Assembly (NCBI GenBank): GCA_964648665.1
Contig: CAZYOA010000010.1
Location: 1-62,962, forward strand
From: an uncultured Planctomycetales bacterium
GTDB lineage: Bacteria; Omnitrophota; Gorgyraeia; Zapsychrales; Aceulaceae
Direction: 5' to 3'
Length of the DNA stretch: 62,962 nucleotides
Shown here: piece after piece, positions 1 to 62,962 of the stretch
How positions within the stretch are numbered: position 1 is the stretch's first letter
How the letters are laid out: the number at the start of each line of letters is the position of its first letter
Translations under genes and position numbers: made by a program
The notes under the pieces: model-generated
Database searches by the model: none
What the model was told of the DNA's origin: nothing
Seen by the model: the letters and a program-made list of their open reading frames with translations, nothing else

Positions 1-1
1 G

Positions 2-3000
2 TCAGCTGTTGAACCTACTAAACAAGAAGCTCCTGAAGAAACTGTTGCTGAAGAAATTAAAGAGTCAGATGTCAAACCTGCCAAGCAAGATGCTCCTGAA
101 GAAACTGCTGCTGGAGTTGCCCAAATTGACATCGCAGTTGTTCAAACGGCAGCTGATGATTTCAAGACTAGAGCTGATAAGTGGGAAGAAGGTGCTCATG
201 ATGGCGATGGTATAAGTGCAGATTTAGTAGAGCTTGCAAATATGCTGAAGGATGTGGTAAATACAGAAAACGGAAAGGGACAAAAGATAGCATCTTCTAT
301 TCTTGGTAGTTTTCTTGAAAGAATGAAGAAAGAGTTGTCGTTAACAAAAGAGACAATTCAGCCACAAGCTTTAGTTGTTCAAGATAAAGAAGAAATAGTT
401 CAATCTGGCAAGCCAAAAGAGAGTAACGGTGTTAAGAAGAAGAAAGCTGATCCTAAAAAAACTAATCTTAAAAAATCTGATCCTGAAGAAGTCATACCAG
501 CAAATATGCGCATTTCTTTTCTTGAGTCAGATAATAAAATCGTTGAGATGTTTGTCTTGTTTAAAAAACAGGCAATTAAGAATTATCAAATATATATAAC
601 GAGGACGCAGCAACATAATGAGTTAGAGAAAAGCGTGCAAGTTCAGATTCTAGCATTTAAAAAAGTTATTGAGAACGCAAAGAATGAAATGAAAAAAAGT
701 ATTGAGAAAATTGGGTCTGACAATCAAGCTTTCTCGAAAGATTTAGAGAGAATACAAGAGCTGATTGCCTTGCTAGATGATGGTCTTCAAGAACAAATAG
801 AGAGAAGCCAGCAGCTTAAAAAGCAGGCTCAAGAGTATAGACAAGAAGCTGTTGAAGCGTATCAGGCGTATTTTCTTCAGCTTAACGAGCTTTATGAAAA
901 AGTTCAAGAAGCTCAAGGAAAAGAAAAAGAGGGGCAAGCGCGTGTTGAGGATCTGTTGAGAAGAATTGCACAAGTAGAACAAAGAATTGAAAACCTTAAG
1001 AGTAAAGAAGAGAGCTTGGAAAGTGAAGTCTTTGATAGCTCTTTTCAAGTTGATGAAGATGCATCTTGGATTGCAGCATTCTTAGACTATCAGCAAATGG
1101 GTGACGCTTTATCAAAAGAACTTCAACAAAAAATTGATAGCGCAAAACAAAAAGTAGAAAAGAATAACCCTGAGCAAAAAGAAAAAGAGCGAAAAGAGCT
1201 AAGAAAAATGATTGATGCTCTTATTGAGAGCTTTAAAGGATATTTAGAAGCATTAAAAACATCTTGGCAGAATGTGATTGCACAGCAGGAAGTTATAGGA
1301 ACAGCTGAAGCCGATATCCTAATGACAGGAAGAAACAAAACAAAGGTAATTAAAGAAAAAGCAAAGCTAGAAAGACAACTTGTTACGGAAGAAAATCGTC
1401 TTTTGGCTCTTGTGTCACAGCGGGAATCGAACGAGATACAAATGAATAAATCTTCTGATGATGTATCTGCAAAGCTTGCCACCGTTGATAATATAAAGAA
1501 AAAAATAAAGCAGCTGGGAATCAAAATTTTGAGAGTACAAAAACTTTTGGTAGACGAAGAAGATCAAGAAAAAGTCATTCAGCAAGAAATAAATCAAAGA
1601 AGCCAAAATGTTAAGAATTTAGAAAAACAAATAGAGATTATAGAGAAGAAAATTAAAGATCTTCAGCAAAAAATTGATGCGTCGATCGGTAAAATTAAAT
1701 GCCAAGGAGTAAAAGCTGATAAATTCTTTGCTATAGAGGAAAGCGCAAGAGAGGAAGTAGAAGAAGCTAAGGAGGCGCTAGAGGAAGACTCGCTTAATGG
1801 TTCTTTGCCAGAATCTGATTTGCAGTTGGTTATTATTCAGAATCAAGACAAAAAAGAAGAGTTGCAAGATTTAGCGGATCAACTGGAGGCTAACTTAAGG
1901 CTTTTGATGAATGAGGTCAATCTTTCTAATTTATCAGAACGTATCGATAAGATCAAAAAAGCATTAAAAGATATGAGGATTAAAATAAAGGAATATATTG
2001 AAAGCGAAAAATCAAATCAACAAACAATGAATATGCTTGTAAAGTCAAAACTTACGGTTATTAGCGACATTATCGAGATATCTCCTCGGCATGCTCTTTT
2101 AAAAGATTTGATAGAAAAAAACAAGGTTGAGATTGAAAAACTTATTTCGGAAATCAAACAGAAAAGAAAATTAAAGAAAGAGCAAGAAGCAAGACGCGAA
2201 CAGCTGGAAAAGAAAATTCGAGAGCAAACAACTGCTATGCAACACGCAAAAAATCAAAAAGAAATTCATCAAAAGACGATTAAAAGAGAGCAAATTTTTC
2301 TTAAAATTGATCAAGAGCAGATGGTTAAGCTGGGTAATTTCTTTGATTCTTTAAAAAGTCAGCTTGATCAAATTCTTAAATCTGCTGAGAGTATTCAAGG
2401 AGAGGTTTTGCTGAGTCGTCGTGTATTAAAGGTTTTAAAGTCTGCAAAGGAGAGGCGTGTTAAGAATTTACCTAAAATAAGAGAAGAATATCTTGAGCTA
2501 AATGCGGATTATCAGGATCTTGAGATGAATGAGAAAAAACTATTTCGACAGATCGAACAGCTAAAAAAGAAAATTATTGGTATTGAAAAGCAAAAACAAA
2601 TTCTTGAAGAACGGGAAGCTCAATTTGATATAACGCTTAAATATAATTTAGAAAAGATAACTGAGGCAGAAAAGGCAGAGCGTCGTTCTTCTAAGGAAAT
2701 AGAAGCTCTTAATATAAATTTAGAAGAATCGGGAAGAAAGATAGAAGCTGGGTGGATATTATCAAAAGAATCTTCCGAGCAAACAGGATTGGCACAAGGG
2801 AGCCAAGATGCTTCATTGCAAATTCTTGAAAGTTTTTCAAGGATCTATGCTCAAATTAGAAAAAGATTGAATGCTCTTGAGACCGAATTTGGAAGGCATC
2901 AAATAGGAACAGGAAAGAAGAAAAAAGATGATCTTAATCTAGCATCTGCTTTGAAGGAAGTTTCTAAAAAATTAGCAGAGAATCAAGAAACTCTTTCTCA

Positions 3001-6000
3001 AGAAAATTTATTTTATGGTCAGGCATCTAAAGATTTACAAGATGCAGGGCAAAAAGCAAGAGATTGGGAAAAAGTTTTAAATGGTATTCAGGGGTATTCA
3101 GTACAAGGCCAGGAAGCTTTACGAGATATTCCAGAATTGCTTGAGAAGCGAAGAGCTTCTTCTTCGCAAAAGAATACCGCTGCTCAAAAGCAAGCTGATT
3201 TTCTTTTAAGAACTTTGCGTGATTGTTTTGAGAACCACTCTCTTTTTATCAACACCTGGAAAGCTGTTAAAGAAAAAAGGGATGAGTATCTAGGCCAAAA
3301 GGCAAAGTTAGAGGTTTTATTGAATGAGGCAAAAAGAGTCTATCGCGAAATAAAAGCAGACACACTTAGCAAAGATTTACCTTCAAAGATAAAAAAGATA
3401 CAGCAACTTATTAATTCTGTTGATTTCAAATTGTCTGAGAAATCAAAAGAAGTAGAGCAGTTGAGAAAGCTTGCTCAAGGATATAAAATGAAATCTCAGA
3501 CATTGTATATTCAGTATCGAAATAAAGCTAAAGAGTTTGAGAATAAATATCAGGCGGCTAAAACGACAGGAGATAAGGCTCAAGCGGAAATTGATGAAAA
3601 GCAGCAGAAAGAATCAACATGGCAAGAAAATCTTAAAACATTAAGAAGCAGGATAAAAGAAATTGAGAAATCGCTAAGATTTAATGCGAGCACTCAAGAA
3701 GCACAAGAAATTATTATTAAGAATGTTGATGAAATAATTGCACAGATTAAGGCCGACATTCAAGCTTTTGAAAAAGAAGAAAAAGATTTTAAGAAAATTC
3801 TAAAAGAAACTAATCTACAGCTTGAGAAAGCCCAAGCCGTTGTTAAAAATACAGCAGCAGAAATTCAGAAACAGGAAGATGTAACAAAGAATGCAGGCAT
3901 GAAGAAAAGAGGGGCAGTTGAGTCTATGATACAAAAAGATCATGCTATTGATTGGAATGCATCTGATAAAGAAGAAATGATGGGAGAAGAGAGCGTTTTA
4001 ATTTCAGAAAAAGAAAAAGCTGAGAAAAGTTTTAAACAAGCAAAGCAAGAATTGTTGTCTTTAGGTGAAAGCATTCCACTCGTTTTAAGTCAGATAAACA
4101 AGAGATTTCCTGATGGAGCAGTAATAATGCGTCAATTGTATAAATTTGTTAATCCTCGGGCAATGGCAGAAAGAATTTTTAGCATTCAAAAGAAATTACT
4201 TGAAGAATTAGAAAATCGACGAGTGCTTCATCAGCTTAAATTTGATAATTTTAAAGAAGAAAAAGAAAAGCTTAGCGAAAAAGTCACGCGCTGGCGCTAT
4301 TTTGTGCGCCTAACTAAACAGCGTTTAAAAAGGGCTTGGCAGAATAAAGAAAAGACTCAAGATCAGCAATCAGAAGTAAGGCGAACGCAACAAAGGGCCA
4401 CCGATCAAATCGAAACAATAAAATCCAGACAGATGTCTCTTGCCCGGGTTATTGGTTCACTTAAAAAGCAGAGAGATAATATTGCTACAATGAAAGGTCT
4501 TGTAGAGTCCGAATTAAGAATACTAACAGATGAAATAGCAGCAATCGTTGCGGAGATTAAGAATTATCAGAAAACTCTTAAAGAAGCGGACGATATTGTA
4601 AAGAAAAATAAGCCTGAGATTGATAAACTTCAGAAAGAAGAAGAGACTTTATTGATACAGATAGACGCGATTGAGAAAAGCATGGAAAGATTACACGAGG
4701 GAACAGCAAAAGCAAACGGAAAAGCGTTCTCTGGTAATAATTTCAAGCAAGAGATAGGCGATGAAATTAAAAATAAAAATGGGTTTGATAGTCAATCCGA
4801 AGATTTAAAGCAGAAGAAAGTTGAGCTAATGAGTGTTCAGCAGGCTTTGGAGAAACTGCAAAAAGATTTCTCTTATGCGGAAAACAGATCTTTCTCATTT
4901 AAGCTGAGACTGGCTTTAAAGCTAGCCCGCCAATTTACTTTGGAGCCTAAAATTGAAACTTTGCAGTTCGAACTAGAAGAATCTCGAAAACAGGGAGAAT
5001 ATATCCAGAAAAGCTTAAATAAGCAAATAGATTTGCTGGGACAATGCGATCAAGAACTTATTCAAGAGCAAAAGAATCTTAAAGAAGCCGAGAGAGAAGA
5101 GAGTAAGCTAGAAGATAGCATGACTGCTCAGAAGAACGCATTAAAAATATATCAAGTTCGATTAGAGAATTCTTTAGAGAACTTGGAAGAAGAAGAAAAG
5201 AAGAAACAAGATATTGGAGACTTCCTAGCTTATCATCGAGCGGAGTTAGACAAAATTACAAAGGAGAAGGCTGCGGCTACAAAAGTTTTTGATTCGGCAG
5301 AAAAACAAAAGAATGCGCTGGCAGAAAAACAGGGTTCTTATAAGCAATATGAAGAGTGGAAAAGAGAAATGGATGATCTTTATGCGCGCTATGCAAAACT
5401 GAAAGGCAAGGAAGCGGATGCTTCTCTTATGTTAGAACAAGGCAAGGCAGGCGAGGTTCTTTTATGGGAGGCTGAAATATATATATATCGAGCAATAGAA
5501 AAGAAACGACAAAAGTTGCAAGCTATTGAAGAAGAAGAAAATAAAGAGCTTGAGAGTTTATCTGGTTTGAGAGAGGAATTTGAAGAAAACGAAATGAAGC
5601 TGAAAGCTGTTCGTTCTAAATATAAGGAATGGCAGCAGAAAGCGGAAGGATTCTCTCAAGGGATAGAGGATGCTAAGGTGGCATTAGAAAAGAATGCAAG
5701 AGAGCGCCAGAAACTTCAAGAGTTTTATGACGAAGCAGCAAAGCAGAAAATCGAGGCTGAAAGAATTCTAAGAGAGAAGCAGGGTGAGGATGTACCACTA
5801 AGCAAAGAAAAAGAAGAGGCTAAAAAAGCGTCTGAGAAAATAGAAATAACAATTGAGAAGCTTTTTATTGGTATTGATAAAATAAAGCAAAGACAGCTAA
5901 ATGCGCAGAAAAGAACAGAAATGTATGAGGATAGTCTTGCAGAGGTTCAGAAGGAATATCTTCCTCGAGTATCTTCTTGGCGAGAAATTGAACAGTGGAT

Positions 6001-6050
6001 AGTCGAAAGTGCGAAAGGCGAGGACGATGCTGAACTTCAAGGCCTAAAAA
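2..6050 (+). other. N-terminal coiled-coil region of the giant protein (~2,000 aa)
   Basis: E/K/Q/L/A-rich sequence, almost no Pro, continuous heptad-like pattern. It ends at SSAVARSASSS and is followed by a hydrophobic helix (LWAIGLGVAGGIGVIGVIVFGWFLI, ~6150-6230). Confidence 0.85.
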
Positions 6051-9000
6051 AAATCTCTTCTGCGGTTGCTCGATCTGCAAGCTCAAGTGTTGTTTTAAGC
6101 CAGCTTGGGTCGGAATTCTCTGCAATATTGTGTCTCAATGTTTTTTCTTCGTCTCTTTGGGCAATAGGCCTAGGGGTTGCTGGAGGTATTGGCGTCATCG
6201 GTGTCATTGTTTTTGGGTGGTTTTTGATAAAGCGTCATATGGTGTTGCATCTAAATGTTCCATCTTCTTCTCCAGAGGTTGAGAATTATTTGTTGAAAGA
6301 ATTTGATGAGCTGGATAAATCATTATTAAGTAAAAGAAAAAGATTTTCTTATTTTCTAAACAAAAGACTGCTCGTGTCCATTATTCGTGCTTATAGCAAA
6401 AGAATAAGAAATGATTTCTCAGAGGATCAAGGTGATCTGGAAGAACGTTTTATTTCTAAGGATGATGAAATAAGTCCTCTTATTAATCGAATAGCTGAGG
6501 TATTGGGTGTTCAAAAGATTAAAGAGGAAGACATGAAGTTGTTCGAAAAATTCACTAAAAAACCAGAAATAAATCTTAATACTCTTCTAAAACCACTAGA
6601 TTGTCATACGGTGTCAATGCTTGGACGATTTGACTTAGCACTTTTAAGAGCGATTAATTTTGATTCTTCTGAAAATCGCTCAGAGGCTTTAATACAGTTT
6701 AGAAAGAATCAACGTTTAAGCATACGGCAAGCGGCTCAAAGATCTGTTATTTCAAAGAAGGAATACGAAGAGATAGAACGTTCAGGAGTTATTTCATCTA
6801 AGAAAGGAAAAGAGGTTTCAGGCGATGAACAGGTGGCAGAAGAATTATTCTTTGAGCCGGAACCGAAAAAAGTTTCAGAGGGTCAAGGTCAGCTTATTAG
6901 CTATTTGACTTTAAGCATAGCTAAAGCTGAAAAAGGAGTTACCAACGCTTTTAGAAGAAAGATTGCAGAGTGCATCGAGGCGTTAACTTCTTTTGCTAAA
7001 AAGAATAATTTGATTATTAATTTTGATATTAATAAAACTTTGAAAACGATTCTTCCGATTGCTGTTCATCAGGTAGCAAAGCGGATTTCTCCTAATCCAG
7101 AAAAAACTTTAAAGGTTGTTCTTAATCATTTGCCTGAAAATGGTGCTATTGCTTTTGAAGTGGATGGGCCTTATTTGACATCGACGGGATGTGTTATTTT
7201 TCAGCTCAAGGAAGCAAGAAGTCGCACTAAAAAAGATAAGTTAATGAGGTTAAGGGCAGCGGCACGGAATGAAATCGATCAGCGAGAGGAATATTTAAAA
7301 CTTGAGGTTCTTCTTGGTCTTTTCCCTGAGGCTAATCTTGCTGTTTTGAAAGCGGTATTGAATGAAATCGATCAGAGAGAGGAATCTCTAAAGGCTGATG
7401 TTCTTCTTGGTCTTTTCCCTGAGGCTGATCTTGCTGTTTTGAAAACGGCATTAACGAAAATTAAAAAGATTAAACAGAGAGCGAATGGCCAGAAAAGTGG
7501 AGTTGTTCATCGCAATGAAGTTGTGGTGGCTGACGTTTCTCATTTGACAGAAGCACAAGCGCAGAAGCTATATAAATTAATTGAAGATTTAAGGAATCGA
7601 AAGGGTTTTAGTTTCGCTTTCGAAGGTTCTTTTACGGTTGCATTTCAGAGCAACATTTTGGAAGTGGCAATTCTTAGAGATAAGAAATGGCAACAGATAG
7701 AAAGATACGAGTTTAAAAGTTCATCAGCGATTGTCTCGCCGGTTGCACCTGCTTCGAGTGCTCCTGTTTCCATGCCAATTCAACATAATTCCTTTGTTAT
7801 GCCGACTGTACCGCTTGCATCACCTTTGATATCTAGCGCGATATTCTTGCTTAGTCAGAATGGATCAGGTCATCAAGCAGGTAAAGCAAGAGGTGAGTCA
7901 TCAGGTCTTGGTATTCTTTCTGATTTATCTTTTATGGCTTGGATTTCTAAGAAGCAAAGCGCTCCAAATGTTTCTTCTTCATATATATTGACTTCACAGT
8001 CGCTATCAAGAAAATCAACTTCCTTAGACGGAACGATTTCGATAGCGACTTTTTTATTTAAATATCTTGCCGGTTTTCGCTCACTCTTTCTACCGTGGCT
8101 GGGAGAAGATTTCGATGCCGGCATTTCTTTATCAGTGGCGAGTTCAATACTTAATCTTTCTACAAGAGCTTCATCTGTAGCGGTTCTTCTAAGTATTGAG
8201 ATTTTGTCATACGGGAGCAAGAAGCTTACTTATTTTTCTCATTCCAACATACCGTTTCCTAGCGAACTAGCGAGAGGGGAAGTATATTTTATTCCTGAAG
8301 CTGAGGTTTTCTTGGCGAGCAAGATAGTTTGTAATTCAAAGATGACTCGTCATCATGGCCCTTTTCTTTTTGTGCACGGAAAAGGAAAATTTGGTCAGCT
8401 TTGCCTGGAAGGAACGGATGTTCCAGTTTCCGAATATCTATTTCTTCTTCAGAGGGAATTTCAGGTAAGCCAGATAGTCGTTCTTTGCTGTAACGAGGGA
8501 AATAATAATATAGATGTTCCTGAGGGGATGACAATTATATATCCTACGAGCGATGTTAGCGACTTAAGCAGGGCTCTTGATATGGATTCTTTGACAGGTA
8601 CTAATGATTTAGAAATGTTTTTTCAGGCGCATTTTTCTGAAATGTCTACGAGTGAGTTTCAAGGAATTCAGAATTTTTATCAAGCAGATTCATGGATATC
8701 AAAATCTGGTTCAAGTTCTTTAAGAAAGACTTTAGCGGCCTCTTTCTCACCTATCAATACTTTTGATCGCAACAAAAGATCTTTTTCAAATCACGCGATA
8801 AATCGAAGAAAATTTATTAAGATGAGTGCTGGTGGTGCAGGAGCACTTGGTTTCTTCGCAGCGTTTGGATTTATTCCTAAAGAAGGTAAAGCGCAAGCCG
8901 AGGTTGCTGATGGCGCAACAACTTTAAACAAATTACGAGAATGGAAAATCCTTTTTGTTACGGGTGACAAAGATGATTTTGGTGAAGCTAACAGTTTATT

Positions 9001-12000
9001 TGTTATGAGCGCAGATGGTTCAGATAAGAAAATTCTGCTAGAAGGCGATGATGTTTGGGTTGATTCAGCATCTTGGTCTCCTGATGGGCAGATGATTGCA
9101 TGCATCAATGGTGGAGATTTGATTATTTTTAATCGAGATGGAAACGTTTTGATTGAATCTGTTAAAGAATATGAACATCAGCAGTTATTTATAGAAAGTT
9201 TTTCTTGGAATCCTGACGGCAAATCGATATTTTATGCACAAGATGGCGTTGGAATCTTTGAGTTTACGATTGAAATAAGCAAAACGATTCAAGTCTTAAG
9301 GACAAGTAGGCAGGCTGTTGATCATTACCCTATTTTATCTTCTGATGGAATGGATTTAGTTTTTATTCATAATGAATTTGCTACAAATTTTTATATTAAT
9401 TGTATTAGGCCATATGGTTCTTATGAGAGCTTAAATGAAGATGAATATATGGAAAATCATTTTAATAAAAAAAATCAGAACCATTTTATAAATGAAAATA
9501 TAGATGTTCTGTTTCGGGGGAAGTCTTGGGGCTGGAATGTCGATCATTTTATTCAATGGGTTCCAAATAGCGATAAGATTATTTTTTCTGACAGAGGGGG
9601 AATTCAGAAAGTTTATGCTCTTGATTCTTGGACAAAAGAGTCGGAAGAGATTTTTAGTTCAGAGTCAATGCGCTATATGCGGCTTTCGCCTAACGGGAAG
9701 ACCTTGGCTTATATTGAAGATGCCCCGAAAGAAATTGTTGTTTGGGCTATCGAGGTTAATGGGAAAAATAAGCGCAAGATGAGTGCGTTTCCAACTAACG
9801 AATGGCTAAGCGGAATGAAAGTATTAAGCTGGTCTCCTGATAGCGAGTATCTCGGTGTCGCGGTAAACACAAATACATATATTTTAAATAAAGATGGTGA
9901 AATTGTTCATCTGATTAATCATAAAGTTGATTCTATAAAACATCTAGATTGGTCACCGAAGAAATCGTCTTCATCGCTTTTTCTTGCAATTCTAGATTTC
10001 GGAAATTCTTCTCAAGCTGATATCTTTGGTTATTCTATTATTGCTCTTCTTGTTGCTTGGGGTGTTTTTTATATTTACCCAATGCTTTTTGGATCGTCAA
10101 TTAATTATCAAGATCTTGATTGGAATGATTTTTCTATTAAAAAGAAGAAAAAGGGCATTAAAGCGTTTGAGAGATTTATTAAGAATGTTCAAGATCCAAA
10201 TAGTTCTGAAACTTTTGTTCTTGCTCGAGATGTTGAAACCGCTATGGAATGCATTAATAGTCGAGTTGGGCTTATCGATCAATATGGTATAAATTTTGCA
10301 GCTTTATATAAAGAGTTGCTTGAAGAGTTTAACGGCAGACAAAATTTTTATGAGTTTGAAGTTTTAGCATTCGCGAAAGAGCTTTTAGAAAGAAAAGAAA
10401 AAGAACTTATTTCCGAAAAGCTTAAAGTTAAAACGAACAAAAGATCTTCTTCGAATCTTTCTGTAAAATTCAATTACACAAAAAGTGAAGAGCTTTCTTC
10501 CCCAGCAGTATCTGCTTCAAAGGCTTCGTCTGCGGCTAAGCAAAATAAAAATAAGAACACTTTTCTCTATCATTGCTTTTTTGACATTTTAGGTATGCCA
10601 AGGTATTTCCCTGAGAATCAGGAGCCACATAATATTATAGATTATATGAATTATACCGTTCAGGCCTTGTGTACGACGAAGAAGTTTAAGGATAACGTTA
10701 CTAAAATTCTTGATTTATTAAAGAAAGCTTCAGGAGAATCATTGGATTATCTTGAAACTGTGGCCAAGGATATTTATGCACCTTTAGCTAATCGTGTTGG
10801 TTTTTTAGAAATCGCTGGAGAGCTTGTAGATGCTGTTTTTAAAGCTCGTTTTCCAGAGCAATGGGCGACGGCTGAAAATGAGATTCTTCGGGCTTTAGGA
10901 GGGATGACACGCGGCCAAGCAAATCGTTATCTTTTAGGAGTTAGCGCAAAAATTAAATCTAAGCTAGAGGACACAGGTATTGAAGTTGAAGCAATTTATT
11001 TGAGAGTTAAGGGGGCGAGTGCTGCTTTTGAAAAAGTCAAAAACAAGAGGGGCGACAAGACTTCGTATGCAAAGATTGGAACATTGCAAGATTTGCTTGG
11101 CCTTCATATTGTTTTAAAAAATAATGATGATTATTGGAAAGCTGTTGGGCTTTTAGCAGGCTGGGACAGTATTTTTGCCTCATATCAAGATCTAGGAGGA
11201 GAGCTAGATGAGGAACAAACGGAACAAAAAAGTCGTTTTAAAAAGGATAAATATGATGCACAACATTTTGGCATTAATATTCCTGTGCCTTCAAAGGTTA
11301 ACGGTGAGACAGCGTTTGTCATGATGGAGATAAAACTTTTTGATCCTGATAAATATATGTATTTTCGATACAGCCAAGAAGTTGCTTCGTGGATTTATGA
11401 GTTAAAAAGACGCTATCCGAATCAAGAATTTTCCTTAGGTGGATTAACCACCATGTCAAGTGATCCAGAGACAACCTTTGAGGATCTTTATTCTTATCTT
11501 CAGAATTGGACTTATTTCTTCTTTGTTCAGGACAATGATTTTGACGAGTGCTGCACTCTAAAACCTGTAGGACTTAAAGCAGGCGTTATTATGGCGGATG
11601 TTTTGAGTTTACCTGGAGTCGATAAGTTCTTGGCTCGTACGCAGACTAACGCTAAATTGCTGGAAGGGATGAACAGCCGTGATCATGCATTGGTTTATGG
11701 CTTTAGCTTTGGAACAACGAGTCAAAGAAAGAAGGAGCCAGCAGTCAAGAGATCTGGTAAGACTGTCATCGAAAAACTTAAGGAGGGTGATTTTATTCTG
11801 GTTGATTCAACAAAAAGGGCAAAGCTTACTGTTCAAGAAAAAGAGAAAATAATGAGCGAAGCAGGACGGTTGATGACTCTTCTGAGGCTTCAGCTTAAGC
11901 CTGGAGATTTTTATAATATGTCCTTGGAGGATGAAAACGCGAGAAAGATATCGTCCCGTGGCACAAAAAAGTTAATCTTGGCAGACTCGACCGGAGGAGT

Positions 12001-15000
12001 ACGAAGATTTTTGGAGAAAAATGAAATTGCGCGAGGTATAGATTTTGAAAACGCGCTCCATATGTGCGCTGTTCTTGGTCTCTGTGAAGTTTCTATAACG
12101 GCTGAAGTTGCTGAGCAGGCGATTGATGGAAAGTCATGGCTTACTTATCGGGTTGTGACTATTAAGGTAAAAAAGGGTGGACAACGAGCTAAGAAGACTT
12201 TTGTGGAGTTGACGCTAAGCCTTGATTATGAGCGTCCTGAACTAATGAAAGATATTGTTAAAGCTATTGCTCGAGTTGGAGCCCAGATTTTCAACAGTCA
12301 ATATTTTGAAAAAAAGGCTAAGCTGACGATATCAATTTTTGAAGGAAATATTCTAAAATTAAAAGATCTTTTAGGCGAAATTAAAGCGCTGGATAAAGAA
12401 CCTAAGAAGAAGGACGAGAATTTTGTCACAAAAGCAATACACGTTTTTGCAGATCTTGGTAAAGGCCGCAAGAGTTTTGAGCTTACGCTTATTAGTATTT
12501 TGTCAGTATTTGAAGATTTAAATATTCGTCTTGATAAAAATATGAATACATGGCAACCGAGTGAACGTTTTAATGGGCCGGATAAGGAATCTGTTTGCTA
12601 CTCTTTTCAAGTTGGAATACCGGATGCTTTAGATGAGAAAAAGTTGATGGAAGAACTTTATCAAGCAACAAATGGTGGAAGCATCGCAATTCAGGTTTCT
12701 TCATCAATTCTTGCTCTTTTCTCAGCCGATAATCTTATGACCGATGAAACGCTTGCTCAGATAGTTTTAGGGATTATTGTTGTAGCATGGATTGCTAAGT
12801 GGCTTTTTCCGTTTCTTTATTACCCCTTAAGACGCGCGATGATATTTATTCCTAAGAGTAATACTTGGAGAAATTTAACTATAAAACAACGAATAAGAGG
12901 GATGAAAGATTTTATAAGATTTTTTGAACATGAAAGAACAGTATTAATTTCTAGGAATATGACTGGTAAGAAGATGGCAAAGATTCTTAACAAGCAAATA
13001 CATTTCTCTGAAAAAGGATACAAGAGAGGTTTTGCAGCTCTCTACGGTATTTTTCTAGAGAGACTTATTCCATCAGAGGGAAGTTTTAGTGCGGAGAGCA
13101 TGCCCAAGATAATAATAGAAATTATTACGGAAAATAGAAGCTTGTTAAAAGGATCGACAAAGATTTCTTTTGCATTTGCTGTTCTTAGTGGAAGCAAGAG
13201 CGAGACAATAATTAAGCCTTGGAGGGAATCTGAAAAGATTATTAAAGGTGTTCCTGCAGGATTGAGAATAAACCAAGCAAAAGCATTATCTCAAATTTCA
13301 AATCGAAGTTCTTCAAAGCTTGTTGCACATCGCGTTGAAACAATGGCTGAGGCACGCAAAGCTTTAGAGCTTGGCATGAAGGCTGTTGAAATTGATATTC
13401 AGCTTACTAGAGATGGATATTTGATTAGCTTGTGGGGAAATGTAGGGCAAGAGCGTTCAGAACTTGTTTATAATTTAGATCTTCAAAGTATTCGAGAGAT
13501 TTCAAATAAAGAAGTTTTAATTGTTAGCGAGCTTCTTGACTTGATAAAAGATAAAAATGTTGATCTTTTTGTTCATCTTCAAGATTGGGCGAAAAATATT
13601 GAAGGTTATACGGAAGCTTATCTTGAAGCGATTGCAAATTTGATTAATAAGATTGAAATTAAGGGAAGAATTTTTGTTTTAAGTTTTAATAAGGATACTT
13701 TTTTGTTAAAAAGCATCGCCTCTAGAGTTTTGCCTGGAAAAATTATTGATTGCAAAACTCATAGTAAAGCTAATGTTATTGAGGCTTTTGTGGATCTTGT
13801 TAAGTATCGAGATGCACTTATTTTTATTTATCCTGAATTCTTAAGTGAAGAATTTATTAAGAAAATGCATAAAAATAGATTGCTAGTAGCTACAAAATTA
13901 GAGGGTTTAGAGAAGAGCTTAATTCCAAGTGTTGATTTTATTTTTGTTGATGATTATCAAGGGTCAATTAAGAGGGGATCTTCAAACCTTATTAGAACTG
14001 CTAAAAATGCGAATCAGTTTCTTTTGGCGTGTGCCTTAAAGGTTAACATTCCTTGGACGTTTTTGTTTAATAATAACGAGCACGCCAAAGATATTGTGAT
14101 TGAAATTGTTAAGCGCTTTGTTGCTGAAGCATGTGACAAGAAACAAGAAAATCTTCAATTTGAAGATTATATTGCAATGGGTGATAAGCATTTTAGAGAA
14201 ACTCGTGAGTGGCTTAATAGTAAGGCTTTATCTGGATTGCTTGATTTTTATAACCGCCAAGAAAAAAGAGATGGAAAACAGATAACTATTTTTATGTTTG
14301 AACAGCTTGGTTTGATTGAGAAAACAAAAAGCGCACGAGAGATCGTTCATCTTTCCGAATTAACGGATCTTTTGAAGAAGAATATTTATAAAATTACGCC
14401 TTGGAAAATTCTCGTTCAGAAGAATTTAAATGGTAAGAAAATTATTTTAGAAATCTTAATGGAAATGGTTCGCCAAGATGCTAGAGATGTTCGAGGAGAT
14501 ATTCGAAATCTTGATGAGAGAAATTTTCGTAAAAAGAGAATTTTCTTAAATGGTGAAGCCGTAAACGGACTTTATCAGTATTATGCTGTGTATTATTTTA
14601 AGAAAGATGATCGTGATGGAAAAAGAGTTATTGATTGCATCTTAGAAGATGTGGCTTTTTTGCAAAGGCAATATTCTTTTAAGACGGTGCCGAGACTTTC
14701 TAGTTTGACAGCGATGATCATTCAGTCAAAAATTCCACAGATTGAATGGAAACAGTTAATTGAGGAAAATCCAGACGGACCAAGCATTGTCGTTGAAATT
14801 GTTGATGCAATACCTGGCGTTACGGTTAATCGTGCAACAGGCGAAGTCGCTGGTCTCTCCAAAAAGATTGTTTATGAGCAAGCTGTTCCTGCCTTAGGGG
14901 GACAAAATATTTTTGGACTGTATCAACATTTTTCATATCAAGGCGTTACAGGACGAAACAACCTTCTTAAAGCTATTCGTGATTTTGTTAAAAAAGAAAT

Positions 15001-18000
15001 ATTGCAACAAAATAAAGCAAAGAAAGCTTCTTCGAATCTTTCTAAAAAAGAAAAAGCAAATATTTGCAAAACACTTAATAAAATATCTGAGATTACAGAA
15101 GTAAATTTGCAGGAAAATATTAATAGTGTTAAATTTCACGATATTTTAAATAATGCTAGAAAAGCTAGTGAGATTGCGAGGGCTAATAAAGTAGTAGAAG
15201 CTTTGTCGATTTTGATGCGCATTGCCAAATACAGCGTATTAGATCGATTTGGATATTTATTTCTTCGGCCTCATTATGTTGATGCTATTTTTCAGATAGA
15301 TAATTCTTCTAAGAAATCAGAGGAATTTTTTGCAGGCCTCCTTATTCTAGATACTGGTAAGAAAAATTTTGATGATTATGTGAAGTGCCAGGCAGCAAGA
15401 TGTTTGTTAAGTATGGAAGTTCTTGAGTATTTGCCTGAAACGCTAAAAGCTTTAATGATAAATTCATCTGTTCAAAACAGCTGGGTGTCTGGTGCTTGTG
15501 GCGATGCTTTACAAAGATTTTCTGTTAAGAATAGGAATGTTAGAATTTCTTCAAATATTCTTTTTATTTCTTCTAAAAAGAAAGCGCTTTCTTCTTCACC
15601 GTTGTTGTTTTTTCCAGGTGTTCCTCTTGAAAGAATTATTCCTTGGATTTCTTCGGAATATTGGATTTCATTATTTTCTGCTTTTGATGGATGGATTGCG
15701 GTAGCAATATTTTTAGGACTTGTTATATCGCTGAGAGTTATTCATAGAAGACAGGGTGATAGATTTGTAAAGCGGCTTAGGATGCAGCTATTGGATAATA
15801 ATACACGTAGAGCAGAGCGCCTTATTGATAATTTTAGAAATATATTTATTCGAAAATCAATGCTTAAGCCGTTAGCCGAGGTTTATCTTGATGAAAGAAT
15901 CGACCATGAAGTAAACAAAGTTGTTGTGAAGAAGATTATTTTGCTTCTAGAGCGCATAAGGCAACGAAGGGTTTTTAAGATTTGGGTCAAGAGTATTTTG
16001 ACAAGCTTGATGTTGGACGAACACATTACGCCTCAGTCTCAATCTGAGTATTTCTTTAAGTATGATGGATTCACTGAAAGTGTTAAAGGCTATATTATTC
16101 CTCATATAAAAAGTATTTTAAATTATAAAAATAGAAATGAACAAGTGCGGATACTTTCAGCTGAAGGGGTATCTATTTTTAATGATGGATCTAAGTTTCT
16201 TGATGCCATTCAAGCGGCAACGTTCTGTCTTGAAGCAGGCATTCGTCCAGAAGAAATTAAAATTGTTGTTGTCGCAAGAAATCCAATTTCTTTGTGGCAA
16301 GGGTCTAGAGGTTATTTCTCTTTAAATTGGTTTTCTGATAATGAGTGTAGCCTTACAGGAGACAATAAGAATTTTATTCATAAATATTTTTATGTTACAG
16401 ATAAAGGGAGCTTGAAAGTAAAAGATTTTGTTTTAGATATGATTGAAGTGCAGTGTTCTTCATTGAAAGATTTTAGAGTTCGCAAGAGTCTGGATCGATT
16501 TGATATTATTATGGGATTTCTTTATGAGTACAAAGAAGAGTTGCGACAGGAGAAGGGTGATAAAAGCGATCTTCTTACAACAAATATTATTGCGGCTAAT
16601 CATTATCATAATTTGAATTCAGCAGGACTTCTTGCGGTGACTACAGAAAAGTGGATTAGAAATATTTTTACTTATAATCAAATTGTAGGTGGACCTGGCT
16701 TGCCGCAAGTTTCCATTGTGACAACAAGGTATAAAAATCTTAAGTTGAGGGGAAAAGTATCAATTTATAAAAAGAGTATAGATAGGATAACTGTTGACGT
16801 TGTAGATGGACAGTTTTATGCGCTGGCTAGCTGTATTACAAAGACTGGTTTTCAAAAGAATTCTGGTCAGGAAGAGAAGATTTTGAGGCGAGCATATAAG
16901 CTTGCGAAGAAAATTCATGCAAAGCAAAAGCGATCAAACGGAGAGCCGTATATCATTCATCCTTTTTCTGTATTTTGGTCATTGTTCGAAGATTTCAAGA
17001 TTTCGGGACACTTTTGTATTCCTGAATTGTCTTCATCGGGGTATAGCGCAGAGATTATTATTGCTGTGTTAGCGCTGCTGCATGATGTTTTAGAAGATTA
17101 TAAAAAAGATGTCAGAAGCTTAACATTAATTAAAAAAAGACAAGAAGCTGTTAATCTTGTGAGCGCGTATTTGTTGGAATTTGTAGAAGATAAGCGTGTT
17201 GTTGATTTCATCATGAAAGGATTAGATTTCTTATCAAAAAGAATTTGTGAAAAGGGAGTTGTTCAATCTGAAGAAGATGAAGTCGATTATGAAAATAGGC
17301 TTGTTAAGGCTCCAGACTCTGTAAAAATTGTTAAGATTGTTGATCGATTAGCTAATGTGAAAACTCCACGATACAAACGTACTATAAAAGGAATTTTAAA
17401 GTATCGAGAAGAGGCAAAAAATCTTGTTAAGAGATTTAACTCTCCTGCTTTAGCTCAATTTGCAAATATATTCTTTGAAGAAGTTGTGCATCTTGATTCG
17501 CCAGAGATCCGCAAGAATTCGTTTCCCTCTAGAGCTAAAAAACCAAAATTCAAGAATAAGAATTTTTCTAAATTTTCTATGCAGAGAATTGTTCAGAATT
17601 TTTTCTATATTTTTGCAAGCCACCAATTAAGCCAAAGAGAAATAATACCTTTAGAAGAGAATGTATTTCCTGGAGATGGTAGAAAGAATGAAGAGTGGGA
17701 TATTCAGGACACTCACCGGATTCGAAGAGTGCTTGCGATCGCAGTCGTTAAGTGTGTTAATTGGCTTCTATTTTTTAATGATATTTATAAAGGACGAAAA
17801 ATAACTCGATTATTTTCTATTCTTTCTTTTCTTGCGGGAATTCTTTTTTCTATTAGCTTGTTTCTTATGGAAAAAGATTTCTCAATTCAAGAAGAGAATG
17901 ATTTAAGTTATGATTATCGTGTTCGAGGACCGACACAAGATCTTAAAGATCCTGCTTTAACCCTTCCGCCGTTTTCAAAAACACATGCCTCTTCCAGTGT

Positions 18001-21000
18001 TGTTATTAATCAAGATATAAAAAAGAAAATAGAAAAAAGATATGGAATACATAAAGTTTTAGATTCTTTAAGAGTCGATCGCTTTTTGATTCAAGAGAAA
18101 GGCGGCAATCTTGCGAGTTTTAAAAAAGAGCTTCAAGATTTGTTGGATCAAATTGGGGGCATGTCAAATCGATCTATTCCTTTTGATTTTTCATGGCAAA
18201 TTGTTTTAACAAGTGATGATCATCAAGCCTATGGCATGTCTGATCAGTTGTCGTATGTTATTTATAAGGGAAACACTGCAGAGGTAGAAATTATTTATGT
18301 TCATATGGCGTTTTTTGAACAATTGGAATGGTTTGAAAAGTTTAGCATTTTATCAGATCTTTATTTAGAAATATTAGAAGATTATCTAGAGCGGTATGCA
18401 GAAGTTCGGCAACAAGAACAAATTCATTATCAAGAGTGTTTAAGAAAAGAAACTCCAGATAGATTTTCTTATGAGGTGTTCAAAGAGAGATATTCTCATT
18501 TATCGTGTCGAAAACTTCAGGAAATTTTTGGAAACTTTAAACAAAATAAGTCTAGTTCATCAATTAGTGTTGGTATAATAGAATTGCCGCATCAAGAAGT
18601 TGTTATAAATCGTCTTACCTCGTCCGTGGCTGGTGGGGGTCGATTTTTCTTGGTGCGGCAACGCTTATCTTCTCCTATCAAATCATCTTCAAATCTTAAT
18701 CGATACAGTGCCAAGCAATTGCAAATCCTGAAATCTTCTTTAGCGAGAATTCAGACCGATATTAGAGAAACCGGAAATCCGATAGTCGCATTTGATTCTT
18801 TTTATAATTACATCAAGGGCTTAAATTTTAAGGGATTAGTTAGTACGGTTGATTTGTTTGTTGATAACTATACGCCTGAGTTGTGTAAAATTGTGATTGA
18901 ATATTCATCTGAACAGCTATCTTCGAGAAATGTTGTTATTCAGAAAGTTTTAAGATCTTATTTTGAAGTTAAAAAAGATAATTTCTTTGAATCTTGGGAT
19001 TTATTAAGAGCTTGCATTATTGATATTGTTGAAGAAGATGAGCATTTAGCTTCTTTTTGTTTAACATTGTCTGCTGACATGTTGTACTCAGATGAGCTTG
19101 AAAGGGGCGTTGAGAATTTTACTCAGAAAATTGATCAGCTTGCAAAACAAGTTGATTTTGGAAAGAAAACAACAGAGAATTCAATTTATATTAATGTCTT
19201 TGAAATGATTCGAAGACGGTTACAGAATGATATCAAGGAGAATCAGCGAAATGATAAAGAAAATGATTTTATGCCGTTTATTGTCATCGCTGAAAAAGAA
19301 GCTTGGCTTTATGACAATAATGCTTTTGGAGCAATTAAGCCTGAGGTAAGAGCGCAAGTTGCTTTTCTTTTCAACCAAATAGCTCAGGCATACTGGGAGA
19401 TGGGTGCTTTTAATTATGATTATATTTTAAAAGCAAGAGTGCATATTAGGAAATCTTTAGAGATTGTTCCAGGTTTTGAAGAATATCGCCATCATTTGAT
19501 TCATTCTTATCTTTTAGCTATGAGTTATTTCTTAAATCTTTCTGATATGAAATCTGCAAAAAAAGAGCATGCTGAGGCTAAAAAAATTAATGATGAATTG
19601 ATTGCTGAGGATAAGGTTTCAATGGTGGATTATGTTAGTTTTTATTCTGCAGTTTTTATGCTTGCTGAAAACAATTTAGTGGGAGCAAAAAGAGCGCTTG
19701 TGACGTATGTTCTTCCGTATATTAGTCGTGAAAGAATGTTTGATTGTTTTGATCAAATATTTTATGAGGTTGGTTCTGATCTGGAAGAAAGAGTTTTAGA
19801 TTTCTTTATTTCCCTTTTAGATGATAAACATCTTTTCAAGACACAAAGAATGCTCATTGTATCGCTTTTAGTTTCTTTAGATGAAGAAGATTTGATATTT
19901 GCTTTTGTTGGTCGCAAATTTATTGAAATTTCTTTGATGATTGATCAGTGCCAATATGGTAAAGCACAGGGCGAGATTGAAATTGTTTGGGAGGCAAAGC
20001 CTGGGGATAAGAGAACTGTGGAGCAAAGAGAAAAAATCTCTGATTTAATTAAGTTTTATGATTTAGCTGAAAAAGCTCTTGAGCGAGAAAATGTTGAGTT
20101 GGCATTATCTCATTTCTTGGAGATCTCTAAGCTTAATCCAAAAGATGAAAATGCTAAGAAGCAAATTGAGATTTTAAAGATTAAAAAGGAAGCTGCAAAT
20201 AAGACGAATAAATTTATACAGCAAATTCGGGAGTTTTTAAGATTAGCTAGAAACCAGACAGTAAGCAAGAAAAAAGATAGAGCTGTTGGAAATCTTCAAA
20301 AAGCTCAAGATTTATTGGATTTATTGCCAGCTTCCAAAGAAAAGAAGCTTGTTCAGGCTGAATTTGATCGAACAGCTAAACTTGTTGAGGAGTTTAAGGC
20401 TGATGAAAAAGAAGATATTGTTGTGTCAAAAAAGAAAAGGGAAAAGAAGCTGAAAGTTGTTGCTGCAGAAGAGAAAATTGGCGAGGAGATTGTTCAAGCT
20501 GATAAGCCGGTGCAAATTTACTTTACAAAACAAATGAATGATGATTTTGAGAAAGAGTTTTTTGCTGATCAAGAAAGATTTAAGTTAGCAATTCTTAATA
20601 AAATTGGACGTGTTCGTTTGGGCGAAAATCATGTGTTGGTTGCTTATGTTACGGGATCTGAGCGCGTTTTTCGTGTGCGCAGTAAGAAGGATAGATTAAT
20701 TTATACATTTTTCTATGATGCACAAAGTGAATCTGAAGTTTGGTTGTTTTTTCATTTTGATAGTAAAGGTGGGAATGTTTATAAAACTTTAATCGATAAG
20801 ATTAAACACGCGTTAAGTAATGTTGATAAAGCTTTAAACGAAGGTACGAAAATTATGAACATTGACTCTTCTTCAAAACAGAAGAAAACATCCAGTTCAA
20901 TTGTTGATTCTCTAAATAAAGTAAAGCTAAAATCTTCCTTAAACATTGAAGCTGGACGAAAATTTCCTAAAAATGTTGCCAGTAGCTACATGTCAGTAGA

Positions 21001-24000
21001 ATTTGCATATCAGAGATATTGTGCAAGTCAAAATGGGCGTTTTCAGGCTCGCTTGCCGAATTATATAAGCGTTCAAGCCGATATTGTGTTCCCACTGTTT
21101 TTTGTGTGGAATAAACCCGTCAGTATTTTTGACGGGTTTATTGTTTGGTGGGAACAAAATGTGATGATTGATATAATTCAAGAAATTTCAGAAAGAGATC
21201 GGTCAAAGATTTCTGTTGTGTTTATTGAAAATAATTTTGCCAGTTCTAATATTTTAAGAATTTCAAACGAGGGATCAGCCGTTCTTCAAAAAAGAGACGG
21301 GGGATATCTAATTGACGAAAAAACACAAAGCGTTCTTTATAATCCTGAACAAACTAAGAATTTCTTAGAGACAGTCAATGTATTCTTCGGAGAGACGCAG
21401 ATTTTAGTTTTAGATGGCGGATCTGTTTGCTTGAAAAAAGATAATGACGAGTTTCAGATGTCGAATCCAGGCGCGATTATTATTAAACCTAATGCGAGCG
21501 TTAAAGTTTATCCTAAAGGGGCCGTTTGGATGATCGTCTCTCTTTTAGAGCCGCATTGGTATGAACGTTTTGACCCCTGTGGAAAAGATAATTCCGGAAT
21601 CATCTGGGAGAGGCAAGGCGTTACAGCTCTTTCTCATCCTGATCGTCGAAATTTTTGGAGTCCAGAAGAAAGATCAGAGTGGATGTCTGATTCGGTCTCG
21701 ACGACTTCTCCTGCTGCTGGGGTTTCTCGCGTTCATTATCCAGAAGACCAAGGAGCGGTTCCTTTCCGCCTTCTTAGACCGGCGGAAAAACCGCATAAAC
21801 ATCCGGTCCGAGATGGGGTTAAATCTCAAATTGAAATCTATACGGTTTCGCAGGGCATAGGATGCCTTGTTTATTTTATTAATTCAAAAGTTCATAAATT
21901 ATTTGTTCAGAGAAATGATATTATTGCTATTTTGCCGGAAGTTGTTCATGAAATCATTGCTATGAAGACTCCGTATGAACACCTGGTTCTTCAGACTCCA
22001 TCGACATTTCAATATGGACTTTGGTTCAAAGAAGAAGTTTCTTATGAAAGCTTAGGGCTCAGTTTGCAAGATGTAGATTTATTAATTCAAGAGATATTAG
22101 AAGATATAAATAAAATAAAAAAAGAGAGTTCTTCTTGCCTGTTGAATGTGCGACTTGTTTCTTTGGCGCAAAGATTAAGCGTTTTGAATAAGGGTACAAA
22201 GAACCGAGATAAGAACCTGCTTGCTTTTAATTATCTAACAGCTTTTGGTGGTACTGTTACTTGCATTCTTCACTCTTTTTCTAGTGGTGTTAGCTTTGCG
22301 TTTTGTGATGAGCAAGCTTTTAGATCAGATGTTCGATTTATTTTTTTGGGTCAAGGAAAAAAAGCTTCAAGTAATTTTAAAATTTGCAATAAGCCAACAG
22401 CCGATCATACATTTTCTAATAGATCTAAGTCTTTAAATGCATACATAAAAGCTTTGGTAGAACGAGATAGAGATGTATCTGTAGTTGCAGATTTTGGCAT
22501 TGGAGATAAGTGCTGCAAAAGCTCAATCCAGTCTCCTGTTTTCTTTGAGCTAAGAGATATTTTACTAGAACGTATTTGTTTGGTGGGATTTGATTACAAG
22601 AGCGAAATTGTTAACAACGTTCAGCTGTGTATTAAACAGAAAAGGTTGTGCCACAACACGAGCATTGTTTGCGGAGGTTTTGAGGCGCCGTCAATTTTGT
22701 ATCCTGAAAAGATAAATATTATGCGCTTGCAAAATGTGTGGATGTATTATTCTTTTAATGAACGTACTAGACAGCGTCAGCTTTTAGCAAAGTCTCTTGC
22801 TCCTTTAGGCTTTCTTCTTGGCGGTAACGGTCCAGTGTCTATCGTTTATCAAAAAATAAAGAATGTTTTGGTGCCGATAGAATTAAATATTTTTGTTGAG
22901 TTCTTGCCTGATTTCTCAGATCGCGATGAATTAGAGTTAGCGTTTCATTTGGTAGATGTTGATTTTAATGGCAGAAGGCAACTTTGCATAAATCTTGCCA
23001 CAATGAACTATAGTTATTTGAACGGAGCACTGTCTACAGGTGAGAAAGTTAGGCAGCTTAGCAAATTTTTAAGATTTCATAATTATGAAGTTGTAGATTA
23101 CGGCCTTCCGACGATAAGTCTGAAATTAAATGGTGATGGAAAATTACGTTTAACAAAACGTCATCGTTTGGTTTGTGCATCTTCTTCTCAACTAAAAAGT
23201 ATATTTCCTCTGCGTGTTTTATTTGATGATCGATTGCTACAAGTTGGGGATAAACAAGGAAAAATCAGGCCTATGTATTATGACTTGTCTTTACTTAAGA
23301 GTAAGTGGGAGCAAGATCTTGAGAATTTGCAAAAACATTCTGGCATGACGAGCGATATAAGCCTAATTCTTCAAATTATAGCGCGAGATGAATTTGAATC
23401 TATTATTCAGGCAGGAGTGGTGCAGCGCGGTAAAGCTTTGGTTAGATTTTTGCAGGATATTTATTCAGGTACATGGAAAGTAGTTAAAGAAGGAATCGTG
23501 CCTGAAAGTGTGGTTATAAAAGCTCTTGCAACTCAAGGATATAAAGAGTTGGTTGGCTACTTGCCTGAATCTAGCATAGCGATTACCTATGGTCCGGATT
23601 TAAGCTATCATAACAATTTTGTTCTTGAAGACAACATCGGATCACTAGGGGGCAGAGATACTATTTTTGTTTTAACAAGAGCTATTCTTGATTCTTTTCC
23701 GATGTTGTCGCTAGCAAGCTATAGAGATTTAGTGATTAATTATTTTAAGAAATTAAAGCAGGCGCTTCCAGAAGGTGAAGGAGAGATTGCATTTTGGGCT
23801 GATACTGTATTTGATCAAGATGCTAAATTTCCTTTTGATAACAACCTTATTGAAGAGCTGGGATTTTTCTTTGTTGGGACGGGAAAAGATGGGGAAAATA
23901 AGTTTGAGGTTGTCGATGGAGAAGGATTGTTTGTGATTACTCCTAAGGGTGCAAGAAAAAGAATTCAATATTTAATTTATAATGAATATGATATTAATTT

Positions 24001-27000
24001 AGATCCAGATGCTCTTATTTTTGCTAAAAGAATGAAAGATTTAGAATATGTCAAATTAAGCGATGGAATTCCGGGTATTGCCAAATTGGCTCAAGAGGGA
24101 AAAATACTTTTAAGCCATCATATTGGATGTTGTCTTGCAGATTCAAAATTGATCTATCCTTTTGTAGATAAGTTTATTCGATTTTACTTAAAGGAAAAAC
24201 CGATTTTAAAGTCGACAAAGACCTATTCTTTGTGTTCTGAATATGGATTGAGTCCGATAAAAGCTCAAGAGGCTATAAGAAAAAAAGACTTTTTGGTTCT
24301 TAAGCCGATTAGAGGAGACGGAGGAAACGGGGTTGTTGTAGGTGTTCATAACAATTTTAGGGTGTGGAAGAGAGCTTTGGAGGAGGCTTTTGATAGTCCT
24401 CAAGATTTCTTGTTATTTGAATATGTTAAACCTTTAATTATAAATAATCGCATTACAAGTCATCGCTTGATTGTTGATGTCATGCCAGATCTTAAATGGG
24501 TGACTATGCCAGGTATATATTTGAGAGAGGTTAGTTCTTTAGGAAGCGGCGTTATGAATAGAGGAGAATACATGACGCATTATATGATTGCTTTAGTAGA
24601 GGGAATATCAGAATCTTCAAGTGCGCTTTCTGTTTCTAAGCATCAGATACAAAGGACAATCTTCTCGTCATCTTCTATTATCGTTAAAGCTGATCCAAGA
24701 GTTTGGAAGAAAGCAAAAGATCTTCATCTAGAAGAGACTTTGGGCGAGGCGATTAAACATATTCAAGATGGTTCTGGAAGAATTAAGAAGTTAGGATGGC
24801 ATCATTTGAATCTAGGCCTTTCTAATAAAATAATAGAAATGGTTAGCATGTGTCAGCTCTTTTATAATCAGTATAATTTTTTATATTTTATTTTGCCAGA
24901 TCAGTCTATTTGTGTAATCGAAATGGTTAGCGTTACTGCTGCTTGGAAGGATCGTCAATGGCGGGAGAGTCTGAAGCGTGCTATTGAGCGTGTTTTAAGG
25001 CCTTTTATTGAGGATGAGAAAAGACACAAAAGCTCTGTGGATATGTTGAAAATATTTGTGAACAAAAATCCTGAGAATGTGAGTCTTGCAATGTTGAAAG
25101 AAAGGCCTTTTGTGGTAGTTAATTTCCCTGTTGATTCTACAGGTTCGTTAAAGGAACTTCTTGAGAAAGATGTAGTGAGGTTCGAGGACGTTAAAGGTAG
25201 CGATCAATTTGATGCTTTTGGGAAAGAAAATCCGCATTGTCGCGTTGGCATCGATATGGAGAAAGGTAAAATATTTTTCTCACCTTCATCTTTTAAAGGT
25301 GAGTCGGCGTCTTTCGATGCTTGGTTTACTGTTTGCTTGATAAAGCGATTTCTAGAAAAAAAGAATGCCTCTTCTTTATTGTTGATTAAATCGCATAAGA
25401 ATTTTAATTTAAAAGTAAGCTCGTTGATATTGCAAGGAGCGGCAGAAGCTAGTCTTTTTGGAGAAGAACAGCTGATTCGCAAATGCGAGGATTTGGCGCA
25501 AAGAGGATATTCTAGAGCTTCGATTGGTCTTGAGATAGAGATTGATCGTCCGCTAAGTTTTTGTTCTGAGAAAAGAATAAAAGAGATTATTCAGAATTCT
25601 CAAGACTGGGAAGCAATGCAATATATTAAATTTAGCCCTGATTGGCTTTGTGGCCTTCCTGAATTTGCTTTTGGTCCATCGTGGAGTTTTTCAACGCAAA
25701 TGTATTTGTGGGAAAAAATGAAGGAAATTTTTGGCCTTAACGATAGTGATGTTAATTCTGTGCAGATTAATGTTGGTCTTCCAGCGAATACACTTAGAAA
25801 ATGTTCTAAGATGGGATTTTTAAAAGATTCTAGGTTTTTGATGTTAGCTATTGTCGTAGCTTTTGTTAGCAGCAAGCGAGTAGAAAGAAAAAAGACAAAG
25901 AAAGTTGCTAACGTCGATATAGATGCTATTTCCATTGATGGTAAGAAGCAAGTGCGTATCGAATACGGCTTCGGAGATATTGAAAACTTATCGAAAAGTG
26001 GTTTTATTCTTCATCGTGTTCACTCTGCAATTGAAGAATATTACAGAATTTATCAGCCTAAGAAATATGATATTTTTGAATCTGATCAAGCGTTTCCTTT
26101 GGCTGCGGTTTGGCAGGGAAAAGGCATGCTAGAGTTTAAACCATTGTTGCAAGAATGTGTTTTAAATGGAATTCCAGGTCTAAATTTTAGAAATGCGCAT
26201 ACATTTGAAAAGCTTATTCCTTGGCGTCGAAAGCACCCAATCCTTGTTAACGAAATTCGAGAATTATTATTATCTATGCTGAGCGATTGCCAGCGAGTTG
26301 ACTTAGATTTTGCTGGCAAAGAAAAAGTTTTGTTAGATCCACCTTTTGATTTTGTTAATGTTCGTGCAAGCTCGTTGATATTAACAGAAAAAGATATAGC
26401 GTTATCAAGGCAGCATGGACTTGGCATTCGCTACGTTAGTCCTGTTGGTGGAGAAATTGTTGAAGAAAATGTGCGTGTTGTTGAAATTTTATATCGGGAA
26501 CACCCAAATTATCTTACCGAAAAGATTAATTTTATTGTTTTAACCGAGCAAAGAGCCAAAAAGTTCTTCAAGGATTCTAAGATGATTAGAGTAGCCTTTA
26601 GTGGTCATCTATCTCATGGAAGACAATTGTTTTATCCATTAAAAAATACGATAGATGATATTTATTTATATTTAGGCGTTAAAGGAGCCGGCGATTTAAT
26701 TTCAAAGTGTCTGACATATTCTATTTCAAGATATAGAAATACAGGATTAGCTTATTTGGATGATTTTCAGAATGCAAAGAATTTCACGGATATTCTTAGA
26801 GCGAAAGGTGCTCGCGTTCCTTTACATGTAGCCGCAGGCAAGATGAACCATGTTATTGATCAAGATGGCAATATTGTAGAATTTGATGACAGCATGAGAA
26901 GCTCTACGGCAGATCACGAAGCTGGATTTCAGCGAGATCCAAGTTTGCATTTTATTCTTTATGATTATTATGACAGATTAGGGTATTTAAAAGATGTTGT

Positions 27001-30000
27001 GAAGAAGGATCCAGAGCTTTTAAGAATCAGGGGGCAGCTTGGAAATTTATCGCAAGAACAATACTTTCTCCATATTATTAAAGAATTAGCTTATACCGAG
27101 GCTAAGAAAGTAGAATTAGGAGTTGCAAAAGTTTCATTTCATGAAAATGATATTACGCTTGCTGGAATGGAAGTAGATTGGGATGAGGCGGCTTATATAA
27201 AAGATGTTGATTTTGGTAGTCCATATTCTTCTTTAACAAAAAATATGCAGGAAAAGAAGTTTTATGAGAAACATGGATTTATTTTATTTGATTACAACAG
27301 AAAAATAGAGATCTTGCAAAGATTTCAGATTTCTTTAAAAAAGTACGCCTTGTTTGAAATTTCTAATATCAGTGTGCAGCAAGAATTTTATCGTACATTT
27401 CTAGATAGCTTAAGTCTAGATATGCGTCGCAAGGTTATTGCTGCCACTTCATCAAATATTAAAATAAAAACTGCTATAGCTAGTGATATCTCATCCATTC
27501 TATCTCAATTCAGAGCTTTAGAAGGACAGACTTATAATCACATGGACGATGAATTGTCCGCGTTGTATGCCGTTAGATCTGAATATGAGCTTGTTGATGC
27601 TGATCAAGGTCTTTTAAGAAATCCACTTAAAATCAGAGATAGCAAATTGAACGCTTGCGTGCTGTCTGATTCGACTGTTTCACAGGCTGTTGCTTATGGA
27701 GCGATTGATGGAGAACATATTCTTCACTATCAAGGATTGCATAGAATTTTATGGACTTATTTTAAAGAAAAACAAGAAATTGTGATTTCTCTTCGGGGGC
27801 AAAAAGGAGGGCACGCTATTAGATGGAGTGCAAAAGAGAATTCTGTTGAGATTCTTTTTGCGAGCGAGCGCCACGACAGAGGTGAACAAGGTTTTTATTT
27901 CGGCGATAGCATTCTTAAAGTTGAAGGTCAAGACGTTGTATTTAATATGACTACTTTTCTTGCTCGGCCAAAAGATGCATTAGATAAGTTCCAGCTTAGT
28001 AAATATGGTTTGAAAGAAATGCAAATCGTTCAGGTTTTAGTTCCTGACGAAATTCTTTGGAAAGAGGTGTTGGTTAATTGTTGGAGTGGATTGCTTCCAT
28101 TTTTACAAATGAGAATCCAGGTTGTTTCTCCATCTATTATTAATAGAAATCCACAGAATTATCCTTATTTTGTAGATTCGCCTATTTCATCGCCTCTTCG
28201 ACGCTCTTCCTTAATGATAATTCTAAAAGAAACATCTTCACAAAAGATTTCAGAAATCCTTAAAGCTTGGTATTCAAAGCCGCGAGAGCTTTCGCTTATG
28301 CCATCTGAAGCACCACAGCATCTTTATTATGTTGTCGAGGAAAAAGAAATTGTTGCTATTTTAATAGCAGCGTATCCGAACGACGCGACGTGGTCTGCTT
28401 TAAGAATGTTTACTGTTGATTTATTAAAAGACGGTTTTTATATTGATTGCATTGAAACAGATGAATCTGTGAAGGGCAAAAGATGCGGAGAGTTGTTGTT
28501 GCGTGAATTTGTTTATGATTATAAGAAACATGATATGCTTGGAGACGGCGGAGAATCTGGAGCGCGCTGGCAATCGGTTTGGGAGGACCTTAAATTTCAT
28601 GAGACCATACCAGGATTTTTCGTCCGAAAAGGTGGTGTGAGTTCATCAAACTTAGGATGTAGTTATACAAATAGAAAAGTAAAACGTCATCGCATGCTTT
28701 GGTTGATTAGAGCAATCTCCGATTATGATAAATCATTATTTGACGAAATCAAAACTTTATTTCGAGGGGATAAGAAGAAGCAAAATATTTTAAATGTGAT
28801 TAATGATCATCGAGATATCGGTATTACAAGATTGTATCAGCGTGTTGATGGAGTAAGTTCTGCAAGGAAATTGAATCAACTGTTTGATAAGATGATTGAA
28901 GGCATTTTAAGGGGGCGCCCTAAAGCAAAAGAATTGTATTTAGAGGCTGGTGCGCTCTTCGAAGGTGGATATGAGCATGTTGAGCAAATAACAAAAGAGG
29001 ATGTGTTTAATATTATTTGGGTTTTGTATCAAATTGGAATTGAAAAAGAGAAAGAGCTTGATCGATTAATTATGCTATTTCCAGCGGCGATTAACCAGGC
29101 TCGATACAATCATGAGGCAGGAATTATTTCGGAAATAGGAGGCATTGTTCGAAAAGCCTCTCTTGGGATATCTCTAGCTGATATCATTGATCAAAGACAG
29201 AAATCGAACAAGAACTTATCTTTAGCGACGAATAGCAGGCAAGTCTTTGCTTATCTTTTGCATTTCGCACAGATTCCTTGTGTTGCTCAAAAGGTTTCTG
29301 AGTATCGCGAACAAAGCAAAGAAGTTGACGGGATTGTCAAGGAAAGCCCTCGAATTGCGCTTTCAAAGGTAAGAGGAATTATTCAGAATTTCTATTCTTT
29401 AGATCCGAAATCTTGGAGACGTCTTAAGAAAGATTTCTTTCATCTTCCTTCGATGCAAAAGTTGTCTAGAGGTAGGGGTATCTTTAAGAAGAAATTAGGT
29501 GAAAGATGGTCTGCTCTAGAGTATCAGGTTCAAGGTGGAGACCGTAGCCGTGAGGTTGTAACTTTAAGAGAAGATTTCAAGCTAGAAGATATACAGGTTA
29601 GCCTTAAGCAGGTACTTGAGCACCCTCTTGTTCAGTCTGAAATTTTGAATAAAGAAAAATATCCTACAGGTAAAGAACGTCGCCGTATCCTTAGAAGTAT
29701 TCGAGGCTACATGGAACACGCGCAAAAGCATGTAAAAAAAGAATCGTATCCACAAGCACTTGACTTTTATCAGAAGGCTAAAGATTTGATAAAAGGGTTA
29801 GGCTTTGATGCTAGAGCCGTTCGATCTTTAAGTGAACGCATTGATAGTGGGTGGGCAGAAGTAGAACGCTTAAGAATTGAACAAGAGATGCATAATTTTC
29901 GGTTAGATGTAGTTGTTGTGAATGAATCTTCTGTAAATGAATTTTTCTCTCCCCTTAGTCCGCATTTTGAATTGTTTTCTTCCTTCCCAAAAAATCAATG

Positions 30001-33000
30001 GAAAAATATCATTAATAAAGATATACAGGAAAATACTTTTGGTGTTATTGCAGGGTTTAAAAATGCGAAGAATCAGTTTGTAGCTTTAATGTATTATCAC
30101 AAAAAAACATATTCTTTCTTAGACGAAAAGTTTTATGTAGGCTCTCCGGAATGTGTACCTAAAGAAATATTTAATATTGTTTTTGCTGAAACTTTAAAAT
30201 CATTTGATCGGTCAAAAGAATTTATTGAATTATTAATTCAAGAAGCTATAAATCTTAGCCTGCAAGACATATCTTTAGATTTAAAGTTTCAAGGTGCTAT
30301 AACTTTTGATTATGTAACTTGTGGGACAGAAGCAATCTCTGAAAAAAGTATGAAAGAGTTTTTAAAAGGTTTAGGATTTCAAGCAGTATTGCTGGAGAGA
30401 CCTGTAGGGCTTTTTGAAACAGCAAAAAGTGAAGCTGGTTTTATGTTTTTGGCTAAAGACGCAAATGAGTCTCAAAATCAGAATAAAGATCTTAGTCAGC
30501 GTAAGAGCAGCTTATCATTACAGCTAAAGAAAGTAGCTTCTTCTAGCCTTGATCGACTTATTGTAAAACTCAAAGTTATAAATGAAAAAGAATTTTCAAG
30601 ACGACCAGAAATTATTAGCCATCATGGACTTCCTCATTCTTTAGCTGTTTGGAATGCGTGTAAAGCAGTTGCCGGTGAATTTGGTGCAGATCTTGAGGTT
30701 TTAGCTGTCGGAGCATTCTTACACGATATTGGCATTGCTTATACCGATGACATGCGTCATGGTCGTGTAAGTGTTAGAAGGGCAAGGCCTCTCTTAGAAA
30801 GCATCGGATTCGTACGAGAAAAAATTGATCTAGCTATAAGAATTATTGATGAACATGATGATTATAAGGTCTATAGAGAAAGTATAGAAAGCCAGATTCT
30901 TTTTTATGCAGACACAAGGGCTGCTTTTGGGGCTCGAGGAGCGCAAAGATATATCGACATTTATAAGGAGCGGGGTATTCAAGAATCAGACATTCCAAGT
31001 CTTGCTTTAAAAAACATGAAGAAAAGATATGATTTGGTTCTAAATTTGGATTTTAAAGCAAAGCTCAAAGTTCCTTATAGTCGCGGTCAGAAGTTTTTGC
31101 AAGACATCGTCGATGGTAACCATAGATCTAAAGTTTCTAAACTTAAGACGCCAAGATTTTATATCTTGGATCATGCTTTTTGGATTTCACCGTATCTTTT
31201 GAAGCAAACACAAAGGCGCCACCGAGGTAAGAATGAAAGATATGAAGTTACGCTAATTGATCAAACGTCTGGTCTTTGGATTAAGTTTCTTTATAAAAAG
31301 AGTGAAAATTGTTTTGTTATTAAAATTCCTGAATTTTGTTGGCATAAAAAAGTTTTTCCACTTTTGCTAGAAAGAATTTACCTTAAAGATATTTTTAAGA
31401 AAAGCGTAAAACTTTTAAATTACAGAATTGTATTTCAGTTTGTATTGCGCATGATGATAGCTCGACATCCTTTTGTTTCGGTCGACAAGGCTGTTTTTGA
31501 AGAAGTTGAAGCTTTTGGTCAAAGAAAAGAGATAAATAAAACGCTCACACAGAAGTATGTTGATTTTGTAGGATTTCATATGATTGGTATTTTAGAGGGA
31601 ATTCAGGGTCATGTTAATCGTTATCGAGATAGCGACAAACAAACTGCGTTATTTTTTATTCTTTCAGATAAAAATGATTCTTCTATTTTTATCGTTGTCT
31701 GTCGTATTGGAGAAAAGATTTATATTCTCAATTCTGATATTTCTTTTGATGAGCTTTTTCCTAAAAAGAACGGCAAGCTTTTAACTAAGCGCATTGATCT
31801 TAAGCAGAACAAAAGCTTTGCTAAATTTTTATCGAAGATGAACGTTAGGTATAGAGAAGGAAAAGAACGTAAATTTAAAGAAAATGAAAAAGTTCTCTTT
31901 TATTTTAATAAAACAGCGGTCAAGGCAAGAGCGAATCAGCCTGTGGACGCGGTTAAGATAAAAGATCCATTAATTAAAAAAGGTATTTTGGGTGGTCAGG
32001 TTGATATCTTAAGCAGAAAGAACGGAGAGCTTTTGTGTCGAGTTATCCACGTCTTAGAAGATAAAGAACAAGGTGTTATTTTTACGATTGAAGGTCTTGA
32101 GCTTGAAAATGGCCAACTTCTTCGTGTTGCTGTGCAAAGTACAGTTATTCATCTTAATCGAGTTTTTACGCTTTTTAATCTTATCCGAAATGTCTTAAAG
32201 CCTTCTGCGCAAAAACAATTGGATGTTTTATCTGAAACGTTTTCTTTTGCATGTATTGCAAAATCAAATTACCAAGTTCCTTATCAAATAGATTCTGAAT
32301 TAGGACAAATTACATTCTTAAAGACGACTGGTGAATCAAAAAAGAAAAATTCATCTAATATTATTCTGCTGGATTTATCAATAAATAAAAAGATTCGTAA
32401 GAGTTCTTCAAATATTGACTTAGGAAAAGACTCTGGGAAAGAAGCTGGATCTCTGTGGCAGCAATTTAGGTTGGCTGATCATATTATTGAGAGTGAATCG
32501 AAAGAGCTTAGATGGCTTAAGAAATCATATAAGATGATTAATTATATTCGAAGAATGTTAGCAAAGATTGCTTTGAATCAAGAGAATGTAGCTCTTCGAG
32601 AAGATGAAATTGATCAGATTAGAGATGTTTTAAAGTCCTTAATTGATGAGGGAGAACAAGAAGCTGGCATGAAGCGTCCCATCAAAAAGGTGAAGATACA
32701 AATTAAAGAACGATTAGAGTTTGCTTTGGAATATGTCGAAACGCAAAAGTCGGCAGCTTTTGCAATTTTTTTAAGTGATACCTTAAGGCTCATGGTTCAA
32801 AGAGGAAAAGCAATTAGAAATATTATAAATTCTATATATAATTGTCAAATTTTAGGCTTAGAGAAGGAGTCTAGTTCTAAAAGCTTTGAATTCTTAAGAT
32901 ACATAATTAATATCGAGCAAGAAATTAACGTTGGTGGACTTAATGCTGCTTATAAATTAATTCAGAAGCTTAAAAACGCAGAACATTTAAGCTGTTGTTT

Positions 33001-36000
33001 TGATAATCCTGATTTTCGGCGTGCTCGACAATCATTAAGCTTTGCAGGCTGGCTGATAAGAACCAAGGGTGACTTAGACATTGCTAAAAGACAAATACAA
33101 TCTATCAAGTTTGCAACCTCTAGATCTCAGTATTTAAACTCATTTATGCATATATTTCGAAAGAGTTATATTTTAGATAAACTTGATGGTGAAGGGTTTC
33201 CAAAAAAGAGAATTTTTAATTTTGCTTATAAAAAGTTTATGTTGGAAAATAAAATGTCGTTAACGTGTGTACAGGCGAACATGTTACATGTTCTTTTTTA
33301 CTCTTGCGTGTTTATTCCTTTTAAGATTGATTCACTGAAGAAAAAAGGAAAACGAATTAAAAATCCTTTATTTTCAGCTTTTTTATCTTTCATGGAAATC
33401 CAACAGCTTGCTTCTTTTAATTATCTTCGTAAGGACACAAGAAAGAAAATTCCCGCAACTTCAGCATGGATAGATCAATTTATAAAAATGGGCAAAGAAA
33501 ATTTTTATTGTTTATCTCAAAGAGAACGAATGAATATTATTGATGCTTTAGTTGAAGATTATGCGTTAACAAAAGAAGACCGTTCTCATATTGTTTTTTC
33601 ATCAATCTCAAAAGAAAGACATGAAAAATATTTATTTGATAAAGCTTTTCAAGTTGTTAAATCAATTGAAAGCTTGTGTCAGGAAAATAAATTTGATTGG
33701 TTTGATGAAAGAATCAAAGAAAAAATAGAAAACTTGATTTTCGAAATTCGTCAGAATCTAGAAATTGAGAGAGGTATTGTTTCTGAAAAGATTATTGAGA
33801 TTTTGCAGATGGTTATTCTAGAGTCATTTATCCCTGAGTACGACACAAATATTTTAAAGATTCTTTATGAACTTGTTTTGTACCAAGACATGTATCTAGG
33901 GCCAGAGTGGAGCAACTATATTGTGTCGTTGTTAAGCCGACAACAGGAATTCTCACCTGATTATGAAGATGTTGTAAGAATGGCTATGGTTGTTTCAACG
34001 CAAAATCTTAAAAGAAAACCAGATAATAAAAGAAATAAAAAAAGTAGTTCACAAATTTCATCTTTAACGTCGGTAAAGCTCCTTGGTTTTACATTTAAAA
34101 TAGATGATAAGAGCGCGGCATGCGAAGGAACTCAAGGAATTAAGCTTATTGCTGAATGGAATGATGAAAAAAAAGCTGGCATATCGGATATTTATATTTA
34201 TAGTCAATTTTATAAAAATGGAGGCCGGTCTTTAAGAGGTGTTTATATTGATTCTCAGTTTCAGGGTCTTGGTTTTGTTTATCCTGTTTTATCGATGTTT
34301 TTTAGTATATTTAAAGATGTTCGATCAACACATCCTCTGTTGGTTTTTCCGGGATTTCTAACTCTTTTAAGAAATGAATACGGATTTTCTCCTGAAAGAA
34401 ATGAGGAGCAAAATGCTGTTTTTAGCCGAAGTTTAGATGAAGGAAAGCATTTAATTTTCTTTTTTGATCAAGATGTCGAGATGCTTTTTACTGATCGAGG
34501 AGCTCAAGTTTTACATAAATATCGAATAGTTAGGAATGTTAATCAGGTTAGAAATCCAATTCCATTGTTTTTAGGAAATCCACTTGTTGTAAAAAAGGAA
34601 CAAAAGTTTCAAGATTCTATTTCGCGATATCCATTCGAAATGGTTTCAGGAAAACCAGAAGATCTAGCATTTGGTGTTTCGAAAAGTTCTTCATTGATAA
34701 AATATGATTTTCTTACGCGTCTTAAGCAGTTTGATGGCATGGTGATTGAAATCAACGATTATTATGGGGCGCCAAATATACAAAAACAAGCCATGCTTTT
34801 AAGAAGAGCTGTTCAGGTTCAAAGGCTTCGGCGCACTTGTAAGCAAGAATCCTTTTTTGTAAATAAAGATGACTGCTTTAATGATACTTTGATAAAACCT
34901 GGCGATCGCATTCAATGGCTTTTGTTTGGTGGCCTTTTGCGGGCTTGCCTTGTGGATATGTTAAAAAAGATTCTCAAGCATGAGAAAGCTTTAACAAGCG
35001 AAGCGAACTTAGTTTTTGCGTTACCGCTTTTTGCTATTAATACGCGTTATCGATTCTACAGGGCAAATGATATAGGTGAATTTCGAGACTATCCGCATCC
35101 TCAAAAAATTCCGCAACTTCTTGCCGAGCATTCCACGCGAGGAGAATTGACAACAGGAAAAGAAGACGATGTGCTGTATGGCAAAGATTATTTCACGTTA
35201 GATTATCCTAAACAATATACAGCTGTGATTCGTAATAATGGTCAAATTTTGCGTGTGATTCCCGCTCAAGGTAAATTAACTTTTACCTTGGATTTTTTTA
35301 CATCGTTTGAATCTATGGAAGAACATGCTTTTCAGGCACTTGCTTCATCTGCGATGATTTTGTCTTTCGGTTTGAGAAGCCCTATGGGAAAGTTACTGCT
35401 TGTTTCTTCATCGGCAAAGAGAGTGAGCTCGTTTTGTCTTGAAGGTGGGCAGGGGTCTTCAACTATTCAGGTTGCGTCTTCAGGCCAAAGTTCCTATCCT
35501 GCTAGGTCTAGTGTAGAAATTATGAAACCGCAAGTTTCTTTAGCGGACATTAGAGCTTCCTCAACGGTTGGTAATCAATTAAATTTTAGAACTTCTGAAG
35601 GGGTATTGTTATCCGAAGAGCCTCGAAAGCTTCCAAGCCATATTCGCCAAAGCGTGCTACCAAAAGGTAAAACGATTGTTGTCATGGGGAAAAATGTTGA
35701 GCGCGACGCGGGGCAGACAATTGAAATGTTAATGAAGCACAACACTGTCATTTTGATACTAGCTGACAAATCTATCGAAACGGAGAAGGCGCTCATTGAA
35801 GCAAACCCAGATATTATTATTGCCCCAGATAGAGACAGCGTGTCTGAAGCGCTTATTCAGGAGTATTGCAACAAGCAAAAAAGAGAAGTCAATGTTCTTT
35901 ATTATTGGAATCTGGCAGCCATGTTGCAAGGAAACCACATAGATGTTTCTCAAAAACCAAACTTAAGTGTGGCCGGTGAGCATATTCGCCTTGTAGTAGA

Positions 36001-39000
36001 ATCGATACAGGCTCATGGTACACAAGTTCCTCGTAAGGATTTTCTTTATAGGACAGCTTATGACCGAGGCGTTGAATATATATCCAAAGCCTCAGCCATG
36101 ATCGCAGAGCTTTTAGGGCTTAATTTTACGTCTGGAAAACACGCAAATAATTTTGTTGTAACTAAAATAACAAAGAGAGGCAAGCTTCTCGCGCCGGATT
36201 CATTCAAGAGATATCAAATTGTTTTTAACGGAGAAAAAGAAAAAGACGGGTTTGAAATTATTGATATGTATACAGGGCAGCCAGTCTTATTTATTTCTCC
36301 CCATCCAGATGACCCTGAAATCTCTGCAGGATTCTTGCTCATTTTTCTTCTAATTCAGGGTGCTTCGATTCACAATATTATTTATTCATCTGGAAAGAAT
36401 GGTGTTGTTGATGATGATCCTCTGCTAAAAGAGCTTCGCGAGAAGTTTAGTTTTGAGCCGGAAATGGCCAAGGCTATAATAAGAACGTTTGAGGCTGGGC
36501 AATCAGCTATGTTTTTACGTTCGGCTTTATTGGCTTTGGGAAAACTTAAAGGTGACATTGAGGTCTTGAGCTTAACGGCAGATCAGATATTTTCTAATGG
36601 CAAAGAAAAAGATACTCGTCTTTATAAAAGGTTTTCGGCAGTCTTACAGAATCATCTTAGGTTTAGAGCAAGCTCGAAAGAAGGAATCAACAAGCCAGAT
36701 CTACCATTTGTTGTTGCGCTTACTCATCCGGTTGACAGGCATCCAACGCATATTGATGCCTACAAGAGGAGCATTAAGGTTCTTCATCAGTTAGCCGTAA
36801 AGTATAATATTGAAATTCAGATTATCTATTATATGCCGCCATGGCAAGGGGATTATGACACGTATTTTCAATCTTCATCTAAACAAAAAATAGAGGACGT
36901 TGCTCGTTTAAGCAAAGAGGATCAGATTACAGCATTGATGTCTCAGGGAATGGCTTATTTTACTGCAGAACTCACTATGAAGGCGTTTGGAGCTAAGGTT
37001 CCTTTCCTTAAGGATATGGGCGGAGAACGTGTTGAGCGGTTTAGAAGAGGTGTGGTTAGAGCGTCTTCCTCAGCAATCGATTGTAAGTTTTTAATACATT
37101 TTTCCAAGGTCAGAAAGTCGCTTTCAATTTATTCTTGGGAAGGCGGCTCTTTGGAGCAAAAAGAAAGAATTGAACGCTTGCTTTCTGGTTTAAGCCAAGT
37201 TATTCCTAAAAAACATTGTGAGTATTTAAAATATATCCACCTACGCTCTGGTTTTGTTTGGAATAAATTTACGGGTCTCTTTACTCGAGCGGGGGGAGGT
37301 ATGGTGCGTGATAAGCATGGGATTATTTTTTATAATATAGATTTGCTTTCAGATTATGAGCTAAAAGAAAAAATATTCCACGAGATTGGTCATTTGGTTC
37401 AGCGTCATCTAGATAAAAAGACGAGAAGAAGTTGGCCAGTTAGTATGATTACTCACCTTGACGTCTATGCTCCCAGGGCCCTTGTTACATCTCTCATAGC
37501 TTTATTAATAATGGTTAACATGTTCGGCATGCACGTTTCTTATCATGTTCCAATTGCCCTGTTTATTTTCTATTATTATTATTGGTTTTTTGCGCGTCGA
37601 ACCATGCGGAAAATCTTATCATTACAAGGAAGTTATGTTTCCGATTACGCCACTCATAATTGTAGCGAAGATTTTGCAGAAAGTTACAGGTATTATTTTC
37701 TTTATCGCAATGAATTTTTCAGTAAGGCTAAAAAGAATGACATATTGAATGTTAAATTCAAGATACTGCAAGAAGAAGAGGAAAATGCCATTTCCTCGCC
37801 GGTAGTTTCTTTGGGAACAACAATAGCTATTGTTGGCCTTGGTAGATGGGGTCAAATTTTGGTAAAAGTGTTAGATGATTTTCTAGAATATAATATTATT
37901 GGAATTGCTCGCAGTAATTATGAAGAGCTAAAGAAAAGAGGGCCTCTTGGTGTAAATGTCAAAATACTTAGTCATAAAGATTATCAAGTGCAAGTATTAA
38001 ATAATCCTGATATAAAAATAGTCGTTATTGCTACTCAGCCTTCCAGTCATTATCAATTAACCAAAGATGCTCTTTTAGCAGGGAAGAATGTTCTTGTTGA
38101 AAAACCATTTGTACAGAGCTTGGAAGAAGCGCAAGAGTTAATAGGGCTTGCCAATAGGAATAATCAAGTTTTGGCTGTTGGGTATGAGCTTATGCATGAT
38201 TATTATATTAATTTGCTCAAAGATATTATAGAAAACAAAGCTATTGGGCGTGTTATCGGAGCCGAGATTAATATTATGAATTTGTCTTTAGAAGAAAAAT
38301 TGAACATAAGCGTTAATGTTGTAGAAGAATTGGGTGTGCATGCTTTTAGCATTGTTCAAGTTCTTTTTGGGGTGAGAGAAACGACGGAACTTTGTGCTCT
38401 TGTAAAAGAAAATAAAGCTCAGGTTGGATTTATTCATGATGGCATAAAGGTAATGATAAATGTTTCAACAGAAGCTCAATATAAAAAAAGAACAATTATT
38501 GTCAAGGGAGACAACGGGACAATTGAATTAGATTATGCTATTGGCAGTTTTATAGCGAAAGATAATTATGGAAATATGATTAGTAAAGATGATCTAGGGC
38601 TTTCAGAGCAGTTGTTGGCTAAAAAAAGAAATTCACCTTCAACGTTGGAGGCCGAATTTAAATTGGTTTTAAAAGCAATCGAGACAGGTAGTGAACTTAT
38701 TAATAGTGCTGAGAATGTTTTGTGGATAACAGCTCTAACTAGCCAGATTAATCATCTTGTCTTGGCAGAGAATGGAGTGTTGCCTGCAAGTTTTTATGAT
38801 ATAGATATTAGCAAGAATATGCCTCAAGGGAAAGCAGAGGCTTTTATTAGAGGAGAATATACAGAGTATCCATTTAAGGTTGAATTTTATGTTGGAACAC
38901 ATTGCCCCGGAAATTGTATATTTTGCCCAAGAAATGTTGATGGGGAGATGTGTAATTATGATACGGAGGCAGAAGCTGGCTTGGTTAAGCTTTCACCCGA

Positions 39001-42000
39001 ACAATACACTAGATTGGTTTATGATTGTGCTGACAACGGAACAAAAGAAATTGAAATAACCGGAGGGCTCGAGCCGCTTACTGATGTTTCTGCTGTGATT
39101 GCAATAATTAAGGCTGCAATAAAAAAAGATTTAATAGTTTATATTTATACTTCAGGAATTCCAAGGCAATTTCAGGTAGGTATGCCTTGGTTACTTAAGA
39201 CAAGTAAGGTGAGGATAAGCTTGCATGCTGCAACGTCAGGGACATATCATAAGGTTGTTCGGCCGAGCACTAAGGAGGAACAATCTAAGAGAATATTTCT
39301 TTCGGTTTTAGAAAATCTGCGTTTACTCGTTGAAAAAAGAAATAGTGATCCAATATCCAAGACTTGCCTGGGGATTAATATTGTTTTAACTGAGTTTAAT
39401 TATCATGAAATTGTTTTGATAGCTGATTTGGCTTATGATTTGGGATTAGATTTCTTGGATATTCGTTTAGATTTTCAAGATAGTGAATATTTTACACAAG
39501 AGCAAGAAGCAGAGCTTGTAGGTCTTATGGGAAAGCTTCGTAGAAATACGAGTGAAAAGAAATATGGAGATTTAAGGATCAGTTTTCCTGTTTGCTTTCT
39601 TCCTTTTGATGGTTATTTTATCAAATGGCAAGATTATCCAGAAGACGTAGATACATATTCTGAGTTTGGAACATACCCCTTTGAAATTATAATTGATCCT
39701 TTTGGAGGTGTATTTTTTACTTCTACATCTGCAATGCCAGGTAATCGTCATCTTGACATTCTTGAAAACAAAGAATTAGGTGTCGTAACAGGTAATGCTG
39801 ATGAAGAAATTAAGATGATATTAAAAAAAAATATAGAAAAAAGAAGAAAATTTAAATTTACTGCAAAAGAATTGAATGTTTTTACTAGAAAAATGTTGCT
39901 TGATTTAAAAGCGATAGAAAAATCAACAGGTAGCAGTGTTTTGATTGCTCAAGAAGTTCTTAATAATTTTTTTAATAGAGGAATCGTTTTGGAAATAGTC
40001 GATTATGAGCATAGTGCGAATGCTCCGCCGCAAGGCGTTATCTCCTCGCCTGTGAAATTTATACTTGTTGCAAAGCTGGATTCTTATTGTTTTGACTATG
40101 ATTTTGAAGATACAATGTATGTCTTAGAAGCTCTTCCATCAGATAAAAATTTGAAGAGTTTTCTTGATAATCAAGACATGGAATTTGCCTTTGTGATGAT
40201 GATCACAAATCAAGGTCCAAAGTTGTTTATGATTAAGGGGCGAACAAGTAGGCAGGCTGTGCATATTCAAAAATTAATTAGGAGCGTGTTGAGTAGTTAT
40301 AAAGGAAAGATATTATTTGCATTACATAATCATCCTATTGGTGCAGGTTACTTTCCGAGTAGAGGTGATTTTATGGGAATGATTGTGGAGTATGATGATC
40401 TAGTTGAATTGGTTGAGAAATTTTACCTGTACAGTCCTTTTCATAGAGCGTACATAGAATATAGCAATAAGAAAGAAGTAGAAGATGAAGTTCTTCGATT
40501 TAAAGTAGAGTTTTCAGATGGGAATTCTGATGAGTTTCATTTTGAAGAAACTTATAGCTATTTCTTTAATTATCCTTTTGATCCAAGAAAGGAGATTAAG
40601 CTAGATAATTCCGCTGTTAACGAGGAGTATATTAGGTTTGTTGAGAAATTAGAAGAAAGACGAGTAATGTTTTTAGGATGGGTATTAGATGGGGCAAAAA
40701 AAATAATCATAGAATCGTGTATTGGAAATGTGGCTATTTGGCATAAAGATCTTAACCTTCTTAATGATTTCGCGCTCAATGTCAATAATGATTCAAGATC
40801 ATATTTGCGAAAAGTAAGCTTGGTGATTGATAGATTTGATTTAAGTTTTTTAACTTATTTTTCGAATAAATCTTTTCTTTCGTCGGTAAAGAAGACAAAT
40901 CTGTTTTGTTTTCGAGGCGGACAAGAGCCTCCAACTGTCCAGGCTGTGTCTTCAAGTATTGCTTTAACTTATATGATAGGCTCTGGCTGCTTGACGTTTG
41001 CGGCAGAGTTTTTAGGAAATTATTTTGCTACTAAGAAATTTGATCTTAAGCATGCTTTGCCATTTTTTGTTTTTGGCGCGTTGGCAGGATATGAGTTTAT
41101 TTCATTAACGGATTTTGTTTATGTTCAGATACCTTTGCTTAGCTTTGGAGTGAATGATATTTTTAGGGCTGTATCGCTTATGGTGATAGGAGGATTCATT
41201 GGAGTTCAGTATTTATTATTTAATCATTTATTGCACAAGATCTTTCTTAGAGACAAAGACCTGACCGACGAGGCAGAGCTTGATTTTAATCTTAAGAATC
41301 AAATGAGAAAGATCGTTAAAGTGTCCCCTGTTTTAGGTCTCATCATTTTCTTAAAATATTTTCTTATTCAGCGTTTTTTGCCAGAATTGTTACAGCCAGC
41401 TGTGCTTATGTTTTGGGGCTCTTTAACGCTTGTTGTAGCTAGTTGGGCTGCTAACTCTGAGAAAGTCGTAGTTTACAAGGAGTTGCTAGATAAGGTTAAG
41501 GGGCGGATAGGAATGAGTTCTAAAAAGCATAATTTAAAAAAGTCTTCTAGCTCGCTCCTGGTTTCGAGCAATATGCGAAATCCTTCATCTAGTCTTCGTC
41601 GTCATCGGATGGTTTGGTTAATAAGGTCTATTTCTGATCACCTTCCAGAAGTATTTCAGAAAATTGAGAATAAATTTAATGAAAATTCTGATTATGTGAA
41701 TATTTTAAAAAGTCTTAATGATCTTCGAGATATTAGAATTTCTGTTATTCACACGCATATTCATATGGACACACATAGATTTGATCGGCTTTGGGATAAA
41801 ATGATTGATGTTGTTTTAGAATCCATTGATGAAGTAAGAAGTCTTTATGTTGAGGCGGAAACACTTTTTATCGATGAAAGCGACTCTGTTGATAAGAATT
41901 TCAAGGGGGAAGATTGGAGTGATATTGTATGGGTTTTGTATTCGATGAGCATTAACGAAAAGAAAAAGCTAGAACGTTTTCTTGTTTTGTTTCCCGCAGC

Positions 42001-44062: not shown

Positions 44063-44139
44063 AATAATCCGATAGAATAATACTATTAATATTAATATTT
44101 ATAAGAAGTAAACCTACACTCTTTATTGGAGGCTGCGGT

Positions 44140-45864
44140 ATGCAGGATTGTTTAACGGTTTTTCTTAAAAAATATTTTTGTAAGCTGATTTTGTCTTGCA
44201 AATTATTTTTTAAATCAAGATTAATAGAATTTAGATCTCAATATAAAATTTGGGCTAAAGCTTCTCTTCCGTATCTAGGCATTTTCATTGCTTTAGCGGC
44301 TTGCTACAACACTGTTTTTCGTTATGGCTATGCGCATCACGATGAAGTCAATTTCTTTCTTTATGGAAAAACTTATATTCTTCACTCTGTAAGACTTTTT
44401 GTCTTGTCTATGGGGCGCTTCATTGGCGCTTATATTGCTACGGGTTTAAATTATCTTGTAAATTCTTTATTTGATCTTAAGGTGACACGCTTTTTTATGA
44501 TTGTTCAGCTTTGGATTTCTGCTTGTATTTTGATGCGATGGCTTAAAAGTCATTTTTTATCAAAGCGAGATGCATTTCTTTTTAGTGTCGCACTTTTTAC
44601 GCTTCCTTCTTTTGAGATTATGGCGTCTTTTGCGGCAGGATTTAATAATTCAACTGGCGTTTGGATGGGGCTTTTGTCTGGAGTTCTTGCCTTTGGCATG
44701 TCGATTGAAGGTACAATTTTATCCCGTATCAAATCAAAGTCGTTTATTTTCTCTGTCATATTCTTTATTTTAGGTCTCATGGCTTATCAGCCTTCAGCTG
44801 TGATATTTTGGATTATTCCAGCACTAGTTATTTTGTTTTCATCTTTAGATAAGTTTGAAGAAACAAAACAGCGCTTGATTAATATTTTTGTATCTGGTTT
44901 TTTTGCGTTAGGGATTTATTTTCTTATTCTTCAGGTTTTCAAAAAAATGCTCTCGCAAATTGCAGGAGGGTATAACCCATATAGTCTTTCGACTGATTAT
45001 TTTGGAAAAATATATTGGTTTTTCTCAGAAGCGGTTTCTAATTGTCTTAATTTCTGGAATGTCTTTCCTAAAAGTTTATATGTTGTCTTGGCATCAGTTT
45101 TTATAGGATTTTTAACTCTTGTTATTTTGACTTTACGAATCAAGAGAGCGCAAGAGTCTAAAGAGGTAAAGAGCATCAGCATTAAGATTATAATTCTTTC
45201 TTCTGTGTTTTTATCGTGCCTGTTCTTAAGTTTTTTACCAAATCTCTTATCAACAGGAAATTTTGCATTTTATCGATGTCTTTCGGGACCAGCAACAATT
45301 ATTCTTGCTTTGCTTGTTTGGGGCATTTGGCGCATGACACAAATTTTAAAATTTCAATCGCGAAATGTTTTTTCTCTTTTGCTGGCGATTTTAATGATTT
45401 TCGGACTTCTTAGGGCACATCATAACGTTTTTCGTTATATTGTTTTTCCAGGATATATTGAAATGGATGTTATGAAAAATGTCTTGAGAAATGAATTTGA
45501 AACCTATAAGCGAATTCATATTATTCATGCCGATCAAGACAAGTTGAAAACTTATTATGATGAATTTGGACTTGTATCATCGAGCATGGCACAGAATCGA
45601 TTAGGCTTGGTTTCAGGCGGATATACTGAGATTTTTAAGCAAGATAATATGTTTCTTTATGGCATTCTTTTTGATTTTGATTTGCAAGAAGCAGAATTTT
45701 TATTTGTTCGCAATGACGATAGAGAAAGTGGTTTAGCATTTAAAAAAATTATTACAAGTTCAGCAAAAAAGCTTAAAACACCTTTTGATGAGCCAACTCT
45801 TGTTATAGACATGACGCGCCTTTATAAGACGGGTGCTCCTCTAGAATATCTTTTAATCCCATGA
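44140..45864 (+). CDS. Polytopic membrane protein, GT-C / glucosyltransferase GtrII-like
   Basis: About 10-11 hydrophobic helices, an acidic HHDE loop after TM1, AYQ and FYR motifs, and a soluble C-terminal tail. GGAGG RBS near 44128. Confidence 0.6.
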   Translation: MQDCLTVFLKKYFCKLILSCKLFFKSRLIEFRSQYKIWAKASLPYLGIFIALAACYNTVFRYGYAHHDEVNFFLYGKTYILHSVRLFVLSMGRFIGAYIATGLNYLVNSLFDLKVTRFFMIVQLWISACILMRWLKSHFLSKRDAFLFSVALFTLPSFEIMASFAAGFNNSTGVWMGLLSGVLAFGMSIEGTILSRIKSKSFIFSVIFFILGLMAYQPSAVIFWIIPALVILFSSLDKFEETKQRLINIFVSGFFALGIYFLILQVFKKMLSQIAGGYNPYSLSTDYFGKIYWFFSEAVSNCLNFWNVFPKSLYVVLASVFIGFLTLVILTLRIKRAQESKEVKSISIKIIILSSVFLSCLFLSFLPNLLSTGNFAFYRCLSGPATIILALLVWGIWRMTQILKFQSRNVFSLLLAILMIFGLLRAHHNVFRYIVFPGYIEMDVMKNVLRNEFETYKRIHIIHADQDKLKTYYDEFGLVSSSMAQNRLGLVSGGYTEIFKQDNMFLYGILFDFDLQEAEFLFVRNDDRESGLAFKKIITSSAKKLKTPFDEPTLVIDMTRLYKTGAPLEYLLIP

Positions 45865-47096
45865 TCAAAGAAAAACAATTAATTCCTGAACTTGTTGCGC
45901 CGGCTGGTGATTGGCCAAGCCTTATTGCTGCTATTGAGAATGGTGCAGATGGTATATTCTTTGGTGTTAAGGGTTTGAACATGCGAAACTTGGCAAGCAA
46001 TTTTGATCTTCTAGAAATTAAAAAAGTTATGAGTTTTTTGCGTAAGCATGACAAAAAAGGATACTTAACTTTAAATATTGTCGCAAAAGATAGTGACATT
46101 GCGTTTGTTCAAAAGATTTTACAAGAAGCAAAAAAGGCAAAAGTTGATGCGGTTATTTTATGGGATATGGCTATTCTGTCTTTAACTAAAAAGATAGGAT
46201 TGGATATTCATCTGTCAACGCAGGCAAGTGTTTCGAATTTAGAATCTATTAAACTTTATGTGAGCCTTGGAGTAAAGCGTATTGTTTTGGCTCGGGAATG
46301 TACGTTAGCAGATATTAAGAAGATTATTAAAGGGATTAAGAAAGAAAAAGTTGATTGCGAGATTGAAACTTTTATCCATGGAGCGATGTGTGTTAGCATT
46401 TCAGGCCGATGTTTTATGTCTGAGCTTACTTTTGATAAATCAGCGAATCGTGGAGAATGCTTACAGCCTTGTCGACGAGAGTTTGTGATTAAAGATGTGG
46501 ATAATGAAAGCGAATATATTTTAGGTAAAGATTATGTGCTAAGTCCAAAAGACTTGTGCAGTATTGATTTTATTGATGATTTGATTAAAGCGAAAATTCA
46601 TTGTTTTAAGATTGAAGGACGCATGCGTTCGCCTGAGTATATTGGCGTGACAACATCAGTTTATCGAAAAGCAATGGATGCTTATTTTAACAAAAAATTA
46701 AATGTGGCTCTTAAAGTAAAATTTAAAAAAGAACTTCAGACGGTTTATAATCGAGGCTTTTCATCTGGATTTTATTTTGGTATGCCTTCAAAAAAAGATA
46801 TGAGCAAAGGCCTTGGTCATAGTCATGAAAAAGTTTATGTTGGGGATGTTAAGAAGTTTTATAAGAAATTAAGTGTTGCTGATATTCGTATTCGCACTAA
46901 AGAAATAAAAAAAGGGGATATCATTCTTTTTTTAGGTGCCAAGACACCAGGGTATCGTTGTAAAGTTTTAGAAATACAATCTGATCATCACTCCGTCCAA
47001 AAAGGTCAAAAGGGAGATGCCGTTGGCATCAAGCTTCCTTTTATCGTTCGGCCAAAAGATAAAGTTTTTCTTTGGAAAAAGAAGAAGAAAATCTAA
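45861..47096 (+). CDS. Peptidase U32 family protein
   Basis: PELVAPAG, ADGIFFG, STQASV, RIVLARE, ETFIHGAMCVSISGRC, NRGECLQPCR, FKIEGR, YNRG. ATGA overlap with the upstream gene. Confidence 0.93.
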   Translation: MIKEKQLIPELVAPAGDWPSLIAAIENGADGIFFGVKGLNMRNLASNFDLLEIKKVMSFLRKHDKKGYLTLNIVAKDSDIAFVQKILQEAKKAKVDAVILWDMAILSLTKKIGLDIHLSTQASVSNLESIKLYVSLGVKRIVLARECTLADIKKIIKGIKKEKVDCEIETFIHGAMCVSISGRCFMSELTFDKSANRGECLQPCRREFVIKDVDNESEYILGKDYVLSPKDLCSIDFIDDLIKAKIHCFKIEGRMRSPEYIGVTTSVYRKAMDAYFNKKLNVALKVKFKKELQTVYNRGFSSGFYFGMPSKKDMSKGLGHSHEKVYVGDVKKFYKKLSVADIRIRTKEIKKGDIILFLGAKTPGYRCKVLEIQSDHHSVQKGQKGDAVGIKLPFIVRPKDKVFLWKKKKKI

Positions 47097-47341
47097 TTAT
47101 CTTAAAGTTCTAGCAAGACCTAGAATAATCCCAGGAAGTAAAATAGCGAATGTGATACTGCTGGGATTAAACAAAAGCTTTCCGTGTTTATTCTTTTTTT
47201 TTATTATCTTTTCGATAATTATTAATGCAATGCTGGTGACAATAAAAGCAGGATAAAAAATAATTATTACGATGTAAAATAAGATTAGTCTTATAAATAT
47301 TTCGTAACTATTTAAGTAATGTACCTACTAAAACTCGACAT
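47097..47341 (-). pseudogene. Possible small two-TM membrane protein with a single frameshift near the 5' end
   Basis: GGGAG RBS then ATG at 47341 gives MSSFSRYIT*. The adjacent frame is open as ...YLNSYEIFIRLILFYIVIIIFYPAFIVTSIALIIIEKIIKKKNKHGKLLFNPSSITFAILLPGIILGLARTLR*, with TAA directly abutting the U32 stop. The 245-nt span is one base short of in-frame. Confidence 0.3.
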
Positions 47342-47361
47342 ATATAAAAATCTCCCGCCCC

Positions 47362-47389
47362 TTGTTTTTTCGCCATTATATGCTATATT
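47362..47389 (+). promoter_or_regulatory. Putative sigma70 promoter for the subtilase gene
   Basis: TTGTTT-N16-TATATT with an extended -10 TG, about 120 nt upstream of the ATG. Confidence 0.4.
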
Positions 47390-47509
47390 TTCTGTAAATC
47401 TAAACAATAAATAGGAGATCTCTTTAGGTGCTGAGTCTGTCTCGGCGTATCTGAAAAAGATGTCTATTCCATTTCATTATATTAACAGTCTACTCACGCG
47501 AGGATTAAC

Positions 47510-50500
47510 ATGAGAAATTTTTTCATAGTCAGTGTTGTCATTATATGTGTTTTTTTGAATCTTTCAATTCCACAATATGTATTTGCTGTTTCTGATGATG
47601 TGCGTCGCACTGATGTGGTTTCTAAAGGAGCAGATCCTTTGGTTGATGCTGAGTACGGTGTCGAAGTATTTACGCAGCCAGTAGATGATTTTTTGCTTCC
47701 GAATGACTATCGAAAGGATCGTATTATAATTCGCTTTAAAGAAGGCTCTGGTCTTGGTGCTGTTGCTGCTGATTTGGTGAATGAGAAGATGAAATTTGAA
47801 ACAGTTACTGGCGATTGGGCGCTTGATAGCATTAACGAAATGTATGGTGTAGTTGCAATAAAACCGTTAATTACAAGTGAACTATTTAGTTTGCAAACAA
47901 AAAAAACAACGCGTTTTTCTTCTGATATAGCACAGGCATTAGAGATTCGGAGAAATGCTCATATTGCGACGAGTATCGTAGGTATGAATGCTCGCTATCC
48001 TGACCGCGCACGGTATGCGGATAGTGCAAAACAAATTGCCATTGCGACAAAACTTTCTAATACATTCATTGTGACATTTGATGCAGATAAAGATAACCTC
48101 CAAGAAATCAAGGCGGCATATATGCAAGATTCTGCTGTCGTAGAAGCTGAGCTGATACAAGCGGTGTATGTTAATTTTGAGCCAACGGATCCGTATTATT
48201 CATCATCAGGAAGCTGGGGGCAAGATTTTTCAGATATGTATGGTTTGCGTCCAGATTTTCTTCATTGTGGTGATCCTGTTGAAGATGAAGGTGCATGGGC
48301 GCAATCAAAAGGAGAAGGAATCGTGGTTGCGGTTATTGATAGTGGTGTTGATTATAATCATCCTGATCTTGTTGATAATATGTGGCAGGATGCAGAGGGA
48401 CATTACGGATATGATTTTGCCAATGGCGATGATAATCCTATTGATGATCATGGTCATGGAACGCATTGTGCAGGGACTATTGCTGCAGTCGAGAATGGTT
48501 TTGGAGTGATTGGGGTTGCGCCATCTGCAAAGATTATGGCAATCAAAGGTCTCAAGGCTAGTGGTAGGGGATATACGGATGTACTTTCCGCAGCCATCAT
48601 GTATGCTGTTGAAAATGGTGCTGATATATTAAGTAATTCGTGGGGTGGTGGTGGCAATTCAGGTCTTCTTACAGAGGCGTTTGATTATGCACATGCAAGT
48701 GGGTGTGTGAGTGTTGCTGCAGCGGGAAACAGTGCGCGTGATGCTGCGTATTTTACGCCTGCAGGAATACAGAGTGTTATTACTGTTGCTGCAAGTGATT
48801 CAAATCACGAACGTGCAAGCTTTTCAAATATTGGTACTAAGATAGACGTGTCTGCGCCAGGTGTTGATATCCTTTCCTTAAGAGCTGCAGGGACTGATAT
48901 GTATGGTACAGGAACTCATATTGTGAATGATGATTATTATTATGCAAGTGGAACATCAATGGCGTGTCCACATGTTGCAGGTGTTCTTGCCGTAATCAAA
49001 TCTGCTAATCCTGATTACAGTAATGAGGAATTACGTTCTGCATTGCGTGCCTCAGCTACAGACTTAGGTGCGATAGGATTTGATACCCAGTTTGGTTCTG
49101 GATTAGCGAATGCAGATGCAGCACTTGACATTGTGTCACCGATTGCTGCAAACATCTTTTCAATTGAACAGATTGATAATCAAACGATTGAGGTTCGTGG
49201 TGTTGTGTATGGAGATTCATTTAGTTCGTATTTCCTTGAATACGCAGAGTCGTTAGAAGGACCATGGATGACGGCAGACAATATTGTTCCTGGAGAAAAA
49301 CAAGGGACACTTAATCCTGACGGGAACATCAGCTATCCAGTTTTGGGTACTGTTGATCCAGAGGGATTATCTGGATTCGTGTATGTGCGTTTGACTGGGT
49401 ATGATCAAAGCAATGATTCTTATCAGGATTTCATTAATACTATTATTATTGAAGAGCAGAAGTCAGGGTGGCCAGTCAATGTGTTTGACGAGGAGCAAGG
49501 TATATCCGCTTATCCTATTTTTAGCTCACCAATGGTTGCAAATATTGATAATAGTGCTGATGGTTCAGAAGAAGTTATCGTGAATGCTATCGGCGGGTTG
49601 TTTGTTTATGATGCAAATGGGACTATCCTGAGTGGCTGGCCTAAAAATTATTTATGGCCGCAAGGGAGTGGTGGTTTTTCAACACCAGCTATTGCTGATC
49701 TAGATGGTGATGGTGATATGGAAATTATTGCAATGGGATATGATGGTTCAGGCTCTGTCGGGGATTTAACTATTTTTGGCACTAATGAGCCTGTCGCAGG
49801 ACTTCATATTTGGCATCATGATGGCAGTCGTTATAATGATCAATGGCCACAAACATTGGAAAATCATTTGCCTGGGTTACTTAGATTGACGTATCTTGGG
49901 TATTCCTCTCCCAGTGTCGGCGATATTGATGCTGATGGCGCGCAGGAGATTGTTATTGCAGTACGATATGGTGCAGGAATGGGAGGAGAAACCCGCTGTG
50001 CTCTTTTGGCATTTGAACAGGATGGCAGTTTAGTTGTTGACTCACAGAATACTACACAATGGCCGCGTTTTCTTAGTGTAAATAACATTCTCAGCGGGAG
50101 ATTGTTAGAATGCTCGCCAACGCCGTTGCTTATTGATTTGAACCATGATGGTATGCTTGAAATTGTACAAGGAGTTAATTTCAGGAATCAATCTGTTATA
50201 CCGCGAGAGTATTATTCAGAAATAAAGGTGTTTGATGCGTATGGGAATACTCCCGAAAACACGCAGTGGCCTTGGATTTCTGATACAGTGACTTTGGGTA
50301 ACAAAAATTTAGTTGCAGGAGATGTTAACGGTGACGGAGACATCGAAATTATTGCGCAGACGAGTTCTGGAGCAGTAGGATACCCTACAACGAAGATATT
50401 TTCTTGTGAAGGTGACGAGATAGCAAGTATTGGTGCTTGGGCAACGCTTTCAGCTAACTTTTCTCTTGCAGATATGAACGACGATGGGACGCCTGAAATT

Positions 50501-52666
50501 ATTTATATAACCCAAAATAGGAAATTGTATGTTTCGTCGCTAGAGGGCGATCAGCTGGTGCCATTGCCAGGGTGGCCAAAAGTGTACCAGACTGCCCTTG
50601 TATTTGGGAATACCGTTCCTTCTGCAGGTCCGAGCATTGCGGATGTGGATGGAGACGGCTACGCTGATATTGTAGTGATTGCGAATGCTGGGTCTGATAA
50701 CCCGTATGCCTCATTAAAGGCTTTTGATAGGTATGGAAATCTACTCAACGGGTGGCCTAAATATGTTCAGCCTTTTGACTTGATATATTCGCAGCCAACT
50801 ATTACAGATATGGATAATGATGGGCAGGTTGATGTTTTAGTGGGGAATCTTTTTGGGCAAGTGTTAGCGTATGGGTTGGAGTACCAGTTTAACCCTGAGG
50901 CACAAGAATGGCCAATGTTTCAGAAGAATCTCAAGCATTCAGGTGTGCATGGCGAGGAACCAGTGGTTCCGAATTATGTACCGACTGCATATGCAGGGCC
51001 TGACATTACTATTGATGAAAATATAGAGGTTGTGTTAGTTGGATCAGGATATGATCCAGATGGATTTATTGTTAATTATGCATGGGAACAAATCGATGGT
51101 CCAGAAGTGACACTTGAAAATGCGAATGAAGCGACGGCATCGTTTAGTGCTCCTGCTGTGGAGGATACGACATCTATTACATTTAAGCTTACTGTCACAG
51201 ATAATGACGATGCAACAGCATCTGATGTAGTTTTTGTGACTGTCACTAATGTAAATATGGCGCCTGTAGCTGATGCTGGTGAAGACGTAGCAGCGAATGA
51301 ACTTTCAGTAGTAACTTTAGCTGGATCTGGATATGATCCAGATGGATTCATTGTTAGTTATGCATGGAAACAAATTGACGGACCAGATGTTGTTCTTGAG
51401 AATTCGAATGAAGCAACGGTATCGTTTAGTGCTCCTGCTGTGAGTGAGCTGACAGAGTTGACATTTAAACTTACTGTTACAGATGATGACGATGTGACAG
51501 CAAGCGATGAAGTCGTTGTGATTGTCAATAATATAAATGTGGTGCCTGTAGCCAACGCAGGAGTAGATCAACAAGAGGCTTTAACATTCCCTAATATATC
51601 AGCAAGCATTATTCTTGACGGTACAGCTTCAAGCGATCCAGATGGAACTATTGAAAGTTACTTATGGACCGAAGGTGATGATCAGTTAGGTACAGGGGTA
51701 ACTCCAGCTGTAGACCTTACTGTAGGCGTTCATATAATTACATTAATAGTCACTGATAACGATGGTGCAAGTGATATTGATGATGTCGAAATAATAATTA
51801 ATCAAGCTCCAATTGCAAACGCCGGAGTAGATCAACAAGAGGCTTTAACATTCCCTAATATATCAGCAAGCATTATTCTTGACGGCACAGCTTCAAGCGA
51901 TCCAGATGGAACTATTGAAAGTTACGTATGGACCGAAGGTGATGATCAATTAGGTACAGGGGTAACTCCAACGGTAGACCTTGCTGAAGGTGTTCATACA
52001 ATTACATTAACAGTTACTGATGATGATGGTGCAATTGGCACTGATGATGTCGAAATAATAATTAATCCAGCAGGTAATCAAGTTCCAATAGCTGATGCAG
52101 GAGAAGATCAAAAAGGCTATGCATGGTATCCAATGACGTTAGATGCGACGCAGTCGTATGATCCTGATAGCGGGCCAGAACTTCTTACGTATGCATGGCA
52201 ACAGATTGATGGTCCGGTGGAGGTTATGTTTGTTCTAGATCAAGAAGGTATTATTTCTTTTGAAGCACCGTTAGTACATGAAACGACAAATTTCATATTT
52301 AGGGTTACGGTGAGTGATGGGATTGATAGCAGTGAAGACACTGTCCAGGTTTTTGTTGAACCGAATACGTTGCCACAAAAAGAACAAAGCAGGATGTTGT
52401 TTTCTGTTTATGAAAATGAAAAGTTCACTTATGATTTAACTGAAAATATTTTTGATCGAGAGACAACGCCGCTGCTAGGCTATACATGGGAGCAAGTGTC
52501 TGGTGTCCCTGTGACTGAGGGAGGAGTGCACGATGGCCAAACAATGGTTTTTGCTACACCATCAGTTGCGTCGACGCAGAATTGCATGTTTCGCGTGTTG
52601 GTCCATGATGGATCAAAAGATATTTCTTATCATATTGCCATAAGAGTATTGAATGTTGATCAATGA
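47510..52666 (+). CDS. Secreted S8 subtilase with FG-GAP/VCBS repeats and PKD-like domains
   Basis: N-terminal signal peptide and propeptide. Catalytic triad VAVIDSG, HGHGTHCAG, SGTSMACPHVAG; oxyanion AAGN. Multiple DxDGDG repeats. C-terminal P.A.AG.D...DPDG.I..Y.W repeats. Confidence 0.95.
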   Translation: MRNFFIVSVVIICVFLNLSIPQYVFAVSDDVRRTDVVSKGADPLVDAEYGVEVFTQPVDDFLLPNDYRKDRIIIRFKEGSGLGAVAADLVNEKMKFETVTGDWALDSINEMYGVVAIKPLITSELFSLQTKKTTRFSSDIAQALEIRRNAHIATSIVGMNARYPDRARYADSAKQIAIATKLSNTFIVTFDADKDNLQEIKAAYMQDSAVVEAELIQAVYVNFEPTDPYYSSSGSWGQDFSDMYGLRPDFLHCGDPVEDEGAWAQSKGEGIVVAVIDSGVDYNHPDLVDNMWQDAEGHYGYDFANGDDNPIDDHGHGTHCAGTIAAVENGFGVIGVAPSAKIMAIKGLKASGRGYTDVLSAAIMYAVENGADILSNSWGGGGNSGLLTEAFDYAHASGCVSVAAAGNSARDAAYFTPAGIQSVITVAASDSNHERASFSNIGTKIDVSAPGVDILSLRAAGTDMYGTGTHIVNDDYYYASGTSMACPHVAGVLAVIKSANPDYSNEELRSALRASATDLGAIGFDTQFGSGLANADAALDIVSPIAANIFSIEQIDNQTIEVRGVVYGDSFSSYFLEYAESLEGPWMTADNIVPGEKQGTLNPDGNISYPVLGTVDPEGLSGFVYVRLTGYDQSNDSYQDFINTIIIEEQKSGWPVNVFDEEQGISAYPIFSSPMVANIDNSADGSEEVIVNAIGGLFVYDANGTILSGWPKNYLWPQGSGGFSTPAIADLDGDGDMEIIAMGYDGSGSVGDLTIFGTNEPVAGLHIWHHDGSRYNDQWPQTLENHLPGLLRLTYLGYSSPSVGDIDADGAQEIVIAVRYGAGMGGETRCALLAFEQDGSLVVDSQNTTQWPRFLSVNNILSGRLLECSPTPLLIDLNHDGMLEIVQGVNFRNQSVIPREYYSEIKVFDAYGNTPENTQWPWISDTVTLGNKNLVAGDVNGDGDIEIIAQTSSGAVGYPTTKIFSCEGDEIASIGAWATLSANFSLADMNDDGTPEIIYITQNRKLYVSSLEGDQLVPLPGWPKVYQTALVFGNTVPSAGPSIADVDGDGYADIVVIANAGSDNPYASLKAFDRYGNLLNGWPKYVQPFDLIYSQPTITDMDNDGQVDVLVGNLFGQVLAYGLEYQFNPEAQEWPMFQKNLKHSGVHGEEPVVPNYVPTAYAGPDITIDENIEVVLVGSGYDPDGFIVNYAWEQIDGPEVTLENANEATASFSAPAVEDTTSITFKLTVTDNDDATASDVVFVTVTNVNMAPVADAGEDVAANELSVVTLAGSGYDPDGFIVSYAWKQIDGPDVVLENSNEATVSFSAPAVSELTELTFKLTVTDDDDVTASDEVVVIVNNINVVPVANAGVDQQEALTFPNISASIILDGTASSDPDGTIESYLWTEGDDQLGTGVTPAVDLTVGVHIITLIVTDNDGASDIDDVEIIINQAPIANAGVDQQEALTFPNISASIILDGTASSDPDGTIESYVWTEGDDQLGTGVTPTVDLAEGVHTITLTVTDDDGAIGTDDVEIIINPAGNQVPIADAGEDQKGYAWYPMTLDATQSYDPDSGPELLTYAWQQIDGPVEVMFVLDQEGIISFEAPLVHETTNFIFRVTVSDGIDSSEDTVQVFVEPNTLPQKEQSRMLFSVYENEKFTYDLTENIFDRETTPLLGYTWEQVSGVPVTEGGVHDGQTMVFATPSVASTQNCMFRVLVHDGSKDISYHIAIRVLNVDQ
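50990..51532 (+). repeat. Tandem pair of PKD-like units, 282-bp period
   Basis: GSGYDPDGFIV.YAW.QIDGP...LENxNEAT.SFSAPAV occurs twice; GGATC anchors at 51041 and 51323. Confidence 0.8.
51551..52067 (+). repeat. Near-identical tandem pair of PKD units, 264-bp period
   Basis: ANAGVDQQEALTFPNISASIILDGTASSDPDGTIESY...DDVEIIIN at 51551-51803 and 51815-52067, with long identical DNA stretches. Confidence 0.9.
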
Positions 52667-52786
52667 TGAATCGTAAGTAATCAAGGGCAGCAGGTCCCAA
52701 CCTAAGATGGTGCTTGGAGAATATATGAAGTAAAGTGGAAGAATGGCAAGAGGTATGGGAATGGAAATATCAAAGCAAGCTTTATC

Positions 52787-52820
52787 AAGGTTGTAGATTC
52801 GAATCCTGTCCCTGCAGCCA
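52787..52820 (+). other. Decayed tRNA 3' fragment (tRNA-fMet-like), possible att-site relic
   Basis: AAGGTTGTAGATTCGAATCCTGTCCCTGCAGCCA: T-arm with a TTCGAAT loop, acceptor 3' strand and CCA. No 5' half upstream. Confidence 0.6.
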
Positions 52821-52984
52821 ATGTAATAGCGAGAGAGTCAATGATTCAGGTTATTGGCTCTTTTTGTTTATGGTGATAAAATAATAGATGCGAATGCGAT
52901 GTCGCCGGTATTAAATAAAAACTTTCCGCATCTATTCTTCTTTTCTATTATCTTTCCGATAATTATTTAAGCAACCCCTGTTTC

Positions 52985-53410
52985 TTATAAACAACTTTCT
53001 TCATATTTCTTCATTAATATTTTATATTCTTGTCGTAATTTTTCGTATTCAACTTTCGAAGCTTCATAACGCTTTCTTTCTGATTCATACCATGCTTTAT
53101 TAGCTTTATTTTCCTTTAACTGTTTATTATACTGTTTCTCATATTCTTCATATCGCCTATTATATGTTTCTAGCTGTTTATTGTATTGTTCCTTGTACTC
53201 TTTAGATTGCTTATTATATGTTTTAAGTCGTTCTTTATATTTAGAATCTTGCTCTTCTAAAATTTTGAGAATTTTGTCAATCTTTTGGTCTTGTTTTTCT
53301 ATTTTTTTGATTAACAATGAATTATCTGATGAAGCAGTGCTAGCAAAAGCTAGCGAGGGAATAAGTAAGCCGGCTACTGCTGCGAAAAGTATGATTTTAT
53401 TTTTAAACAT
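52985..53410 (-). CDS. Small secreted coiled-coil protein (141 aa, start reassigned)
   Basis: AAGGAGG RBS precedes the ATG at 53410 (MFKNKIILFAAVAGLLIPSLAFA is a signal peptide). The mature part has YKEQYNKQL/YEKQYNKQL repeats. Confidence 0.75.
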   Translation of the reverse strand: MFKNKIILFAAVAGLLIPSLAFASTASSDNSLLIKKIEKQDQKIDKILKILEEQDSKYKERLKTYNKQSKEYKEQYNKQLETYNRRYEEYEKQYNKQLKENKANKAWYESERKRYEASKVEYEKLRQEYKILMKKYEESCL

Positions 53411-53413
53411 TTC

Positions 53414-53449
53414 AACCTCCTTTTTAATTATTCTATAACATGAATCGCC
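53414..53449 (-). repeat. 36-bp upstream element (promoter + RBS), copy 1 of 2
   Basis: AACCTCCTTTTTAATTATTCTATAACAT is identical at 53414-53441 and 53905-53932. The minus strand reads ATGTTATAGAATAATTAAAAAGGAGGTT. Confidence 0.85.
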
Positions 53450-53538
53450 TAGGTTGCCCTGCGACAAGCAATTGCATCTTTTGGCGGTTAGAAGGACTTT
53501 TAATTTCTTAATGATGTACCAGATTTGTGCCAAGTCCC

Positions 53539-53901
53539 TTATTTTTCAGACGAGCCATACAAACCTTTACTATGATTAATAAGTAAATTGTTTTGGTCCA
53601 TCAAGAATACTGTTGTACATAAGATAGTAAACCCTAAAATCCAACAGAAAAGCGTGACAACAAGCATCTTTTCGACTTTTCTTGATATAATTTTATATTC
53701 TGGATTTTTTTGAGTCAACTCTCGGACTATTCTAAGCTTTTCTTTTAGAGAATAAAAAATCCAAAAAGGTGAATCTTCTTCTTTGCATACGAAAATGAAT
53801 TTTTGAAGATTATAGTATAAAAAAACTATAAAGGGCACGACAAAAACTAAAATTGCATAAGGAATAACAAATGGTGTTGGGTCTAGCGGGAATATCTCCA
53901 T
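53539..53901 (-). CDS. Small two-TM membrane protein, unknown function (120 aa, start reassigned)
   Basis: AAGGAGG RBS before the ATG at 53901 (MEIFPLD...). Two hydrophobic helices flank a basic loop. Confidence 0.75.
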   Translation of the reverse strand: MEIFPLDPTPFVIPYAILVFVVPFIVFLYYNLQKFIFVCKEEDSPFWIFYSLKEKLRIVRELTQKNPEYKIISRKVEKMLVVTLFCWILGFTILCTTVFLMDQNNLLINHSKGLYGSSEK

Positions 53902-53904
53902 CGT

Positions 53905-53940
53905 AACCTCCTTTTTAATTATTCTATAACATAAATCGTC
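53905..53940 (-). repeat. 36-bp upstream element (promoter + RBS), copy 2 of 2
   Basis: Matches 53414-53449 (28 bp identical core). Confidence 0.85.
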
Positions 53941-54277
53941 ACAGGTAAAGAAAATCCCCACTATTACCAAAAGACAATGAATAATTAAGAAATTATGAGA
54001 ATAAACAAAGGTACCCTGTAATTAACAAGATTTCTTTGCGTAGAATAAGCTAATATTTCAACAATAAACATACGGTCGTTTATTTAGTTTAAGCATCAGC
54101 GTCTAGGAACGCTTCTAAGCGTCTAGTTGTTTAAGATGTAGAAAGATATGTATGTGTCAACAGCGTGCAGCAGGACGTAACCTCAAGCGAATGAAGGCTA
54201 GTCTTTAGTGTGTTTGTCGAGGAGGATAGAGAAATAGTACATATAAAAGTAAGGGTTCCCATTGGCTCAGAGGGCTT

Positions 54278-54296
54278 CCCACCCATCCCCTGCCCC
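54278..54296 (-). other. Canonical G-quadruplex motif
   Basis: The minus strand reads GGGG-CA-GGGG-AT-GGG-T-GGG in an otherwise very AT-rich region. Confidence 0.7.
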
Positions 54297-54310
54297 TATG
54301 TATATTATAA

Positions 54311-54363
54311 ACCAACACACTGGATTAATAACATTTTTAAGGATTCAAGGTTAACCATGTTAC
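54311..54363 (-). repeat. ~54-bp intergenic array repeat, copy 1 of 4
   Basis: ACCAACACACTGGATTAATAACATTTTTAAGGATTCAAGGTTAACCATGTTAC, followed on the minus strand by TATAAT (54304-54309). Confidence 0.85.
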
Positions 54364-54735
54364 TTATAAACTCTTATTCTTAAAGCACTCGTAGCCTTTT
54401 ACAGGATTTCTACAATAATCGGAAATCCTTTCCTGTTCCATAAGAATATGCCCACGATGCACATTATTCAATCGTATGCAATTACAAACAACAAGCAGAA
54501 TTGTTATTGTCCAATAAATAAATATGAACTGAAAGTTTTTAGTTCTTTTGAAGGATACAATAATGCCAAAAAAAACTAGCGAACTACTGATAATCGCAAG
54601 CATGGAATAATTCTTTATTAATGTGTCTAAAATGTAACTACCAGAGCGTGGCGAATAAGCCATGCTTAAATAAAATGTTATCAATCCTGTTAAAATACAA
54701 AAAATAGCAATAAAGCTAGTGAGGAATTTCTTCAT
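54364..54735 (-). CDS. Small three-TM membrane protein, unknown function (probably leaderless)
   Basis: 123 aa with three hydrophobic helices and a C-terminal Cys pair. The ATG lies 6 nt after a TGaTATAAT box and there is no RBS. Confidence 0.75.
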   Translation of the reverse strand: MKKFLTSFIAIFCILTGLITFYLSMAYSPRSGSYILDTLIKNYSMLAIISSSLVFFGIIVSFKRTKNFQFIFIYWTITILLVVCNCIRLNNVHRGHILMEQERISDYCRNPVKGYECFKNKSL

Positions 54736-54748
54736 ATTTTTATTATAT

Positions 54749-54801
54749 CACCACACGCTAAATTATATATACTTTTAGAAAAGGGATGGTAACTAGTTTA
54801 C
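54749..54801 (-). repeat. ~54-bp intergenic array repeat, copy 2 of 4 (most diverged)
   Basis: CACCACACGCTAAATTATATATACTTTTAGAAAAGGGATGGTAACTAGTTTAC. It overlaps the stop of 54798..55184. Confidence 0.7.
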
Positions 54802-55184
54802 TTTGTTGCTTTGAGACGGTTATCTTTCTCAAACTCTATAATTTTAAGAATTAGATAGAGTATTCCTCCAGGGAGAAGAGCAAAGACAAAAATAATACCT
54901 TCCGTCTGAACTACTTCGTGTTGAGCAAGGTTATTCGAACATCCTATGATAACAGGAATGGCGTATCCCACTAAAGCAGCTTCTAGGGTTCGAAACCGAT
55001 ATGCTACGAAGAATGTTATTGCGATGAGAATGAGTGGAGGTATTAATATTTTTAGTAAGACTATTCCAATTCCGTCATAGATAGGAACGCTCATTTCTCT
55101 TAATAGTGGCAAAAGTTGGAGCGTAAAGATGAATGTGGAAATAAATACAAAGAGCATCTTTAGAAGCTTCTTGAAAATATTCAT
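54798..55184 (-). CDS. Small four-TM membrane protein, unknown function
   Basis: 128 aa, four hydrophobic segments, CCTAGGAGGAAA RBS. Confidence 0.75.
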   Translation of the reverse strand: MNIFKKLLKMLFVFISTFIFTLQLLPLLREMSVPIYDGIGIVLLKILIPPLILIAITFFVAYRFRTLEAALVGYAIPVIIGCSNNLAQHEVVQTEGIIFVFALLPGGILYLILKIIEFEKDNRLKATK

Positions 55185-55213
55185 TATTTCCTCCTAGGTT
55201 GCTTTTATTGTAT

Positions 55214-55267
55214 CACCCACACGCTGAATTAATAACATTTTTAAGAAACTAGAGGCAACTAGTTTAC
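55214..55267 (-). repeat. ~54-bp intergenic array repeat, copy 3 of 4
   Basis: CACCCACACGCTGAATTAATAACATTTTTAAGAAACTAGAGGCAACTAGTTTAC, followed on the minus strand by TGaTACAAT. Confidence 0.85.
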
Positions 55268-55298
55268 CCGCTCTCTAAATTATAATAACTTTATGAGA

Positions 55299-55532
55299 TT
55301 AGTCTTTTTTATCAGAAGCTTTGAACATCTCAGGGAAAACTTTCATAATAAACACTGTGATTATAAAAACTAAAAAGAAATTCGAAAAAATGAGTGTACC
55401 ACTTCTCCAGTTTGGGATTACAATGGCGAAAATGATTTTTTTAGTGAGGTGCATTAATCCTCCAATATTCAGCAGATACATTGCAAATATTGTCCACTCC
55501 TGCGTTTTCCATCTTTTCATTGGACTGGTCAT
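55299..55532 (-). CDS. Small two-TM membrane protein, unknown function
   Basis: 77 aa, with the same CCTAGGAGGAAA RBS as the neighbouring gene. Confidence 0.65.
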   Translation of the reverse strand: MTSPMKRWKTQEWTIFAMYLLNIGGLMHLTKKIIFAIVIPNWRSGTLIFSNFFLVFIITVFIMKVFPEMFKASDKKD

Positions 55533-55580
55533 GTTTCCTCCTAGGCGATGGTTAGTAATATTTTATTTTACATCAGTTTT

Positions 55581-55635
55581 AACCCACACGCTGAACTAAT
55601 AACATTTTTAAGGATTTAGAGGTTAACCATGTTAC
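55581..55635 (-). repeat. ~54-bp intergenic array repeat, copy 4 of 4
   Basis: AACCCACACGCTGAACTAATAACATTTTTAAGGATTTAGAGGTTAACCATGTTAC, nearly identical to copy 1. Confidence 0.85.
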
Positions 55636-55766
55636 TTGCCAGGAAAGGAAAAGCGACAGATGGAATAATTATTTTCCAAGATGAATTCATTATAAATTTT
55701 CCTTTAAAATCATTATAAGCTAAAGTTGTGATTAAGAAAACAATGCATTGTAAATAATTGTATTAT

Positions 55767-57293
55767 TTACCACATTCGATCTAGTGATCGATATTGAATA
55801 GCTTCAGAAATATGTTCTGGCAGGATTTCTTTTTGTTGATCTAAGTCGGCAATGGTTCGCGCTACTTTTAAGATTTTATTATGTGCTCGAGCAGATAGGC
55901 TCAATTCATCGATGGCAACTTTAAGCAGATCTTGTGATTCCTGGGAAACACAGCAGAAAGCTTTGATTTGACGATTTTGCATTTGAGCGTTGGAAAATAC
56001 TTTTGTATCAACAAATCTTTTGTTTTGAATTTCTCGCGCGGCAACAGTTCTTTTCTTGATATCAGCTGACGATTCTCTGTGCTTGTCAGAAAATAAATCT
56101 TGTGATTTTAAGGATGGAACTTCGAGATGAATATCTATGCGGTCTAAAAGAGGGCCTGAAATCTTAGATAGATATTTTTGAATTTTTTGCGGTGTGCAAT
56201 GACATTCTTTCTTGGGATCCGTATACCAGCCACACGGGCATGGGTTCATCGCAGAAACAAGCATGAATTTAGATGGAAATTTCACAGTTTTATGGGCTCT
56301 AGCGATATGAACGCAATGATCTTCAAGGGGTTGTCTGAGTGCTTCAAGGACATTTTGATTAAATTCAGGCAGTTCGTCTAGAAATAGAATGCCGTTATGT
56401 GCAAGGCTGACTTCGCCGGGCCTGGGAATAGTCCCTCCACCGACTAAAGCAGCATCACTTGCGGTGTGATGAGGACAGCGAAAAGGGCGCTTGCTAATAT
56501 TTTTTAGATTTGCATCGATTAATCCAGATGCTGAGTGAATTTGGGCGGTTTCTAAAGCTTCGGCGATAGTTAAATTTGGTAATATTGTTGCAAGTCTTTT
56601 TGCAAGCATCGTTTTTCCGCTTCCAGGTGGACCGATTAGAAGAACGTTGTGTCCACCTGCAGCAGCGACTTCTAATCCTCTTTTAACATGCGATTGGCCT
56701 TTGACTTCTTGAAAATCGATATCATATGAGCTGGATTGATTGAATATTTCTTCGATGTTTATTTTAAAAGGTTTTATAGAGCTTGGATCTTGAAGAAAAT
56801 GAACAGTTTGCTTTAATGATTGAACAGGAAAAACATCTAAATTATTGGCAAGAGCTACTTCATGAGCATTCTTTTCTGGGACAATAATACCGTCAAATTT
56901 CTTCTTGGATGCACGCATAGCAATAGAGAATGCACCTTTGACAGGCTCAATCTCACCGCCTAAAGAAAGCTCGCCTAAGATAATATATTTTTTAAGATTT
57001 GATATTGTTATTGTTTGATTTGAATTTAAGATACCAAGGGCAATGGCTAGATCAAAGAAGGGACCTTCTTTTTTGATATCACCTGGAGATAGATTAACTG
57101 TTATTCTTTGAGCGGGAAACTTATAGCCGCTATTTTTTATGGCAGAACGAACGCGTTCTTTGCTTTCTTTAACAGCTGGATCTGGAAGCCCAACAATAAT
57201 AATGCAGGGAAGACCGCGAGAAATATCAACTTCAACTCTAATAAGGGTAGCTTCTAAGCCGGAAAGACCAAAACTGTAAATTTTTGAAAGCAT
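55767..57293 (-). CDS. comM: YifB/ComM Mg-chelatase-related AAA+ ATPase
   Basis: MLSKIYSFGLSG, GLPDPAVKESKERV, NLSPGDIKKEG, GELSLGG, GPPGSGKTMLA, RCPHHTAS, GEVSLAHNGILFLDELPEF, MNPCPCG, SGPLLDRID. The start was moved to MLSK at 57293. Confidence 0.93.
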   Translation of the reverse strand: MLSKIYSFGLSGLEATLIRVEVDISRGLPCIIIVGLPDPAVKESKERVRSAIKNSGYKFPAQRITVNLSPGDIKKEGPFFDLAIALGILNSNQTITISNLKKYIILGELSLGGEIEPVKGAFSIAMRASKKKFDGIIVPEKNAHEVALANNLDVFPVQSLKQTVHFLQDPSSIKPFKINIEEIFNQSSSYDIDFQEVKGQSHVKRGLEVAAAGGHNVLLIGPPGSGKTMLAKRLATILPNLTIAEALETAQIHSASGLIDANLKNISKRPFRCPHHTASDAALVGGGTIPRPGEVSLAHNGILFLDELPEFNQNVLEALRQPLEDHCVHIARAHKTVKFPSKFMLVSAMNPCPCGWYTDPKKECHCTPQKIQKYLSKISGPLLDRIDIHLEVPSLKSQDLFSDKHRESSADIKKRTVAAREIQNKRFVDTKVFSNAQMQNRQIKAFCCVSQESQDLLKVAIDELSLSARAHNKILKVARTIADLDQQKEILPEHISEAIQYRSLDRMW

Positions 57294-57330
57294 AAACCTA
57301 TACTTTGTTTGTGGGGACGCAAGCATAAAT

Positions 57331-57360
57331 AAGGTAGCATAAAATGAATCTCTTCGTCAA
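57331..57360 (-). promoter_or_regulatory. Putative sigma70 promoter for comM
   Basis: TTGACG-N18-TACCTT with an extended -10 TG. Confidence 0.45.
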
Positions 57361-57457
57361 GCCAAAAATAAGATCGGCAAGATTTGTTTTATTAATATTA
57401 TTACTAATAAAAATAATGTATAATAATTTATAATTTAAAGGTAAATGATAAAAGATC

Positions 57458-57486
57458 TTGCTTTTTAGAGGGTCAAATTTTATAAT
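57458..57486 (+). promoter_or_regulatory. Putative sigma70 promoter for the DUF212-LDT-accA-rlmN operon
   Basis: TTGCTT-N17-TATAAT. Confidence 0.65.
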
Positions 57487-57619
57487 GGTACATTAATATT
57501 GAGTATTTGCTTGCAGGATCTTCAAGGAAGTTTTGAAGGCTTTATTTTTGGGATAAAGGCGCAGACGGCTTCATAGCCTATTTTTTATAAAACATCTGCT
57601 TATTTTAAAAGGAGAAAAT

Positions 57620-58075
57620 TTGAATACTGTTTTACAGGAATTTGTTTCTAATAAAGTTTTGATTGTTACGCTTTTAGTTTGGTTTATTGCTCAAACGATT
57701 AAGGTCATTATTGGCATTTTTAATGAAAAAAGATTTGATTTTAAATGGTTTATTGGTACCGGAGGCATGCCTTCGAGTCATGCGGCAGGTGTAACAGCTC
57801 TTGCGACAACATGTGGTATTCATCTTGGTTTTGATTCTGTGTCTTTTGCTTTGGCAGCTATTTTTGCTATGGTTACGATGTTTGATGCGCAAGGGGTTCG
57901 CTGGGCAACTGGTCAACAAGCGCAGATTCTAAATAAAATAATGGATGATATCTATTGGCGCGGCAAGGTTGAATCTGAGCATCTTAAAGAGCTTGTAGGC
58001 CATACACCAATTCAGGTTTTTGCAGGATCTCTTTTAGGGCTTGTTGTTTCAATTTTTCTTTATTATAAACTTTAA
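57620..58075 (+). CDS. Divergent PAP2 family protein (DUF212/YuiD-like)
   Basis: AQTIKV, GGMPSSHAA, MFDAQGVR, LKELVGHTP.QV.AG. TTG start with a GGAG RBS. Confidence 0.9.
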   Translation: MNTVLQEFVSNKVLIVTLLVWFIAQTIKVIIGIFNEKRFDFKWFIGTGGMPSSHAAGVTALATTCGIHLGFDSVSFALAAIFAMVTMFDAQGVRWATGQQAQILNKIMDDIYWRGKVESEHLKELVGHTPIQVFAGSLLGLVVSIFLYYKL

Positions 58076-58087
58076 TTTTTAAGCGAG

Positions 58088-58909
58088 GTGATCGTGAATA
58101 AGAAGTTATGGATTGTTGCAGGAGTTATTGTTTTTCTTGTGCTTTTAAAGGTTGTTTCAACTCCAAAGTCATCGAGTGATATTTCTAAAAAGAGTCGCGC
58201 TTCTACGCAAGAAGCTTCAGAGCTTTATGAACAGGCTATAAAGCTAGAAGAAGGCAAGGATTGGTCTGAAGCCAAAGTTGTTTATGATCAGATCATGAAT
58301 GATCATTTTGATTTTGATCAAATCGAGGATGTTCAAAAGAAATTAGAAGAGTTAAATTTGAAAATTATTTTTTCTAATATTCAGACTCCGAGTAGTGTTA
58401 TTCATATTGTTGAAAAAGGAGATTCTTTAGGTAAGGTTGGGCAAAAATATAATTGTACGATTGCGCTTATTAAGAAAAGCAATAATCTTAAAAATGATGT
58501 GATTCGTTTAAACCAAAGACTTCGTGTTTGGACAGGACAATTTAGCGCTTTGGTTGATAAGTCTCAAAATGCATTGACTTTAAAGTCTGATGACGAAATT
58601 GTTAAGGTTTATACTATTTCTACGGGAGAAAACAATTCAACTCCTGTTGGAACATTTGTGATTGAAACAAAGCTTGTTGATCCAGTTTGGTTTAAGAGTG
58701 GGGCAATTATTCCGCCGGATAGTCCAAAAAATGTCCTGGGAACACGATGGATGGGATTTGATATTCCTGGATACGGTATTCACGGGACAACAGAGCCGGA
58801 ACTTCTAGGTCAACAGGTTACTGCTGGATGTGTGCGTATGCGTAATGATGAAGTTGAAGAGCTTTATGATATTTTACCATTTGGAACCAAGATTACAGTT
58901 GTTGATTAA
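58088..58909 (+). CDS. LysM-containing L,D-transpeptidase (YkuD family)
   Basis: N-terminal anchor; LysM HIVEKGDSLGKVG...IKKSNNL; catalytic GYGIHGT...TAGCVRM. Confidence 0.92.
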   Translation: MIVNKKLWIVAGVIVFLVLLKVVSTPKSSSDISKKSRASTQEASELYEQAIKLEEGKDWSEAKVVYDQIMNDHFDFDQIEDVQKKLEELNLKIIFSNIQTPSSVIHIVEKGDSLGKVGQKYNCTIALIKKSNNLKNDVIRLNQRLRVWTGQFSALVDKSQNALTLKSDDEIVKVYTISTGENNSTPVGTFVIETKLVDPVWFKSGAIIPPDSPKNVLGTRWMGFDIPGYGIHGTTEPELLGQQVTAGCVRMRNDEVEELYDILPFGTKITVVD

Positions 58910-58934
58910 TTATTAATTTTTTTTAAGGGAAAAA

Positions 58935-59891
58935 ATGAGCAGATTAGATTTTGAAAAACCTATTTATGAATTAGAATCTAAAATTAATGAGTTAAAGAAT
59001 TTTGATTCTAAAAAAAGTGTTGATTTATCTCCAGAAGTTAAGAAGCTTCAAAACAAGCTTGAAAAGATGAAAATGGATGTTTATCAAAAGCTTTCTCCTT
59101 GGCAACGTATTCAGATCGCGCGTCATCCTGATAGGCCGTATACTCTTGATTATATAAAAATGATTGCTCAGGATTTTGTTGAGCTTCATGGTGATCGATT
59201 GTTTGCTGATGATTATGCAATGATTTCTGGGTTTGCAACGGTTGCAGATCAAAAGGTTTTGATTATCGGTCATCAAAAGGGACGTGATATTAAAGAAAAT
59301 GTAATGCGGAATTTTGGTTGTGCGCATCCAGAAGGGTATCGAAAAGCTATGCGATTGATGAAGTTGGCGGAGAAGTTTAATTTGCCAGTTTTGATTTTTA
59401 TTGATACTCCCGGAGCCTATCCAGGCATTGGTGCTGAAGAAAGAGGCCAAGCTCAAGCGATTGCGACAAATTTAATGGAAATGGCACAAATATCTGTTCC
59501 TATTGTTGCTATTGTTATTGGAGAAGGTGGTAGTGGAGGAGCGCTGGGTATTGGAGTTGCCGATAAGGTTCTTATTTTGCAACATGCGTATTATTCTGTT
59601 ATTTCTCCTGAAGGATGTGCTTCGATTCTTTGGCGCAATAGTGTGCGTGCCCCGGATGCAGCTAAAGCGCTTAAAATTATGGGCGAAGATCTATTGGAAT
59701 TTGGAATGGTTGAAGCTGTTATTGAAGAGCCTTTAGGTGGTGCTCATCGAGATCCAGAAGCTGTTGCCGAGAAGATCAAAACTCATGCGATTGAATATAT
59801 TAAAGCGCTTAAAAAGTTATCTAAAAAAGAGCTTTTAGATGAGCGTTATCAGCGTTTTCGTAAGATAGGAAGATTTACCGAAGAAAAATAA
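58935..59891 (+). CDS. accA: Acetyl-CoA carboxylase carboxyltransferase alpha subunit
   Basis: LDFEKPI, ARHPDRP, ELHGDR, IGHQKGR, PEGYRKA, IDTPGAYPGIGAEERGQ, GEGGSGGAL, YSVISPEGCASILW. Confidence 0.97.
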   Translation: MSRLDFEKPIYELESKINELKNFDSKKSVDLSPEVKKLQNKLEKMKMDVYQKLSPWQRIQIARHPDRPYTLDYIKMIAQDFVELHGDRLFADDYAMISGFATVADQKVLIIGHQKGRDIKENVMRNFGCAHPEGYRKAMRLMKLAEKFNLPVLIFIDTPGAYPGIGAEERGQAQAIATNLMEMAQISVPIVAIVIGEGGSGGALGIGVADKVLILQHAYYSVISPEGCASILWRNSVRAPDAAKALKIMGEDLLEFGMVEAVIEEPLGGAHRDPEAVAEKIKTHAIEYIKALKKLSKKELLDERYQRFRKIGRFTEEK

Positions 59892-59932
59892 ACAATGATA
59901 TTTTTGTCTGCATTTTAAACGGCTAATTATTT

Positions 59933-60997
59933 ATGAGCTGCTCTCCCACAATAAAAAAAGATCTTAAAGATATTACATATGAAGAATTAGTTTCTTATCT
60001 TAAGGAAAATGATGAGAAAGCATTTCGTTCAAATCAAATCTTTGATTGGATTTATAAAAAGAATATTGATCGCTTCGATCAAATGAAAAATGTTGCCCCT
60101 ACGCTTCTAAGGAAGCTTTCTAGCCATTTTAATTTTTTTCATTTTCATTCCTCCCAAAAGCTTGCTTCTAAAGATGGAACAATAAAATTTTTGTTTGAGG
60201 TCGATCCCGGCCAGTATATAGAAACAGTCTTAATTCCGGCAAAAGGAAGATTGACTTTGTGTGTTTCGACTCAAATTGGATGCAAATTTAAATGTTTTTT
60301 TTGTGCAAGCGGAAAGAACGGATTGATGCGCAATTTAACATGTGGTGAAATTGTTAGCCAGATTTTATGTGCACAAAAAGAATCTGGATTAGGCAAGATC
60401 ACTCATATTGTTTTTATGGGCGTCGGAGAACCTTTTGATAATTATGATAATGTTTTAAAAGCTATAAGAATTATTAATGATCCGAAAGCATTTGGCATTG
60501 CTGCACGAAAAATTACAGTGTCAACATGTGGCATTATTCCAAAGATTAAAGAATTTTCAACTTGCGGCATGCAGATTGAGCTTGCAATCTCTTTGCACGG
60601 TTCGAATAGTCAAATTCGTAGTCAGCTAATGCCGGTGAATAAGAGATATCCGCTAGAAAATCTCTTGGAAACAGCTTGCGAATACAGCAAAAAAACAAAC
60701 CGACAAATTACATTTGAGTATGTTCTAATAAAAGATTTTAATGCTAGTATGAAGCATGCCAGAGAGCTTGCAAAGCTTTTAAAGGGAATGTTGTGTAAGG
60801 TTAACTTGATTGCCTACAATCATGCTGATGTTAGTCGATGTTCATCGGTAACGCGTAAAGATATTGCTTTTTTTAAGAGTGCATTGGAAGAAAAGGGAAT
60901 CGTTGTAACAATTCGAATGCCTCGCGGAGAGGATATTGATGCTGCGTGTGGCCAGCTTCGTTATCGACATACGAAAAAAAGAAAAATACAGTCTTAG
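59933..60997 (+). CDS. rlmN: Dual-specificity 23S rRNA/tRNA A-C2 methyltransferase (radical SAM)
   Basis: DGTIKFLF, IETVLIP, CVSTQIGCKFKCFFCASG, VFMGVGEP, ITVSTCG, LAISLH, TFEYV, VNLI, RGEDIDAACGQL. Confidence 0.95.
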   Translation: MSCSPTIKKDLKDITYEELVSYLKENDEKAFRSNQIFDWIYKKNIDRFDQMKNVAPTLLRKLSSHFNFFHFHSSQKLASKDGTIKFLFEVDPGQYIETVLIPAKGRLTLCVSTQIGCKFKCFFCASGKNGLMRNLTCGEIVSQILCAQKESGLGKITHIVFMGVGEPFDNYDNVLKAIRIINDPKAFGIAARKITVSTCGIIPKIKEFSTCGMQIELAISLHGSNSQIRSQLMPVNKRYPLENLLETACEYSKKTNRQITFEYVLIKDFNASMKHARELAKLLKGMLCKVNLIAYNHADVSRCSSVTRKDIAFFKSALEEKGIVVTIRMPRGEDIDAACGQLRYRHTKKRKIQS

Positions 60998-61488
60998 CGG
61001 CCTATTGATTGGCCAGCTGATTGAATTAAACTTTGCATTTTTGGGTTCTGAAGAAGTTTTTGAAATTTTGGATTGTTTTGAATTTTTTGGAAATCTTGAG
61101 CCATAATGGCATTTGTAAGTTCAGGGTCTGATAGAACTTTTTGAATTTGCGGATCGCGTGAAATAGATTCAATTTCAGAGGCCACTTTTGGATTTCCAAG
61201 AATTTGTTGTTGATATTGAGTCATCTGCTCCTCTGATACTAGGCGAGAAGAAGGGTTGGAAGATTCAGTTAAAGGTTTGCTTGAAGATATGCTTGTAATA
61301 TTGCTATCTTCAACTTCTATTGTTCCAAAAGATGTTTTGATAAAATATGTTTCTCCATCAAGGCCAACAATATTACCTTTAATCTCAGATCCATCGTTAA
61401 GCGTAATTGTTTTTAAGTTTTGGGCGTAAGAAGTTTGGCAAATAAGAAATATGCACATGAAGATAAGGCTAAAGCTATATTTTTTCAT
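60994..61488 (-). CDS. Secreted hypothetical protein with a small N-terminal beta domain and an STI1-like helical tail
   Basis: Signal peptide ending SYA; TITLNDGSEIKGNI beta motif; DPQIQKVLSDPEL...NNPKFQKLLQNPKMQ tail; GGAG RBS. Confidence 0.7.
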   Translation of the reverse strand: MKKYSFSLIFMCIFLICQTSYAQNLKTITLNDGSEIKGNIVGLDGETYFIKTSFGTIEVEDSNITSISSSKPLTESSNPSSRLVSEEQMTQYQQQILGNPKVASEIESISRDPQIQKVLSDPELTNAIMAQDFQKIQNNPKFQKLLQNPKMQSLIQSAGQSIGR

Positions 61489-61621
61489 AAATCCTCCGAT
61501 TTCTATTTTTTATAGTATAGCTTAATTATAGGGAAAATACAATTTTGTAGGATTTAAGATAAGCTTATTTTTTTATTCTTATAGGATTTAATTTAAGGTA
61601 TAATATTTTACGTTTGGATGG

Positions 61622-62056
61622 GTGATTGAAGATAAGGAGCTCGTAAGAATGGGAACCATTGAACATCGAAAACTTTTTCGCGTTCAGACTACAATTAAGA
61701 TTTCTTATGAATCAATGCGCGATTCATCTGTTCAAGGTGATGCGTACACTGCTGATGTCAGTTCAATCGGTGCCCAAATTATTGCAAAACAACCTATAGA
61801 TGTTGGAGAAGAGCTTTCGATTAAGTTTTTTATTGAAAATCAAAAAGATCCAATTTGTTCATCTGCAAAAGTTGTTTGGCAGAAGCGATGTGGATATATT
61901 CCTGATAATCAAAAGTCGTATTATACTATGGGAATTATACTTCTGGATATGTCTTGTGATGATGCGATTTTGACATCAGATTATATTTTTGAAGTTGCTA
62001 AAAAACAGCAAATTGAGAACGAAAAGCGTATTATCGATCAACTTGAGTTAGGATAG
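61622..62056 (+). CDS. PilZ domain protein
   Basis: EHRKLFRV (RxxxR), ADVSSIG (DxSxxG), KVVWQK. GTG start. Confidence 0.8.
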   Translation: MIEDKELVRMGTIEHRKLFRVQTTIKISYESMRDSSVQGDAYTADVSSIGAQIIAKQPIDVGEELSIKFFIENQKDPICSSAKVVWQKRCGYIPDNQKSYYTMGIILLDMSCDDAILTSDYIFEVAKKQQIENEKRIIDQLELG

Positions 62057-62067
62057 TTAGCTACTTT

Positions 62068-62733
62068 ATGGACCTTTCATTTATTGTTCCTGTTTATAAT
62101 CAAAAAAATTCTATTGCTTATGCCTGCGATGCCCTTGAGCATGTTGCAAAGAATGTAAATTTAAAATGTGAAATTTTATTATGTGATGATGCTAGCCAAG
62201 ATGGTAGCACTGAGGTGGTTAGAGAAATTTCTGCTCGGCGTTGGATGATCAAGGAGATTCTGCATAAACGGCATCAGGGATTTGGTGAAACTTTTCGCGA
62301 ACTTCTTAAAGAATCTCAGGGAACAATTGTTATTTATTTAGATCCGACTTTACCGTTTGATATTGATCACTTTTCTGCTATTTTGGCTAAAATTAGAAAT
62401 CGTGATATTGTTGTTGCTTCTCGCTTCGTAGGAGATAAGAATTTGAAGAATGTAAAAATAGGATTATCGTCAAGAATCTATCAGTTCTTAAGTAAAGTTT
62501 TCTTGAATGTTGACATCCAAGATCTTGAATCTGCTATGGTTTTGATGCGCAGGGAAAAAGTAATAGATCTGACTTTAAGAGCAAAAGAAAAAGGAATTTT
62601 CCCGGAGATGTATGCTCTCGCGCGACACAAAGATTTAATTATTAAAGAAGTTACTGTTGATTTAAGGCGTAATCAAAAAATACCCCATCCATCCGTCTCG
62701 TTTAAAGACTTTATTGACCTTCTAACAACTTAA
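62068..62733 (+). CDS. Glycosyltransferase family 2 (polyprenol-phosphate hexosyltransferase-like)
   Basis: LSFIVPVYNQ, EILLCDDASQDGS, HQGFG, DIVVASRF. Confidence 0.85.
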   Translation: MDLSFIVPVYNQKNSIAYACDALEHVAKNVNLKCEILLCDDASQDGSTEVVREISARRWMIKEILHKRHQGFGETFRELLKESQGTIVIYLDPTLPFDIDHFSAILAKIRNRDIVVASRFVGDKNLKNVKIGLSSRIYQFLSKVFLNVDIQDLESAMVLMRREKVIDLTLRAKEKGIFPEMYALARHKDLIIKEVTVDLRRNQKIPHPSVSFKDFIDLLTT

Positions 62734-62782
62734 TTTGTATTTTGTGGGATTATTCTTTAGTGCTTTTCTAGAAGAAGAAAAG

Positions 62783-62866
62783 TGCTGGAGGAGGGAGTTG
62801 AACCCTCATGCCCGCGAAGACACTGGTTTTTGAGACCAGCGCGTATACCAGTTCCGCCACTCCAGC
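62783..62866 (-). tRNA. tRNA-Leu: tRNA-Leu(CAA)
   Basis: GCTGGAG acceptor, D-arm GGCGGAACTGGTATACGC, anticodon arm CTGGT-CTCAAAA-ACCAG, long variable arm, GGTTCAACTCC. CCA is not encoded. Confidence 0.95.
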
Positions 62867-62884
62867 AATGATCTTATATGTATC

Positions 62885-62960
62885 TGGTGGAGCTGGAGGG
62901 ATTTGAACCCTCGACCCCTTGCATGCCATGCAAGTACTCTCCCAGCTGAGCTACAGCCCC
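62885..62960 (-). tRNA. tRNA-Ala: tRNA-Ala(GGC)
   Basis: GGGGCTGTAGCTCAGCTGGGAGAG, anticodon arm CTTGC-ATGGCAT-GCAAG, GGTTCAAATCC, ends TCCACCA. 76 nt. Confidence 0.97.
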
Positions 62961-62962
62961 AA

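Follow-up and report, generated by a model that had tools for sequence, protein, structure and literature searches.

Very large genes are a documented feature of the Omnitrophota, as an earlier note on this DNA had held and as published work confirms (PMC10066038; bioRxiv 10.1101/2023.11.21.568195; bioRxiv 10.64898/2026.06.07.730766). Because the catalogued Omnitrophota proteins of at least 10,000 aa already run into the thousands, one more is unsurprising by itself; TM helices and/or a signal peptide are present in 94% of the catalogued giants. The type sequence of the archaeovorins is a 39,678-aa protein of Velamenicoccus archaeovorus (bioRxiv 10.1101/2023.11.21.568195; PMC10066038), and the type is characterised by a signal peptide with a C39 or S8 peptidase close to the N-terminus, and by type II secretion/pilus or carbohydrate-import genes nearby (bioRxiv 10.1101/2023.11.21.568195). 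According to West-Roberts et al., the lack of cleavage points blocked the dissection of giants into units (bioRxiv 10.1101/2023.11.21.568195). The general puzzle posed by such proteins is whether they exist as single megadalton polypeptides or as cut pieces, how they are inserted into membranes and by what mode they grow. MARTX-type multi-effector toxins are likewise very long polypeptides that carry several unrelated enzymatic modules.

We analysed a giant gene in a window of 62,962 nt, the whole stretch of DNA under study, which agrees with the Omnitrophota long-protein criteria in the length of its ORF (>20 kb), the size of its product (at least 10,000 aa) and its Omnitrophota host. Five flanking proteins (AccA, DUF212, ComM, U32 and YkuD) are closest to those of Candidatus Aceula lacicola, with 78-87% amino acid identity and conserved gene order, and their next-best matches are all from Omnitrophota MAGs. 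Judged by these five markers, a kind of check that the earlier note had suggested, the source is an Aceula-related Omnitrophota bacterium adjoining Ca. Aceula lacicola. The giant is probably a single, real, 5'-truncated multi-enzyme gene of this phylum that encodes a membrane-tethered, largely cytoplasm-facing scaffold and has grown by module accretion.

Continuity of the gene and its missing 5' end

Frame 2 is free of stops from base 2 to a TAG at 44060-44062 (14,686 codons), an outcome with a probability of ~1e-527 computed from base composition; in the remaining two forward frames the whole window holds 2,100 and 1,382 stops. Codon-position composition is constant along the ORF (GC1>GC2>GC3, with a purine-rich first position) and agrees with that of the adjoining genes, and one reading frame codes throughout. 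The locus is present in four contigs (two from ENA, one from JGI and one from Logan), all of which agree at 99.97-100% identity over the final 3,306 residues of the giant. Full-length calls exist in two of the four, at 14,788 aa (ENA k141_137004) and 14,799 aa (JGI Ga0307991_1000058). The giant is a real, uninterrupted 44-kb gene whose protein of at least 14,799 residues joins many unrelated enzymes.

By coordinate arithmetic, both of these calls begin at base 2 of their own contig. The ORF is open for at least 113 codons farther upstream than the window edge and is truncated in every assembly, with three assemblies breaking within ~340 nt upstream of the acidic linker. The ATG at 242 is internal, because the same gene is called longer elsewhere, from contig edges. 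The earlier note had described the same stop-free frame of at least 14,686 aa, running off the left edge, with an internal ATG at 242 and an acidic Ala/Glu/Pro-rich linker upstream; it was right on each of these points, the 14,788- and 14,799-aa calls bearing out the internal ATG and KQ[ED]APEET[VA]A repeats in the first ~45 residues bearing out the linker. The leftward extension that it had suggested yielded the additional codons through the other assemblies but did not reach the true start. No relatives of aa 1-400 were found in a metagenome scan, and a word-indexed search with aa 1-600 gave no match, missing the identical ENA and JGI proteins too.

A different account holds that this is not one gene, being either an assembly chimera or a series of formerly separate genes, their stops lately lost, which are expressed from internal starts or are silent. 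In its favour, assembly breaks off at the 5' end in every contig, a relative encodes the tail as an ORF of its own, module order varies among relatives, and the internal Tat signal described below looks like a relic of the N-terminus of an exported protein that once stood alone. We consider this account improbable, however, as four independent assemblies agree, the 44 kb show uniform coding statistics and intact catalytic motifs, no Met precedes the Tat motif, and promoter-like and terminator-like sites within the ORF show no excess over shuffles. Moreover, AT-rich sequence of 36% GC would gain stops fast if it were not under selection in a single frame.

Table 1. Features of the giant gene and its 3' neighbour, with residue numbers of the 14,686-codon frame and nucleotide positions in the window.
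Feature	Residues (aa)	Position (nt)	Strand	Remark
Giant CDS, 5'-truncated at window/contig edge		2..44062	+	14,686 codons plus TAG stop
Acidic A/E/P/T-rich linker	1-45	2..136	+	repeated KQ[ED]APEET[VA]A unit
K/E/Q/L-rich, Pro/Gly-poor region, ~1,800 aa	~200-2000	599..6001	+	putative coiled-coil stalk
38-aa uncharged hydrophobic segment	2039-2076	6116..6229	+	strongest transmembrane candidate
Internal Tat-type signal NRRKFIK-MSAGGAGALGFFAAFGFI-PKEGKAQA	2933-2965	8798..8896	+	TIGR01409
WD40/PD40 (TolB-like) beta-propeller	~3020-3318	9059..9955	+	domain searches
30-aa uncharged hydrophobic segment directly past propeller	3341-3370	10022..10111	+	
RelA/SpoT-like nucleotidyltransferase (synthetase-like) region	3589-3760	10766..11281	+	under curated cutoff
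Hydrophobic segment, TM candidate	4254-4275	12761..12826	+	one Lys
Glycerophosphodiester phosphodiesterase (GDPD) domain	4432-4600	13295..13801	+	domain searches
Hydrophobic segment, TM candidate	5224-5243	15671..15730	+	followed by basic cluster
RSH-type HD (alarmone-hydrolase-like) domain	5622-5740	16865..17221	+	HDVLED motif
Hydrophobic segment, TM candidate	5937-5956	17810..17869	+	KD 2.41
Circularly permuted ATP-grasp, glutathionylspermidine-synthase-like	7792-8142	23375..24427	+	E 5e-27; 3n6x
GNAT-like block, 141 aa	9409-9549	28226..28648	+	no library match
Module A copy 1 + extension	9561-10152	28682..30457	+	47% identical to P0001
HD/HDIG phosphohydrolase domain	10210-10310	30629..30931	+	domain + motif match
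PIG-L-type de-N-acetylase domain	12096-12254	36287..36763	+	HPDD motif
HExxH (FHEIGHLVQRH) + weak Peptidase_Mx match	12460; 12542-12607	37355..37822	+	
GFO/IDH/MocA NAD(P)-dependent sugar dehydrogenase, UDP-GlcNAc-3-dehydrogenase-like	12607-12850	37820..38551	+	
Radical SAM domain, DesII/MoaA-like	12941-13172	38822..39517	+	CPGNCIFC intact
Hydrophobic-segment cluster	13723-13819	41168..41458	+	
Module A copy 2	13866-14267	41597..42802	+	31% identical to copy 1
Basic Cys-rich C-terminal tail	14579-14686	43736..44059	+	112-aa ORF homology
574-aa polytopic membrane protein, family unassigned		44140..45864	+	always adjoins 3' end of giant or counterpart

Module content, relatives and tri-serine junctions

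Searches of the entire protein against Pfam, NCBIfam and PDB sequences support ~10 domain types, or ~13 when a novel duplicated all-alpha module, the GNAT-like block and the tail are added; the count of at least 20 unrelated types in the earlier note was not reproduced. The ~10 distinct families are each single-copy, so none dominates by copy number, and library-recognised domains span ~14% of residues, with about two thirds of the protein unannotated. A coiled-coil-like region of ~2,000 aa comes first, its K/E/Q/L-rich part having as sole matches the coiled-coil arms of SMC/Rad50, and the recognised domains follow (Table 1). Catalytic motifs are intact (CxxxCxxC, HPDD, HDIG, HDxxED and HExxH), while four of the assignments score under their curated cutoffs, namely RelA_SpoT (17.9 vs 27 bits), PIG-L (26.3 vs 28.2 bits), Peptidase_Mx (19.9 vs 27) and Radical_SAM (28.5 vs 29.5). 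A 39-aa hydrophobic segment (aa 12493-12531) separates the HExxH motif from the Peptidase_Mx match. A VipD-like_C match, also under cutoff at 21.3 bits, is probably spurious.

The size of the protein and its long coiled-coil-like N-terminal region would be in keeping with a classic repeat adhesin or S-layer-like fibre of the RTX/Bap/LapA type. The content is enzymatic, however, and domain searches returned no adhesin, dockerin, lectin, Ig-like, cadherin, RTX, glycoside-hydrolase, TSP3 or NHL domain. Tandem-repeat scaffolds are recognised by dockerin, TSP3, NHL or lectin copies, and here a single repeat pair is found, without tandem domain repeats. For want of repeats this explanation is already largely refuted, and we regard it as highly improbable.

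That repeat pair, module A, is the sole internal duplication in a tiled self-comparison, the giant being otherwise non-repetitive. The first ~400 aa of copy 1 are confidently modelled as an all-alpha fold that has no significant PDB match in Foldseek (best E 0.76); small local structure matches of MIT-like and SpeG-like type were dismissed as generic or as falling within low-confidence regions. The module alignment found no match when used as the query in a second metagenome scan.

The giant is a near-orphan, with four matches in an exhaustive search of 1.84 billion representatives and none for aa 4601-6600 as a homology query. P0001 and the giant have two blocks in common, the spacing of which differs by ~1.7 kaa. 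The 141-aa block, which its motif suggests to be a GNAT domain, has 65% identity with a stretch of P0005, a 1,150-aa protein of Ca. Aceula lacicola; in the sister species the syntenic position is taken by an ordinary 1,150-aa gene, whose only part in common with the giant is the 141-aa domain. The C-terminal tail matches a free-standing 112-aa ORF of the relative L087 (46% aa, ~75% nt), which offers a direct view of growth or shrinkage at the 3' end. Only the gene for the 574-aa membrane protein is constantly found beside the 3' end, whether of the giant or of its counterpart; the protein has no Pfam match even at E<=1. We infer that the gene may evolve by adding and shuffling modules, including the absorption of a downstream small ORF, and this mode of growth would explain why almost no full-length relatives exist.

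The ~30 non-repetitive modules are divided by tri-serine (SSS) junctions and ~8-10 long hydrophobic segments. SSS motifs occur 35 times at module junctions against 6 expected, in the form [K/R]-x-SSS-[LIVA][LIV], with a spacing of ~335 residues, and tend to avoid domain interiors; one module placed in differing contexts in different proteins keeps them at both edges. Since the serines are drawn from both codon families (TCN and AGY), a DNA-level repeat was rejected; a phylum-wide bias towards serine runs was rejected on 99 kaa of ordinary ORFs (21 observed vs 19 expected). Among 26 long ORFs, relatives of the giant alone stand out in SSS enrichment. This punctuation of module borders is statistically strong and lineage-specific and marks candidate junction or processing sites. 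It is a speculative and rather doubtful proposal that SSS is a functional inter-module signal of this giant-protein lineage, most interestingly a site of cleavage or modification. If true, it would provide the missing cleavage points and make the question of one polypeptide or many directly testable.

Hydrophobic segments, cofactors and a possible membrane scaffold

An enrichment of long hydrophobic segments free of charged residues makes membrane association plausible: stretches of 20 aa or more number 9, where shuffles give 1.6 +/- 1.4; two of the nine correspond to core strands of the Rossmann folds in PIG-L and GFO. The number of TM segments by Kyte-Doolittle, a cruder test, was not above shuffles (8 vs 6.9), and it was dropped as membrane evidence in favour of the uncharged-stretch test.

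The internal Tat-type element has a twin-arginine motif, a moderately hydrophobic h-region and a c-region with AxA, scores 19.2 bits with TIGR01409 (cutoff 16.7) and has a pattern that recurred in 1 of 2,000 shuffles. A Tat substrate has its signal at the N-terminus or as the final TM helix, in a genome that encodes TatA/TatC. With its position at aa 2933 in a protein of at least 14,799 residues, and with later hydrophobic segments behind it, this element is neither N-terminal nor the final helix. The signal predicts export of one specific module, and the beta-propeller behind it is the sole module with a positive, predicted export signature. The AlphaFold single-sequence model of the unit formed by Tat signal, propeller and TM segment was unusable (mean pLDDT 37).

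Catalytic signatures are intact in the recognisable modules, which are enzymes acting on small molecules, and most of them depend on cytoplasmic cofactors, namely ATP/GTP (ATP-grasp, RelA/SpoT-like), NAD(P) (GFO/IDH/MocA) or SAM with an Fe-S cluster (radical SAM). As most of the recognised modules need ATP/GTP, NAD(P) or SAM, a scaffold is favoured over a classic surface adhesin. We therefore keep from the earlier note the idea of a toolkit rather than a housekeeping enzyme, to which the multi-enzyme content lends support, and set aside its surface-anchored effector, given mostly cytoplasmic cofactors and no adhesin-type or repeat domains in the 5'-truncated protein, whose missing N-terminus could bear a signal peptide, a C39 peptidase or other targeting domains. 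In the scaffold that we favour, the hydrophobic segments would tether the polypeptide in the cytoplasmic membrane, and the cofactor-dependent modules would remain on its cytoplasmic face as co-localised enzymes that remodel sugars, nucleotides and lipid head groups. A few loops would lie outside, the clearest being the propeller between the Tat-type signal-anchor and the later hydrophobic segment. Simple alternation of sides over the listed segments does not leave the cofactor-dependent modules all on one side, so either helices were missed or the tether model is wrong.

The earlier view, joined to the predation model of West-Roberts et al., may also be framed as an exported or surface-displayed effector polyprotein that is secreted or threaded outward at contact with a host or prey. 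Cleavage into many enzymes at the SSS junctions could be the work of the giant's HExxH domain or of a neighbouring secreted S8 subtilase, and the released enzymes would find ATP, NAD and SAM in the target, on or within which they would act. The literature ties Omnitrophota giants to attachment and predation and suggests proteolytic processing. At this locus such a reading can draw on the strongly enriched SSS junctions, which lie between domains and are kept in relatives, on the HExxH peptidase-like region within the giant, on a gene 3.4 kb downstream for a secreted 1,718-aa S8 subtilase, on the predicted internal export signal, and on GDPD and PIG-L domains that could attack envelope lipids or glycans. 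On the other hand, the S8 gene is missing at the syntenic locus of the sister species, and cleavage has so far been shown for no Omnitrophota giant. The protein is without adhesin, lectin, dockerin, glycoside-hydrolase or SecA_DEAD domains, the 19-kb right flank is without T2SS or pilus genes, and neither a radical SAM enzyme with its Fe-S cluster nor an ATP-grasp is likely to function once exported. On balance we judge an effector polyprotein to be possible but unlikely. If the proposed role of SSS is true, the junctions and the internal Tat-type signal would together imply a modular grammar that sorts pieces of a megadalton protein across the sides of the membrane.

Comparison with described giant proteins

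Modules could be released by an internal protease in both the giant and the MARTX toxins. Domain scans of the giant, however, found neither glycine-rich repeats nor a cysteine protease domain, and its modules are metabolic enzymes rather than known cytotoxic effectors.

With archaeovorin the giant shares the phylum, great size, poor conservation, richness in enzymes and, in its own case as candidates, hydrophobic helices, and its internal peptidase content poses the same question of processing. It is only about one third as long, however, and that peptidase content consists of a weak Peptidase_Mx match plus HExxH. The glycosyltransferase, methyltransferase, glycoside-hydrolase and NUDIX domains that define archaeovorin were undetected at E<=0.01 in Pfam or NCBIfam. 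Divergent SecA_DEAD and SecA preprotein-binding domains, which also mark the type, were undetected too, no tile matching the SecA family, whose domains are reported to be highly divergent, in a protein with its 5' end absent here. The 19-kb right flank holds no T2SS, pilus or carbohydrate-import genes and no prepilin motifs.

The internal Tat-type signal recalls proteins integrated by both Sec and Tat, such as actinobacterial Rieske proteins (PMC5449189, PMC3471235), in that a hydrophobic helix preceded by an RR motif is embedded in a larger membrane protein just ahead of a globular domain that would cross the membrane folded. In the known cases the Tat-dependent internal helix is the last of its protein (PMC5449189) and the exported domain is C-terminal and cofactor-binding, whereas the putative exported unit here is an internal propeller loop followed by a hydrophobic segment, and >11,000 residues follow the Tat-type helix.

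The giant fits best among documented systems with the 'class 1' multi-enzyme metabolic cluster among the Omnitrophota giants of Nielsen & Lui 2026 (bioRxiv 10.64898/2026.06.07.730766), an assignment made because its ~10 distinct families are unrepeated and there is one internal duplication only. Both have the host phylum, a length of at least 10,000 aa, tiled enzyme families of which none dominates, a content that includes HD, radical SAM, oxidoreductase and WD40, and sparse hydrophobic helices, which in the giant are candidates. The giant is essentially a sequence singleton, as are 80% of the catalogue clusters (bioRxiv 10.64898/2026.06.07.730766). It differs in its Aceula-related lineage, Gorgyraeia genomes being those that dominate the catalogue, in having ~10 hydrophobic segments where catalogued proteins average 22 TM helices, and in a 19-kb right flank without secretion, pilus or GH2 genes. 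Its cofactor-dependent enzymes argue against assuming that all giants are extracellular adhesins or wall-degrading tools. Beyond this likeness the giant offers three new leads as handles on the questions raised by such proteins, namely the SSS junctions and, ahead of the propeller, the internal Tat-type signal, neither of which is described in Nielsen & Lui (bioRxiv 10.64898/2026.06.07.730766), and the C-terminal tail that stands as a separate ORF in a relative.

Coding continuity, genomic setting and the 5' edge

As proposed in the earlier note, the giant gene contains no in-frame stop between base 2 and the terminating TAG (44060-44062; + strand, frame 2; 14,686 codons), and the remaining two + frames hold 2,100 and 1,382 stops. 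Given the 36% GC, stops would make up a fraction p = 0.079 of random codons, and the chance of this open frame is ~1e-527. Codon-position composition (GC1 0.41-0.55, GC2 about 0.3, GC3 about 0.27, position-1 purine about 0.6-0.7) is flat over the whole ORF and the same as in neighbouring genes, and internal sigma-70-like and intrinsic-terminator-like sites show no excess over shuffles. Taken together, these results indicate that the giant codes in one frame throughout.

Four contigs carry the 574-aa gene located just downstream (two from ENA assemblies, one from a JGI metagenome and one from a Logan assembly), and across all four the C-terminal 3,306 residues of the giant are 99.97-100% identical. 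Gene calls on the two longest contigs give the giant 14,788 and 14,799 aa. Since each call begins at contig base 2 (reported coordinates), the ORF runs at least 113 codons further upstream of the window, so that the ATG at 242 is internal, as had been suspected, and the true start is reached by no available assembly. No sequence upstream of the known contig edges was recovered by a metagenome scan with aa 1-400 or a word-indexed search with aa 1-600. The 5' edge of the giant is acidic and contains repeats of a KQ[ED]APEET[VA]A unit. Three assemblies have their ends here, within about 340 nt of each other: the window stops inside this repeat-like stretch, as do the ENA contig, 306 nt further out, and the JGI contig, 339 nt further out, and we infer a tandem repeat there. 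In Ca. Aceula lacicola, the locus L085 ends ~130 nt upstream of the start of P0005, a relative of the giant (L085 1..130), and coordinate arithmetic puts the end of the GTDB contig close to this position; both break sites probably contain unresolved repeats. The sole sizeable tandem DNA repeat within the giant gene is a 93-nt unit (Table).

The right flank is an ordinary bacterial chromosome. The AccA, DUF212, ComM, U32 and YkuD proteins each have their best match in a Candidatus Aceula lacicola MAG (78-87% at the amino acid level, with gene order conserved), and the second-best matches of the flanking proteins are Omnitrophota MAGs in every case, which upholds the earlier placement in Omnitrophota, a phylum for which the giant gene itself is expected. 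The genus Aceula was described from Ace Lake, Antarctica (PMC8542988). The U32 and ComM genes adjoin in Ca. Aceula lacicola (L005, L085) and are separated here by the S8 subtilase and five small minus-strand membrane or signal-peptide ORFs; the subtilase gene has a GC of 0.42-0.43 versus about 0.35, and the region has the look of a lineage-specific insertion. The 574-aa product, a polytopic membrane protein with a C-terminal soluble domain, is always encoded directly 3' of the giant or its counterpart, with homologues at L085 3683..5359 and 5409..7100 (two paralogues, Ca. Aceula lacicola) and at L087 474..674. It had no Pfam match even at E<=1, and a weak precomputed Glucos_trans_II match to the L085 orthologue hints that it may be a membrane glycosyltransferase.

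Table. Features of the giant gene and its right flank (aa numbered from base 2; for SSS runs, window nt = 3*aa-1)
Feature	Position	Remark
Coiled-coil-like region	aa ~200-2000	K/E/Q/L-rich, Pro/Gly-poor; matches only SMC/Rad50 coiled-coil arms
93-nt tandem repeat	window 7260..7459 (aa ~2420-2486)	2.2 copies, 86% match; inside giant ORF
Twin-arginine signal	aa 2933-2965 (window 8798..8896)	NRRKFIK-MSAGGAGALGFFAAFGFI-PKEGKAQA
WD40/PD40, TolB-like beta-propeller	aa ~3020-3318	
RelA/SpoT-like synthetase region	aa 3589-3760	
GDPD	aa 4432-4600	
RSH-type HD hydrolase-like domain	aa 5622-5740	HDVLED motif
Circularly permuted ATP-grasp	aa 7792-8142	E 5e-27; nearest structure 3n6x
Module A1	aa 9561-9965	duplicated, copy 1
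HD/HDIG	aa 10210-10310	
PIG-L	aa 12096-12254	HPDD motif
HExxH, weak Peptidase_Mx	aa 12460-12607	FHEIGHLVQRH aa 12460-12470 (window 37379..37411); Peptidase_Mx match aa 12542-12607
GFO/IDH/MocA, UDP-GlcNAc-3-dehydrogenase-like	aa 12607-12850	
Radical SAM, DesII/MoaA-like	aa 12941-13172	intact CPGNCIFC
Module A2	aa 13866-14267	duplicated, copy 2
Tail (last 106 residues)	window 43736..44059	
Hydrophobic candidates	aa 2039-2076, 3341-3370, 4254-4275, 5224-5243, 5937-5956, 12493-12531, 13723-13819	credible
SSS runs	aa 1053, 2027, 2049, 2088, 2573, 2658, 2904, 3322, 3482, 4233, 4436, 5197, 5677, 5997, 6184, 6228, 6956, 6964, 7376, 7727, 8205, 8222, 9547, 10180, 10801, 10957, 11348, 11562, 11802, 12291, 12355, 13650, 13848, 13862, 14449	
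574-aa gene	window 44140..45864	+ strand
Subtilase region	window ~47100..55700	between U32 and ComM
Right-flank genes		U32 peptidase-family protein, secreted 1,718-aa S8 subtilase (FG-GAP/PKD), ComM/YifB, DUF212, YkuD-LysM L,D-transpeptidase, AccA, RlmN, GT2 glycosyltransferase, tRNA-Leu, tRNA-Ala
tRNA-Leu(CAA), tRNA-Ala(GGC)	window 62782..62960	- strand; right end of window

Domain content, REPETITIVENESS and relatives

Pfam, NCBIfam and PDB-sequence searches were run on overlapping tiles spanning all 14,686 residues, and catalytic motifs were read straight off the sequence. Recognised domains comprise about 14% of the residues; several matches lie slightly below curated cutoffs, with catalytic signatures nonetheless intact. 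The library-supported domain types number roughly 10, or about 13 with a GNAT-like block, a novel module and the tail, fewer than the 20 or more unrelated types counted earlier, although the dark two thirds of the giant could hide others. No adhesin, lectin, dockerin, Ig-like or glycoside-hydrolase match was returned by these tiles, nor any glycosyltransferase, methyltransferase, NUDIX or SecA_DEAD match. The PIG-L, UDP-GlcNAc-3-dehydrogenase-like GFO and DesII-like radical SAM domains are consecutive (window 36287..39517; aa 12096-13172) and look like a fused pathway for amino-sugar or nucleotide-sugar modification.

Tiled self-comparison of the giant revealed one duplication only (modules A1 and A2, 31% identity). 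Modelled from a four-sequence alignment, the module adopts a confident all-alpha fold of about 400 residues (pLDDT mostly 85-94), for which a fold search against the PDB gave no significant match (best E 0.76). Word-indexed homology searches with aa 4601-6600 and aa 1-600 returned zero matches, and an exhaustive HMMER search of the last 1,200 residues against 1.84 billion cluster representatives returned four proteins; by these searches the giant is nearly an orphan.

Three relatives are informative. P0001 is a 2,017-aa ORF, cut at both ends, that takes up the whole of a 6-kb contig from another MAG; it is 47% identical to giant aa 9561-10152 and 24% identical to aa 6486-6951, the two shared blocks being spaced by about 900 aa in P0001 versus about 2,600 aa in the giant. 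P0005, a 1,150-aa protein with its own start, is encoded next to the 574-aa homologue in Ca. Aceula lacicola, immediately 5' of it, at the syntenic position; all it has in common with the giant is the 141-aa GNAT-like block (65% identity). The ORF P0002 (L087 42..380; 112 aa) stands alone, is followed by a homologue of the 574-aa gene, and is 46% identical to the tail of the giant; at the DNA level, about 75% aligned identity extends through tail, stop codon and spacer. A stop codon lies 8 codons 5' of the P0002 Met, and L087 holds only 41 nt upstream of the ORF. The 3' end of the giant has either absorbed or shed a small gene. The comparison of relatives thus indicates that the flank is conserved and that the architecture of the giant turns over at the genus level through gain, loss and re-ordering of modules.

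Tri-serine runs at module boundaries

The giant contains 35 SSS/SSSS runs versus 6.1 +/- 2.4 in shuffles; beyond aa 2000 these comprise 29 runs of three Ser and 5 of four, with none longer. Run enrichment of this kind is peculiar to Ser (z 12.2; runner-up Lys, 2.6), and SS pairs in the giant are not enriched. Both serine codon families are used, which shows that selection on the motif acts on the protein. Basic residues are enriched just before the runs and aliphatic residues occupy +1/+2 in 57-66% versus 38.5%. Median spacing is 335 aa, and beyond aa 2000 a single run of 34 lies inside a recognised domain (8.0 expected, P = 0.0013). Several runs sit right against domain edges: one follows the propeller by 5 aa, others precede the first GDPD strand and module A2 by 4 aa each, one separates the GNAT-like block from module A1, and one separates the module A1 block from HDIG. 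When the two giant copies and P0001 are aligned, SSS stands at the N-terminal edge of the module in all three, with unrelated sequences upstream, and a further SSS comes just after the module block in both proteins (KKVASSSLDR and KKALSSSVLE).

This excess is common to P0001 (7 vs 0.4 expected) and P0005 (4 vs 0.7), the only ones to stand out among 26 long ORFs in the fetched loci; in both relatives the motif is conserved at the edges of modules. The excess does not extend to a distant high-GC giant fragment (1 vs 1.0) or to ordinary Omnitrophota ORFs (21 vs 19.0 expected in 99 kaa). The motif is not mentioned by West-Roberts et al. (bioRxiv 10.1101/2023.11.21.568195), who describe the dissection of giants as blocked by missing cleavage-point information, or by Nielsen & Lui (bioRxiv 10.64898/2026.06.07.730766). 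The runs may serve as protease or modification sites, or may simply be passive linker signatures that came along with the modules.

Membrane sidedness and comparison with known giant proteins

A plain hydropathy count (8 vs 6.9 +/- 3.5 in shuffles) is at shuffle level and was left out as evidence. Enrichment is seen for uncharged stretches >=20 aa long with a mean hydropathy >=1.6 (9 vs 1.6 +/- 1.4 in shuffles), two of the nine being Rossmann core strands. The near-canonical twin-arginine signal, with RR motif, h-region and AQA, scores over the NCBIfam curated cutoff; its pattern, defined post hoc, occurs in 1 of 2,000 shuffles. In the visible ORF almost 3,000 residues come before it, and the beta-propeller follows immediately. 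Because no Met precedes it, it is not a present-day gene start; either it still works as an internal signal-anchor, or it is a fossil left by the fusion of an exported protein. In the known precedents for an RR-preceded helix of a polytopic protein that passes a folded domain to Tat, this helix is always the last (PMC5449189, PMC3471235), whereas here a hydrophobic segment (aa 3341-3370) follows the propeller. A single-sequence AlphaFold model of the Tat-propeller unit was too poor to use (pLDDT 37). Our inference is that the propeller forms a loop outside the cytoplasm.

The majority of recognised enzyme modules depend on ATP/GTP, NAD(P), or SAM and an Fe-S cluster and so would function facing the cytoplasm; GDPD and PIG-L might be active on either side of the membrane. 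Simple alternation over the listed hydrophobic segments leaves cofactor-dependent modules on different sides. The sole HExxH of the giant lies ~80 aa upstream of the Peptidase_Mx match and directly before a 39-aa hydrophobic segment, and may mark a membrane-proximal Zn-metallopeptidase relevant to self-processing. The main rival explanation, an exported or processed effector polyprotein, is rather unlikely in our estimation, and the cofactor-dependent content speaks, for most modules, against the surface-anchored effector of the earlier note, whose giant Omnitrophota toolkit gene stands. The giant is probably an enzyme scaffold that grew by module accretion, is tethered to the membrane and faces mostly the cytoplasm, with a few loops exported. 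Concrete, testable leads on the organisation of giant proteins come from its SSS junctions, its separable tail and its internal Tat-type signal.

Nielsen & Lui report 916 proteins of at least 10 kAA (5,761 with NCBI MAGs), with TM helices or signal peptides in 94%, singletons making up 80% of sequence clusters, and T2SS/pilus and GH2 genes flanking the largest giants. Of the Archaeovorin and Dockerin types defined by West-Roberts et al., the giant lacks the tested features of the former (GT/MT/GH/NUDIX content, SecA_DEAD and a secretion flank) and those of the Dockerin/repeat type, and it fits the 'multi-enzyme' class described by Nielsen & Lui.

Follow-up and report, generated by a model that had tools for sequence, protein, structure and literature searches.

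A serine seam motif at module junctions of a giant Omnitrophota protein, with a candidate role in polyprotein processing

Giant genes of Omnitrophota reach up to 147,000 codons in recent reports. Cleavage of their products is suspected, with the cut points stated to be unknown (West-Roberts et al. 2023, 10.1101/2023.11.21.568195), and junction, linker, or cleavage-site motifs are not mentioned in the texts of 10.1101/2023.11.21.568195 and 10.64898/2026.06.07.730766. The multi-enzyme members of this class (West-Roberts et al. 2023; Nielsen & Lui 2026) are encoded on the chromosome, exceed 10,000 aa, and combine unrelated enzyme domains with hydrophobic anchors, features that recur in the protein described here. 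Nielsen & Lui catalog 916 long Omnitrophota proteins. What is new relative to the class is a short seam motif and its protein-specific equivalents.

We analyzed a stretch of 62,962 nt (the window), in which a single open frame at 242-44062 on the forward strand encodes 14,606 aa. The genome has a GC content of 35%. An alternative code or hidden stops were rejected in view of the 43.8 kb over which the frame runs open and of 208 TCA codons in the ORF versus 29 inside serine runs. The host is an Omnitrophota chromosome with Ca. Aceula as the nearest relative, and the U32 gene adjoining the giant ORF shares 80% identity with its Ca. Aceula lacicola counterpart. Nearly all of the best 80 related loci belong to Omnitrophota and retain the downstream gene synteny. 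The neighboring genes include accA, rlmN, a comM-like gene, an L,D-transpeptidase gene, and tRNAs, in an order that other species keep; given these housekeeping neighbors and the conserved synteny, the locus does not lie in a virus, prophage, or conjugative element. The protein begins with a coiled coil of about 1,940 aa (242..6061) with SMC/Rad50-like matches. Its modular remainder contains GDPD, RelA/SpoT-like, circularly permuted ATP-grasp, HD, PIG-L/NagB-like, GFO/IDH/MocA, radical SAM, and beta-propeller domains, hence many distinct enzyme families, none of which predominates, in more than 10,000 aa. A Pfam search in 15 overlapping 1,200-aa pieces (E<0.01) recovered the GDPD, ATP-grasp, HD, PIG-L, and GFO/IDH/MocA domains that an earlier note had read from the sequence, but no JAB domain; it also found radical SAM and a weak match to Peptidase_Mx. 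Positions below refer to the window, and all features lie on the forward strand.

The giant protein (242..44062) carries 35 runs of at least three serines, equal to 40 overlapping SSS, and together with ASS and SSP variants these form about 42 junction clusters, which separate modules with a median length of 242 aa (IQR 156-478). All of the motif examples listed in the earlier note were found, displaced by at most about 10 nt, and the near-absence of the motif from the coiled coil was likewise borne out, with a single SSS in the first 1,940 aa. Composition predicts 6.5 SSS (2000 global shuffles, sd 2.7, maximum 18), and shuffling inside 30-aa blocks predicts 12.1 (maximum 27 in 1000), which rules out local serine-rich composition as a sufficient cause of the 40 observed. 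Among the tripeptides, over-representation is strongest for SSS (z=13), followed by ASS (21 observed, 5.1 expected), and outside the coiled coil it is the commonest tripeptide outright (37 copies; the runner-up has 18). A proteome-wide bias toward serine runs was ruled out by the absence of an excess in 1,006 ORFs of 80 other Omnitrophota loci (151 SSS observed, 136 expected, ratio 1.1); the remaining ORFs of the window contain 4 SSS, with 2.1 expected. The pattern SSS.[LI] occurs 23 times against an expectation of 1.2, and the consensus seam here is [basic/A/V]-S-S-S-x-[L/I/V], with ASS and SSP variants. Its context is weak: the residue at +2 is hydrophobic in 63% of sites (background 33%), and about 30% of SSS sites have a basic residue at -1/-2 (background 15%).

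The position of the seams was compared with 26 independent boundaries set without reference to the motif. Six of the 26 lie within 5 aa of a run of at least three serines (0.86 expected, p=2e-4), and nine do so when ASS and SSP are included (1.3 expected, p=3e-6); none of 95 control dipeptides of like abundance matched the value for serine runs, whether 5 or 10 aa were allowed. The motif is found within 10 aa of about 35-55% of independently defined boundaries and within 30 aa of about 70%. The association with module edges is thus significant, but the earlier note overstated it in placing the motif at almost every junction, since several independently defined boundaries have no motif inside 30 aa and at least two SSS lie inside domains. 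One of these (aa 5597-5599, 17030..17038) is within the SpoT-like HD domain, and the other (aa 12211-12213, 36872..36880) is in a surface loop of the module called C below; neither marks a junction.

The seams delimit modules with complete, free-standing counterparts in other places, as expected of the standardized junction that the earlier note had proposed. The 71 homologues of aa 11201-12400 form three blocks, and SSS or ASS sit in the coverage valleys between them. The SSS at aa 11482-11484 (34685..34693) is the seam between the homology blocks A and B and lies in such a valley, 5 residues ahead of the first helix in the modeled domain B. Module B (aa 11485-11701, 34694..35344) corresponds to complete free-standing proteins of 207-223 aa from an uncharacterized family, and had no match in PDB or Pfam. 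It is followed by a serine-rich linker of about 75 aa (aa 11702-11775, 35345..35566) that contains ASS, SSS, ASS, and ASS, lacks homologues, and has low model confidence. Module C (aa 11776-12274, 35567..37063) is a NagB-like plus PIG-L deacetylase unit equivalent to free-standing proteins of about 490-600 aa, and the SSS at aa 12275-12277 (37064..37072) falls at the exact end of these homologues and of the confident part of the model. The free-standing homologues of both sizes start and stop at seam positions. The AlphaFold model (pLDDT 71) places confident domains at aa 11487-11701 and 11778-12277, with edges that coincide with SSS 11482, ASS 11702, ASS 11773, and SSS 12275. A fold search with this model returned PIG-L/LmbE deacetylases only. 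Further downstream, SSP at aa 12518-12520 (37793..37801) separates the weak Peptidase_Mx match from the first GFO/IDH/MocA Rossmann strand. An SSS at aa 4356-4358 (13307..13315) coincides with the start extrapolated for the GDPD domain.

Modules shared with homologous large proteins are rearranged exactly at these points. Of the queries in a word-indexed protein search, aa 9301-10500 alone had matches, namely P0001 and P0002, the latter from Ca. Aceula lacicola; nothing matched aa 9607-14606 or aa 11201-12400. A metagenome scan with an alignment of the helical module was also without a match, and one with an alignment of a GNAT-like module retrieved the Ca. A. lacicola gene, in two copies, and nothing else. 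Blocks common to P0002, P0001, and an ORF of Ca. A. meridiana have the motif at their start or end in both partners and stand there in another order and beside other neighbors, as anticipated by the earlier note, which had suggested checking homologues for shuffling at the motif. SSP at aa 9316-9318 (28187..28195) opens a 150-aa module common to P0002, where the seam reads LSSP. The SSS at aa 9467-9469 (28640..28648) ends this module and starts a helical module shared with P0001, with the context G[LV]SSS in both proteins; the AlphaFold model of aa 9300-10110 (4-row alignment) is poor (pLDDT 50) and tells no more than that the first helix of this module comes after SSS 9467. Copy 1 of this module (aa 9470-9885, 28649..29896) shares 30-37% identity with copy 2 (aa 13785-14187, 41594..42802), an internal repeat preceded by the seam SSSS-x10-SSS (aa 13768-13784, 41543..41593). 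Between a P0001-shared block that ends at aa 10072 and an HD domain that starts near aa 10129 lies the SSS at aa 10100-10102 (30539..30547), and P0001 also has SSS after its matching block. A double seam, SSS-KQKKT-SSS (aa 6876-6886, 20867..20899), immediately follows another P0001-shared block; its equivalent in P0001 is SSS-x10-SSS, although the flanking block is just 24% identical and the spacers are unrelated. Three near-identical assemblies (L001-L003) share the last 2,733 aa without a difference and are hence uninformative on conservation. The giant protein is best explained as a series of whole proteins of ordinary size (enzymes, a Tat-exported beta-propeller, and membrane-anchored units) strung head to tail, with a short seam peptide as the joint.

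Several units appear to have kept targeting signals of their own. Where the coiled coil gives way to the modular part (6080..6271), there are three SSS (aa 1947, 1969, and 2008), which bracket the first strongly hydrophobic helix (aa 1975-1996). The SSS at aa 2824-2826 (8711..8719) precedes an embedded Tat-precursor module, and the Tat signal peptide (aa 2853-2885, 8798..8896; TIGR01409, 18.9 bits, cut-off 16.7) begins 27 aa after SSS 2824. It comprises NRRKFIK, a Gly/Ala-rich h-region, and an AxA site (AQA followed by EV), after which a TolB/WD40-like beta-propeller runs to the next seam. This seam, SSSS at aa 3242-3245 (9965..9976), closes the 416-aa Tat/propeller module and has a hydrophobic helix about 21 aa downstream. 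The SSS at aa 4153-4155 (12698..12706) likewise has a hydrophobic helix about 21 aa further on, and the modules that follow this seam and aa 3242 are internal repeats of each other. Strong hydrophobic helices are present 4-32 aa downstream of four seams other than that of the Tat signal. The Tat signal and the helices appear to stand where the N-terminal targeting signals of separate proteins are expected. If an extra weak hydrophobic segment at aa 2522 is counted, an uncleaved topology with multiple membrane spans could accommodate the Tat signal as well.

Our favored reading, to which we give a probability of roughly 45%, is a polyprotein in which the seams serve for recognition or cleavage. 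In such a polyprotein the seam peptide would occupy the place of a stop codon, an intergenic spacer, and a start codon, and one dedicated factor would recognize it at every junction. The favored candidate for this factor is an endopeptidase cutting the polyprotein into its units, and cutting would give each unit its own N-terminus, signal peptides and membrane anchors included.

Other giant proteins carry a different word at the corresponding places. P0046 has about 24 copies of RSELR (also in the form SEMR); two of these, at 2108 and 2260, flank its NDK domain (2112-2255), and another aligns with SSS 12275 of the window protein at the end of module C. P0056 (ARLAG) and P0004 (ARMAE) have their seams 10-19 residues past the end of the same module C. 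The seam of P0057 is RTSPM, and P0078 has SSSPV 3 aa ahead of a receiver domain. The large homologues P0064, P0048, and P0059 have no punctuation motif. In two proteins the C-terminus itself lies 3-4 residues past a seam motif (P0002, ending in NSSSAFC, and P0056, ending in AARMAAQAV), a location that is not required of a pure cleavage site. SSS is best explained as the form taken here by a junction motif that is protein-specific and present in other Omnitrophota-type giant proteins as well. Serine is a common linker residue, and it is conceivable, if very unlikely, that the seam is a preferred short flexible linker, or a helix or strand cap, of the lineage and has no specific reader. The commonness of serine in linkers, the weak flanking context, the junctions without a motif, and the internal copies would all suit a plain linker. 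Such a linker does not, however, predict that each protein keeps to one uniform word of 3-5 residues and that this word changes from protein to protein where the same module ends or just beyond, nor does it predict a 6-fold excess missing from the ordinary multidomain ORFs of the phylum.

The codons of the seams bear on whether selection acts on the peptide or on DNA. The most frequent serine codons at the three positions of the window seams are TCT (60%), TCT (49%), and TCA (43%), and AGC accounts for 3 of 105 seam codons compared with 17% for isolated serines. The [IL]SSP[VL] subclass reads TCN-TCG-CCK in three species, though TCG makes up 9% of serine codons. In P0057, 15 of 15 RTSP seams read CGC ACA TCR CCN, contrary to the codon usage of the gene itself, and CGCACATC occurs 14 times in the locus, confined to this gene, strand, and frame. 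Synonymous codons of the P0046 RSELR seams vary freely with the CGN and TCN codon families kept. The seams of both the window protein and P0046 have constant amino acids but variable third codon positions, and orthologous SSS seams change between the AGY and TCN families of serine codons. The serine codons thus vary and switch family between orthologous joins, and the peptide is therefore under selection. A nucleotide core conserved at every junction was lacking in the window and present in the relative P0057.

These data also weigh on another reading, that the seam is a gene-fusion residue: a short stretch of DNA copied in site-specific, microhomology-based, or templated joining and then tolerated as a linker in a chain that stays whole. 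We consider this unlikely. The position-specific codon bias, the shared [IL]SSP[VL] codon pattern, the uniform P0057 codons with their restricted CGCACATC, the retained codon families of P0046, and the frequency of tandem seams with short spacers all speak for it, but the varying third positions and the family switches speak against it, as do the DNA flanks, in which no conservation was found, and TCTTCTTC, which has no frame or strand specificity in the window. Moreover, SSS is kept in unalignable linkers next to blocks of 24-48% identity, where a neutral scar would decay non-synonymously too. The earlier note had offered scars of DNA-level cassette joining as one origin of the motif; as a sole explanation this is not supported in the window, but a nucleotide-level or copy-paste contribution is also suggested by the codon bias, which is strongest in P0057, and by the nearly uniform DNA of the seams in one relative. 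Internal translation starts at the seams were discarded, many of the L/I codons after seams not being start codons and no ribosome-binding-site-like sequence lying upstream, and so was rare-codon pausing, the window seams using the commonest serine codons.

Recognition without cutting was considered as well. The chain could remain uncut and the seam could be a repeated docking or modification site, for O-glycosylation, phosphorylation, or the binding of a chaperone or scaffold. The motif is short, acts at the peptide level, and appears exposed in low-confidence linkers of the model; the SSS, SSPV, RTSPM, and RSELR seams all contain serine, and the C-terminal seam in P0002 and P0056 suits a tag better than a cut site. 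We nevertheless regard this as quite unlikely. The ARLAG/ARMAE seams have neither Ser nor Thr, so that the glycosylation sites proposed in the earlier note do not explain the serine-free ARLAG seam of other proteins; no kinase is linked to the locus, and the only glycosyltransferase is an ordinary GT2 at a distance of 18 kb; and the intactness of an internal Tat signal with its AxA site would be left unexplained.

Cleavage at the seams, which the earlier note had also put forward, gains weight from the presence of other motifs at the same junction, from selection at the peptide level, and from the intact Tat signal after a seam, but no cognate protease was found among the candidates. No peptidase domain common to the motif-bearing proteins was found; Pfam detects none in P0040, P0004, P0078, P0046, or P0001. 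The sole peptidase match inside the window protein, to Peptidase_Mx, is sub-threshold (E=2e-4), and a 574-aa downstream ORF had no PDB or Pfam match. The neighboring peptidases are U32 and an S8 subtilase of 1,718 aa (47510..52666). The latter has an N-terminal signal-peptide-like sequence and FG-GAP and PKD repeats; it thus looks extracellular and is not an obvious processor, contrary to its nomination as the processing enzyme in the earlier note.

Extended to the phylum, processing at seams suggests a model that we hold tentatively: Omnitrophota giant genes may encode polyproteins with a protein-specific seam word (SSS, SSPV, RTSPM, RSELR, or ARLAG) read by a co-evolving protease, which would release mature proteins by the dozen from one gene, export signals included in some of them, while units would be added by copying of the seam. 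A seam that can be read from sequence provides concrete candidates for cut sites and lets giant proteins be divided into units for structure prediction and annotation, and covariation of seam types across lineages offers a route to the enzyme that reads them. Were cleavage confirmed, a free-living or episymbiotic bacterium would be using polyprotein gene expression on a scale otherwise known only from viruses; failing that, the seams still document the stitching of whole genes into giant ORFs.

Viral polyproteins, such as the substrates of picornavirus 3C and of nidovirus main proteases, likewise string complete functional proteins together in one ORF, with a short motif between them that stays the same along one polyprotein and varies among lineages. 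In contrast, the gene described here lies on a cellular chromosome with housekeeping genes and tRNAs, its product is about 5 times the size of the largest viral polyproteins, and its cleavage is a candidate process. MARTX toxins are also single bacterial chains with several unrelated enzymatic cargoes, which they release via an internal cysteine protease at inter-domain Leu residues. The window protein differs in having no RTX repeats or Peptidase_C80 domain (Pfam, E<0.01, 15 pieces), in its mostly metabolic-type enzyme modules, and in its motif. Megasynthases and multi-enzyme fusions that are not cleaved (PKS/NRPS, AROM, and CAD) similarly have many enzymes in one chain with short inter-domain linkers, although to our knowledge these linkers are not a single uniform word per protein, and the units here form no recognizable single pathway, one of them being an exported precursor complete with signal peptide. 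Polyproteins of the gingipain/HagA, nematode, or neuropeptide type resemble the giant protein in having repeated short sites between units and short spacers between tandem sites. Their units are related or repeated and are cut by a known Arg/Lys-specific protease, whereas the seams of the giant protein join unrelated complete proteins.

The window (GC ~35%) is a segment of a bacterial chromosome, and its ORF at 242-44062 on the forward strand encodes a giant protein of 14,606 aa, counted from the first start codon past the upstream stop, at window position 242; in the assemblies of loci L001 and L002 the gene is called at 14,788 and 14,799 aa. The gene is present in three public assemblies, with the last 2,733 aa identical, and its product is a multi-enzyme giant protein of the class known from Omnitrophota. 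Gene order 3' of the giant gene is conserved in related loci, and nearly all of the best 80 related loci are from Omnitrophota. An ORF of 574 aa (44140-45864, forward strand), without matches in Pfam, NCBIfam or the PDB, follows directly and overlaps by 4 nt the start of a U32 family gene, which is 80% identical to its counterpart in Candidatus Aceula lacicola and 68% identical to the one in Ca. A. meridiana. ORFs of 563 and 573 aa, comparable in size to the 574-aa ORF, adjoin U32 in both Aceula species. Also 3' of the giant gene are genes for an S8 subtilase of 1,718 aa with FG-GAP and PKD repeats, a comM-like ATPase, a PAP2-like protein, an L,D-transpeptidase, accA, rlmN, a GT2 glycosyltransferase and two tRNAs. 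The reverse-strand ORF at 60994-61488 (164 aa) carries a eukaryote-type STI1/HOP DP domain.

The earlier note had described a Ser-Ser-Ser motif in the giant protein, and all of its quoted examples were found in place. We counted 35 runs of at least three serines, or 40 overlapping SSS, versus 6.5 expected from composition (2000 shuffles, maximum 18) and 12.1 expected after shuffling inside 30-aa blocks (maximum 27 in 1000). No tripeptide was more over-represented than SSS (z=13), with ASS next, and outside the coiled coil no tripeptide occurred more often. The coiled coil is nearly free of the motif, as claimed, with a single SSS in the first 1,940 aa, which have SMC-like matches. The sequence context around the Ser runs is loose: in 63% of cases the residue two positions past the run is hydrophobic, in ~30% a basic residue stands directly ahead of the run, and SSS.[LI] occurred 23 times versus 1.2 expected. 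The excess is a property of the giant protein and not of the proteome, because 1,006 other Omnitrophota ORFs contained 151 SSS versus 136 expected; nor was it shared by distant homologues, with 33 versus 27 expected when the related proteins P0001 and P0002 were set aside.

When we compared motif positions with a set of 26 boundaries, defined by where blocks end, by internal repeats and by the starts of Pfam matches, a Ser run was present within 5 aa of 6 boundaries (0.86 expected, p=2e-4), and a run of at least three Ser, ASS or SSP within 5 aa of 9 (1.3 expected, p=3e-6). None of 95 control dipeptides of like abundance reached the count of the Ser runs, whether 5 or 10 aa were allowed. Grouping of the sites resulted in ~42 junction clusters and a median module of 242 aa. 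SSS 5597 lies within a SpoT-like HD domain and SSS 12211 within a loop of module C (aa 11776-12274, NagB-like and PIG-L), and several of the 26 boundaries, including the starts of the radical SAM and ATP-grasp domains, have no motif nearby. Because of these domain-internal copies and motif-free boundaries, the earlier wording that the motif marks "almost every" junction is too strong, and "most" is fair. The giant protein also has two RelA/SpoT-like pieces 2,000 aa apart, a synthetase-like part at window 10766-11155 (aa ~3509-3638) and the N-terminal part of an HD hydrolase at 16892-17128 (aa ~5551-5629), and a weak match to a VipD-like C-terminal domain (aa ~10748-10851).

For most copies, four independent lines of evidence place SSS at junctions. 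P0002 (1,150 aa, Ca. A. lacicola) shares only aa 9315-9469 with the giant protein (62% identity), and in both proteins this block opens with [IL]SSP and closes with SSS or SSP. The stretch aa 11487-11704 recurs at 40% identity in a Ca. A. meridiana ORF, flanked there by SSSS on both sides; the flanks in the giant protein are SSS and ASS. The partial Omnitrophota protein P0001 (2,017 aa) has two blocks in common with the giant protein: aa 6406-6871 (24% identity), after which both proteins have a double SSS, although the spacers are unrelated, and aa 9465-10072 (48% identity), with G[LV]SSS at the start and SSS after it in both. The distance between these blocks is 2,600 aa in the giant protein versus 900 aa in P0001; modules have therefore been rearranged at the seams, as we call these short junction motifs.

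Word-indexed protein searching missed P0001 with a 5,000-aa query despite an overlap at 48% identity, and it likewise missed all homologues of aa 11201-12400 that were later found exhaustively, so its negatives on the giant protein mean little. The exhaustive profile search with aa 11201-12400 gave 71 homologues in three blocks, with coverage close to zero at three places: SSS 11482, the Ser-rich stretch 11702-11775 (ASS, SSS, ASS, ASS) and SSS 12275. Free-standing proteins of 207-223 aa match the region between SSS 11482 and ASS 11702 exactly, and free-standing PIG-L-containing proteins (~490-600 aa) end 5-15 residues past a conserved GG..AERFRR, where the giant protein carries RASSS. The extents of free-standing homologues match those of the blocks, and the blocks are therefore whole proteins. 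An AlphaFold model of aa 11260-12300 (27 homologues, mean pLDDT 71) predicts two domains with confidence, at aa 11487-11701 and at aa 11778-12277, the second matching LmbE/PIG-L deacetylases in the PDB. SSS 11482 stands 5 residues ahead of the first domain, the low-confidence linker extends between ASS 11702 and ASS 11773, and SSS 12275-12277 are the final three residues before confidence collapses. Modules A (~160 aa) and B (~215 aa; aa 11485-11701) together span window 34100-35344 (aa ~11290-11701) and belong to families with free-standing members; neither matched Pfam, NCBIfam or the PDB, and module B has an invariant Cys in a WL.YGG....C context.

NCBIfam placed a twin-arginine (Tat) signal inside the giant protein, above the curated cut-off (window 8798-8896, aa 2853-2885), with NRRKFIK, a Gly/Ala-rich core and AQA ahead of EV. 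It sits 2,850 residues into the ORF, just past a seam: the sequence after SSS 2824 leads into NRRKFIKMSAGGAGALGFFAAFGFIPKEGKAQA followed by EV, and a TolB/WD40-like beta-propeller then extends to SSSS 3242. This 416-aa unit is laid out like an ordinary Tat precursor, including the AxA site for signal peptidase. In a crude hydropathy scan the strongest hydrophobic helices (aa 1975, 3266, 4176 and 5151) lay 4-32 aa past seams. Such positions are where separate proteins carry their N-terminal signals; alternatively, the helices may reflect an uncleaved, multi-spanning topology.

The observation extends to other proteins, as several large homologues have their own over-represented word rather than SSS. 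The word is RSELR in P0046 (Omnitrophota, 7,123 aa, L087:6028-27399; RSE 24 versus 3.2 expected), SEMR/SELR in P0040 (Omnitrophota, 2,914 aa; EMR 8 versus 0.3), ARLA(G) in P0056 (5,823 aa, L089:934-18405; ARLA 19 versus 0.5), the same word as AR[LM]A in P0004 (3,084 aa; RLA 10 versus 1.5), RTSP[MV] in P0057 (6,474 aa, L088:10001-29425; RTSP 15 versus 0.04) and SS(S)PV in P0078 (Omnitrophota, 2,487 aa; SSP 9 versus 0.4). No such word was found in the large homologues P0064 (Elusimicrobiota), P0048 and P0059. The words are located at, or just past, the junctions that SSS marks in the giant protein. Past the end of module C, RSELR of P0046 occupies the alignment columns of RASSS, while ARLAG in P0056 and ARMAE in P0004 follow ~10 and ~19 residues past this end; ahead of module B, SELR in P0040 takes the place of the giant protein's SSS. 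The NDK domain of P0046 (2112-2255) has the word on both sides, at 2108 and 2260, and the receiver domain of P0078 begins 3 residues past SSSPV. A generic linker preference, for which the loose context of the Ser runs might speak, sits poorly with such protein-specific words and is the least probable explanation considered here. The precomputed Pfam list of P0057 includes an Rce1-like (CPBP) intramembrane protease domain. P0002 (L005:132-3584) and P0056 end in ...NSSSAFC and ...AARMAAQAV, 3-4 residues past a seam, and the seam looks as if it were part of each unit's C-terminal end, even with nothing after it. Junction motifs are not described in two studies of Omnitrophota giant proteins (West-Roberts et al.; Nielsen & Lui) or in the other literature consulted, and the first study (bioRxiv 10.1101/2023.11.21.568195) explicitly states that the cleavage points are unknown. 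The seam code appears undescribed.

Both the peptide and the nucleotide level leave traces in the seams. Synonymous codons vary freely in RSELR of P0046, Ser codons vary in the window seams, and at orthologous seams the window and P0001 use different Ser codon families (AGT TCA TCA versus TCT TCT TCG at aa 9467; TCT TCT AGC versus TCT TCT TCA at aa 10100), which argues for selection on the peptide. A nucleotide-level component is indicated by a position-specific bias in the window seams (TCT, TCT, TCA, with AGC nearly absent), the CGN and TCN families kept in P0046, and the [IL]SSP[VL] seams, encoded TCN TCG CCK in three species (window 28187-28195, 37793-37801 and 40043-40051; P0002 aa 139 and 284; P0001 aa 1362, L090) although TCG encodes only ~9% of the serines in the window gene. 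It is also indicated by P0057, where 15 of 15 seams read CGC ACA TCR CCN, contrary to the gene's own codon usage, and CGCACATC occurs 14 times in the 38-kb L088 locus, confined to the P0057 gene, one strand and one frame. The proposed DNA-level joining scar finds its strongest case in P0057, but codons vary or switch family and we found no conservation of the DNA flanking seams. The simplest reading is that seams spread by copying and then drift under peptide-level selection; a dual RNA/protein constraint may also act. That fusion left the seam and it was kept as an inert linker fits the nucleotide traces less awkwardly than the selection on the peptide, and is unlikely.

Overall, the giant ORF is a concatenation of complete proteins. 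At the joins stands a short word, the same throughout any one protein but not from one protein to the next, and selection on this word acts at the amino-acid level. One factor would read all joins, and we tentatively predict an endopeptidase that acts at the seams and releases the units from a polyprotein (probability roughly 0.45). Such release would explain the uniformity within and divergence between proteins, why seams occur in tandem with short spacers, and why N-terminal targeting signals have been preserved. Its weak points are that the sole peptidase-type match in the giant protein, Peptidase_Mx (aa 12462-12527), is sub-threshold, that none of the five other motif-bearing proteins examined had a peptidase Pfam match, that the neighbouring S8 subtilase looks exported, that some motif copies are domain-internal, that P0002 and P0056 end just past a seam, and that seams carry a nucleotide-level signal. 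The seams could also be docking or modification sites in an uncleaved chain, which we consider quite unlikely beside the targeting signals that release would explain. The interpretation in the earlier note is supported in part, namely that seams are standardised junctions between whole proteins. Viral polyproteins are likewise uniform within a protein and divergent between proteins, and if cleavage does occur, the seam code would be a new version of the polyprotein principle.

Follow-up and report, generated by a model that had tools for sequence, protein, structure and literature searches.

How a twin-arginine (Tat)-type export signal and the beta-propeller behind it could work deep inside a giant protein is the question raised by this locus. 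The window, that is, the whole stretch of 62,962 nucleotides analyzed here, comes from a marine Omnitrophota bacterium and carries a giant ORF for a multi-enzyme protein with multiple transmembrane (TM) segments (Table 1). The first ATG of this ORF lies at position 242, from which 14,606 amino acids (aa) are counted. Since the frame is already open at base 2 and the ENA and JGI contigs likewise begin inside the gene, leaving its start outside them, the twin-arginine (RR) motif lies 2,935 codons or more into the gene. Translation of nt 8300-10399 gave SKSGSSSLRKTLAASFSPINTFDRNKRSFSNHAINRRKFIKMSAGGAGALGFFAAFGFIPKEGKAQAEVADG, PD40/WD40-like repeats and then HLDWSPKKSSSS, in exact agreement with the letters quoted in the initial annotation, which had placed a complete signal and propeller at this depth. 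Both elements are confirmed as real and beyond chance. We favor, with about even confidence, the explanation that the RR segment functions as an internal topogenic signal for export and, together with a TM helix 375 residues downstream, would display the propeller in the periplasm as an ectodomain loop.

Table 1. Features of the giant ORF around the internal signal and propeller
Feature	Positions	Strand	Basis
Giant ORF, already open at the window's first base, no stop upstream	2..44062	+	Independent assemblies, domain searches
Uncharged hydrophobic stretch of 38 residues (aa 1959-1996), then KRH; read as helical hairpin	6116..6229	+	
SSS run (aa 2578-2580, TCT TCT TCA), about 27 aa left of the indel block	7973..7981	+	SSS count
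Patch of ~150 nt at the left edge of the block, about 20x flank depth in two metagenomes	7974..8124	+	Read depth
803-aa block (aa 2608-3410), missing from P0018	8063..10471	+	blastp
Upstream SSS run (aa 2824-2826), 28 residues ahead of the RR pair	8711..8719	+	Translation, SSS count
KRSFSNHAIN, seam-like DNA/peptide motif immediately ahead of RR	8774..8803	+	Repeat family D5
Twin-arginine motif N-R-R-K-F-I-K (aa 2854-2860)	8801..8821	+	Translation, Pfam/NCBIfam profiles, motif count
h-region MSAGGAGALGFFAAFGFIP, weakly hydrophobic, Gly/Ala-rich (aa 2861-2879)	8822..8878	+	Hydrophobicity sums
c-region KEGKAQA (aa 2880-2886), two Lys, A-x-A signal-peptidase-type site	8879..8899	+	Translation, AF2 border
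TolB-like/PD40 beta-propeller (aa ~2891-3239), about 27 strands	8912..9958	+	PD40 profile, AF2, PDB matches
SSSS run (aa 3242-3245), right after the last blade	9965..9976	+	Translation, SSS count
Strong TM helix IFGYSIIALLVAWGVFYIYPMLFG (aa 3261-3284), crude dG about 0.1	10022..10093	+	Hydrophobicity; helix in AF2 model
KKKKKGIK cluster (aa 3300-3307), C-terminal side of the TM helix; positive-inside signal	10139..10162	+	Translation
SSS run (aa 3402-3404, TCT TCT TCG), right edge of the block	10445..10453	+	SSS count, homologue comparison
RelA/SpoT-family nucleotidyltransferase-like domain (aa 3509-3638), cytoplasmic-type enzyme	10766..11155	+	Profile search; P0018 identity

Sequence support for the giant gene

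The gene is present in ENA, JGI and Logan assemblies, and nt 8450-8900 lie on single contigs with zero differences in each of two independent runs. A chimeric join could be suspected where the Logan unitigs are interrupted (nt 8095-8111), which falls within the ~150-nt patch. This patch is conserved or multi-copy junction DNA, and an exact 43-mer in it (8082-8124) reached 76x versus 15x. Against a join, the depths to its left and right agree in two runs (15.5/14.4 and 7/9.3), the ENA, JGI and window assemblies are in agreement, and the right-hand Logan contig by itself holds 235 open codons ahead of RR. A nested gene with an internal start fares no better, as there is no in-frame ATG, GTG or TTG between nt 8645 and 8801, and the nearest ATG (nt 8642, 54 codons ahead of RR) is without a Shine-Dalgarno-like sequence. 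We therefore regard a nested gene or an assembly artefact as highly improbable.

Twin-arginine signal

The signal as a whole spans aa 2854-2886 (nt 8801-8899). The pattern [STN]RR.F[LIVM]K occurs once in the 14,606 aa, versus a mean of 0.009 in 2,000 shuffles, and a TATFIND-like rule applied to the giant protein found NRRKFIK as the sole site. The TIGR01409 profile (TAT_signal_seq; NCBIfam curated cut-off, 16.7 bits) cleared this threshold in three contexts, with 24.7 bits for a 60-aa piece, 20.3 bits for 484 aa and 18.1 bits for a 2,500-aa chunk; it had no further match in the rest of the giant protein and matched none of eight control signal or TM segments. The Pfam TAT_signal model gave 18.4 bits on the RR segment, under its gathering cut-off of 22.7. 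On a crude Hessa-scale sum, the h-region has a dG of +4.8 kcal/mol versus about 0.1 for the TM helix at 3261-3284. With its consensus motif, low hydrophobicity and c-region Lys, the RR segment is of Tat type by sequence. In the AF2 model, 4-5 residues separate the A-x-A site from the confidently folded domain.

Propeller and probable membrane anchor

AF2 models aa 2891-3239 with a pLDDT of ~90, the top PDB matches are TolB (E 5e-14), and PD40 scores 31.7 bits versus a Pfam cut-off of 20.9. The unit thus shares its fold with the TolB/PD40 periplasmic propellers, an extracytoplasmic family. It differs from TolB itself in reaching 46 bits on the TolB equivalog model versus a cut-off of 343, in being without the TolB N-terminal domain, and in its predicted strands, which fit seven blades, not six. 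The closest relatives (29-34% identity) form a separate subfamily (FSWxPDGKS...DH.P..SPD...FVHHEF). All the stand-alone members inspected have an N-terminal export signal or TM anchor; a C-terminal TM segment with a basic tail is found in two of them as well. Together, the TolB matches and the export signals or anchors of the relatives indicate that the fold belongs outside.

The TM helix at 3261-3284 would act as a stop-transfer anchor, and the RelA/SpoT-like domain follows 225 aa past it, with no TM segment between. This helix and the KKKKK cluster, directly after the propeller, were not mentioned in the initial annotation.

Indel block and proposed topology

P0018 was the only homologue found by blastp for comparison across the block. 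Its counterparts of giant aa 2504-2607 and 3411-4156 are separated by 5 residues, and these flanking segments sit within 3,705 residues that have no TM-like segment and carry NUDIX, GT5/GT1 and radical SAM domains. Because the flanks are contiguous and TM-free in P0018, the block must have an even number of membrane crossings. It contains one strong TM helix, and the sole signal-like partner is the RR segment; the two crossings would then be the RR segment and TM 3261-3284. P0018 has an internal signal-anchor and TM pair of its own, around a loop of ~175 aa.

In the arrangement that we propose, the chain ahead of the RR segment would be cytoplasmic, the positive-inside pattern suggesting that aa 1959-1996 form a hairpin that returns the chain to the cytoplasm. 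The NRRKFIK n-region would stay inside while the weak Gly/Ala-rich h-region crosses the membrane N-in/C-out and the propeller is carried across. Transfer would be halted by TM 3261-3284, so that KKKKK and the RelA/SpoT-like module (43-49% identical to P0018) remain cytoplasmic. The KRH, NRRKFIK and KKKKK clusters would accordingly share one side of the membrane.

The propeller unit was probably gained, or lost in the relative, within an in-frame cassette of ~800 aa bounded by SSS seams. The earlier proposal that a whole secreted-protein gene was captured is partly supported: the 803-aa block is absent from P0018 and stand-alone relatives exist, but these have Sec or lipoprotein signals, the block extends beyond the unit, and its composition is not distinguishable from the remaining gene. 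A captured gene could also have left a non-functional relic, with aa 1997-3260 exported whole behind an anchor at 1959-1996 or with the propeller in the cytoplasm. The cassette is an indel, and homologue searches returned no orthologue that carries it, so the motif has no comparison partner to show it conserved; aa 1959-1996 might conceivably span the membrane once, as an N-in/C-out anchor, and cytoplasmic WD40-like propellers are possible. Against a relic, the consensus, h-region, basic c-region and border A-x-A are all intact despite the fully ameliorated composition of the block. A single span at 1959-1996 would put KRH and the homologue of a P0018 cytoplasmic linker outside, whereas with the propeller in the cytoplasm TM 3261-3284 would be unpaired and the RelA/SpoT-like module and all later enzyme modules would end up outside. 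A relic thus seems to us improbable.

Possible routes across the membrane

Limiting Tat function to N-terminal signals is too strict, since tethered internal signals export in dual Sec-Tat proteins (Rieske Sco2149, Sco3746, polyferredoxins, YkuE-like), where about 8 residues from the preceding TM domain to the RR motif suffice (PMC5449189). These actinobacterial proteins (Sco2149/QcrA and the others; PMC5449189, PMC3471235) resemble the giant in an internal tethered RR motif before a TM-like segment that is poorly hydrophobic (positive dGapp), with positive charges after it and a globular domain outside. The h-region dG of +4.8 and the two following Lys match their Sec-release rule (PMC5449189). 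Motif, low hydrophobicity and c-region Lys are the traits by which dual Sec-Tat proteins escape Sec and use Tat while tethered, which suggests that the propeller would fold before Tat moves it, the next TM helix integrating like the anchor of a Tat tail-anchored protein. Such proteins (hydrogenase small subunits, FdnH and others; PMC10924467) likewise have, in this order, a Tat signal, a folded periplasmic domain, a C-terminal TM anchor and a basic cytoplasmic tail, but their signal is N-terminal and their tail short, whereas the giant would have very long cytoplasmic chains at both ends. In the dual Sec-Tat proteins, it is the last TM that depends on Tat, and the exported domain, which holds a cofactor, is C-terminal. 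In the giant, the segment is 2,935 or more residues into the chain and about 860 past the previous TM-like stretch, the propeller is cofactor-less, and an A-x-A site, another strong TM helix and over 11,000 residues follow. We know of no precedent for Tat export of a loop with more than 11,000 residues still following.

The segment could instead be an ordinary internal signal-anchor inserted by Sec/YidC, with co-translational export through SecYEG and an RR consensus that is inherited or incidental. P0018 achieves the same loop layout with an anchor that is plainly hydrophobic and of Sec type, and the other TM helices of the giant need co-translational insertion anyway. The search for stand-alone homologs suggested earlier did yield relatives with N-terminal export signals, but all of Sec or lipoprotein type; among 150 propeller hits there was one Tat-like candidate, a weak one. 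Sec components are reported for Omnitrophota, while we found no treatment of Tat in the literature on the phylum and encountered no tatA or tatC; close relatives have been characterized as fermenters whose hydrogenases are cytoplasmic, so that few classic Tat clients are expected, which argues against a Tat route. However, the very weak h-region with Lys is the combination that aborts Sec insertion in dual Sec-Tat proteins, the full N-RR-K-F-I-K is hard to account for without selection for Tat recognition, and TIGR01409 was silent on Sec-type controls. We consider this Sec/YidC route rather unlikely.

Giant ORFs with many enzymes, many TM segments and PilZ/T2SS-E neighbors are known from this phylum as "archaeovorin-type" giants (10.1101/2023.11.21.568195; 10.64898/2026.06.07.730766), and PilZ and T2SS-E genes also lie near the present ORF. 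These surveys gave no cleavage sites, dismissed as artefacts any signal peptides called on internal chunks, and did not describe an internal Tat-type signal. An internal signal and anchor make the threading, and perhaps the cutting, of giant proteins directly testable.

Serine seams and possible cleavage

The giant protein has 35 SSS runs versus 6.1 +/- 2.6 expected, sited at module seams. The runs border Pfam domains, and of the six strong TM cores, four have a run 6-24 aa ahead of them (permutation p about 0.001). Their Ser codons differ from run to run, so selection on SSS acts at the protein level. The RelA/SpoT-like module is preceded by SSS in three homologues; P0018 and P0028 both carry this run.

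The initial annotation took such a seam as a cleavage site that exposes the signal. In this polyprotein model, a cytoplasmic cut at SSS aa 2824-2826, or at KRSFSN 5 residues ahead of RR, would free a Tat signal, the unit would be exported alone, and the signal would be removed after AQA. With a cut at aa 2826, the n-region would be 28 residues long, normal for Tat signals, genes for a U32 peptidase and an S8 subtilase lie shortly downstream, and cutting into pieces has been proposed for Omnitrophota giants, at sites not known (10.1101/2023.11.21.568195). Although the seams are enriched, the SSS runs do not share a P1 residue, and the motif could be linked to no protease, so that cleavage there finds no direct support. 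An H-G...CC motif in the upstream module was unsupported by Pfam, NCBIfam, PDB, homologue search and AF2 (pLDDT 35), Ser-rich interdomain linkers are common, and the SSSS after the propeller would lie on the opposite membrane side from the upstream SSS. Moreover, since tethered Tat signals function, a working internal signal needs no cleavage, and given the TM helix behind the propeller, the simpler reading is a periplasmic loop between two membrane crossings. We hold separate export of a cut unit to be improbable.

A different cut may accompany the loop arrangement that we favor. The intact A-Q-A exactly at the domain border makes it possible that signal peptidase I also cuts there, dividing the giant chain in two. 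In flavivirus and pestivirus polyproteins, which are viral and use the eukaryotic ER Sec61 system, internal signals are cut by host signal peptidase. The likeness, by analogy only, lies in an internal signal, a small-x-small site, an ectodomain and a TM anchor within one long product; cleavage is real there, whereas the giant has a candidate site. Immediately ahead of the RR motif, the seam-like KRSFSNHAIN resembles KRSSSNLSVK, found at the right edge of the block.

Extent and content of the giant gene

The gene encoding the multi-enzyme, multi-transmembrane giant protein is 5'-truncated in every assembly. Its frame on the + strand is already open at window base 2, with no stop upstream in the window, and ends at nt 44062, giving 14,606 amino acids from the first ATG (nt 242) in the ORF list. 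The same gene is called at 14,788 and 14,799 amino acids from the first bases of the ENA and JGI contigs (L001 and L002, where the calls begin at contig base 2), and its length exceeds 14,799 amino acids. The genome is represented at ENA by ERZ27316679 contig k141_137004 and at JGI by 3300031657 Ga0307991_1000058. Since the real N-terminus is contained in no assembly, all positions in the giant protein are lower bounds. Within window 2-241, the frame begins with 63-nt tandem units (SAVEPTKQEAPEETVAE...). The AccA encoded downstream shares 83% identity with that of a 'Candidatus Aceula lacicola' MAG and 65-78% with those of many Omnitrophota MAGs, and the sequence-bearing runs are marine metagenomes.

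Profile searches described a sparse string of enzyme domains, comprising an SMC-like coiled coil, RelA/SpoT-like, weak GDPD and weak radical SAM domains, a circularly permuted ATP-grasp, HD/HDIG, PIG-L and GFO/IDH/MocA, with only a handful of strongly hydrophobic segments in the whole chain. The protein fits the type of membrane-associated multi-enzyme giant described for Omnitrophota, and alarmone-type enzymes appear to be embedded in it (see the table). The first ~6 kb of the gene encode the Lys/Glu-rich SMC-like coiled coil (aa 1236-1550), and window 1-6000 has an A-over-T skew of 0.26 versus about 0 elsewhere. Furthermore, the motif [KR]RHRM[LV]WLIR[AS]ISD opens two modules directly after an SSS run (aa ~9470 and ~13785; window 28649-28720 and 41594-41650), which by their sequence look like internal paralogues.

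Coordinates of the signal region, the RelA/SpoT-family pieces and the serine-run seams in the giant protein (residues counted from the ATG at nt 242)
Feature	Residues (aa)	Window (nt)	Strand	Basis
SKSG-SSS-LRK	SSS at 2824-2826		+	in-frame translation
...DRNKRSFSNHAI-NRRKFIK, twin-arginine motif	2854-2860		+	in-frame translation
h-region MSAGGAGALGFFAAFGFIP	2861-2879		+	in-frame translation
c-region KEGKAQA	2880-2886		+	in-frame translation
EVADG..., PD40-type repeats to HLDWSPKK-SSSS	SSSS at 3242-3245		+	in-frame translation
RelA/SpoT-family synthetase-like (nucleotidyltransferase-like) domain	3509-3638	10766-11155	+	profile match
Separate SpoT N-terminal (HD) piece	5551-5628	16892-17125	+	
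SSS/SSSS runs, example sites		6080, 8711, 9965, 10445, 12698, 15590, 23180, 24614, 30539	+	
Seams around signal plus propeller	2824 and 3242			
Seam before GDPD	4356			
Seams around ATP-grasp	7647 and 8125			
Seam before HD	10100			

A twin-arginine segment deep inside the chain

In-frame translation of nt 8700-9975 confirmed both the residues and the positions reported in the initial annotation, which had recognized a Tat-type signal and a beta-propeller inside the protein. The motif N-R-R-K-F-I-K (hereafter the RR motif) follows the Tat consensus S/T-R-R-x-F-L-K and is beyond chance: the strict pattern [STN]RR.F[LIVM]K has one match in 14,606 residues against a shuffle mean of 0.009, and a TATFIND-like rule (RR, two hydrophobic positions and at least 13 uncharged residues) picks this site alone in the giant protein. 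The NCBIfam model TIGR01409 scored 24.7, 20.3 and 18.1 bits in 60, 484 and 2,500 residues of context (curated cut-off, 16.7) and had no other match anywhere in the giant protein. Nor did it respond to the controls, namely six Sec-type signals from related propellers, the internal anchor of the homologue P0018 and the giant's own transmembrane segment. Pfam PF10518 (TAT_signal) reached 18.4 bits, below its gathering score of 22.7.

The h-region holds 19 uncharged residues, 11 of them Gly/Ala, in line with the low hydrophobicity of Tat signals (at least 13 uncharged residues). A rough Hessa-scale sum gave a crude insertion dG of +4.8 kcal/mol for it, versus 0.1 for the transmembrane segment at aa 3261-3284. 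The c-region is basic, with two Lys within 5 residues after the h-region, and its A-Q-A, a candidate small-x-small signal peptidase I-type site, precedes the folded domain by 4-5 residues, which is where the mature part of a protein with a cleavable signal begins. The location is not N-terminal, as at least 2,935 codons of the open frame precede the RR motif. An internal start or nested gene was rejected, since the 50 codons upstream of the RR motif are devoid of in-frame ATG, GTG and TTG and there is no Shine-Dalgarno sequence. Two runs carried nt 8450-8900 on single contigs with no differences.

The propeller, its probable anchor and its stand-alone relatives

The AlphaFold2 model of aa 2820-3303 comprised a disordered signal region, a propeller of about 27 strands at aa ~2891-3239 (pLDDT ~90) and, at aa ~3258-3282, a long helix. 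Among structures in the PDB, Foldseek ranked TolB best (E 5e-14), with the propeller alone aligning. The fold is of the PD40/TolB-like propeller type (PF07676, 31.7 bits versus a cut-off of 20.9); the domain is not a TolB equivalog (TIGR02800, 46.1 bits versus a cut-off of 343) and lacks the TolB N-terminal alpha/beta domain. A profile search of the propeller returned no cofactor-type domain.

Fifteen residues past the SSSS run lies a transmembrane segment, IFGYSIIALLVAWGVFYIYPMLFG (aa 3261-3284), which the initial annotation had missed and which is the second-strongest hydrophobic segment of the giant protein. It is followed by the basic cluster DFSIKKKKKGIK and, ~225 residues past the segment with no hydrophobic stretch between, by the RelA/SpoT-like domain, an enzyme type using cytoplasmic nucleotides. 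The local order of basic n-region, weak h-region, A-x-A, extracytoplasmic-type propeller, strong transmembrane segment, basic cluster and cytoplasmic-type enzyme reads as a type-I-like module of signal, ectodomain and stop-transfer anchor.

The propeller shares the signature FSWxPDGKS..Y...GI.EF ... DH.P..SPD....FVHHEF..FY with a recognizable subfamily, whose members P0024, P0026, P0030, P0050, P0066, P0080 and P0125 matched at E 1e-28 to 1e-15 and 29-34% identity. Wherever their N-terminus is present, these proteins bear Sec-type signals, lipoprotein signals or transmembrane anchors, and P0024 and P0066 also end in a transmembrane helix and a basic tail. The family is consequently extracytoplasmic, which supports export here. 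The strict Tat consensus was absent from the best 150 matches, among which P0094 (ARRVFLT) was the sole weakly Tat-like one. Close relatives of the fragment were absent from genome_contigs, metagenome_contigs and viral_contigs, and the word-indexed protein search gave distant PD40 proteins only. As a functional guess, the propeller could be a periplasmic binding or sensing domain placed before the RelA/SpoT-like module, by analogy with the PD40 propellers that stand outside the membrane before kinases in proteins such as P0004.

An 803-residue block between giant proteins

An exhaustive search of representative proteins with aa 2450-3649 returned thousands of generic propellers and one real flank homologue, P0018 (4,759 aa), itself a fragment of another giant protein. 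By blastp, aa 2504-2607 of the giant protein match P0018 residues 2245-2342 (35% identity) and aa 3411-4156 match 2348-3105 (43-49% identity). P0018 has 5 residues where the giant protein has 803 (aa 2608-3410; nt 8063-10471). These 803 comprise an orphan stretch of 219 aa followed by the Tat-like signal, the propeller, the transmembrane segment and some 120 residues more. Neither the module behind this cassette nor the module before the signal retrieved a homologue when used as a query.

The flanks in P0018 lie inside a 3,705-residue run without a transmembrane-like segment, whose NUDIX, starch-synthase GT5/GT1 and radical SAM domains mark it as cytoplasmic. A block inserted into, or deleted from, a cytoplasmic linker must contribute an even number of membrane crossings, since everything downstream would otherwise end on the wrong side. 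The block contains one strong transmembrane segment, and the RR segment is its sole signal-like partner. To our mind, this parity argument is the strongest evidence that the RR segment would cross the membrane; among the data searched, its flank-homologue basis is one protein, P0018. Elsewhere in P0018, an ordinary hydrophobic signal-anchor, KKSLAGSAIKR-ALIMFVAIVAFNIF...VFG (3706-3729), and a transmembrane segment, ...WPWFLTVMMLIGLSFYTIV-KRRAQKQDKK (3905-3923), enclose a loop of ~175 residues, and this pair is a Sec-type counterpart of the giant's signal-propeller-anchor module. The place of the radical SAM module in the series differs between the two proteins, which indicates that modules were shuffled.

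The initial annotation had suggested that a whole secreted-protein gene was captured in frame. Capture of a cassette is plausible, but no donor with a Tat signal was found among the best 150 propeller matches, and the composition lends no support to a foreign origin: GC is 0.361 versus 0.354 and GC3 0.279 versus 0.280, and the codon-usage distance of the block falls within the range of other gene windows. As the block matches the rest of the gene, it bears no sign of recent foreign origin.

Block edges and assembly

The block edges stand 27 and 6 residues from two SSS runs, which are encoded by TCTTCTTCA and TCTTCTTCG and lie 2,472 nt (824 codons) apart. A 30-nt direct-repeat family, D5, occurs at window 8774-8803, 10439-10468 and 15020-15049, encoding KRSFSNHAIN, KRSSSNLSVK and KKASSNLSKK. 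The first copy (KRSFSN) immediately precedes the RR motif, and the second (KRSSSN) forms the right-hand seam of the block, the two being similar in DNA too.

At the left edge, a patch of ~150 nt (7974-8124) reached, in two runs, a summed depth roughly 20-fold that of the flanking sequence, with its exact 43-mer at 8082-8124 reaching 76x versus 15x. The patch recurs in other contigs at ~90% identity between unrelated flanks, and could represent a recombination or junction segment conserved among several giant genes. Logan unitigs break inside it (nt 8095-8111). Because depths agree on both sides and three read-based assemblies join alike, the join through the patch was accepted; the right-hand contig alone provides 235 open codons before the RR motif. 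Neither the patch nor any other part of the gene contained a structured RNA or tRNA, and stop codons crowd the antisense frame of the patch. Bins of raised depth around nt 8600 and 10500 were not reproduced on closer inspection.

Export route and comparison with dual Sec-Tat proteins

We consider it somewhat probable that the RR segment works as an internal export signal and acts topogenically together with the transmembrane segment at aa 3261-3284, the two placing the propeller in the periplasm as a loop. The statement in the initial annotation that Tat signals normally work only at an N-terminus is too strict: a free N-terminus is unneeded and internal tethered signals are known, for which a tether of about eight residues after the preceding transmembrane segment suffices (PMC5449189). 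Release from Sec depends on low segment hydrophobicity and positive charges behind the segment (PMC5449189; PMC3471235), and Tat can integrate a C-terminal transmembrane anchor (PMC10924467).

As in these dual Sec-Tat proteins, the RR motif is tethered, about 860 residues past a hydrophobic stretch (1959-1996) where the rule asks for at least eight, and its segment has a positive dG (crudely +4.8) with two Lys on its C-terminal side. Unlike the giant protein, dual Sec-Tat proteins have the Tat segment as their final transmembrane segment and a C-terminal, cofactor-binding exported domain, whereas here a strong transmembrane segment and more than 11,000 residues follow a cofactor-less propeller. 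A cofactor-less domain lying about 3,000 residues deep, with a further transmembrane segment and more than 11,000 residues after it, is a combination without precedent.

On sequence grounds, Tat is our tentative choice of route, with the motif, the TIGR01409 matches and the weak h-region pointing to it. Plain Sec insertion of a weak anchor at the RR segment is less probable and, in our estimate, unlikely; the Sec-type signals of the relatives and the pair in P0018 are consistent with it, and the specificity of TIGR01409 and the unfavourable dG argue for Tat instead. No tat genes were found in ~73 kb of the contig or, by motif, in 25 short Omnitrophota loci, and no mention of Tat in Omnitrophota was found in the literature, supplements included.

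Internal Tat signals and giant Omnitrophota proteins are both already known; the best reading here is an internal Tat-type topogenic signal by which the propeller becomes a periplasmic loop. The RR site is a clean candidate for an internal export signal, solid in its statistics, and has a matching putative stop-transfer anchor and an intact peptidase-type site within a cassette that P0018 lacks. If it is Tat-dependent, dual Sec-Tat targeting would extend to a cofactor-less loop domain deep in a giant chain. The small fragment (~480 aa) gives a tractable test of Tat or Sec dependence while tethered. A 2026 survey of Omnitrophota giants, with a set of 916 proteins, turns internal signal-peptide calls to 'outside' as chunking artefacts (10.64898/2026.06.07.730766). 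For catalogues of giant proteins, the rule to check would be that any cassette placed in a cytoplasmic linker contributes membrane crossings in pairs.

Serine-run seams and the polyprotein question

Runs of SSS or SSSS number 35 in the giant protein (window 242-44059) against 6.1 +/- 2.6 in shuffles, an enrichment of about 6-fold, and P0018 is enriched too (6 versus 1.1). Their Ser codons are mixed, and basic or small residues usually precede them, with L, I, V or A after. Four of the six strongest transmembrane cores begin 6-24 residues after an SSS run (permutation p about 0.001), and an SSS run stands directly before the RelA/SpoT-like module in three homologous proteins, the giant protein, P0018 and P0028. 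The runs also enclose the recognizable domains (see the table), and the seams are therefore real module borders.

The seams may also be processing sites. They have no constant P1 residue, and searches of Pfam, NCBIfam and the PDB confirmed no protease domain next to a seam. The orphan module at aa 2581-2826 (window 7982-8719) contains FLFVHGKG...37 aa...QIVVLCCNEG, a strand-His-Gly / strand-Cys pattern that recalls clan CD cysteine peptidases. A clan-CD (caspase/CHAT/CPD-like) protease found no Pfam, NCBIfam, PDB or homologue support there, and as the single-sequence AlphaFold2 model was unusable (pLDDT 35), the idea is left as a weak lead. The proposal of the initial annotation that SSS cleavage exposes the signal is unsupported, and such cleavage is unnecessary for a working signal.

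Given export, cleavage by signal peptidase I at A-Q-A is plausible, if on the doubtful side. Such a cut would leave an N-terminal cytoplasmic part and a C-terminal part starting with the anchored propeller, and would be a simpler route to polyprotein processing than an SSS protease. That the giant protein is a polyprotein sorted piecewise, with internal signals, in this case of Tat type, used in place and signal peptidase I cutting after A-Q-A, seems improbable to us; this reading also leaves room for a dedicated protease acting at the SSS seams. If true, it would yield a free or anchored periplasmic propeller and separate cytoplasmic enzyme blocks, a flavivirus-like processing in a bacterium with the first defined cleavage points for Omnitrophota giants. 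How bacterial giants of 10,000 to >100,000 aa are threaded into the membrane, and whether they are cut, is unsettled in both surveys of giant proteins in the phylum (10.1101/2023.11.21.568195; 10.64898/2026.06.07.730766), the 2023 one proposing cleavage and stating that the cleavage points are not known (10.1101/2023.11.21.568195). The predicted neo-N-terminus, EVADGATTLNK..., is a target for metaproteomes.

Downstream neighbourhood

The region 3' of the giant gene was followed through window 44140-52666 and L085, 9582-20666. Directly behind the giant gene lie genes for an orphan protein of 574 aa, a U32 peptidase and an S8 subtilase of 1,718 aa that bears PKD and FG-GAP repeats. Beyond the subtilase, a PilZ protein and a T2SS-E ATPase are encoded, a neighbourhood reported for Omnitrophota giant genes. 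At window 54311-55622, a 41-nt motif (ACCCACACGCTGAATTAATAACATTTTTAAG...) occurs four times with a spacing of 367-466 nt, its copies adjoining several small minus-strand ORFs in a row, which code for 77-143 aa and lack a Pfam match. The window contains two tRNAs only, both at its end.

Follow-up and report, generated by a model that had tools for sequence, protein, structure and literature searches.

A giant open reading frame (ORF) in the 62,962-nt stretch of DNA analysed here (referred to as the window) is best explained overall, with moderate confidence, as a modular giant gene that carries a duplicated junction and whose junction cassettes have propagated as DNA together with module shuffling. 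A first-pass annotation had proposed that the junctions of this ORF derive from a recombination or repeat element adding domains in frame, by integron-like or RPE-like accretion; this idea is partly supported, being right in kind and nearer to an RPE or MITE than to an integron, with the window itself retaining fossils only.

The giant ORF and its host

The giant ORF (2..44062, + strand, as are all features below) already reads open at the window's first in-frame codon, and its 5′ end is therefore cut; it terminates at a TAG stop (44060-44062). Residue numbers count from the first ATG, at 242 (14,606 aa), and no in-frame stop lies upstream of it; the length is at least 14,686 codons. Gene calls for the ORF in other assemblies of the locus, all of them from one strain, reach the contig edge. 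The ORF is a chain of roughly 40-50 heterologous modules, with 13 distinct Pfam families, none dominant, and several transmembrane (TM) segments according to hydropathy; it includes HExxH and JAB-like modules, and Rfam gave no match within it. U32 peptidase and S8 subtilase genes lie directly downstream, and the stop adjoins an intergenic motif kept in relatives. A 574-aa neighbor (44140..45864), whose cluster includes one member named glucosyltransferase domain-containing protein, served as a syntenic anchor for finding diverged relatives.

The neighboring ComM protein is 67-69% identical to those of Omnitrophota MAGs, and homologues carry Omnitrophota names; the ORF is thus a Candidatus Omnitrophota "multi-enzyme" giant gene, and it matches class 1 of a recent survey (bioRxiv 10.64898/2026.06.07.730766). 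Its likeness to the multi-enzyme giants described previously (bioRxiv 10.64898/2026.06.07.730766; bioRxiv 10.1101/2023.11.21.568195) extends from phylum and size (>10,000 aa) to the many enzyme Pfams without a dominant one (radical SAM, HD, GNAT-like, and methyltransferase-type content), several TM segments, a unique sequence with very few homologues, and adjoining peptidase genes. Unlike those giants, the window's part of the ORF yielded neither a C39 nor a SecA domain. Term searches of these two preprints gave no mention of a junction motif, dispersed junction cassettes, or module boundaries; the repeat scan of the former was limited to tandem nucleotide repeats, and the latter regards the cleavage points of giant proteins as unknown (West-Roberts et al., bioRxiv 10.1101/2023.11.21.568195).

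Junctions in the window

Nearly all of the ~50 junctions in the giant ORF share a Ser-Ser(-Ser) motif at the protein level. SSS occurs 40 times against an expected 6.6, an excess confined to multi-module ORFs, and strong Ser-runs avoid Pfam envelopes, with 1 of 51 inside compared with 7.0 expected (P 0.005). The runs tend to be paired (43 gaps of ≤25 aa vs 24 ± 3.8), often 5-30 residues apart, forming "double junctions," and the favored context is [K/R/A/V]-S-S-(S)-[N/L/I/A/V]-[L/I], with SSN[LIF] found 11 times (0.9 expected) and [KR]xSS 39 times (11 expected). Ser-runs adjoin the first residues of domains, with no start-codon or SD relic left between them; in a predicted structure, the folded core begins directly after the SS at residues 8393-8394. 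The motif is not universal at junctions, being absent from the GFO to radical-SAM boundary.

What is maintained is the peptide motif, since it is written in both Ser codon families and its codons differ between orthologous junctions. Among 35 runs of at least three Ser residues, AGY and TCN codons are mixed in 18 and only two are codon-homogeneous, and relatives keep the Ser residues while changing the codons (e.g., AGT TCA TCA vs TCC TCG, and AGC TCG vs TCC AGT). Beyond the Ser codons, most of the ~50 junctions have no DNA in common: the mean pairwise nucleotide identity of junction windows is 0.377, compared with 0.353 when codons are redrawn for the same peptides, an excess arising almost wholly from a TCT/TCA preference. 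The Ser-Ser core may act, with less certainty, as an inter-module hinge or putative proteolytic processing site, and it could instead be just a favored linker composition.

The clearest exception is one pair of junctions. The first-pass annotation had reported that 35432-35482 and 40904-40954 match at 38 of 51 nt and 9 of 17 aa, as was confirmed, together with the positions of its other quoted strings; self-BLASTN with a short word size (7) recovered the pair and lengthened it to an ungapped, in-frame match of 76 nt (68.4% identity, E 3e-5). This match constitutes a double-junction cassette, of which copy J1 (35407..35482) comprises a Ser-run, a 22-aa spacer (AKRVSSFCLEGGQGSSTIQVA), and a second Ser-run, and copy J2 (40879..40954), located between a JAB/RadC-like module and a TM module, reads SS-VKKTNLFCFRGGQEPPTVQAV-SSS. 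Besides one paralogous module pair, it is the sole significant non-tandem DNA repeat detected in the ORF by self-BLASTN, and the flanking domains are, as had been stated, unrelated by self-BLASTP. Conditioned on the two peptides and the codon usage of the ORF, the number of identical nucleotides exceeds expectation both in the 51-nt core (38 vs 29.9 ± 2.5, P about 0.001) and over the full 76 nt (50 vs 39.1 ± 3.3, P 0.0004). The differences favor no codon position (5/4/4 in 17 codons, 7/9/8 in 25 codons), so the earlier remark on many first- and second-position changes was correct, and peptide identity is 12/25 aa. With nucleotide identity above the prediction from peptide and codon usage and flat codon-position differences, J1/J2 is a duplicated DNA segment and not a convergent peptide motif; after duplication it drifted, the spacer peptide being free of constraint, and only frame and Ser-runs were kept.

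An nhmmer profile of J matched only its own two copies; neither related loci nor the ~19 kb of the window beyond the ORF gave a further one. A multi-copy DNA element is absent from the window, as is any copy of a junction repeat beyond the ORF. J1 and J2 share an 8-bp inverted repeat at matching columns, which, from two sequences with no statistical power, is suggestive only. Folding energies are ordinary (z −0.4 and −1.75), and counts of compensatory pairs equal those in column shuffles and ordinary coding paralogues; the statistics lend no support to a hairpin in J.

Two further pairs had been noted for short exact strings. Junctions KRSSSNLSVK (10439..10468), of the SSN[L/I/F] form, and KKASSNLSKK (15020..15049) share a 17-nt string, CTTCTTCGAATCTTTCT, occurring in the window at 10446 and 15027 only; their local identity is 26/36 nt (vs 17.8 ± 2.6), with a self-BLASTN E of 0.2. 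A 15-nt string, AAGCTCGTTGATATT, occurs only at 25417 and 26368, that is, at the N-side (KVSS|LILQG, 25417..25431) and C-side (RASS|LILTE, 26368..26382) junctions of a carboxylate-amine-ligase-like module, and is therefore a direct repeat bracketing one module. Under a protein-preserving synonymous shuffle, exact repeats of ≥15 nt in the ORF are not in significant excess (12 vs 7.4 ± 2.9; for ≥17 nt, 2 vs 0.8), and the majority lie away from junctions, but two have both copies on a Ser-Ser junction against 0.12 expected (P 0.003), or 0.21 under a stricter stratified null (P 0.03). The significance of these pairs, which were picked post hoc, is marginal; they are probably more decayed remnants of a J1/J2-like duplication. 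The claim of DNA-level identity among junctions therefore stands for J1/J2 and fails for most others, with a DNA-level relationship in the window at three of about 50 junctions, two of them short, marginal, and spotted post hoc. The codon-shuffled null that had been named as a possible refutation is exceeded by J1/J2 and by the junction-junction repeats (P 0.003-0.03), but not by exact repeats globally.

Modules and cassettes in relatives

Comparisons with relatives support shuffling of modules between them, as judged from sequence homology: modules of the ORF recur there in different settings, and homology breaks off exactly at Ser-runs. A module with a PafA/YbdK/glutamine-synthetase-like fold (aa 8394-8693; 25421..26320), identified by HMMER, alignment, modeling, and fold search, is found at other positions in 15 further multi-module proteins in an exhaustive HMMER search. 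A GNAT-like module (aa 9324-9466; 28211..28639), with edges RRSS| and |SSS, shares 62% identity with a module of a 1,169-aa ORF at locus L089, where both neighbors are different. The module upstream of J1 (aa 11498-11693; 34733..35320) is 37% identical to part of a 3,354-aa protein at locus L091, in which the following ASS-spacer-SSS double junction is kept and divergence sets in beyond it. Within the ORF itself, aa 9480-9878 (28679..29875) and aa 13785-14180 (41594..42781) are paralogous modules with 32% identity. An internal Tat-type signal peptide (NRRKFIKMSAGGAGALGFFAAFG...AQA; 8798..8851), read directly and with a weak Pfam TAT_signal match, lies 27 aa past an SSS junction and before a beta-propeller (9038-9967, Pfam propeller matches), showing that this module was formerly a free-standing exported protein.

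Multi-copy junction cassettes were found in two relatives, L096 (at least 13 copies, 80-95% nucleotide identity) and, as a separate family, L097 (three copies, 85-92%). Both are in frame, inter-domain, and palindromic, with invariant columns at all codon positions and perfect palindromes (of 12 and 9 bp in L097) whose stems are invariant and whose loop varies in one copy. The repeat unit in L096 is a whole ~200-nt cassette consisting of a palindromic core, coding-like flanks, and ASSA direct repeats; its copies share one common frame, and partial copies break at ASSA motifs. Differences between copies are about twice as frequent at third positions (0.16) as at first and second positions (0.08-0.10), so the peptide is constrained. 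The L096 homologue of the ligase module at aa 8394-8693 is flanked by two cassette copies that are 92% identical. The palindromic core element of L096 is widespread and mostly non-coding, lying in most metagenomic contigs directly upstream of an SD and ATG. Four consecutive large genes in L096 have their boundaries inside cassette copies, and these ORF breaks might be assembly errors. Cassette sequences are lineage-specific; neither the L096 and L097 cassettes nor their palindromes occur in the window, and the link from its fossils to these cassettes is therefore a cross-lineage analogy, not homology.

Origin of the junctions

Among known systems, RPEs and in-frame intragenic MITEs, which are short (~75-200 nt) in-frame palindromic repeats with a conserved peptide and also occur in non-coding DNA (PMC10969869), are fully resembled by the L096 cassette and core and partially by the L097 cassette. 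Whereas RPEs are spread over many unrelated ordinary genes, the present cassettes are concentrated where modules meet in giant or multi-module genes, with the Ser-Ser motif on either side, and the direct repeat flanking the L096 cassette (TCCTCGGCGG) is at most a possible target-site duplication. The window differs in having just two diverged copies, both inside the ORF and lacking a clear palindrome. RPE-like accretion thus holds in kind, through the multi-copy palindromic cassettes of L096 and L097, but not for the window, which has no repeat family. Integron arrays, like the present genes, consist of heterologous units parted by imperfectly palindromic repeats, and a module between junction direct repeats is what would be expected if a circular unit had entered a junction by one crossover. 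However, integron cassettes are separate promoterless genes, the units here are fused in one reading frame, and the cassettes here are lineage-specific; Pfam scans of the window ORFs reported no integrase family, and no attC core sites (RYYYAAC/GTTRRRY) were seen on reading the J and L096 core sequences. For the window, the integron-like part of the proposal is accordingly not upheld. MARTX toxins and viral or RiPP polyproteins likewise join unrelated enzymatic units in one polypeptide through short linkers with recurring motifs, and the giant ORF resembles polyproteins in its paired motifs around short "spacer" peptides and nearby peptidase genes, Ser-Ser cleavage being putative; unlike in MARTX toxins, Pfam revealed neither a C80 cysteine-protease domain nor RTX repeats nor genes for type I secretion.

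The junctions could be alike as one functional peptide serving in protease recognition, as a hinge, or in docking, with DNA likeness a by-product of ordinary segmental duplication within the gene and without any DNA process specific to junctions. We consider this rather unlikely. The Ser-Ser core is clearly selected at the protein level, the L096 cassette peptide is constrained, cleavage of giant proteins is proposed by West-Roberts et al. (bioRxiv 10.1101/2023.11.21.568195), the U32 peptidase and S8 subtilase genes lie directly downstream, and the ORF itself has HExxH and JAB-like modules; yet the J1/J2 spacer shows nucleotide identity above peptide prediction without peptide constraint, the L096 and L097 palindromes and invariant columns disregard codon position, and elsewhere the L096 core lies mainly in non-coding DNA. 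In addition, the cassettes connect unrelated modules, so they were not carried along when a module was duplicated. Distinctly less probable is read-through fusion of neighboring genes, with cassettes as old intergenic spacers that carry REP-like palindromic repeats in some lineages, and shared junction DNA reflecting shared intergenic repeat families rather than a domain-adding mechanism. The complete internal Tat signal, the non-coding L096 core upstream of SD and ATG, the gene boundaries inside L096 cassettes, and the intergenic motif at the stop of the giant ORF would fit such an origin, but the entire ~200-nt L096 cassette is repeated beyond its palindromic core, differing module orders and contexts in relatives require shuffling besides neighbor fusion, the window has no such intergenic repeat, and its Ser-runs touch domain starts with no start-codon or SD relic.

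It is very improbable that the matches lack common descent and arose by chance, through a brief peptide motif held in common and the Ser/Asn/Leu codon bias of an AT-rich gene. For J1/J2 this reading is already refuted (E 3e-5; P about 0.001); the excess of exact repeats between junctions also argues against it, whereas the E value of the 10439/15020 pair, the lack of a global repeat excess, the off-junction location of most repeats, and the post hoc choice of pairs are in its favor. Least probable, by a little, is that J and the palindromic cassettes are kept as hairpins in a structured RNA or DNA signal (an RNase site, pause site, or protein-binding palindrome). Such a role would accord with the 8-bp helix of J1/J2, which shows one compensatory and two G·U-to-G-C changes, and with the invariant palindromic stems of L096 and L097, but not with the ordinary folding energies and compensatory-pair counts of J, drawn from two sequences with no power, or with the empty Rfam result.

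In the preferred reading, junction cassettes would propagate as DNA alongside module gain and shuffling, and a module recombining into an existing junction would acquire junction sequence at both its sides; no recombinase or transposase was identified, and among the assemblies of the locus, all from one strain, no module or cassette was seen to vary in presence. The process would be recent in the relatives, in which cassettes are multi-copy, near-identical, in-frame, palindromic, and flanked by a direct repeat coding for A-S-S-A. In the window, it would be old, for which reason nothing would survive beyond a handful of DNA fossils and the Ser-Ser core that is under selection. Overall, junction cassettes may reveal how giant genes get built, and perhaps how they are cut up.

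Extent and content of the giant gene

The giant ORF is open from base 2 of the forward strand to a TAG at 44060–44062, comprising at least 14,686 stop-free codons; residues are numbered here from the first ATG at 242, which gives 14,606 aa. The reading frame continues to the very start of the window, so the gene is 5′-truncated here. The ORF was also recovered in independent ENA, JGI, and Logan assemblies of the locus (L001–L008), which represent the same strain—differing by 0–7 SNPs over 21.7 kb, never at a junction—and in which the gene call extends ~300 nt more, to the contig edge; no module or cassette was seen to be present in one and missing in another. That the contig ends in the giant gene suggests an assembly break within the gene. 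Within its first 116 nt the window contains a tandem repeat of 63 nt (83% identity), which is translated into an (A/S)xEPxKQ(E/D)APEET motif, and the opposite end (62782–62960) carries tRNA-Leu(CAA) and tRNA-Ala(GGC) on the minus strand. The best genome matches of the neighboring ComM gene are Candidatus Omnitrophota MAGs (67–69% identity), and every named homologue of the modules and of the 574-aa anchor gene (44140–45864) belongs to Candidatus Omnitrophota or Ca. Aceula lacicola.

The N-terminal ~1,900 aa form a coiled coil, after which unrelated modules come one behind another: a Tat signal with a β-propeller, RelA_SpoT-like, GDPD, HD_4, circularly permuted CP_ATPgrasp, HD, PIG-L, a Peptidase_Mx or HExxH peptidase-like stretch, GFO_IDH_MocA, Radical_SAM, and RadC/JAB-like. 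In Pfam scans, each family was found once and none was dominant by copy number; much Pfam-dark sequence lies between modules, and several TM segments are dispersed along the protein. With an Omnitrophota host, one ORF of 10,000 aa or more, and many distinct Pfam families lacking a dominant one, the giant ORF matches the "multi-enzyme metabolic cluster" class (class 1) of Omnitrophota giant proteins (bioRxiv 10.64898/2026.06.07.730766) as well as the giant genes of West-Roberts et al. The features of MARTX proteins—a C80 cysteine protease, RTX repeats, and a type I secretion partner—had no Pfam match in any tile of the 5′-truncated ORF or in any neighbor. A word-indexed homology search returned no homologues for aa 11482–13782.

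Several local features were also observed. A tandem 93-nt duplication (7258–7443, 88% identity) encodes two copies of ...NEIDQREE.LK..VLLGLFPEA.LAVLK..., about three internal repeats of ~110 aa (25–26% identity) lie at 13985–14719 (aa 4582–4826), and two paralogous TM-plus-helical modules (aa 3261–3421 and 4175–4326) stand ahead of RelA/SpoT-like and GDPD. Mid-ORF, at 8798–8851 (aa 2853–2870) and before a TolB-like β-propeller, lies a complete Tat-type signal peptide (NRRKFIKMSAGGAGALGFFAAFG...AQA), which points to the capture of entire exported proteins as modules. Downstream of the last SSSS junction, the closing ~230 codons (43370–44059; aa 14377–14606) are unusually rich in Cys, His, Arg, and Pro and match no Pfam family; this tail may have arisen by read-through into DNA that was once non-coding. 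The TAG directly adjoins AATAATCCGATAGAATAATA (region 44060–44095), a motif that is conserved in two relatives' loci, L089 and L091, where it lies in intergenic DNA ahead of the anchor gene.

Candidate protease stretches inside the ORF include an HExxH zincin-like HEIGH (37379–37393; aa 12380) beside TM helices, the JAB/RadC-like (JAB/MPN-like) module at aa 13330–13368, and a His...Cys stretch (FVHGKG...VVLCCNEG, aa ~2700–2760) within a region, aa ~2640–2823, showing no Pfam family match. Genes for U32 (45861–47096) and S8 (47510–52666) peptidases lie immediately downstream of the giant ORF; in the S8 gene, two adjacent 257-nt repeats (51551–52071, 92% identity) correspond to tandem PKD domains. 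These internal modules and the two peptidases are candidates for processing of the megaprotein.

Shared DNA at junctions

The strings quoted in the first-pass annotation as shared between junctions were all recovered where it had placed them, and the 51-nt match of its main pair (38 identical nt) was extended by self-BLASTN with a 7-nt word to 76 nt. The two segments, J1 (35407–35482) and J2 (40879–40954), align in frame and without gaps at 68.4% identity (E 3e-5); once two tandem repeats and a single pair of paralogous modules are set aside, the ORF has no other significant internal DNA repeat. Both copies, which lie in frame within the giant ORF, consist of a Ser-run, a 22–23-aa spacer, and a second Ser-run. 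Conditioned on the two peptides and on the codon usage of the ORF, the expected number of identical nucleotides was 29.9 ± 2.5 over the 51 nt (P about 0.001) and, with 50 observed, 39.1 ± 3.3 over the 76 nt (P 0.0004). Differences between J1 and J2 are spread flatly over the codon positions (7/9/8 in 25 codons), whereas in the control, a constrained module compared with that of a relative, the values were 0.27/0.20/0.43. Thus, J1 and J2 are a duplicated DNA stretch, as had been proposed for this pair, and the spacer peptide has drifted almost neutrally; a convergent peptide motif is ruled out by the same excess of identity and flat codon-position profile.

The further proposal of a repeat element with copies elsewhere was not borne out, with a two-copy nhmmer profile returning only J1 and J2 in the 63 kb of genome, including the ~19 kb outside the ORF, and in related loci (next matches E > 2). 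At the site in L091 orthologous to J1, the preceding double junction—two Ser-runs with a spacer between—is present and J is absent. An 8-bp inverted repeat occupies the same columns in J1 and J2 (15/16 cells paired, with powerless controls), single-sequence folding energies are ordinary by z-score, and RNAalifold yielded 5 compensatory pairs versus 3.7 ± 1.6 in column shuffles, coding controls being similar. RNA structure in J was not adopted in view of these ordinary folds and shuffle-level pairs, the hand-named helix being suggestive and, with two copies, statistically powerless.

A 1,169-aa multi-module ORF in L089 ends in ...RNSSSAFC* (3575–3599), with a Ser-run three residues before the stop, and recalls the SS..FC start of J; J might on this view be a relic of a gene end, although the likeness of ...NSSSAFC* to SSFC... 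is too short to weigh either way. Double-glycine (C39/JAB) cleavage at FCxxGG|Q in J was set aside as speculation, there being two copies only and no C39 domain detected.

For short exact repeats, synonymous-codon shuffling that preserves the protein served as the null. Repeats of at least 15 nt numbered 12 in the ORF versus 7.4 ± 2.9 in the shuffle, with the majority sitting away from junctions, and those of at least 17 nt numbered 2 versus 0.8, showing no global excess. The 17-nt count includes an exact in-frame 17-mer, ACAAGTAGGCAGGCTGT (RTSRQAV), which occurs off-junction in the β-propeller (9302–9318) and in the JAB-like module (40244–40260). Repeats of at least 15 nt with a whole Ser-Ser in both copies numbered two, versus 0.12 expected (P 0.003), or 0.21 (P 0.03) under a stricter null in which codons of runs and near-runs were shuffled only among themselves. 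The short strings first singled out—17 nt at 10446 and 15027, and 15 nt at 25417 and 26368, the latter bracketing a ligase-like module—thus stand as part of a junction-to-junction excess and not of a global one. They are probably more decayed remnants of shared junction DNA, although the pairs were chosen post hoc.

The Ser-Ser motif and module exchange

The feature common to the ~50 junctions is a protein-level motif rather than a DNA string, so that the DNA element first proposed for junctions holds for the main pair and not for most of the others. SSS occurs 40 times in the giant ORF versus 6.6 expected, with no such excess for residues other than Ser; the excess is limited to the giant ORF and relatives' multi-module ORFs, and ordinary neighbors, including the 1,726-aa S8 protease, lack it. 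Ser-runs are preceded by A, V, or R/K and followed by N, L, I, or A (SSN[LIF], 11 vs. 0.9 expected; [KR]xSS, 39 vs. 11; [AVG]SS[AVSIL], 24 vs. 5.4), and they tend to be paired, gaps of 25 aa or less numbering 43 versus 24 ± 3.8 under random placement. Only 1 of 51 strong runs falls inside a domain envelope, versus 7.0 expected (P 0.005). Runs instead adjoin domain edges: SSS-KLVAHR starts GDPD, the last propeller blade gives way to SSSS, and SSS lies at each end of the 475-aa ATP-grasp module. In an MSA-based model of aa 8340–8760 (mean pLDDT 73), the confident core (aa 8394–8693) begins directly after Ser-Ser 8393–8394, with the C-side Ser-Ser in low-confidence coil, and in a fold search the predicted fold of the core resembled PafA/YbdK/glutamine synthetase.

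When codons are redrawn for the junction peptides, the similarity of junction windows as DNA drops by only 2.4 points, nearly all of it attributable to TCT/TCA preference. AGY and TCN codons are mixed in 18 of the 35 runs of at least 3 Ser, and a single codon is used in 2; this heterogeneity therefore excludes both a conserved DNA string and replication slippage or a homopolymeric origin. Orthologous Ser-runs in relatives use different codons, AGY/TCN switches included, which is direct evidence of selection on Ser-Ser. The core may be retained because it works in the protein, as a hinge or a processing site. Neither the motif nor the cassettes described below appear in the portions of the literature covered by searches on giant-gene papers and on Omnitrophota with "palindromic", which is not proof of novelty.

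Relatives' loci were found via the syntenic 574-aa neighbor (relatives at 64%, 61%, and 28%). The gene upstream of this anchor encodes 1,169 aa in L089 and 3,354 aa in L091, versus ~14,600 aa in the window; both share modules with the giant ORF (37–62% identity) beside different neighbors, and the homology stops flush at Ser-runs on both sides. Modules are thus exchanged exactly at junctions. One ASS-spacer-SSS double junction is conserved between the window and relatives. In an exhaustive HMMER search with four modules (aa 8395–9470) against 1.84 billion representatives, 15 proteins were found, all matching the first module, and the remaining three modules had no homologues. The first module occupies very different positions across homologues of 432–4,635 aa. 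This first module, the ligase-like one, is again flanked by Ser-runs in closer relatives (P0005–P0008, P0011, and P0016), and distant homologues are without runs.

Short contigs in public run X2 derive from a second strain, about 90–95% similar, with SNP clusters at 36181–36247, 37006–37010, and 41242–41338, none of which changes a junction. Apparent joints in public-read Logan contigs were dismissed as spurious 20–22-nt overlaps with unrelated high-depth contigs, and a search for RNA runs returned none.

Junction cassettes in relatives and their interpretation

In relatives, junction cassettes—repeated junction DNA—have been copied or recombined as DNA. The locus of the homologous protein P0011 (L096; NCBI Omnitrophota MAG GCA_016208765.1, JACQXK010000004.1, 1–22317) contains at least 13 copies of a ~60–200-nt cassette, at 80–95% nt identity, across four consecutive multi-module genes and placed between domain envelopes. 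Relative to the genes that carry them, all eight long copies share one frame, in which they encode I[FL]NS[DN]EGASSAVLK[EG]PSFPNNLETVS[KE]SIGTVGKRGASSA... The palindromic core, AGTTTCC-N10-GGAAACTGTTTCC...AATCGGGACAGTGGG, is flanked by a direct repeat, GCN TCC TCG GCG G (A-S-S-A; GCNTCCTCGGCGG), and partial copies break at the ASSA motifs. Two 92%-identical copies enclose the ligase-module homologue; in the window, the ligase-like module is enclosed by the 15-nt repeat at 25417 and 26368. One copy extends over the stop and start of two adjoining genes. The four genes (5,170 aa, incomplete in the locus, followed by 613, 2,981, and 1,106 aa) lie 17–51 nt apart with boundaries inside cassette copies, one of which (8072–8147) runs on in the next gene's frame; they are probably one giant ORF broken by frameshifts, real or from assembly. 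A different cassette, 147 nt long, occurs in another Omnitrophota MAG locus, L097 (92.5% identity, with a third copy that is partial); it is built around perfect palindromes with 12-bp and 9-bp arms and has Ser-runs on both sides.

DNA and peptide profiles of the L096 cassette had no match in the window, and no L096 or L097 cassette or palindrome was found anywhere in it; three matches to the palindrome GGAAACNGTTTCC at 2 mismatches were at chance level and were discarded. The window's fossils are thus tied to the relatives' cassettes by analogy, not by homology.

In a scan of metagenomic contigs, the L096 core was found in 90 stretches versus roughly 1 by chance (our own estimate). Arrays of GGAAAC(A/T)GTTTCC that repeat every 23 nt and end in AATCGGGAAAGTGGG occur in contigs L098–L177 (e.g., L117 at 1170–1260, L142, L146, and L107), mostly in non-coding DNA and often just upstream of an SD and ATG, and may be a REP-like element or operator array. 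The core recurs between the end of a ComM-like gene and the SD and ATG of the next gene, and in at least one other lineage it lies in frame within an ORF that stays open across a 6.6-kb locus.

The closest precedents for junction repeats are in-frame Rickettsia palindromic elements (RPEs) and intragenic MITEs (PMC10969869). Among their traits, in-frame translated insertion is found in J1, J2, and the eight long L096 copies; a multi-copy dispersed family is absent in the window, present in L096 (at least 13 copies), and weak in L097 (3); a palindrome is clear in L096 and L097, whereas the 8-bp inverted repeat of J is suggestive only; and copies in unrelated genes or non-coding DNA are seen for the L096 core and not for J. 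An integron is a poorer fit: the units of the giant gene are joined within a single reading frame and are not genes in their own right. Furthermore, Pfam scans of the ORFs downstream of the giant gene other than ComM revealed U32 and S8 peptidases, PAP2, YkuD, AccA, RlmN, and GT2 and no integrase family, no attC core sites (RYYYAAC/GTTRRRY) were apparent by eye in J or the L096 core, and no recombinase was identified. Accretion by an RPE-like or integron-like element, as first envisaged, is therefore right in kind—giant-gene junctions can carry repeated in-frame palindromic DNA—in its RPE-like form and in relatives, whereas no integron features were seen in the scans and by eye, and the window holds fossils only.

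We lean, at somewhat better than even confidence, toward a junction-cassette model of giant-gene assembly with the window in an old state. Modules would be gained or swapped at cassettes, so that each would end up between two stretches of junction sequence, and the cassettes would afterwards decay, the Ser-Ser core excepted. In the window the process is a fossil, consisting of one 68% pair and two marginal short pairs, with the selected Ser-Ser core the sole general feature. A purely protein-level explanation, in keeping with the motif shared by most junctions and set against the duplicated J segment, seems unlikely, if still worth holding in mind. A little more doubtful is the most elaborate reading, a dedicated system in which palindromic cassettes with Ser-Ser-coding direct repeats would capture enzyme modules, integron-like within one frame, with the Ser-Ser core doubling as a megaprotein cut site, the window being the decayed end state and L096-like loci the active one.

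Fusion of neighboring genes across REP-bearing intergenic spacers draws on the internal Tat signal and the mostly non-coding L096 core, and we regard it as improbable. Chance would suffice for the global count of exact repeats, while junction-to-junction repeats exceed it, and it is judged very improbable as the general explanation. We give hardly any credence to a structured RNA or DNA signal, for which J offers an inverted repeat together with ordinary folding.

Giant genes were described by West-Roberts et al. (bioRxiv 10.1101/2023.11.21.568195), and in that work and bioRxiv 10.64898/2026.06.07.730766 two matters are treated as open questions: the route by which giant Omnitrophota genes acquire domains, and whether the proteins are cleaved and at which points. 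If the motif is a favored linker composition and the cassettes are ordinary dispersed repeats, the finding shrinks to a useful annotation aid. With a Ser-Ser junction code, megaproteins could be split from sequence alone into modules that are then annotated and submitted to structure prediction, and the junctions are concrete candidate cleavage sites, addressable by proteomics. The near-identical palindromic in-frame cassettes of relatives are a candidate DNA-level mechanism of module accretion and shuffling, directly testable on hundreds of complete Omnitrophota genomes; if true, bacteria would have a counterpart to exon shuffling, with RPE/MITE-like repeats as its mediators.

Follow-up and report, generated by a model that had tools for sequence, protein, structure and literature searches.

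Organization of the island

The window (the whole 62,962-nt stretch of DNA analysed here) belongs to the genome of an uncultured Omnitrophota bacterium, assembled to 1.65 Mb in 32 contigs with a GC content of 35%. On its minus strand, comM (57326..55767) is followed by genes of 77, 128 and 123 aa, by copy 1 of an array repeat, by a gap of ~330 nt without a gene, and then by genes of 120 and 141 aa. The 77-, 128- and 123-aa genes encode unrelated small membrane proteins, and each has a repeat of ~50–80 nt upstream of it; these are the other three copies of the array repeat. Copy 1 (54375..54298, minus strand) comprises a small hairpin past the stop codon of the 123-aa gene, a conserved core (54311-54351) and the hexamer pair TTATTA-16-TATAAT. 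Beyond the gap, the 120-aa gene (53539-53901, minus strand) encodes a protein with two transmembrane (TM) segments, and the 141-aa gene (52985-53410, minus strand) a signal-anchored coiled-coil protein. The two genes have in common a 34-nt promoter/RBS leader (TTTACC-17-TAGAAT), of which the copy before the 120-aa gene (53905..53938, minus strand) bounds the non-coding unit on its downstream side and the second stands before the 141-aa gene. The 141-aa protein weakly matches Rz-like spanins over nearly its full length (phrog_89, E = 6e-5), an assignment that is uncertain; its coiled coil gives promiscuous matches in PADLOC too, where nothing meaningful was returned for the small array proteins. 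Downstream of this gene lies a strong hairpin (52876-52936, minus strand; AATAGATGCG...CGCATCTATT) of −15.5 kcal/mol as DNA (z = −3.2, with 0 of 200 shuffles as good), which probably serves as the terminator of the entire minus-strand array.

The initial annotation of the gene-free segment had pointed to a perfect −10 hexamer firing into a G-quadruplex (G4) motif with no ORF behind it, and to a hairpin, an inverted repeat and a direct repeat, all of which are present in the sequence. The hexamer, TATAAT, is at 54309..54304 (minus strand); it has no TG extension, and its −35 element is weak (TTATTA, with a 16-nt spacer). A start ~7 nt past the −10 box would fall on A54297 or G54296, and the G4 motif GGGGCAGGGGATGGGTGGG occupies 54296..54278 on the non-template strand, at the predicted 5′ end of the transcript. 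The sole reading frame is an ORF of 51 codons (54286..54131, minus strand), whose ATG falls in the alignment at the start-codon position of the sister cassettes and which was judged to be non-coding. Further in, the AT-rich hairpin AATAAAC-N8-GTTTATT lies at 54063..54084 (minus strand), the inverted repeat ACGCTT-CT-AAGCGT at 54109-54122, and the direct repeat AGCGTCTAG at 54098 and 54118; read on the minus strand, two CTAGACGCT boxes with a spacing of 20 nt (54098..54126) flank the palindrome ACGCTT-AG-AAGCGT.

A putative promoter in the array repeat

Alignment of the four repeat copies gives −10 boxes of TATAAT (copy 1), TGaTACAAT (copy 2), TGaTATAAT (copy 3) and TAAAAC (copy 4), and in copies 2 to 4 an RBS or ATG follows 6–40 nt past this box. 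A bare TATAAT is unremarkable in this genome, where it occurs 1.05 times per kb, with 11 instances on the minus strand of the 3.1-kb island, and a generic two-hexamer promoter scan performed at chance level (19 sites vs. 19.3 in shuffles), leaving out the copy 1 site because its −35 is only TTATTA. What sets the copy 1 hexamer apart is its placement at the 3′ end of a repeat, at the position homologous to the extended boxes of copies 2 and 3, which are of the form TGnTAYAAT, a motif found only 159 times genome-wide. Neither the rest of the genome nor seven relatives yielded further copies of the repeat; matches on contigs C6, C2 and C13 look like chance and lie outside any such array. Since copy 1 is paralogous to three modules that directly precede ORFs, a start at A54297 or G54296 can reasonably be expected, and copy 1 is described here as a putative sigma-70-type promoter by paralogy, although sigma-70-type rules may not hold in Omnitrophota. 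No intrinsic terminator was found on the sense (minus) strand of the segment.

In the alignment, the stretch of copy 1 past the −10 box (CATAGGGGCAGGGGATG) corresponds to the RBS-ATG leaders found in copies 2 and 4 (CCTAGGAGGAAATAATG), so that the G-runs may derive from a degenerate ribosome-binding leader. In copy 3 (54735-54747, minus strand), the end of TGaTATAAT is separated by 6 nt, with no RBS, from the ATG of the 123-aa gene, so that translation of this gene would be from a leaderless mRNA.

The G-quadruplex motif

The four runs of at least three G residues in GGGGCAGGGGATGGGTGGG all lie on the non-template strand, as in a pilE-type G4 tract, and are separated by loops of 2, 2 and 1 nt; in the sequence the TATAAT ends 7 nt before the first of them. 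Measured against 40 second-order Markov simulations of the genome, G4 motifs with loops of ≤7 nt are in excess (4 found vs. 0.45 expected), and GGGGCAGGGGATGGGTGGG is the only one with loops of ≤3 nt (0.05 expected). One of the other three is located within a coding frame (C3:130513), and the remaining two are identical and lie on contig C4. With G4 energies included, ViennaRNA assigns the oligonucleotide −19.4 kcal/mol and places the G4 in the minimum free energy (MFE) structure of every 5′ fragment tried, 7–9 kcal/mol better than canonical pairing. The motif is real, physically plausible and statistically unusual for a genome of 35% GC, and it would probably fold in vitro. It is absent from the homologous segment of a congeneric species, G001, described below, where an 8-bp hairpin occupies the equivalent 5′ end, and the first 65 nt of the segment, its G-rich part, are only 37% identical between the two. 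The comparison identifies the G4 as a species-specific feature of the putative 5′ end rather than a conserved functional core, and because it is not conserved it is not, on its own, an indication of a new mechanism.

Coding potential and predicted structure

The segment is truly non-coding. All six frames have negative codon-usage scores and are interrupted by stop codons, as are the six frames of the G001 homologue, and mismatches between the two sequences are spread evenly over the codon positions (26/27/27). The 51-codon ORF scores −0.13, below every neighbouring gene.

The initial annotation had also called the segment structured, which is not borne out by folding. The 361-nt RNA has a predicted MFE of −79.1 kcal/mol against −75.6 ± 5.0 kcal/mol for its shuffles (z = −0.72), 21 of 100 of which fold as well, and the G001 homologue likewise lacks excess folding (z = −0.71), so that neither sequence folds beyond its shuffled controls as a structured non-coding RNA would. 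Folded jointly, the two homologues give a weak consensus (−12 kcal/mol over 329 columns), and with no more than two sequences covariation is uninformative. The Rfam search that had been called for was run with the covariance models of Rfam 15; no family matched at its gathering score, and what appeared at E ≤ 10 was noise (RatA at 21 bits, rli28 at 20 bits).

A homologue in a congeneric species

Only one true homologue was detected by BLAST in a search that covered 41 relatives, 401 genomes from the phylum and all 168 from the order: a segment at ~540-885 of contig C23 of the congener G001, 70% identical over 159 nt (pairwise E = 5e-10). The other matches, obtained with both homologues as queries, were chance matches of 22–38 nt in AT-rich sequence. 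Identity varies along the alignment, from 63% in the repeat and promoter and 37% in the first 65 nt to 63% in a core (54060..54232, minus strand) and 56% in a weakly conserved tail (53970..54059, minus strand) that carries a terminal CCTTTGTTTATTCT. The core holds the identical runs CTCCTCGA.AAACACA (54208-54223), TTCCTAGACGCTGAT (54095-54109) and TAAATAAACGACCG (54073-54086), and its global identity exceeds the 46.5 ± 4.4% of shuffled controls. In G001 the AT-rich hairpin keeps its stem unchanged around a loop of 16 nt. Two TAGACGCTG boxes are present there as well, of which just one is positionally conserved, and genome-wide the box motif shows no enrichment (6 found vs. 5.4 expected).

The core is homologous between the two species, but comparison with near-neutral sequence does not show it to be under strong constraint. 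In syntenic regions of the same genome pair, third-codon positions are 50–61% identical and intergenic DNA 42–75%; the 63–70% of the core lies only slightly above the former and within the range of the latter, so that purifying selection is not demonstrated. The layout is kept in G001, where an operon of small membrane proteins leads to a promoter-like repeat and then to ~300 nt of non-coding sequence, and the segment is the only DNA common to the window island and the G001 loci compared. Searches with blastn against 50,697 phage records returned no match to it, and scans for two conserved-block patterns over genome, viral (IMG/VR) and metagenome contigs gave 0 matches. No viral relatives of the G001 small terminase (terS) or of the 120-aa protein were found, and an exact look-up of the 115-aa protein of the G001 operon found no record.

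Mobile-element context

In two other congeners (G002 and G003) comM directly adjoins the U32/GT-C genes, and the island is absent. The same interval (47100-55766) holds 8.6 kb in the window and 14 kb of other genes in G001, and it is an insertion hotspot. In the window it contains a subtilase gene of 43% GC, a degenerate 3′ fragment of tRNA-fMet and the array of small genes; terS, a replication gene and an integrase are all absent from the island. The tRNA-fMet fragment (52787-52820, plus strand) is a diverged copy of the 3′ half of this tRNA, with ~6 mismatches in 34 nt. The genome's intact tRNA-fMet gene lies at the extreme end of contig C3 (145350-145424), where it is cut off, and the assembly may therefore have broken at the tRNA repeat. 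Only two tyrosine recombinases, of 288 and 296 aa and both XerC/D-like, are encoded in the genome, which is 88% complete. A Xer-dependent dif-like (IMEX) site of 28 bp, in which XerC and XerD arms would flank a centre of 6 bp, was considered and rejected, since only the centre ATGTATATTAT matches and 15 of the 28 positions differ from E. coli dif.

The G001 homologue lies within an element of ~15.5 kb at the 3′ end of tRNA-Leu(caa), split over two contigs (C30:118216-129946 and C23:1-4165; loci L037, L048 and L005). At the tRNA-Leu(caa) site of the window, GT2 is followed directly by tRNA-Leu and tRNA-Ala. Past tRNA-Leu, G001 contig C30 encodes an integrase (phrog_1, E = 7e-40), a DNA invertase (phrog_125) and lipoproteins, together with two small ORFs that may form an XRE-like HTH pair. 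C30 and C23 share 126 identical bases where the one ends and the other starts; an alternative continuation follows these 126 nt at the C30 end, suggesting population variants at the junction. C23 begins with the final genes of the small membrane-protein and lipoprotein operon (206, 116, 88, 86 and 115 aa), followed by the repeat and the segment, and convergent to all of these are terS (PF03592, phrog_51), a gene whose product weakly resembles DnaD, one for a cold-shock protein and an ORF of 284 aa. At L005:4147-4163, just before GT2, 17 nt of the tRNA-Leu 3′ end recur as a direct repeat. With many lipoprotein genes, terS and a DnaD-like gene, yet no capsid or tail genes, the G001 element resembles a phage satellite. 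The G001 copy is therefore bounded by att repeats and accompanied by an integrase; the window copy sits in a hotspot beside a degenerate tRNA-fMet fragment and has no integrase. The possibility that the segment is a recognisable phage or IS remnant, which the initial annotation had named as a reason to abandon its reading, is borne out in part, in that the homologue lies in an integrated, phage-satellite-like element.

Interpretation of the segment

The gene-free piece recurs in the element of the sister species and the G4 does not, and for this reason the segment is most likely an ordinary non-coding transcript of a mobile island, not a recombination switch. We tentatively favour a promoter-driven, untranslated unit of the island that would serve as a small RNA (sRNA) or a long leader. 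Copy 1 would act as a sigma-70-type promoter (TTATTA-16-TATAAT) with its start at A54297 or G54296, and the RNA would fold stably at its 5′ end (into a G-quadruplex of three layers here, into the 8-bp hairpin in G001), chiefly as a protection of that end; in both species a stable 5′ structure is predicted at the putative start. From there the RNA would traverse the conserved core and, with no terminator on the minus strand, probably extend into the 120- and 141-aa genes, the read-through product being either an sRNA precursor or a long leader. The initial annotation's suggestion of an sRNA in a cassette slot survives as the best reading, given that paralogous promoter modules stand before the neighbouring genes and that the unit recurs behind small membrane-protein genes; the excess structure and the Rfam match that might have gone with it were not found. 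The analysis adds to it a context: the comM/U32 hotspot, the 15.5-kb tRNA-Leu element of the sister species and cassette-type relatives of the 120-aa gene. Omnitrophota is a phylum that has no cultured members, and we know of no description of its non-coding RNAs or of control regions of its mobile elements. The segment, if transcribed, would be a first candidate and would provide a handle on the exchange of small-membrane-protein arrays among Omnitrophota.

Two other accounts deserve weight beside a transcribed unit. It is rather unlikely that the segment is inert, a dead cassette or an old 3′ region with a promoter module that has persisted in the two lineages by descent or through fairly recent transfer and does nothing of its own. 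Its identity to G001 is near the neutral level (third-codon positions 50–61%, intergenic DNA up to 75%), the alignment of CATAGGGGCAGGGGATG with the RBS-ATG leaders looks like a former ORF start, neither homologue gives a structure signal (z = −0.72 and −0.71), and the island itself looks decayed, having no integrase and a degenerate tRNA-fMet 3′ fragment. An inert remnant would require the ORF to be dead in both species, however, and identical runs of 15 and 14 nt lie past the G001 stop codon; all other genes of both islands have been replaced while the segment was kept, and small genomes (here 1.65 Mb) are generally expected to purge junk. A role of the core as a cis-acting DNA site of the element, such as pac/cos, a replication origin or an operator cluster at the TAGACGCT boxes, we consider unlikely. 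The G001 segment abuts the terS stop codon 1.3 kb from the DnaD-like loader, two TAGACGCT(G) boxes and the invariant AT-rich hairpin stem occur in both species, as does a GC-rich patch within the AT-rich spacer that could be a cleavage or R-loop region at the 5′ end, and the segment is the sole sequence common to two otherwise unrelated islands. Set against this, the window island is devoid of terS, replication gene and integrase in a genome whose only recombinases are XerC/D-like, only one of the two boxes is positionally conserved and their motif occurs at chance frequency genome-wide (6 found, 5.4 expected), the GC-rich patch is not conserved in sequence (37% identity), and no counterpart appeared in the 50,697 phage records or the IMG/VR pattern scans.

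The remaining explanations fare worse. That the 51-codon ORF (54286..54131) is a real small protein would fit its Shine-Dalgarno-like AGGGG 6 nt upstream of the ATG, the alignment of that ATG with the starts of the sister cassettes, and an ORF of 33 codons at the equivalent place in G001. This is nevertheless extremely improbable: the codon score of −0.13 is below that of all neighbouring genes, the N-terminal halves of the two products are dissimilar and their lengths differ (51 vs. 33 codons), the DNA alignment needs out-of-frame gaps, conservation peaks past the G001 stop codon, and there is no match elsewhere in the genome. Very unlikely is an R-loop or G-quadruplex formed by transcription from the repeat promoter that would serve as an initiator for the island, either priming replication after excision or creating a break that captures cassettes. 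R-loop/G4 priming of replication is exemplified by the ColE1 and mitochondrial CSBII origins, and if this reading were true the element would be the first of its kind described in Omnitrophota. The initial annotation had also proposed, by a speculative analogy with Neisseria, a G4 recombination initiator. In a model of this type, transcription opens the duplex, the G-rich non-template strand folds, and recombination varies a membrane-gene array. At pilE in N. gonorrhoeae, an sRNA starts within the G4 sequence and forms an RNA-DNA hybrid on the C-rich strand (PMC3547852). The geometry here is like that of the published system (PMC3547852), with the predicted start at the first G-run and the G-rich strand as the non-template strand, and the motif is rare by chance expectation (1 found vs. 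0.05 expected) and predicted to be stable. Yet tblastn and blastp searches with all five small proteins found no paralogue of the array genes in the genome or the array, which leaves no donor repertoire; the G4 is missing from the only homologue; gene order is the same on eight public contigs; and the repeats are direct, so that recombination between copies would only delete. With the G4 absent from the homologue, no silent or donor copies, and no rearrangement in the eight public contigs, the Neisseria-type model fails three of its defining features (PMC3547852); it is largely refuted, and the chance that it holds here is minimal.

The 123-aa and 120-aa proteins were found on all eight of these contigs with unchanged neighbours, though the contigs are consensus assemblies in which rare variants could be hidden. 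The two assemblies that were read are 100% identical to the window between the subtilase stop and comM (52667-55766), and over 8.4 kb they differ from it solely inside the PKD repeats of the subtilase. Against an ENA assembly of the same population there are only seven substitutions, clustered at 51193-51244 inside these repeats, and they look like gene conversion between PKD repeat units that are 92% identical.

Comparison with other systems

Like pilE, the locus has a G4 on the non-template strand and a promoter placed for a start at the G-runs; unlike pilE, it lacks an expression locus with silent copies, its G4 is not conserved, and the sequence nearby does not vary. Other parallels are offered by phage and integron biology. 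Morons and prophage-borne small RNAs or leaders, such as the DicF locus of the Qin prophage, resemble the segment as it is interpreted here: an autonomous, promoter-driven non-coding unit between unrelated accessory genes that travels with the element and not with the host backbone. The window unit differs in lacking a terminator, detectable structure and a known target, in its uncultured Omnitrophota host, and in lying in a decayed island without an integrase. Where a moron has its own promoter and terminator, the promoter here is deduced from paralogous modules, and no sense-strand terminator was found. The pR′-6S late leader of lambda, which lies upstream of the lysis genes, provides a second parallel, as here too a few hundred bases of untranslated sequence lie between a putative promoter and the genes for a two-TM protein and a weakly spanin-like, signal-anchored coiled-coil protein. 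The window differs from lambda in having no Q-like antiterminator, terminator or endolysin, and in G001 no lysis genes follow the unit, which is convergent with terS.

ORF-less cassettes occur in integron arrays, and the island likewise has a slot with no ORF, in an array whose genes are small, unrelated, all in one direction and mostly for membrane proteins. The window array was nonetheless rejected as an attC array or integron (CALIN). Its spacers (the four repeats and the spacer between the 120- and 141-aa genes) are no more stably folded than their shuffles (z = +0.98 to −1.0), and no integron integrase (IntI) was found in the genome (88% complete); the repeats differ from attC sites in being conserved in sequence and in carrying putative promoters, and they have no attC folds. 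Homologues of the 120-aa protein, 38–45% identical, are found on short metagenome contigs (L051, L054 and L056) beside other small membrane proteins, and the spacers next to them are GC-rich with CCTAAC...GTTAGG ends and form attC-like hairpins (z = −1.7 to −2.8). The window array itself is not an attC array, but its gene pool may be shared with integron cassettes.
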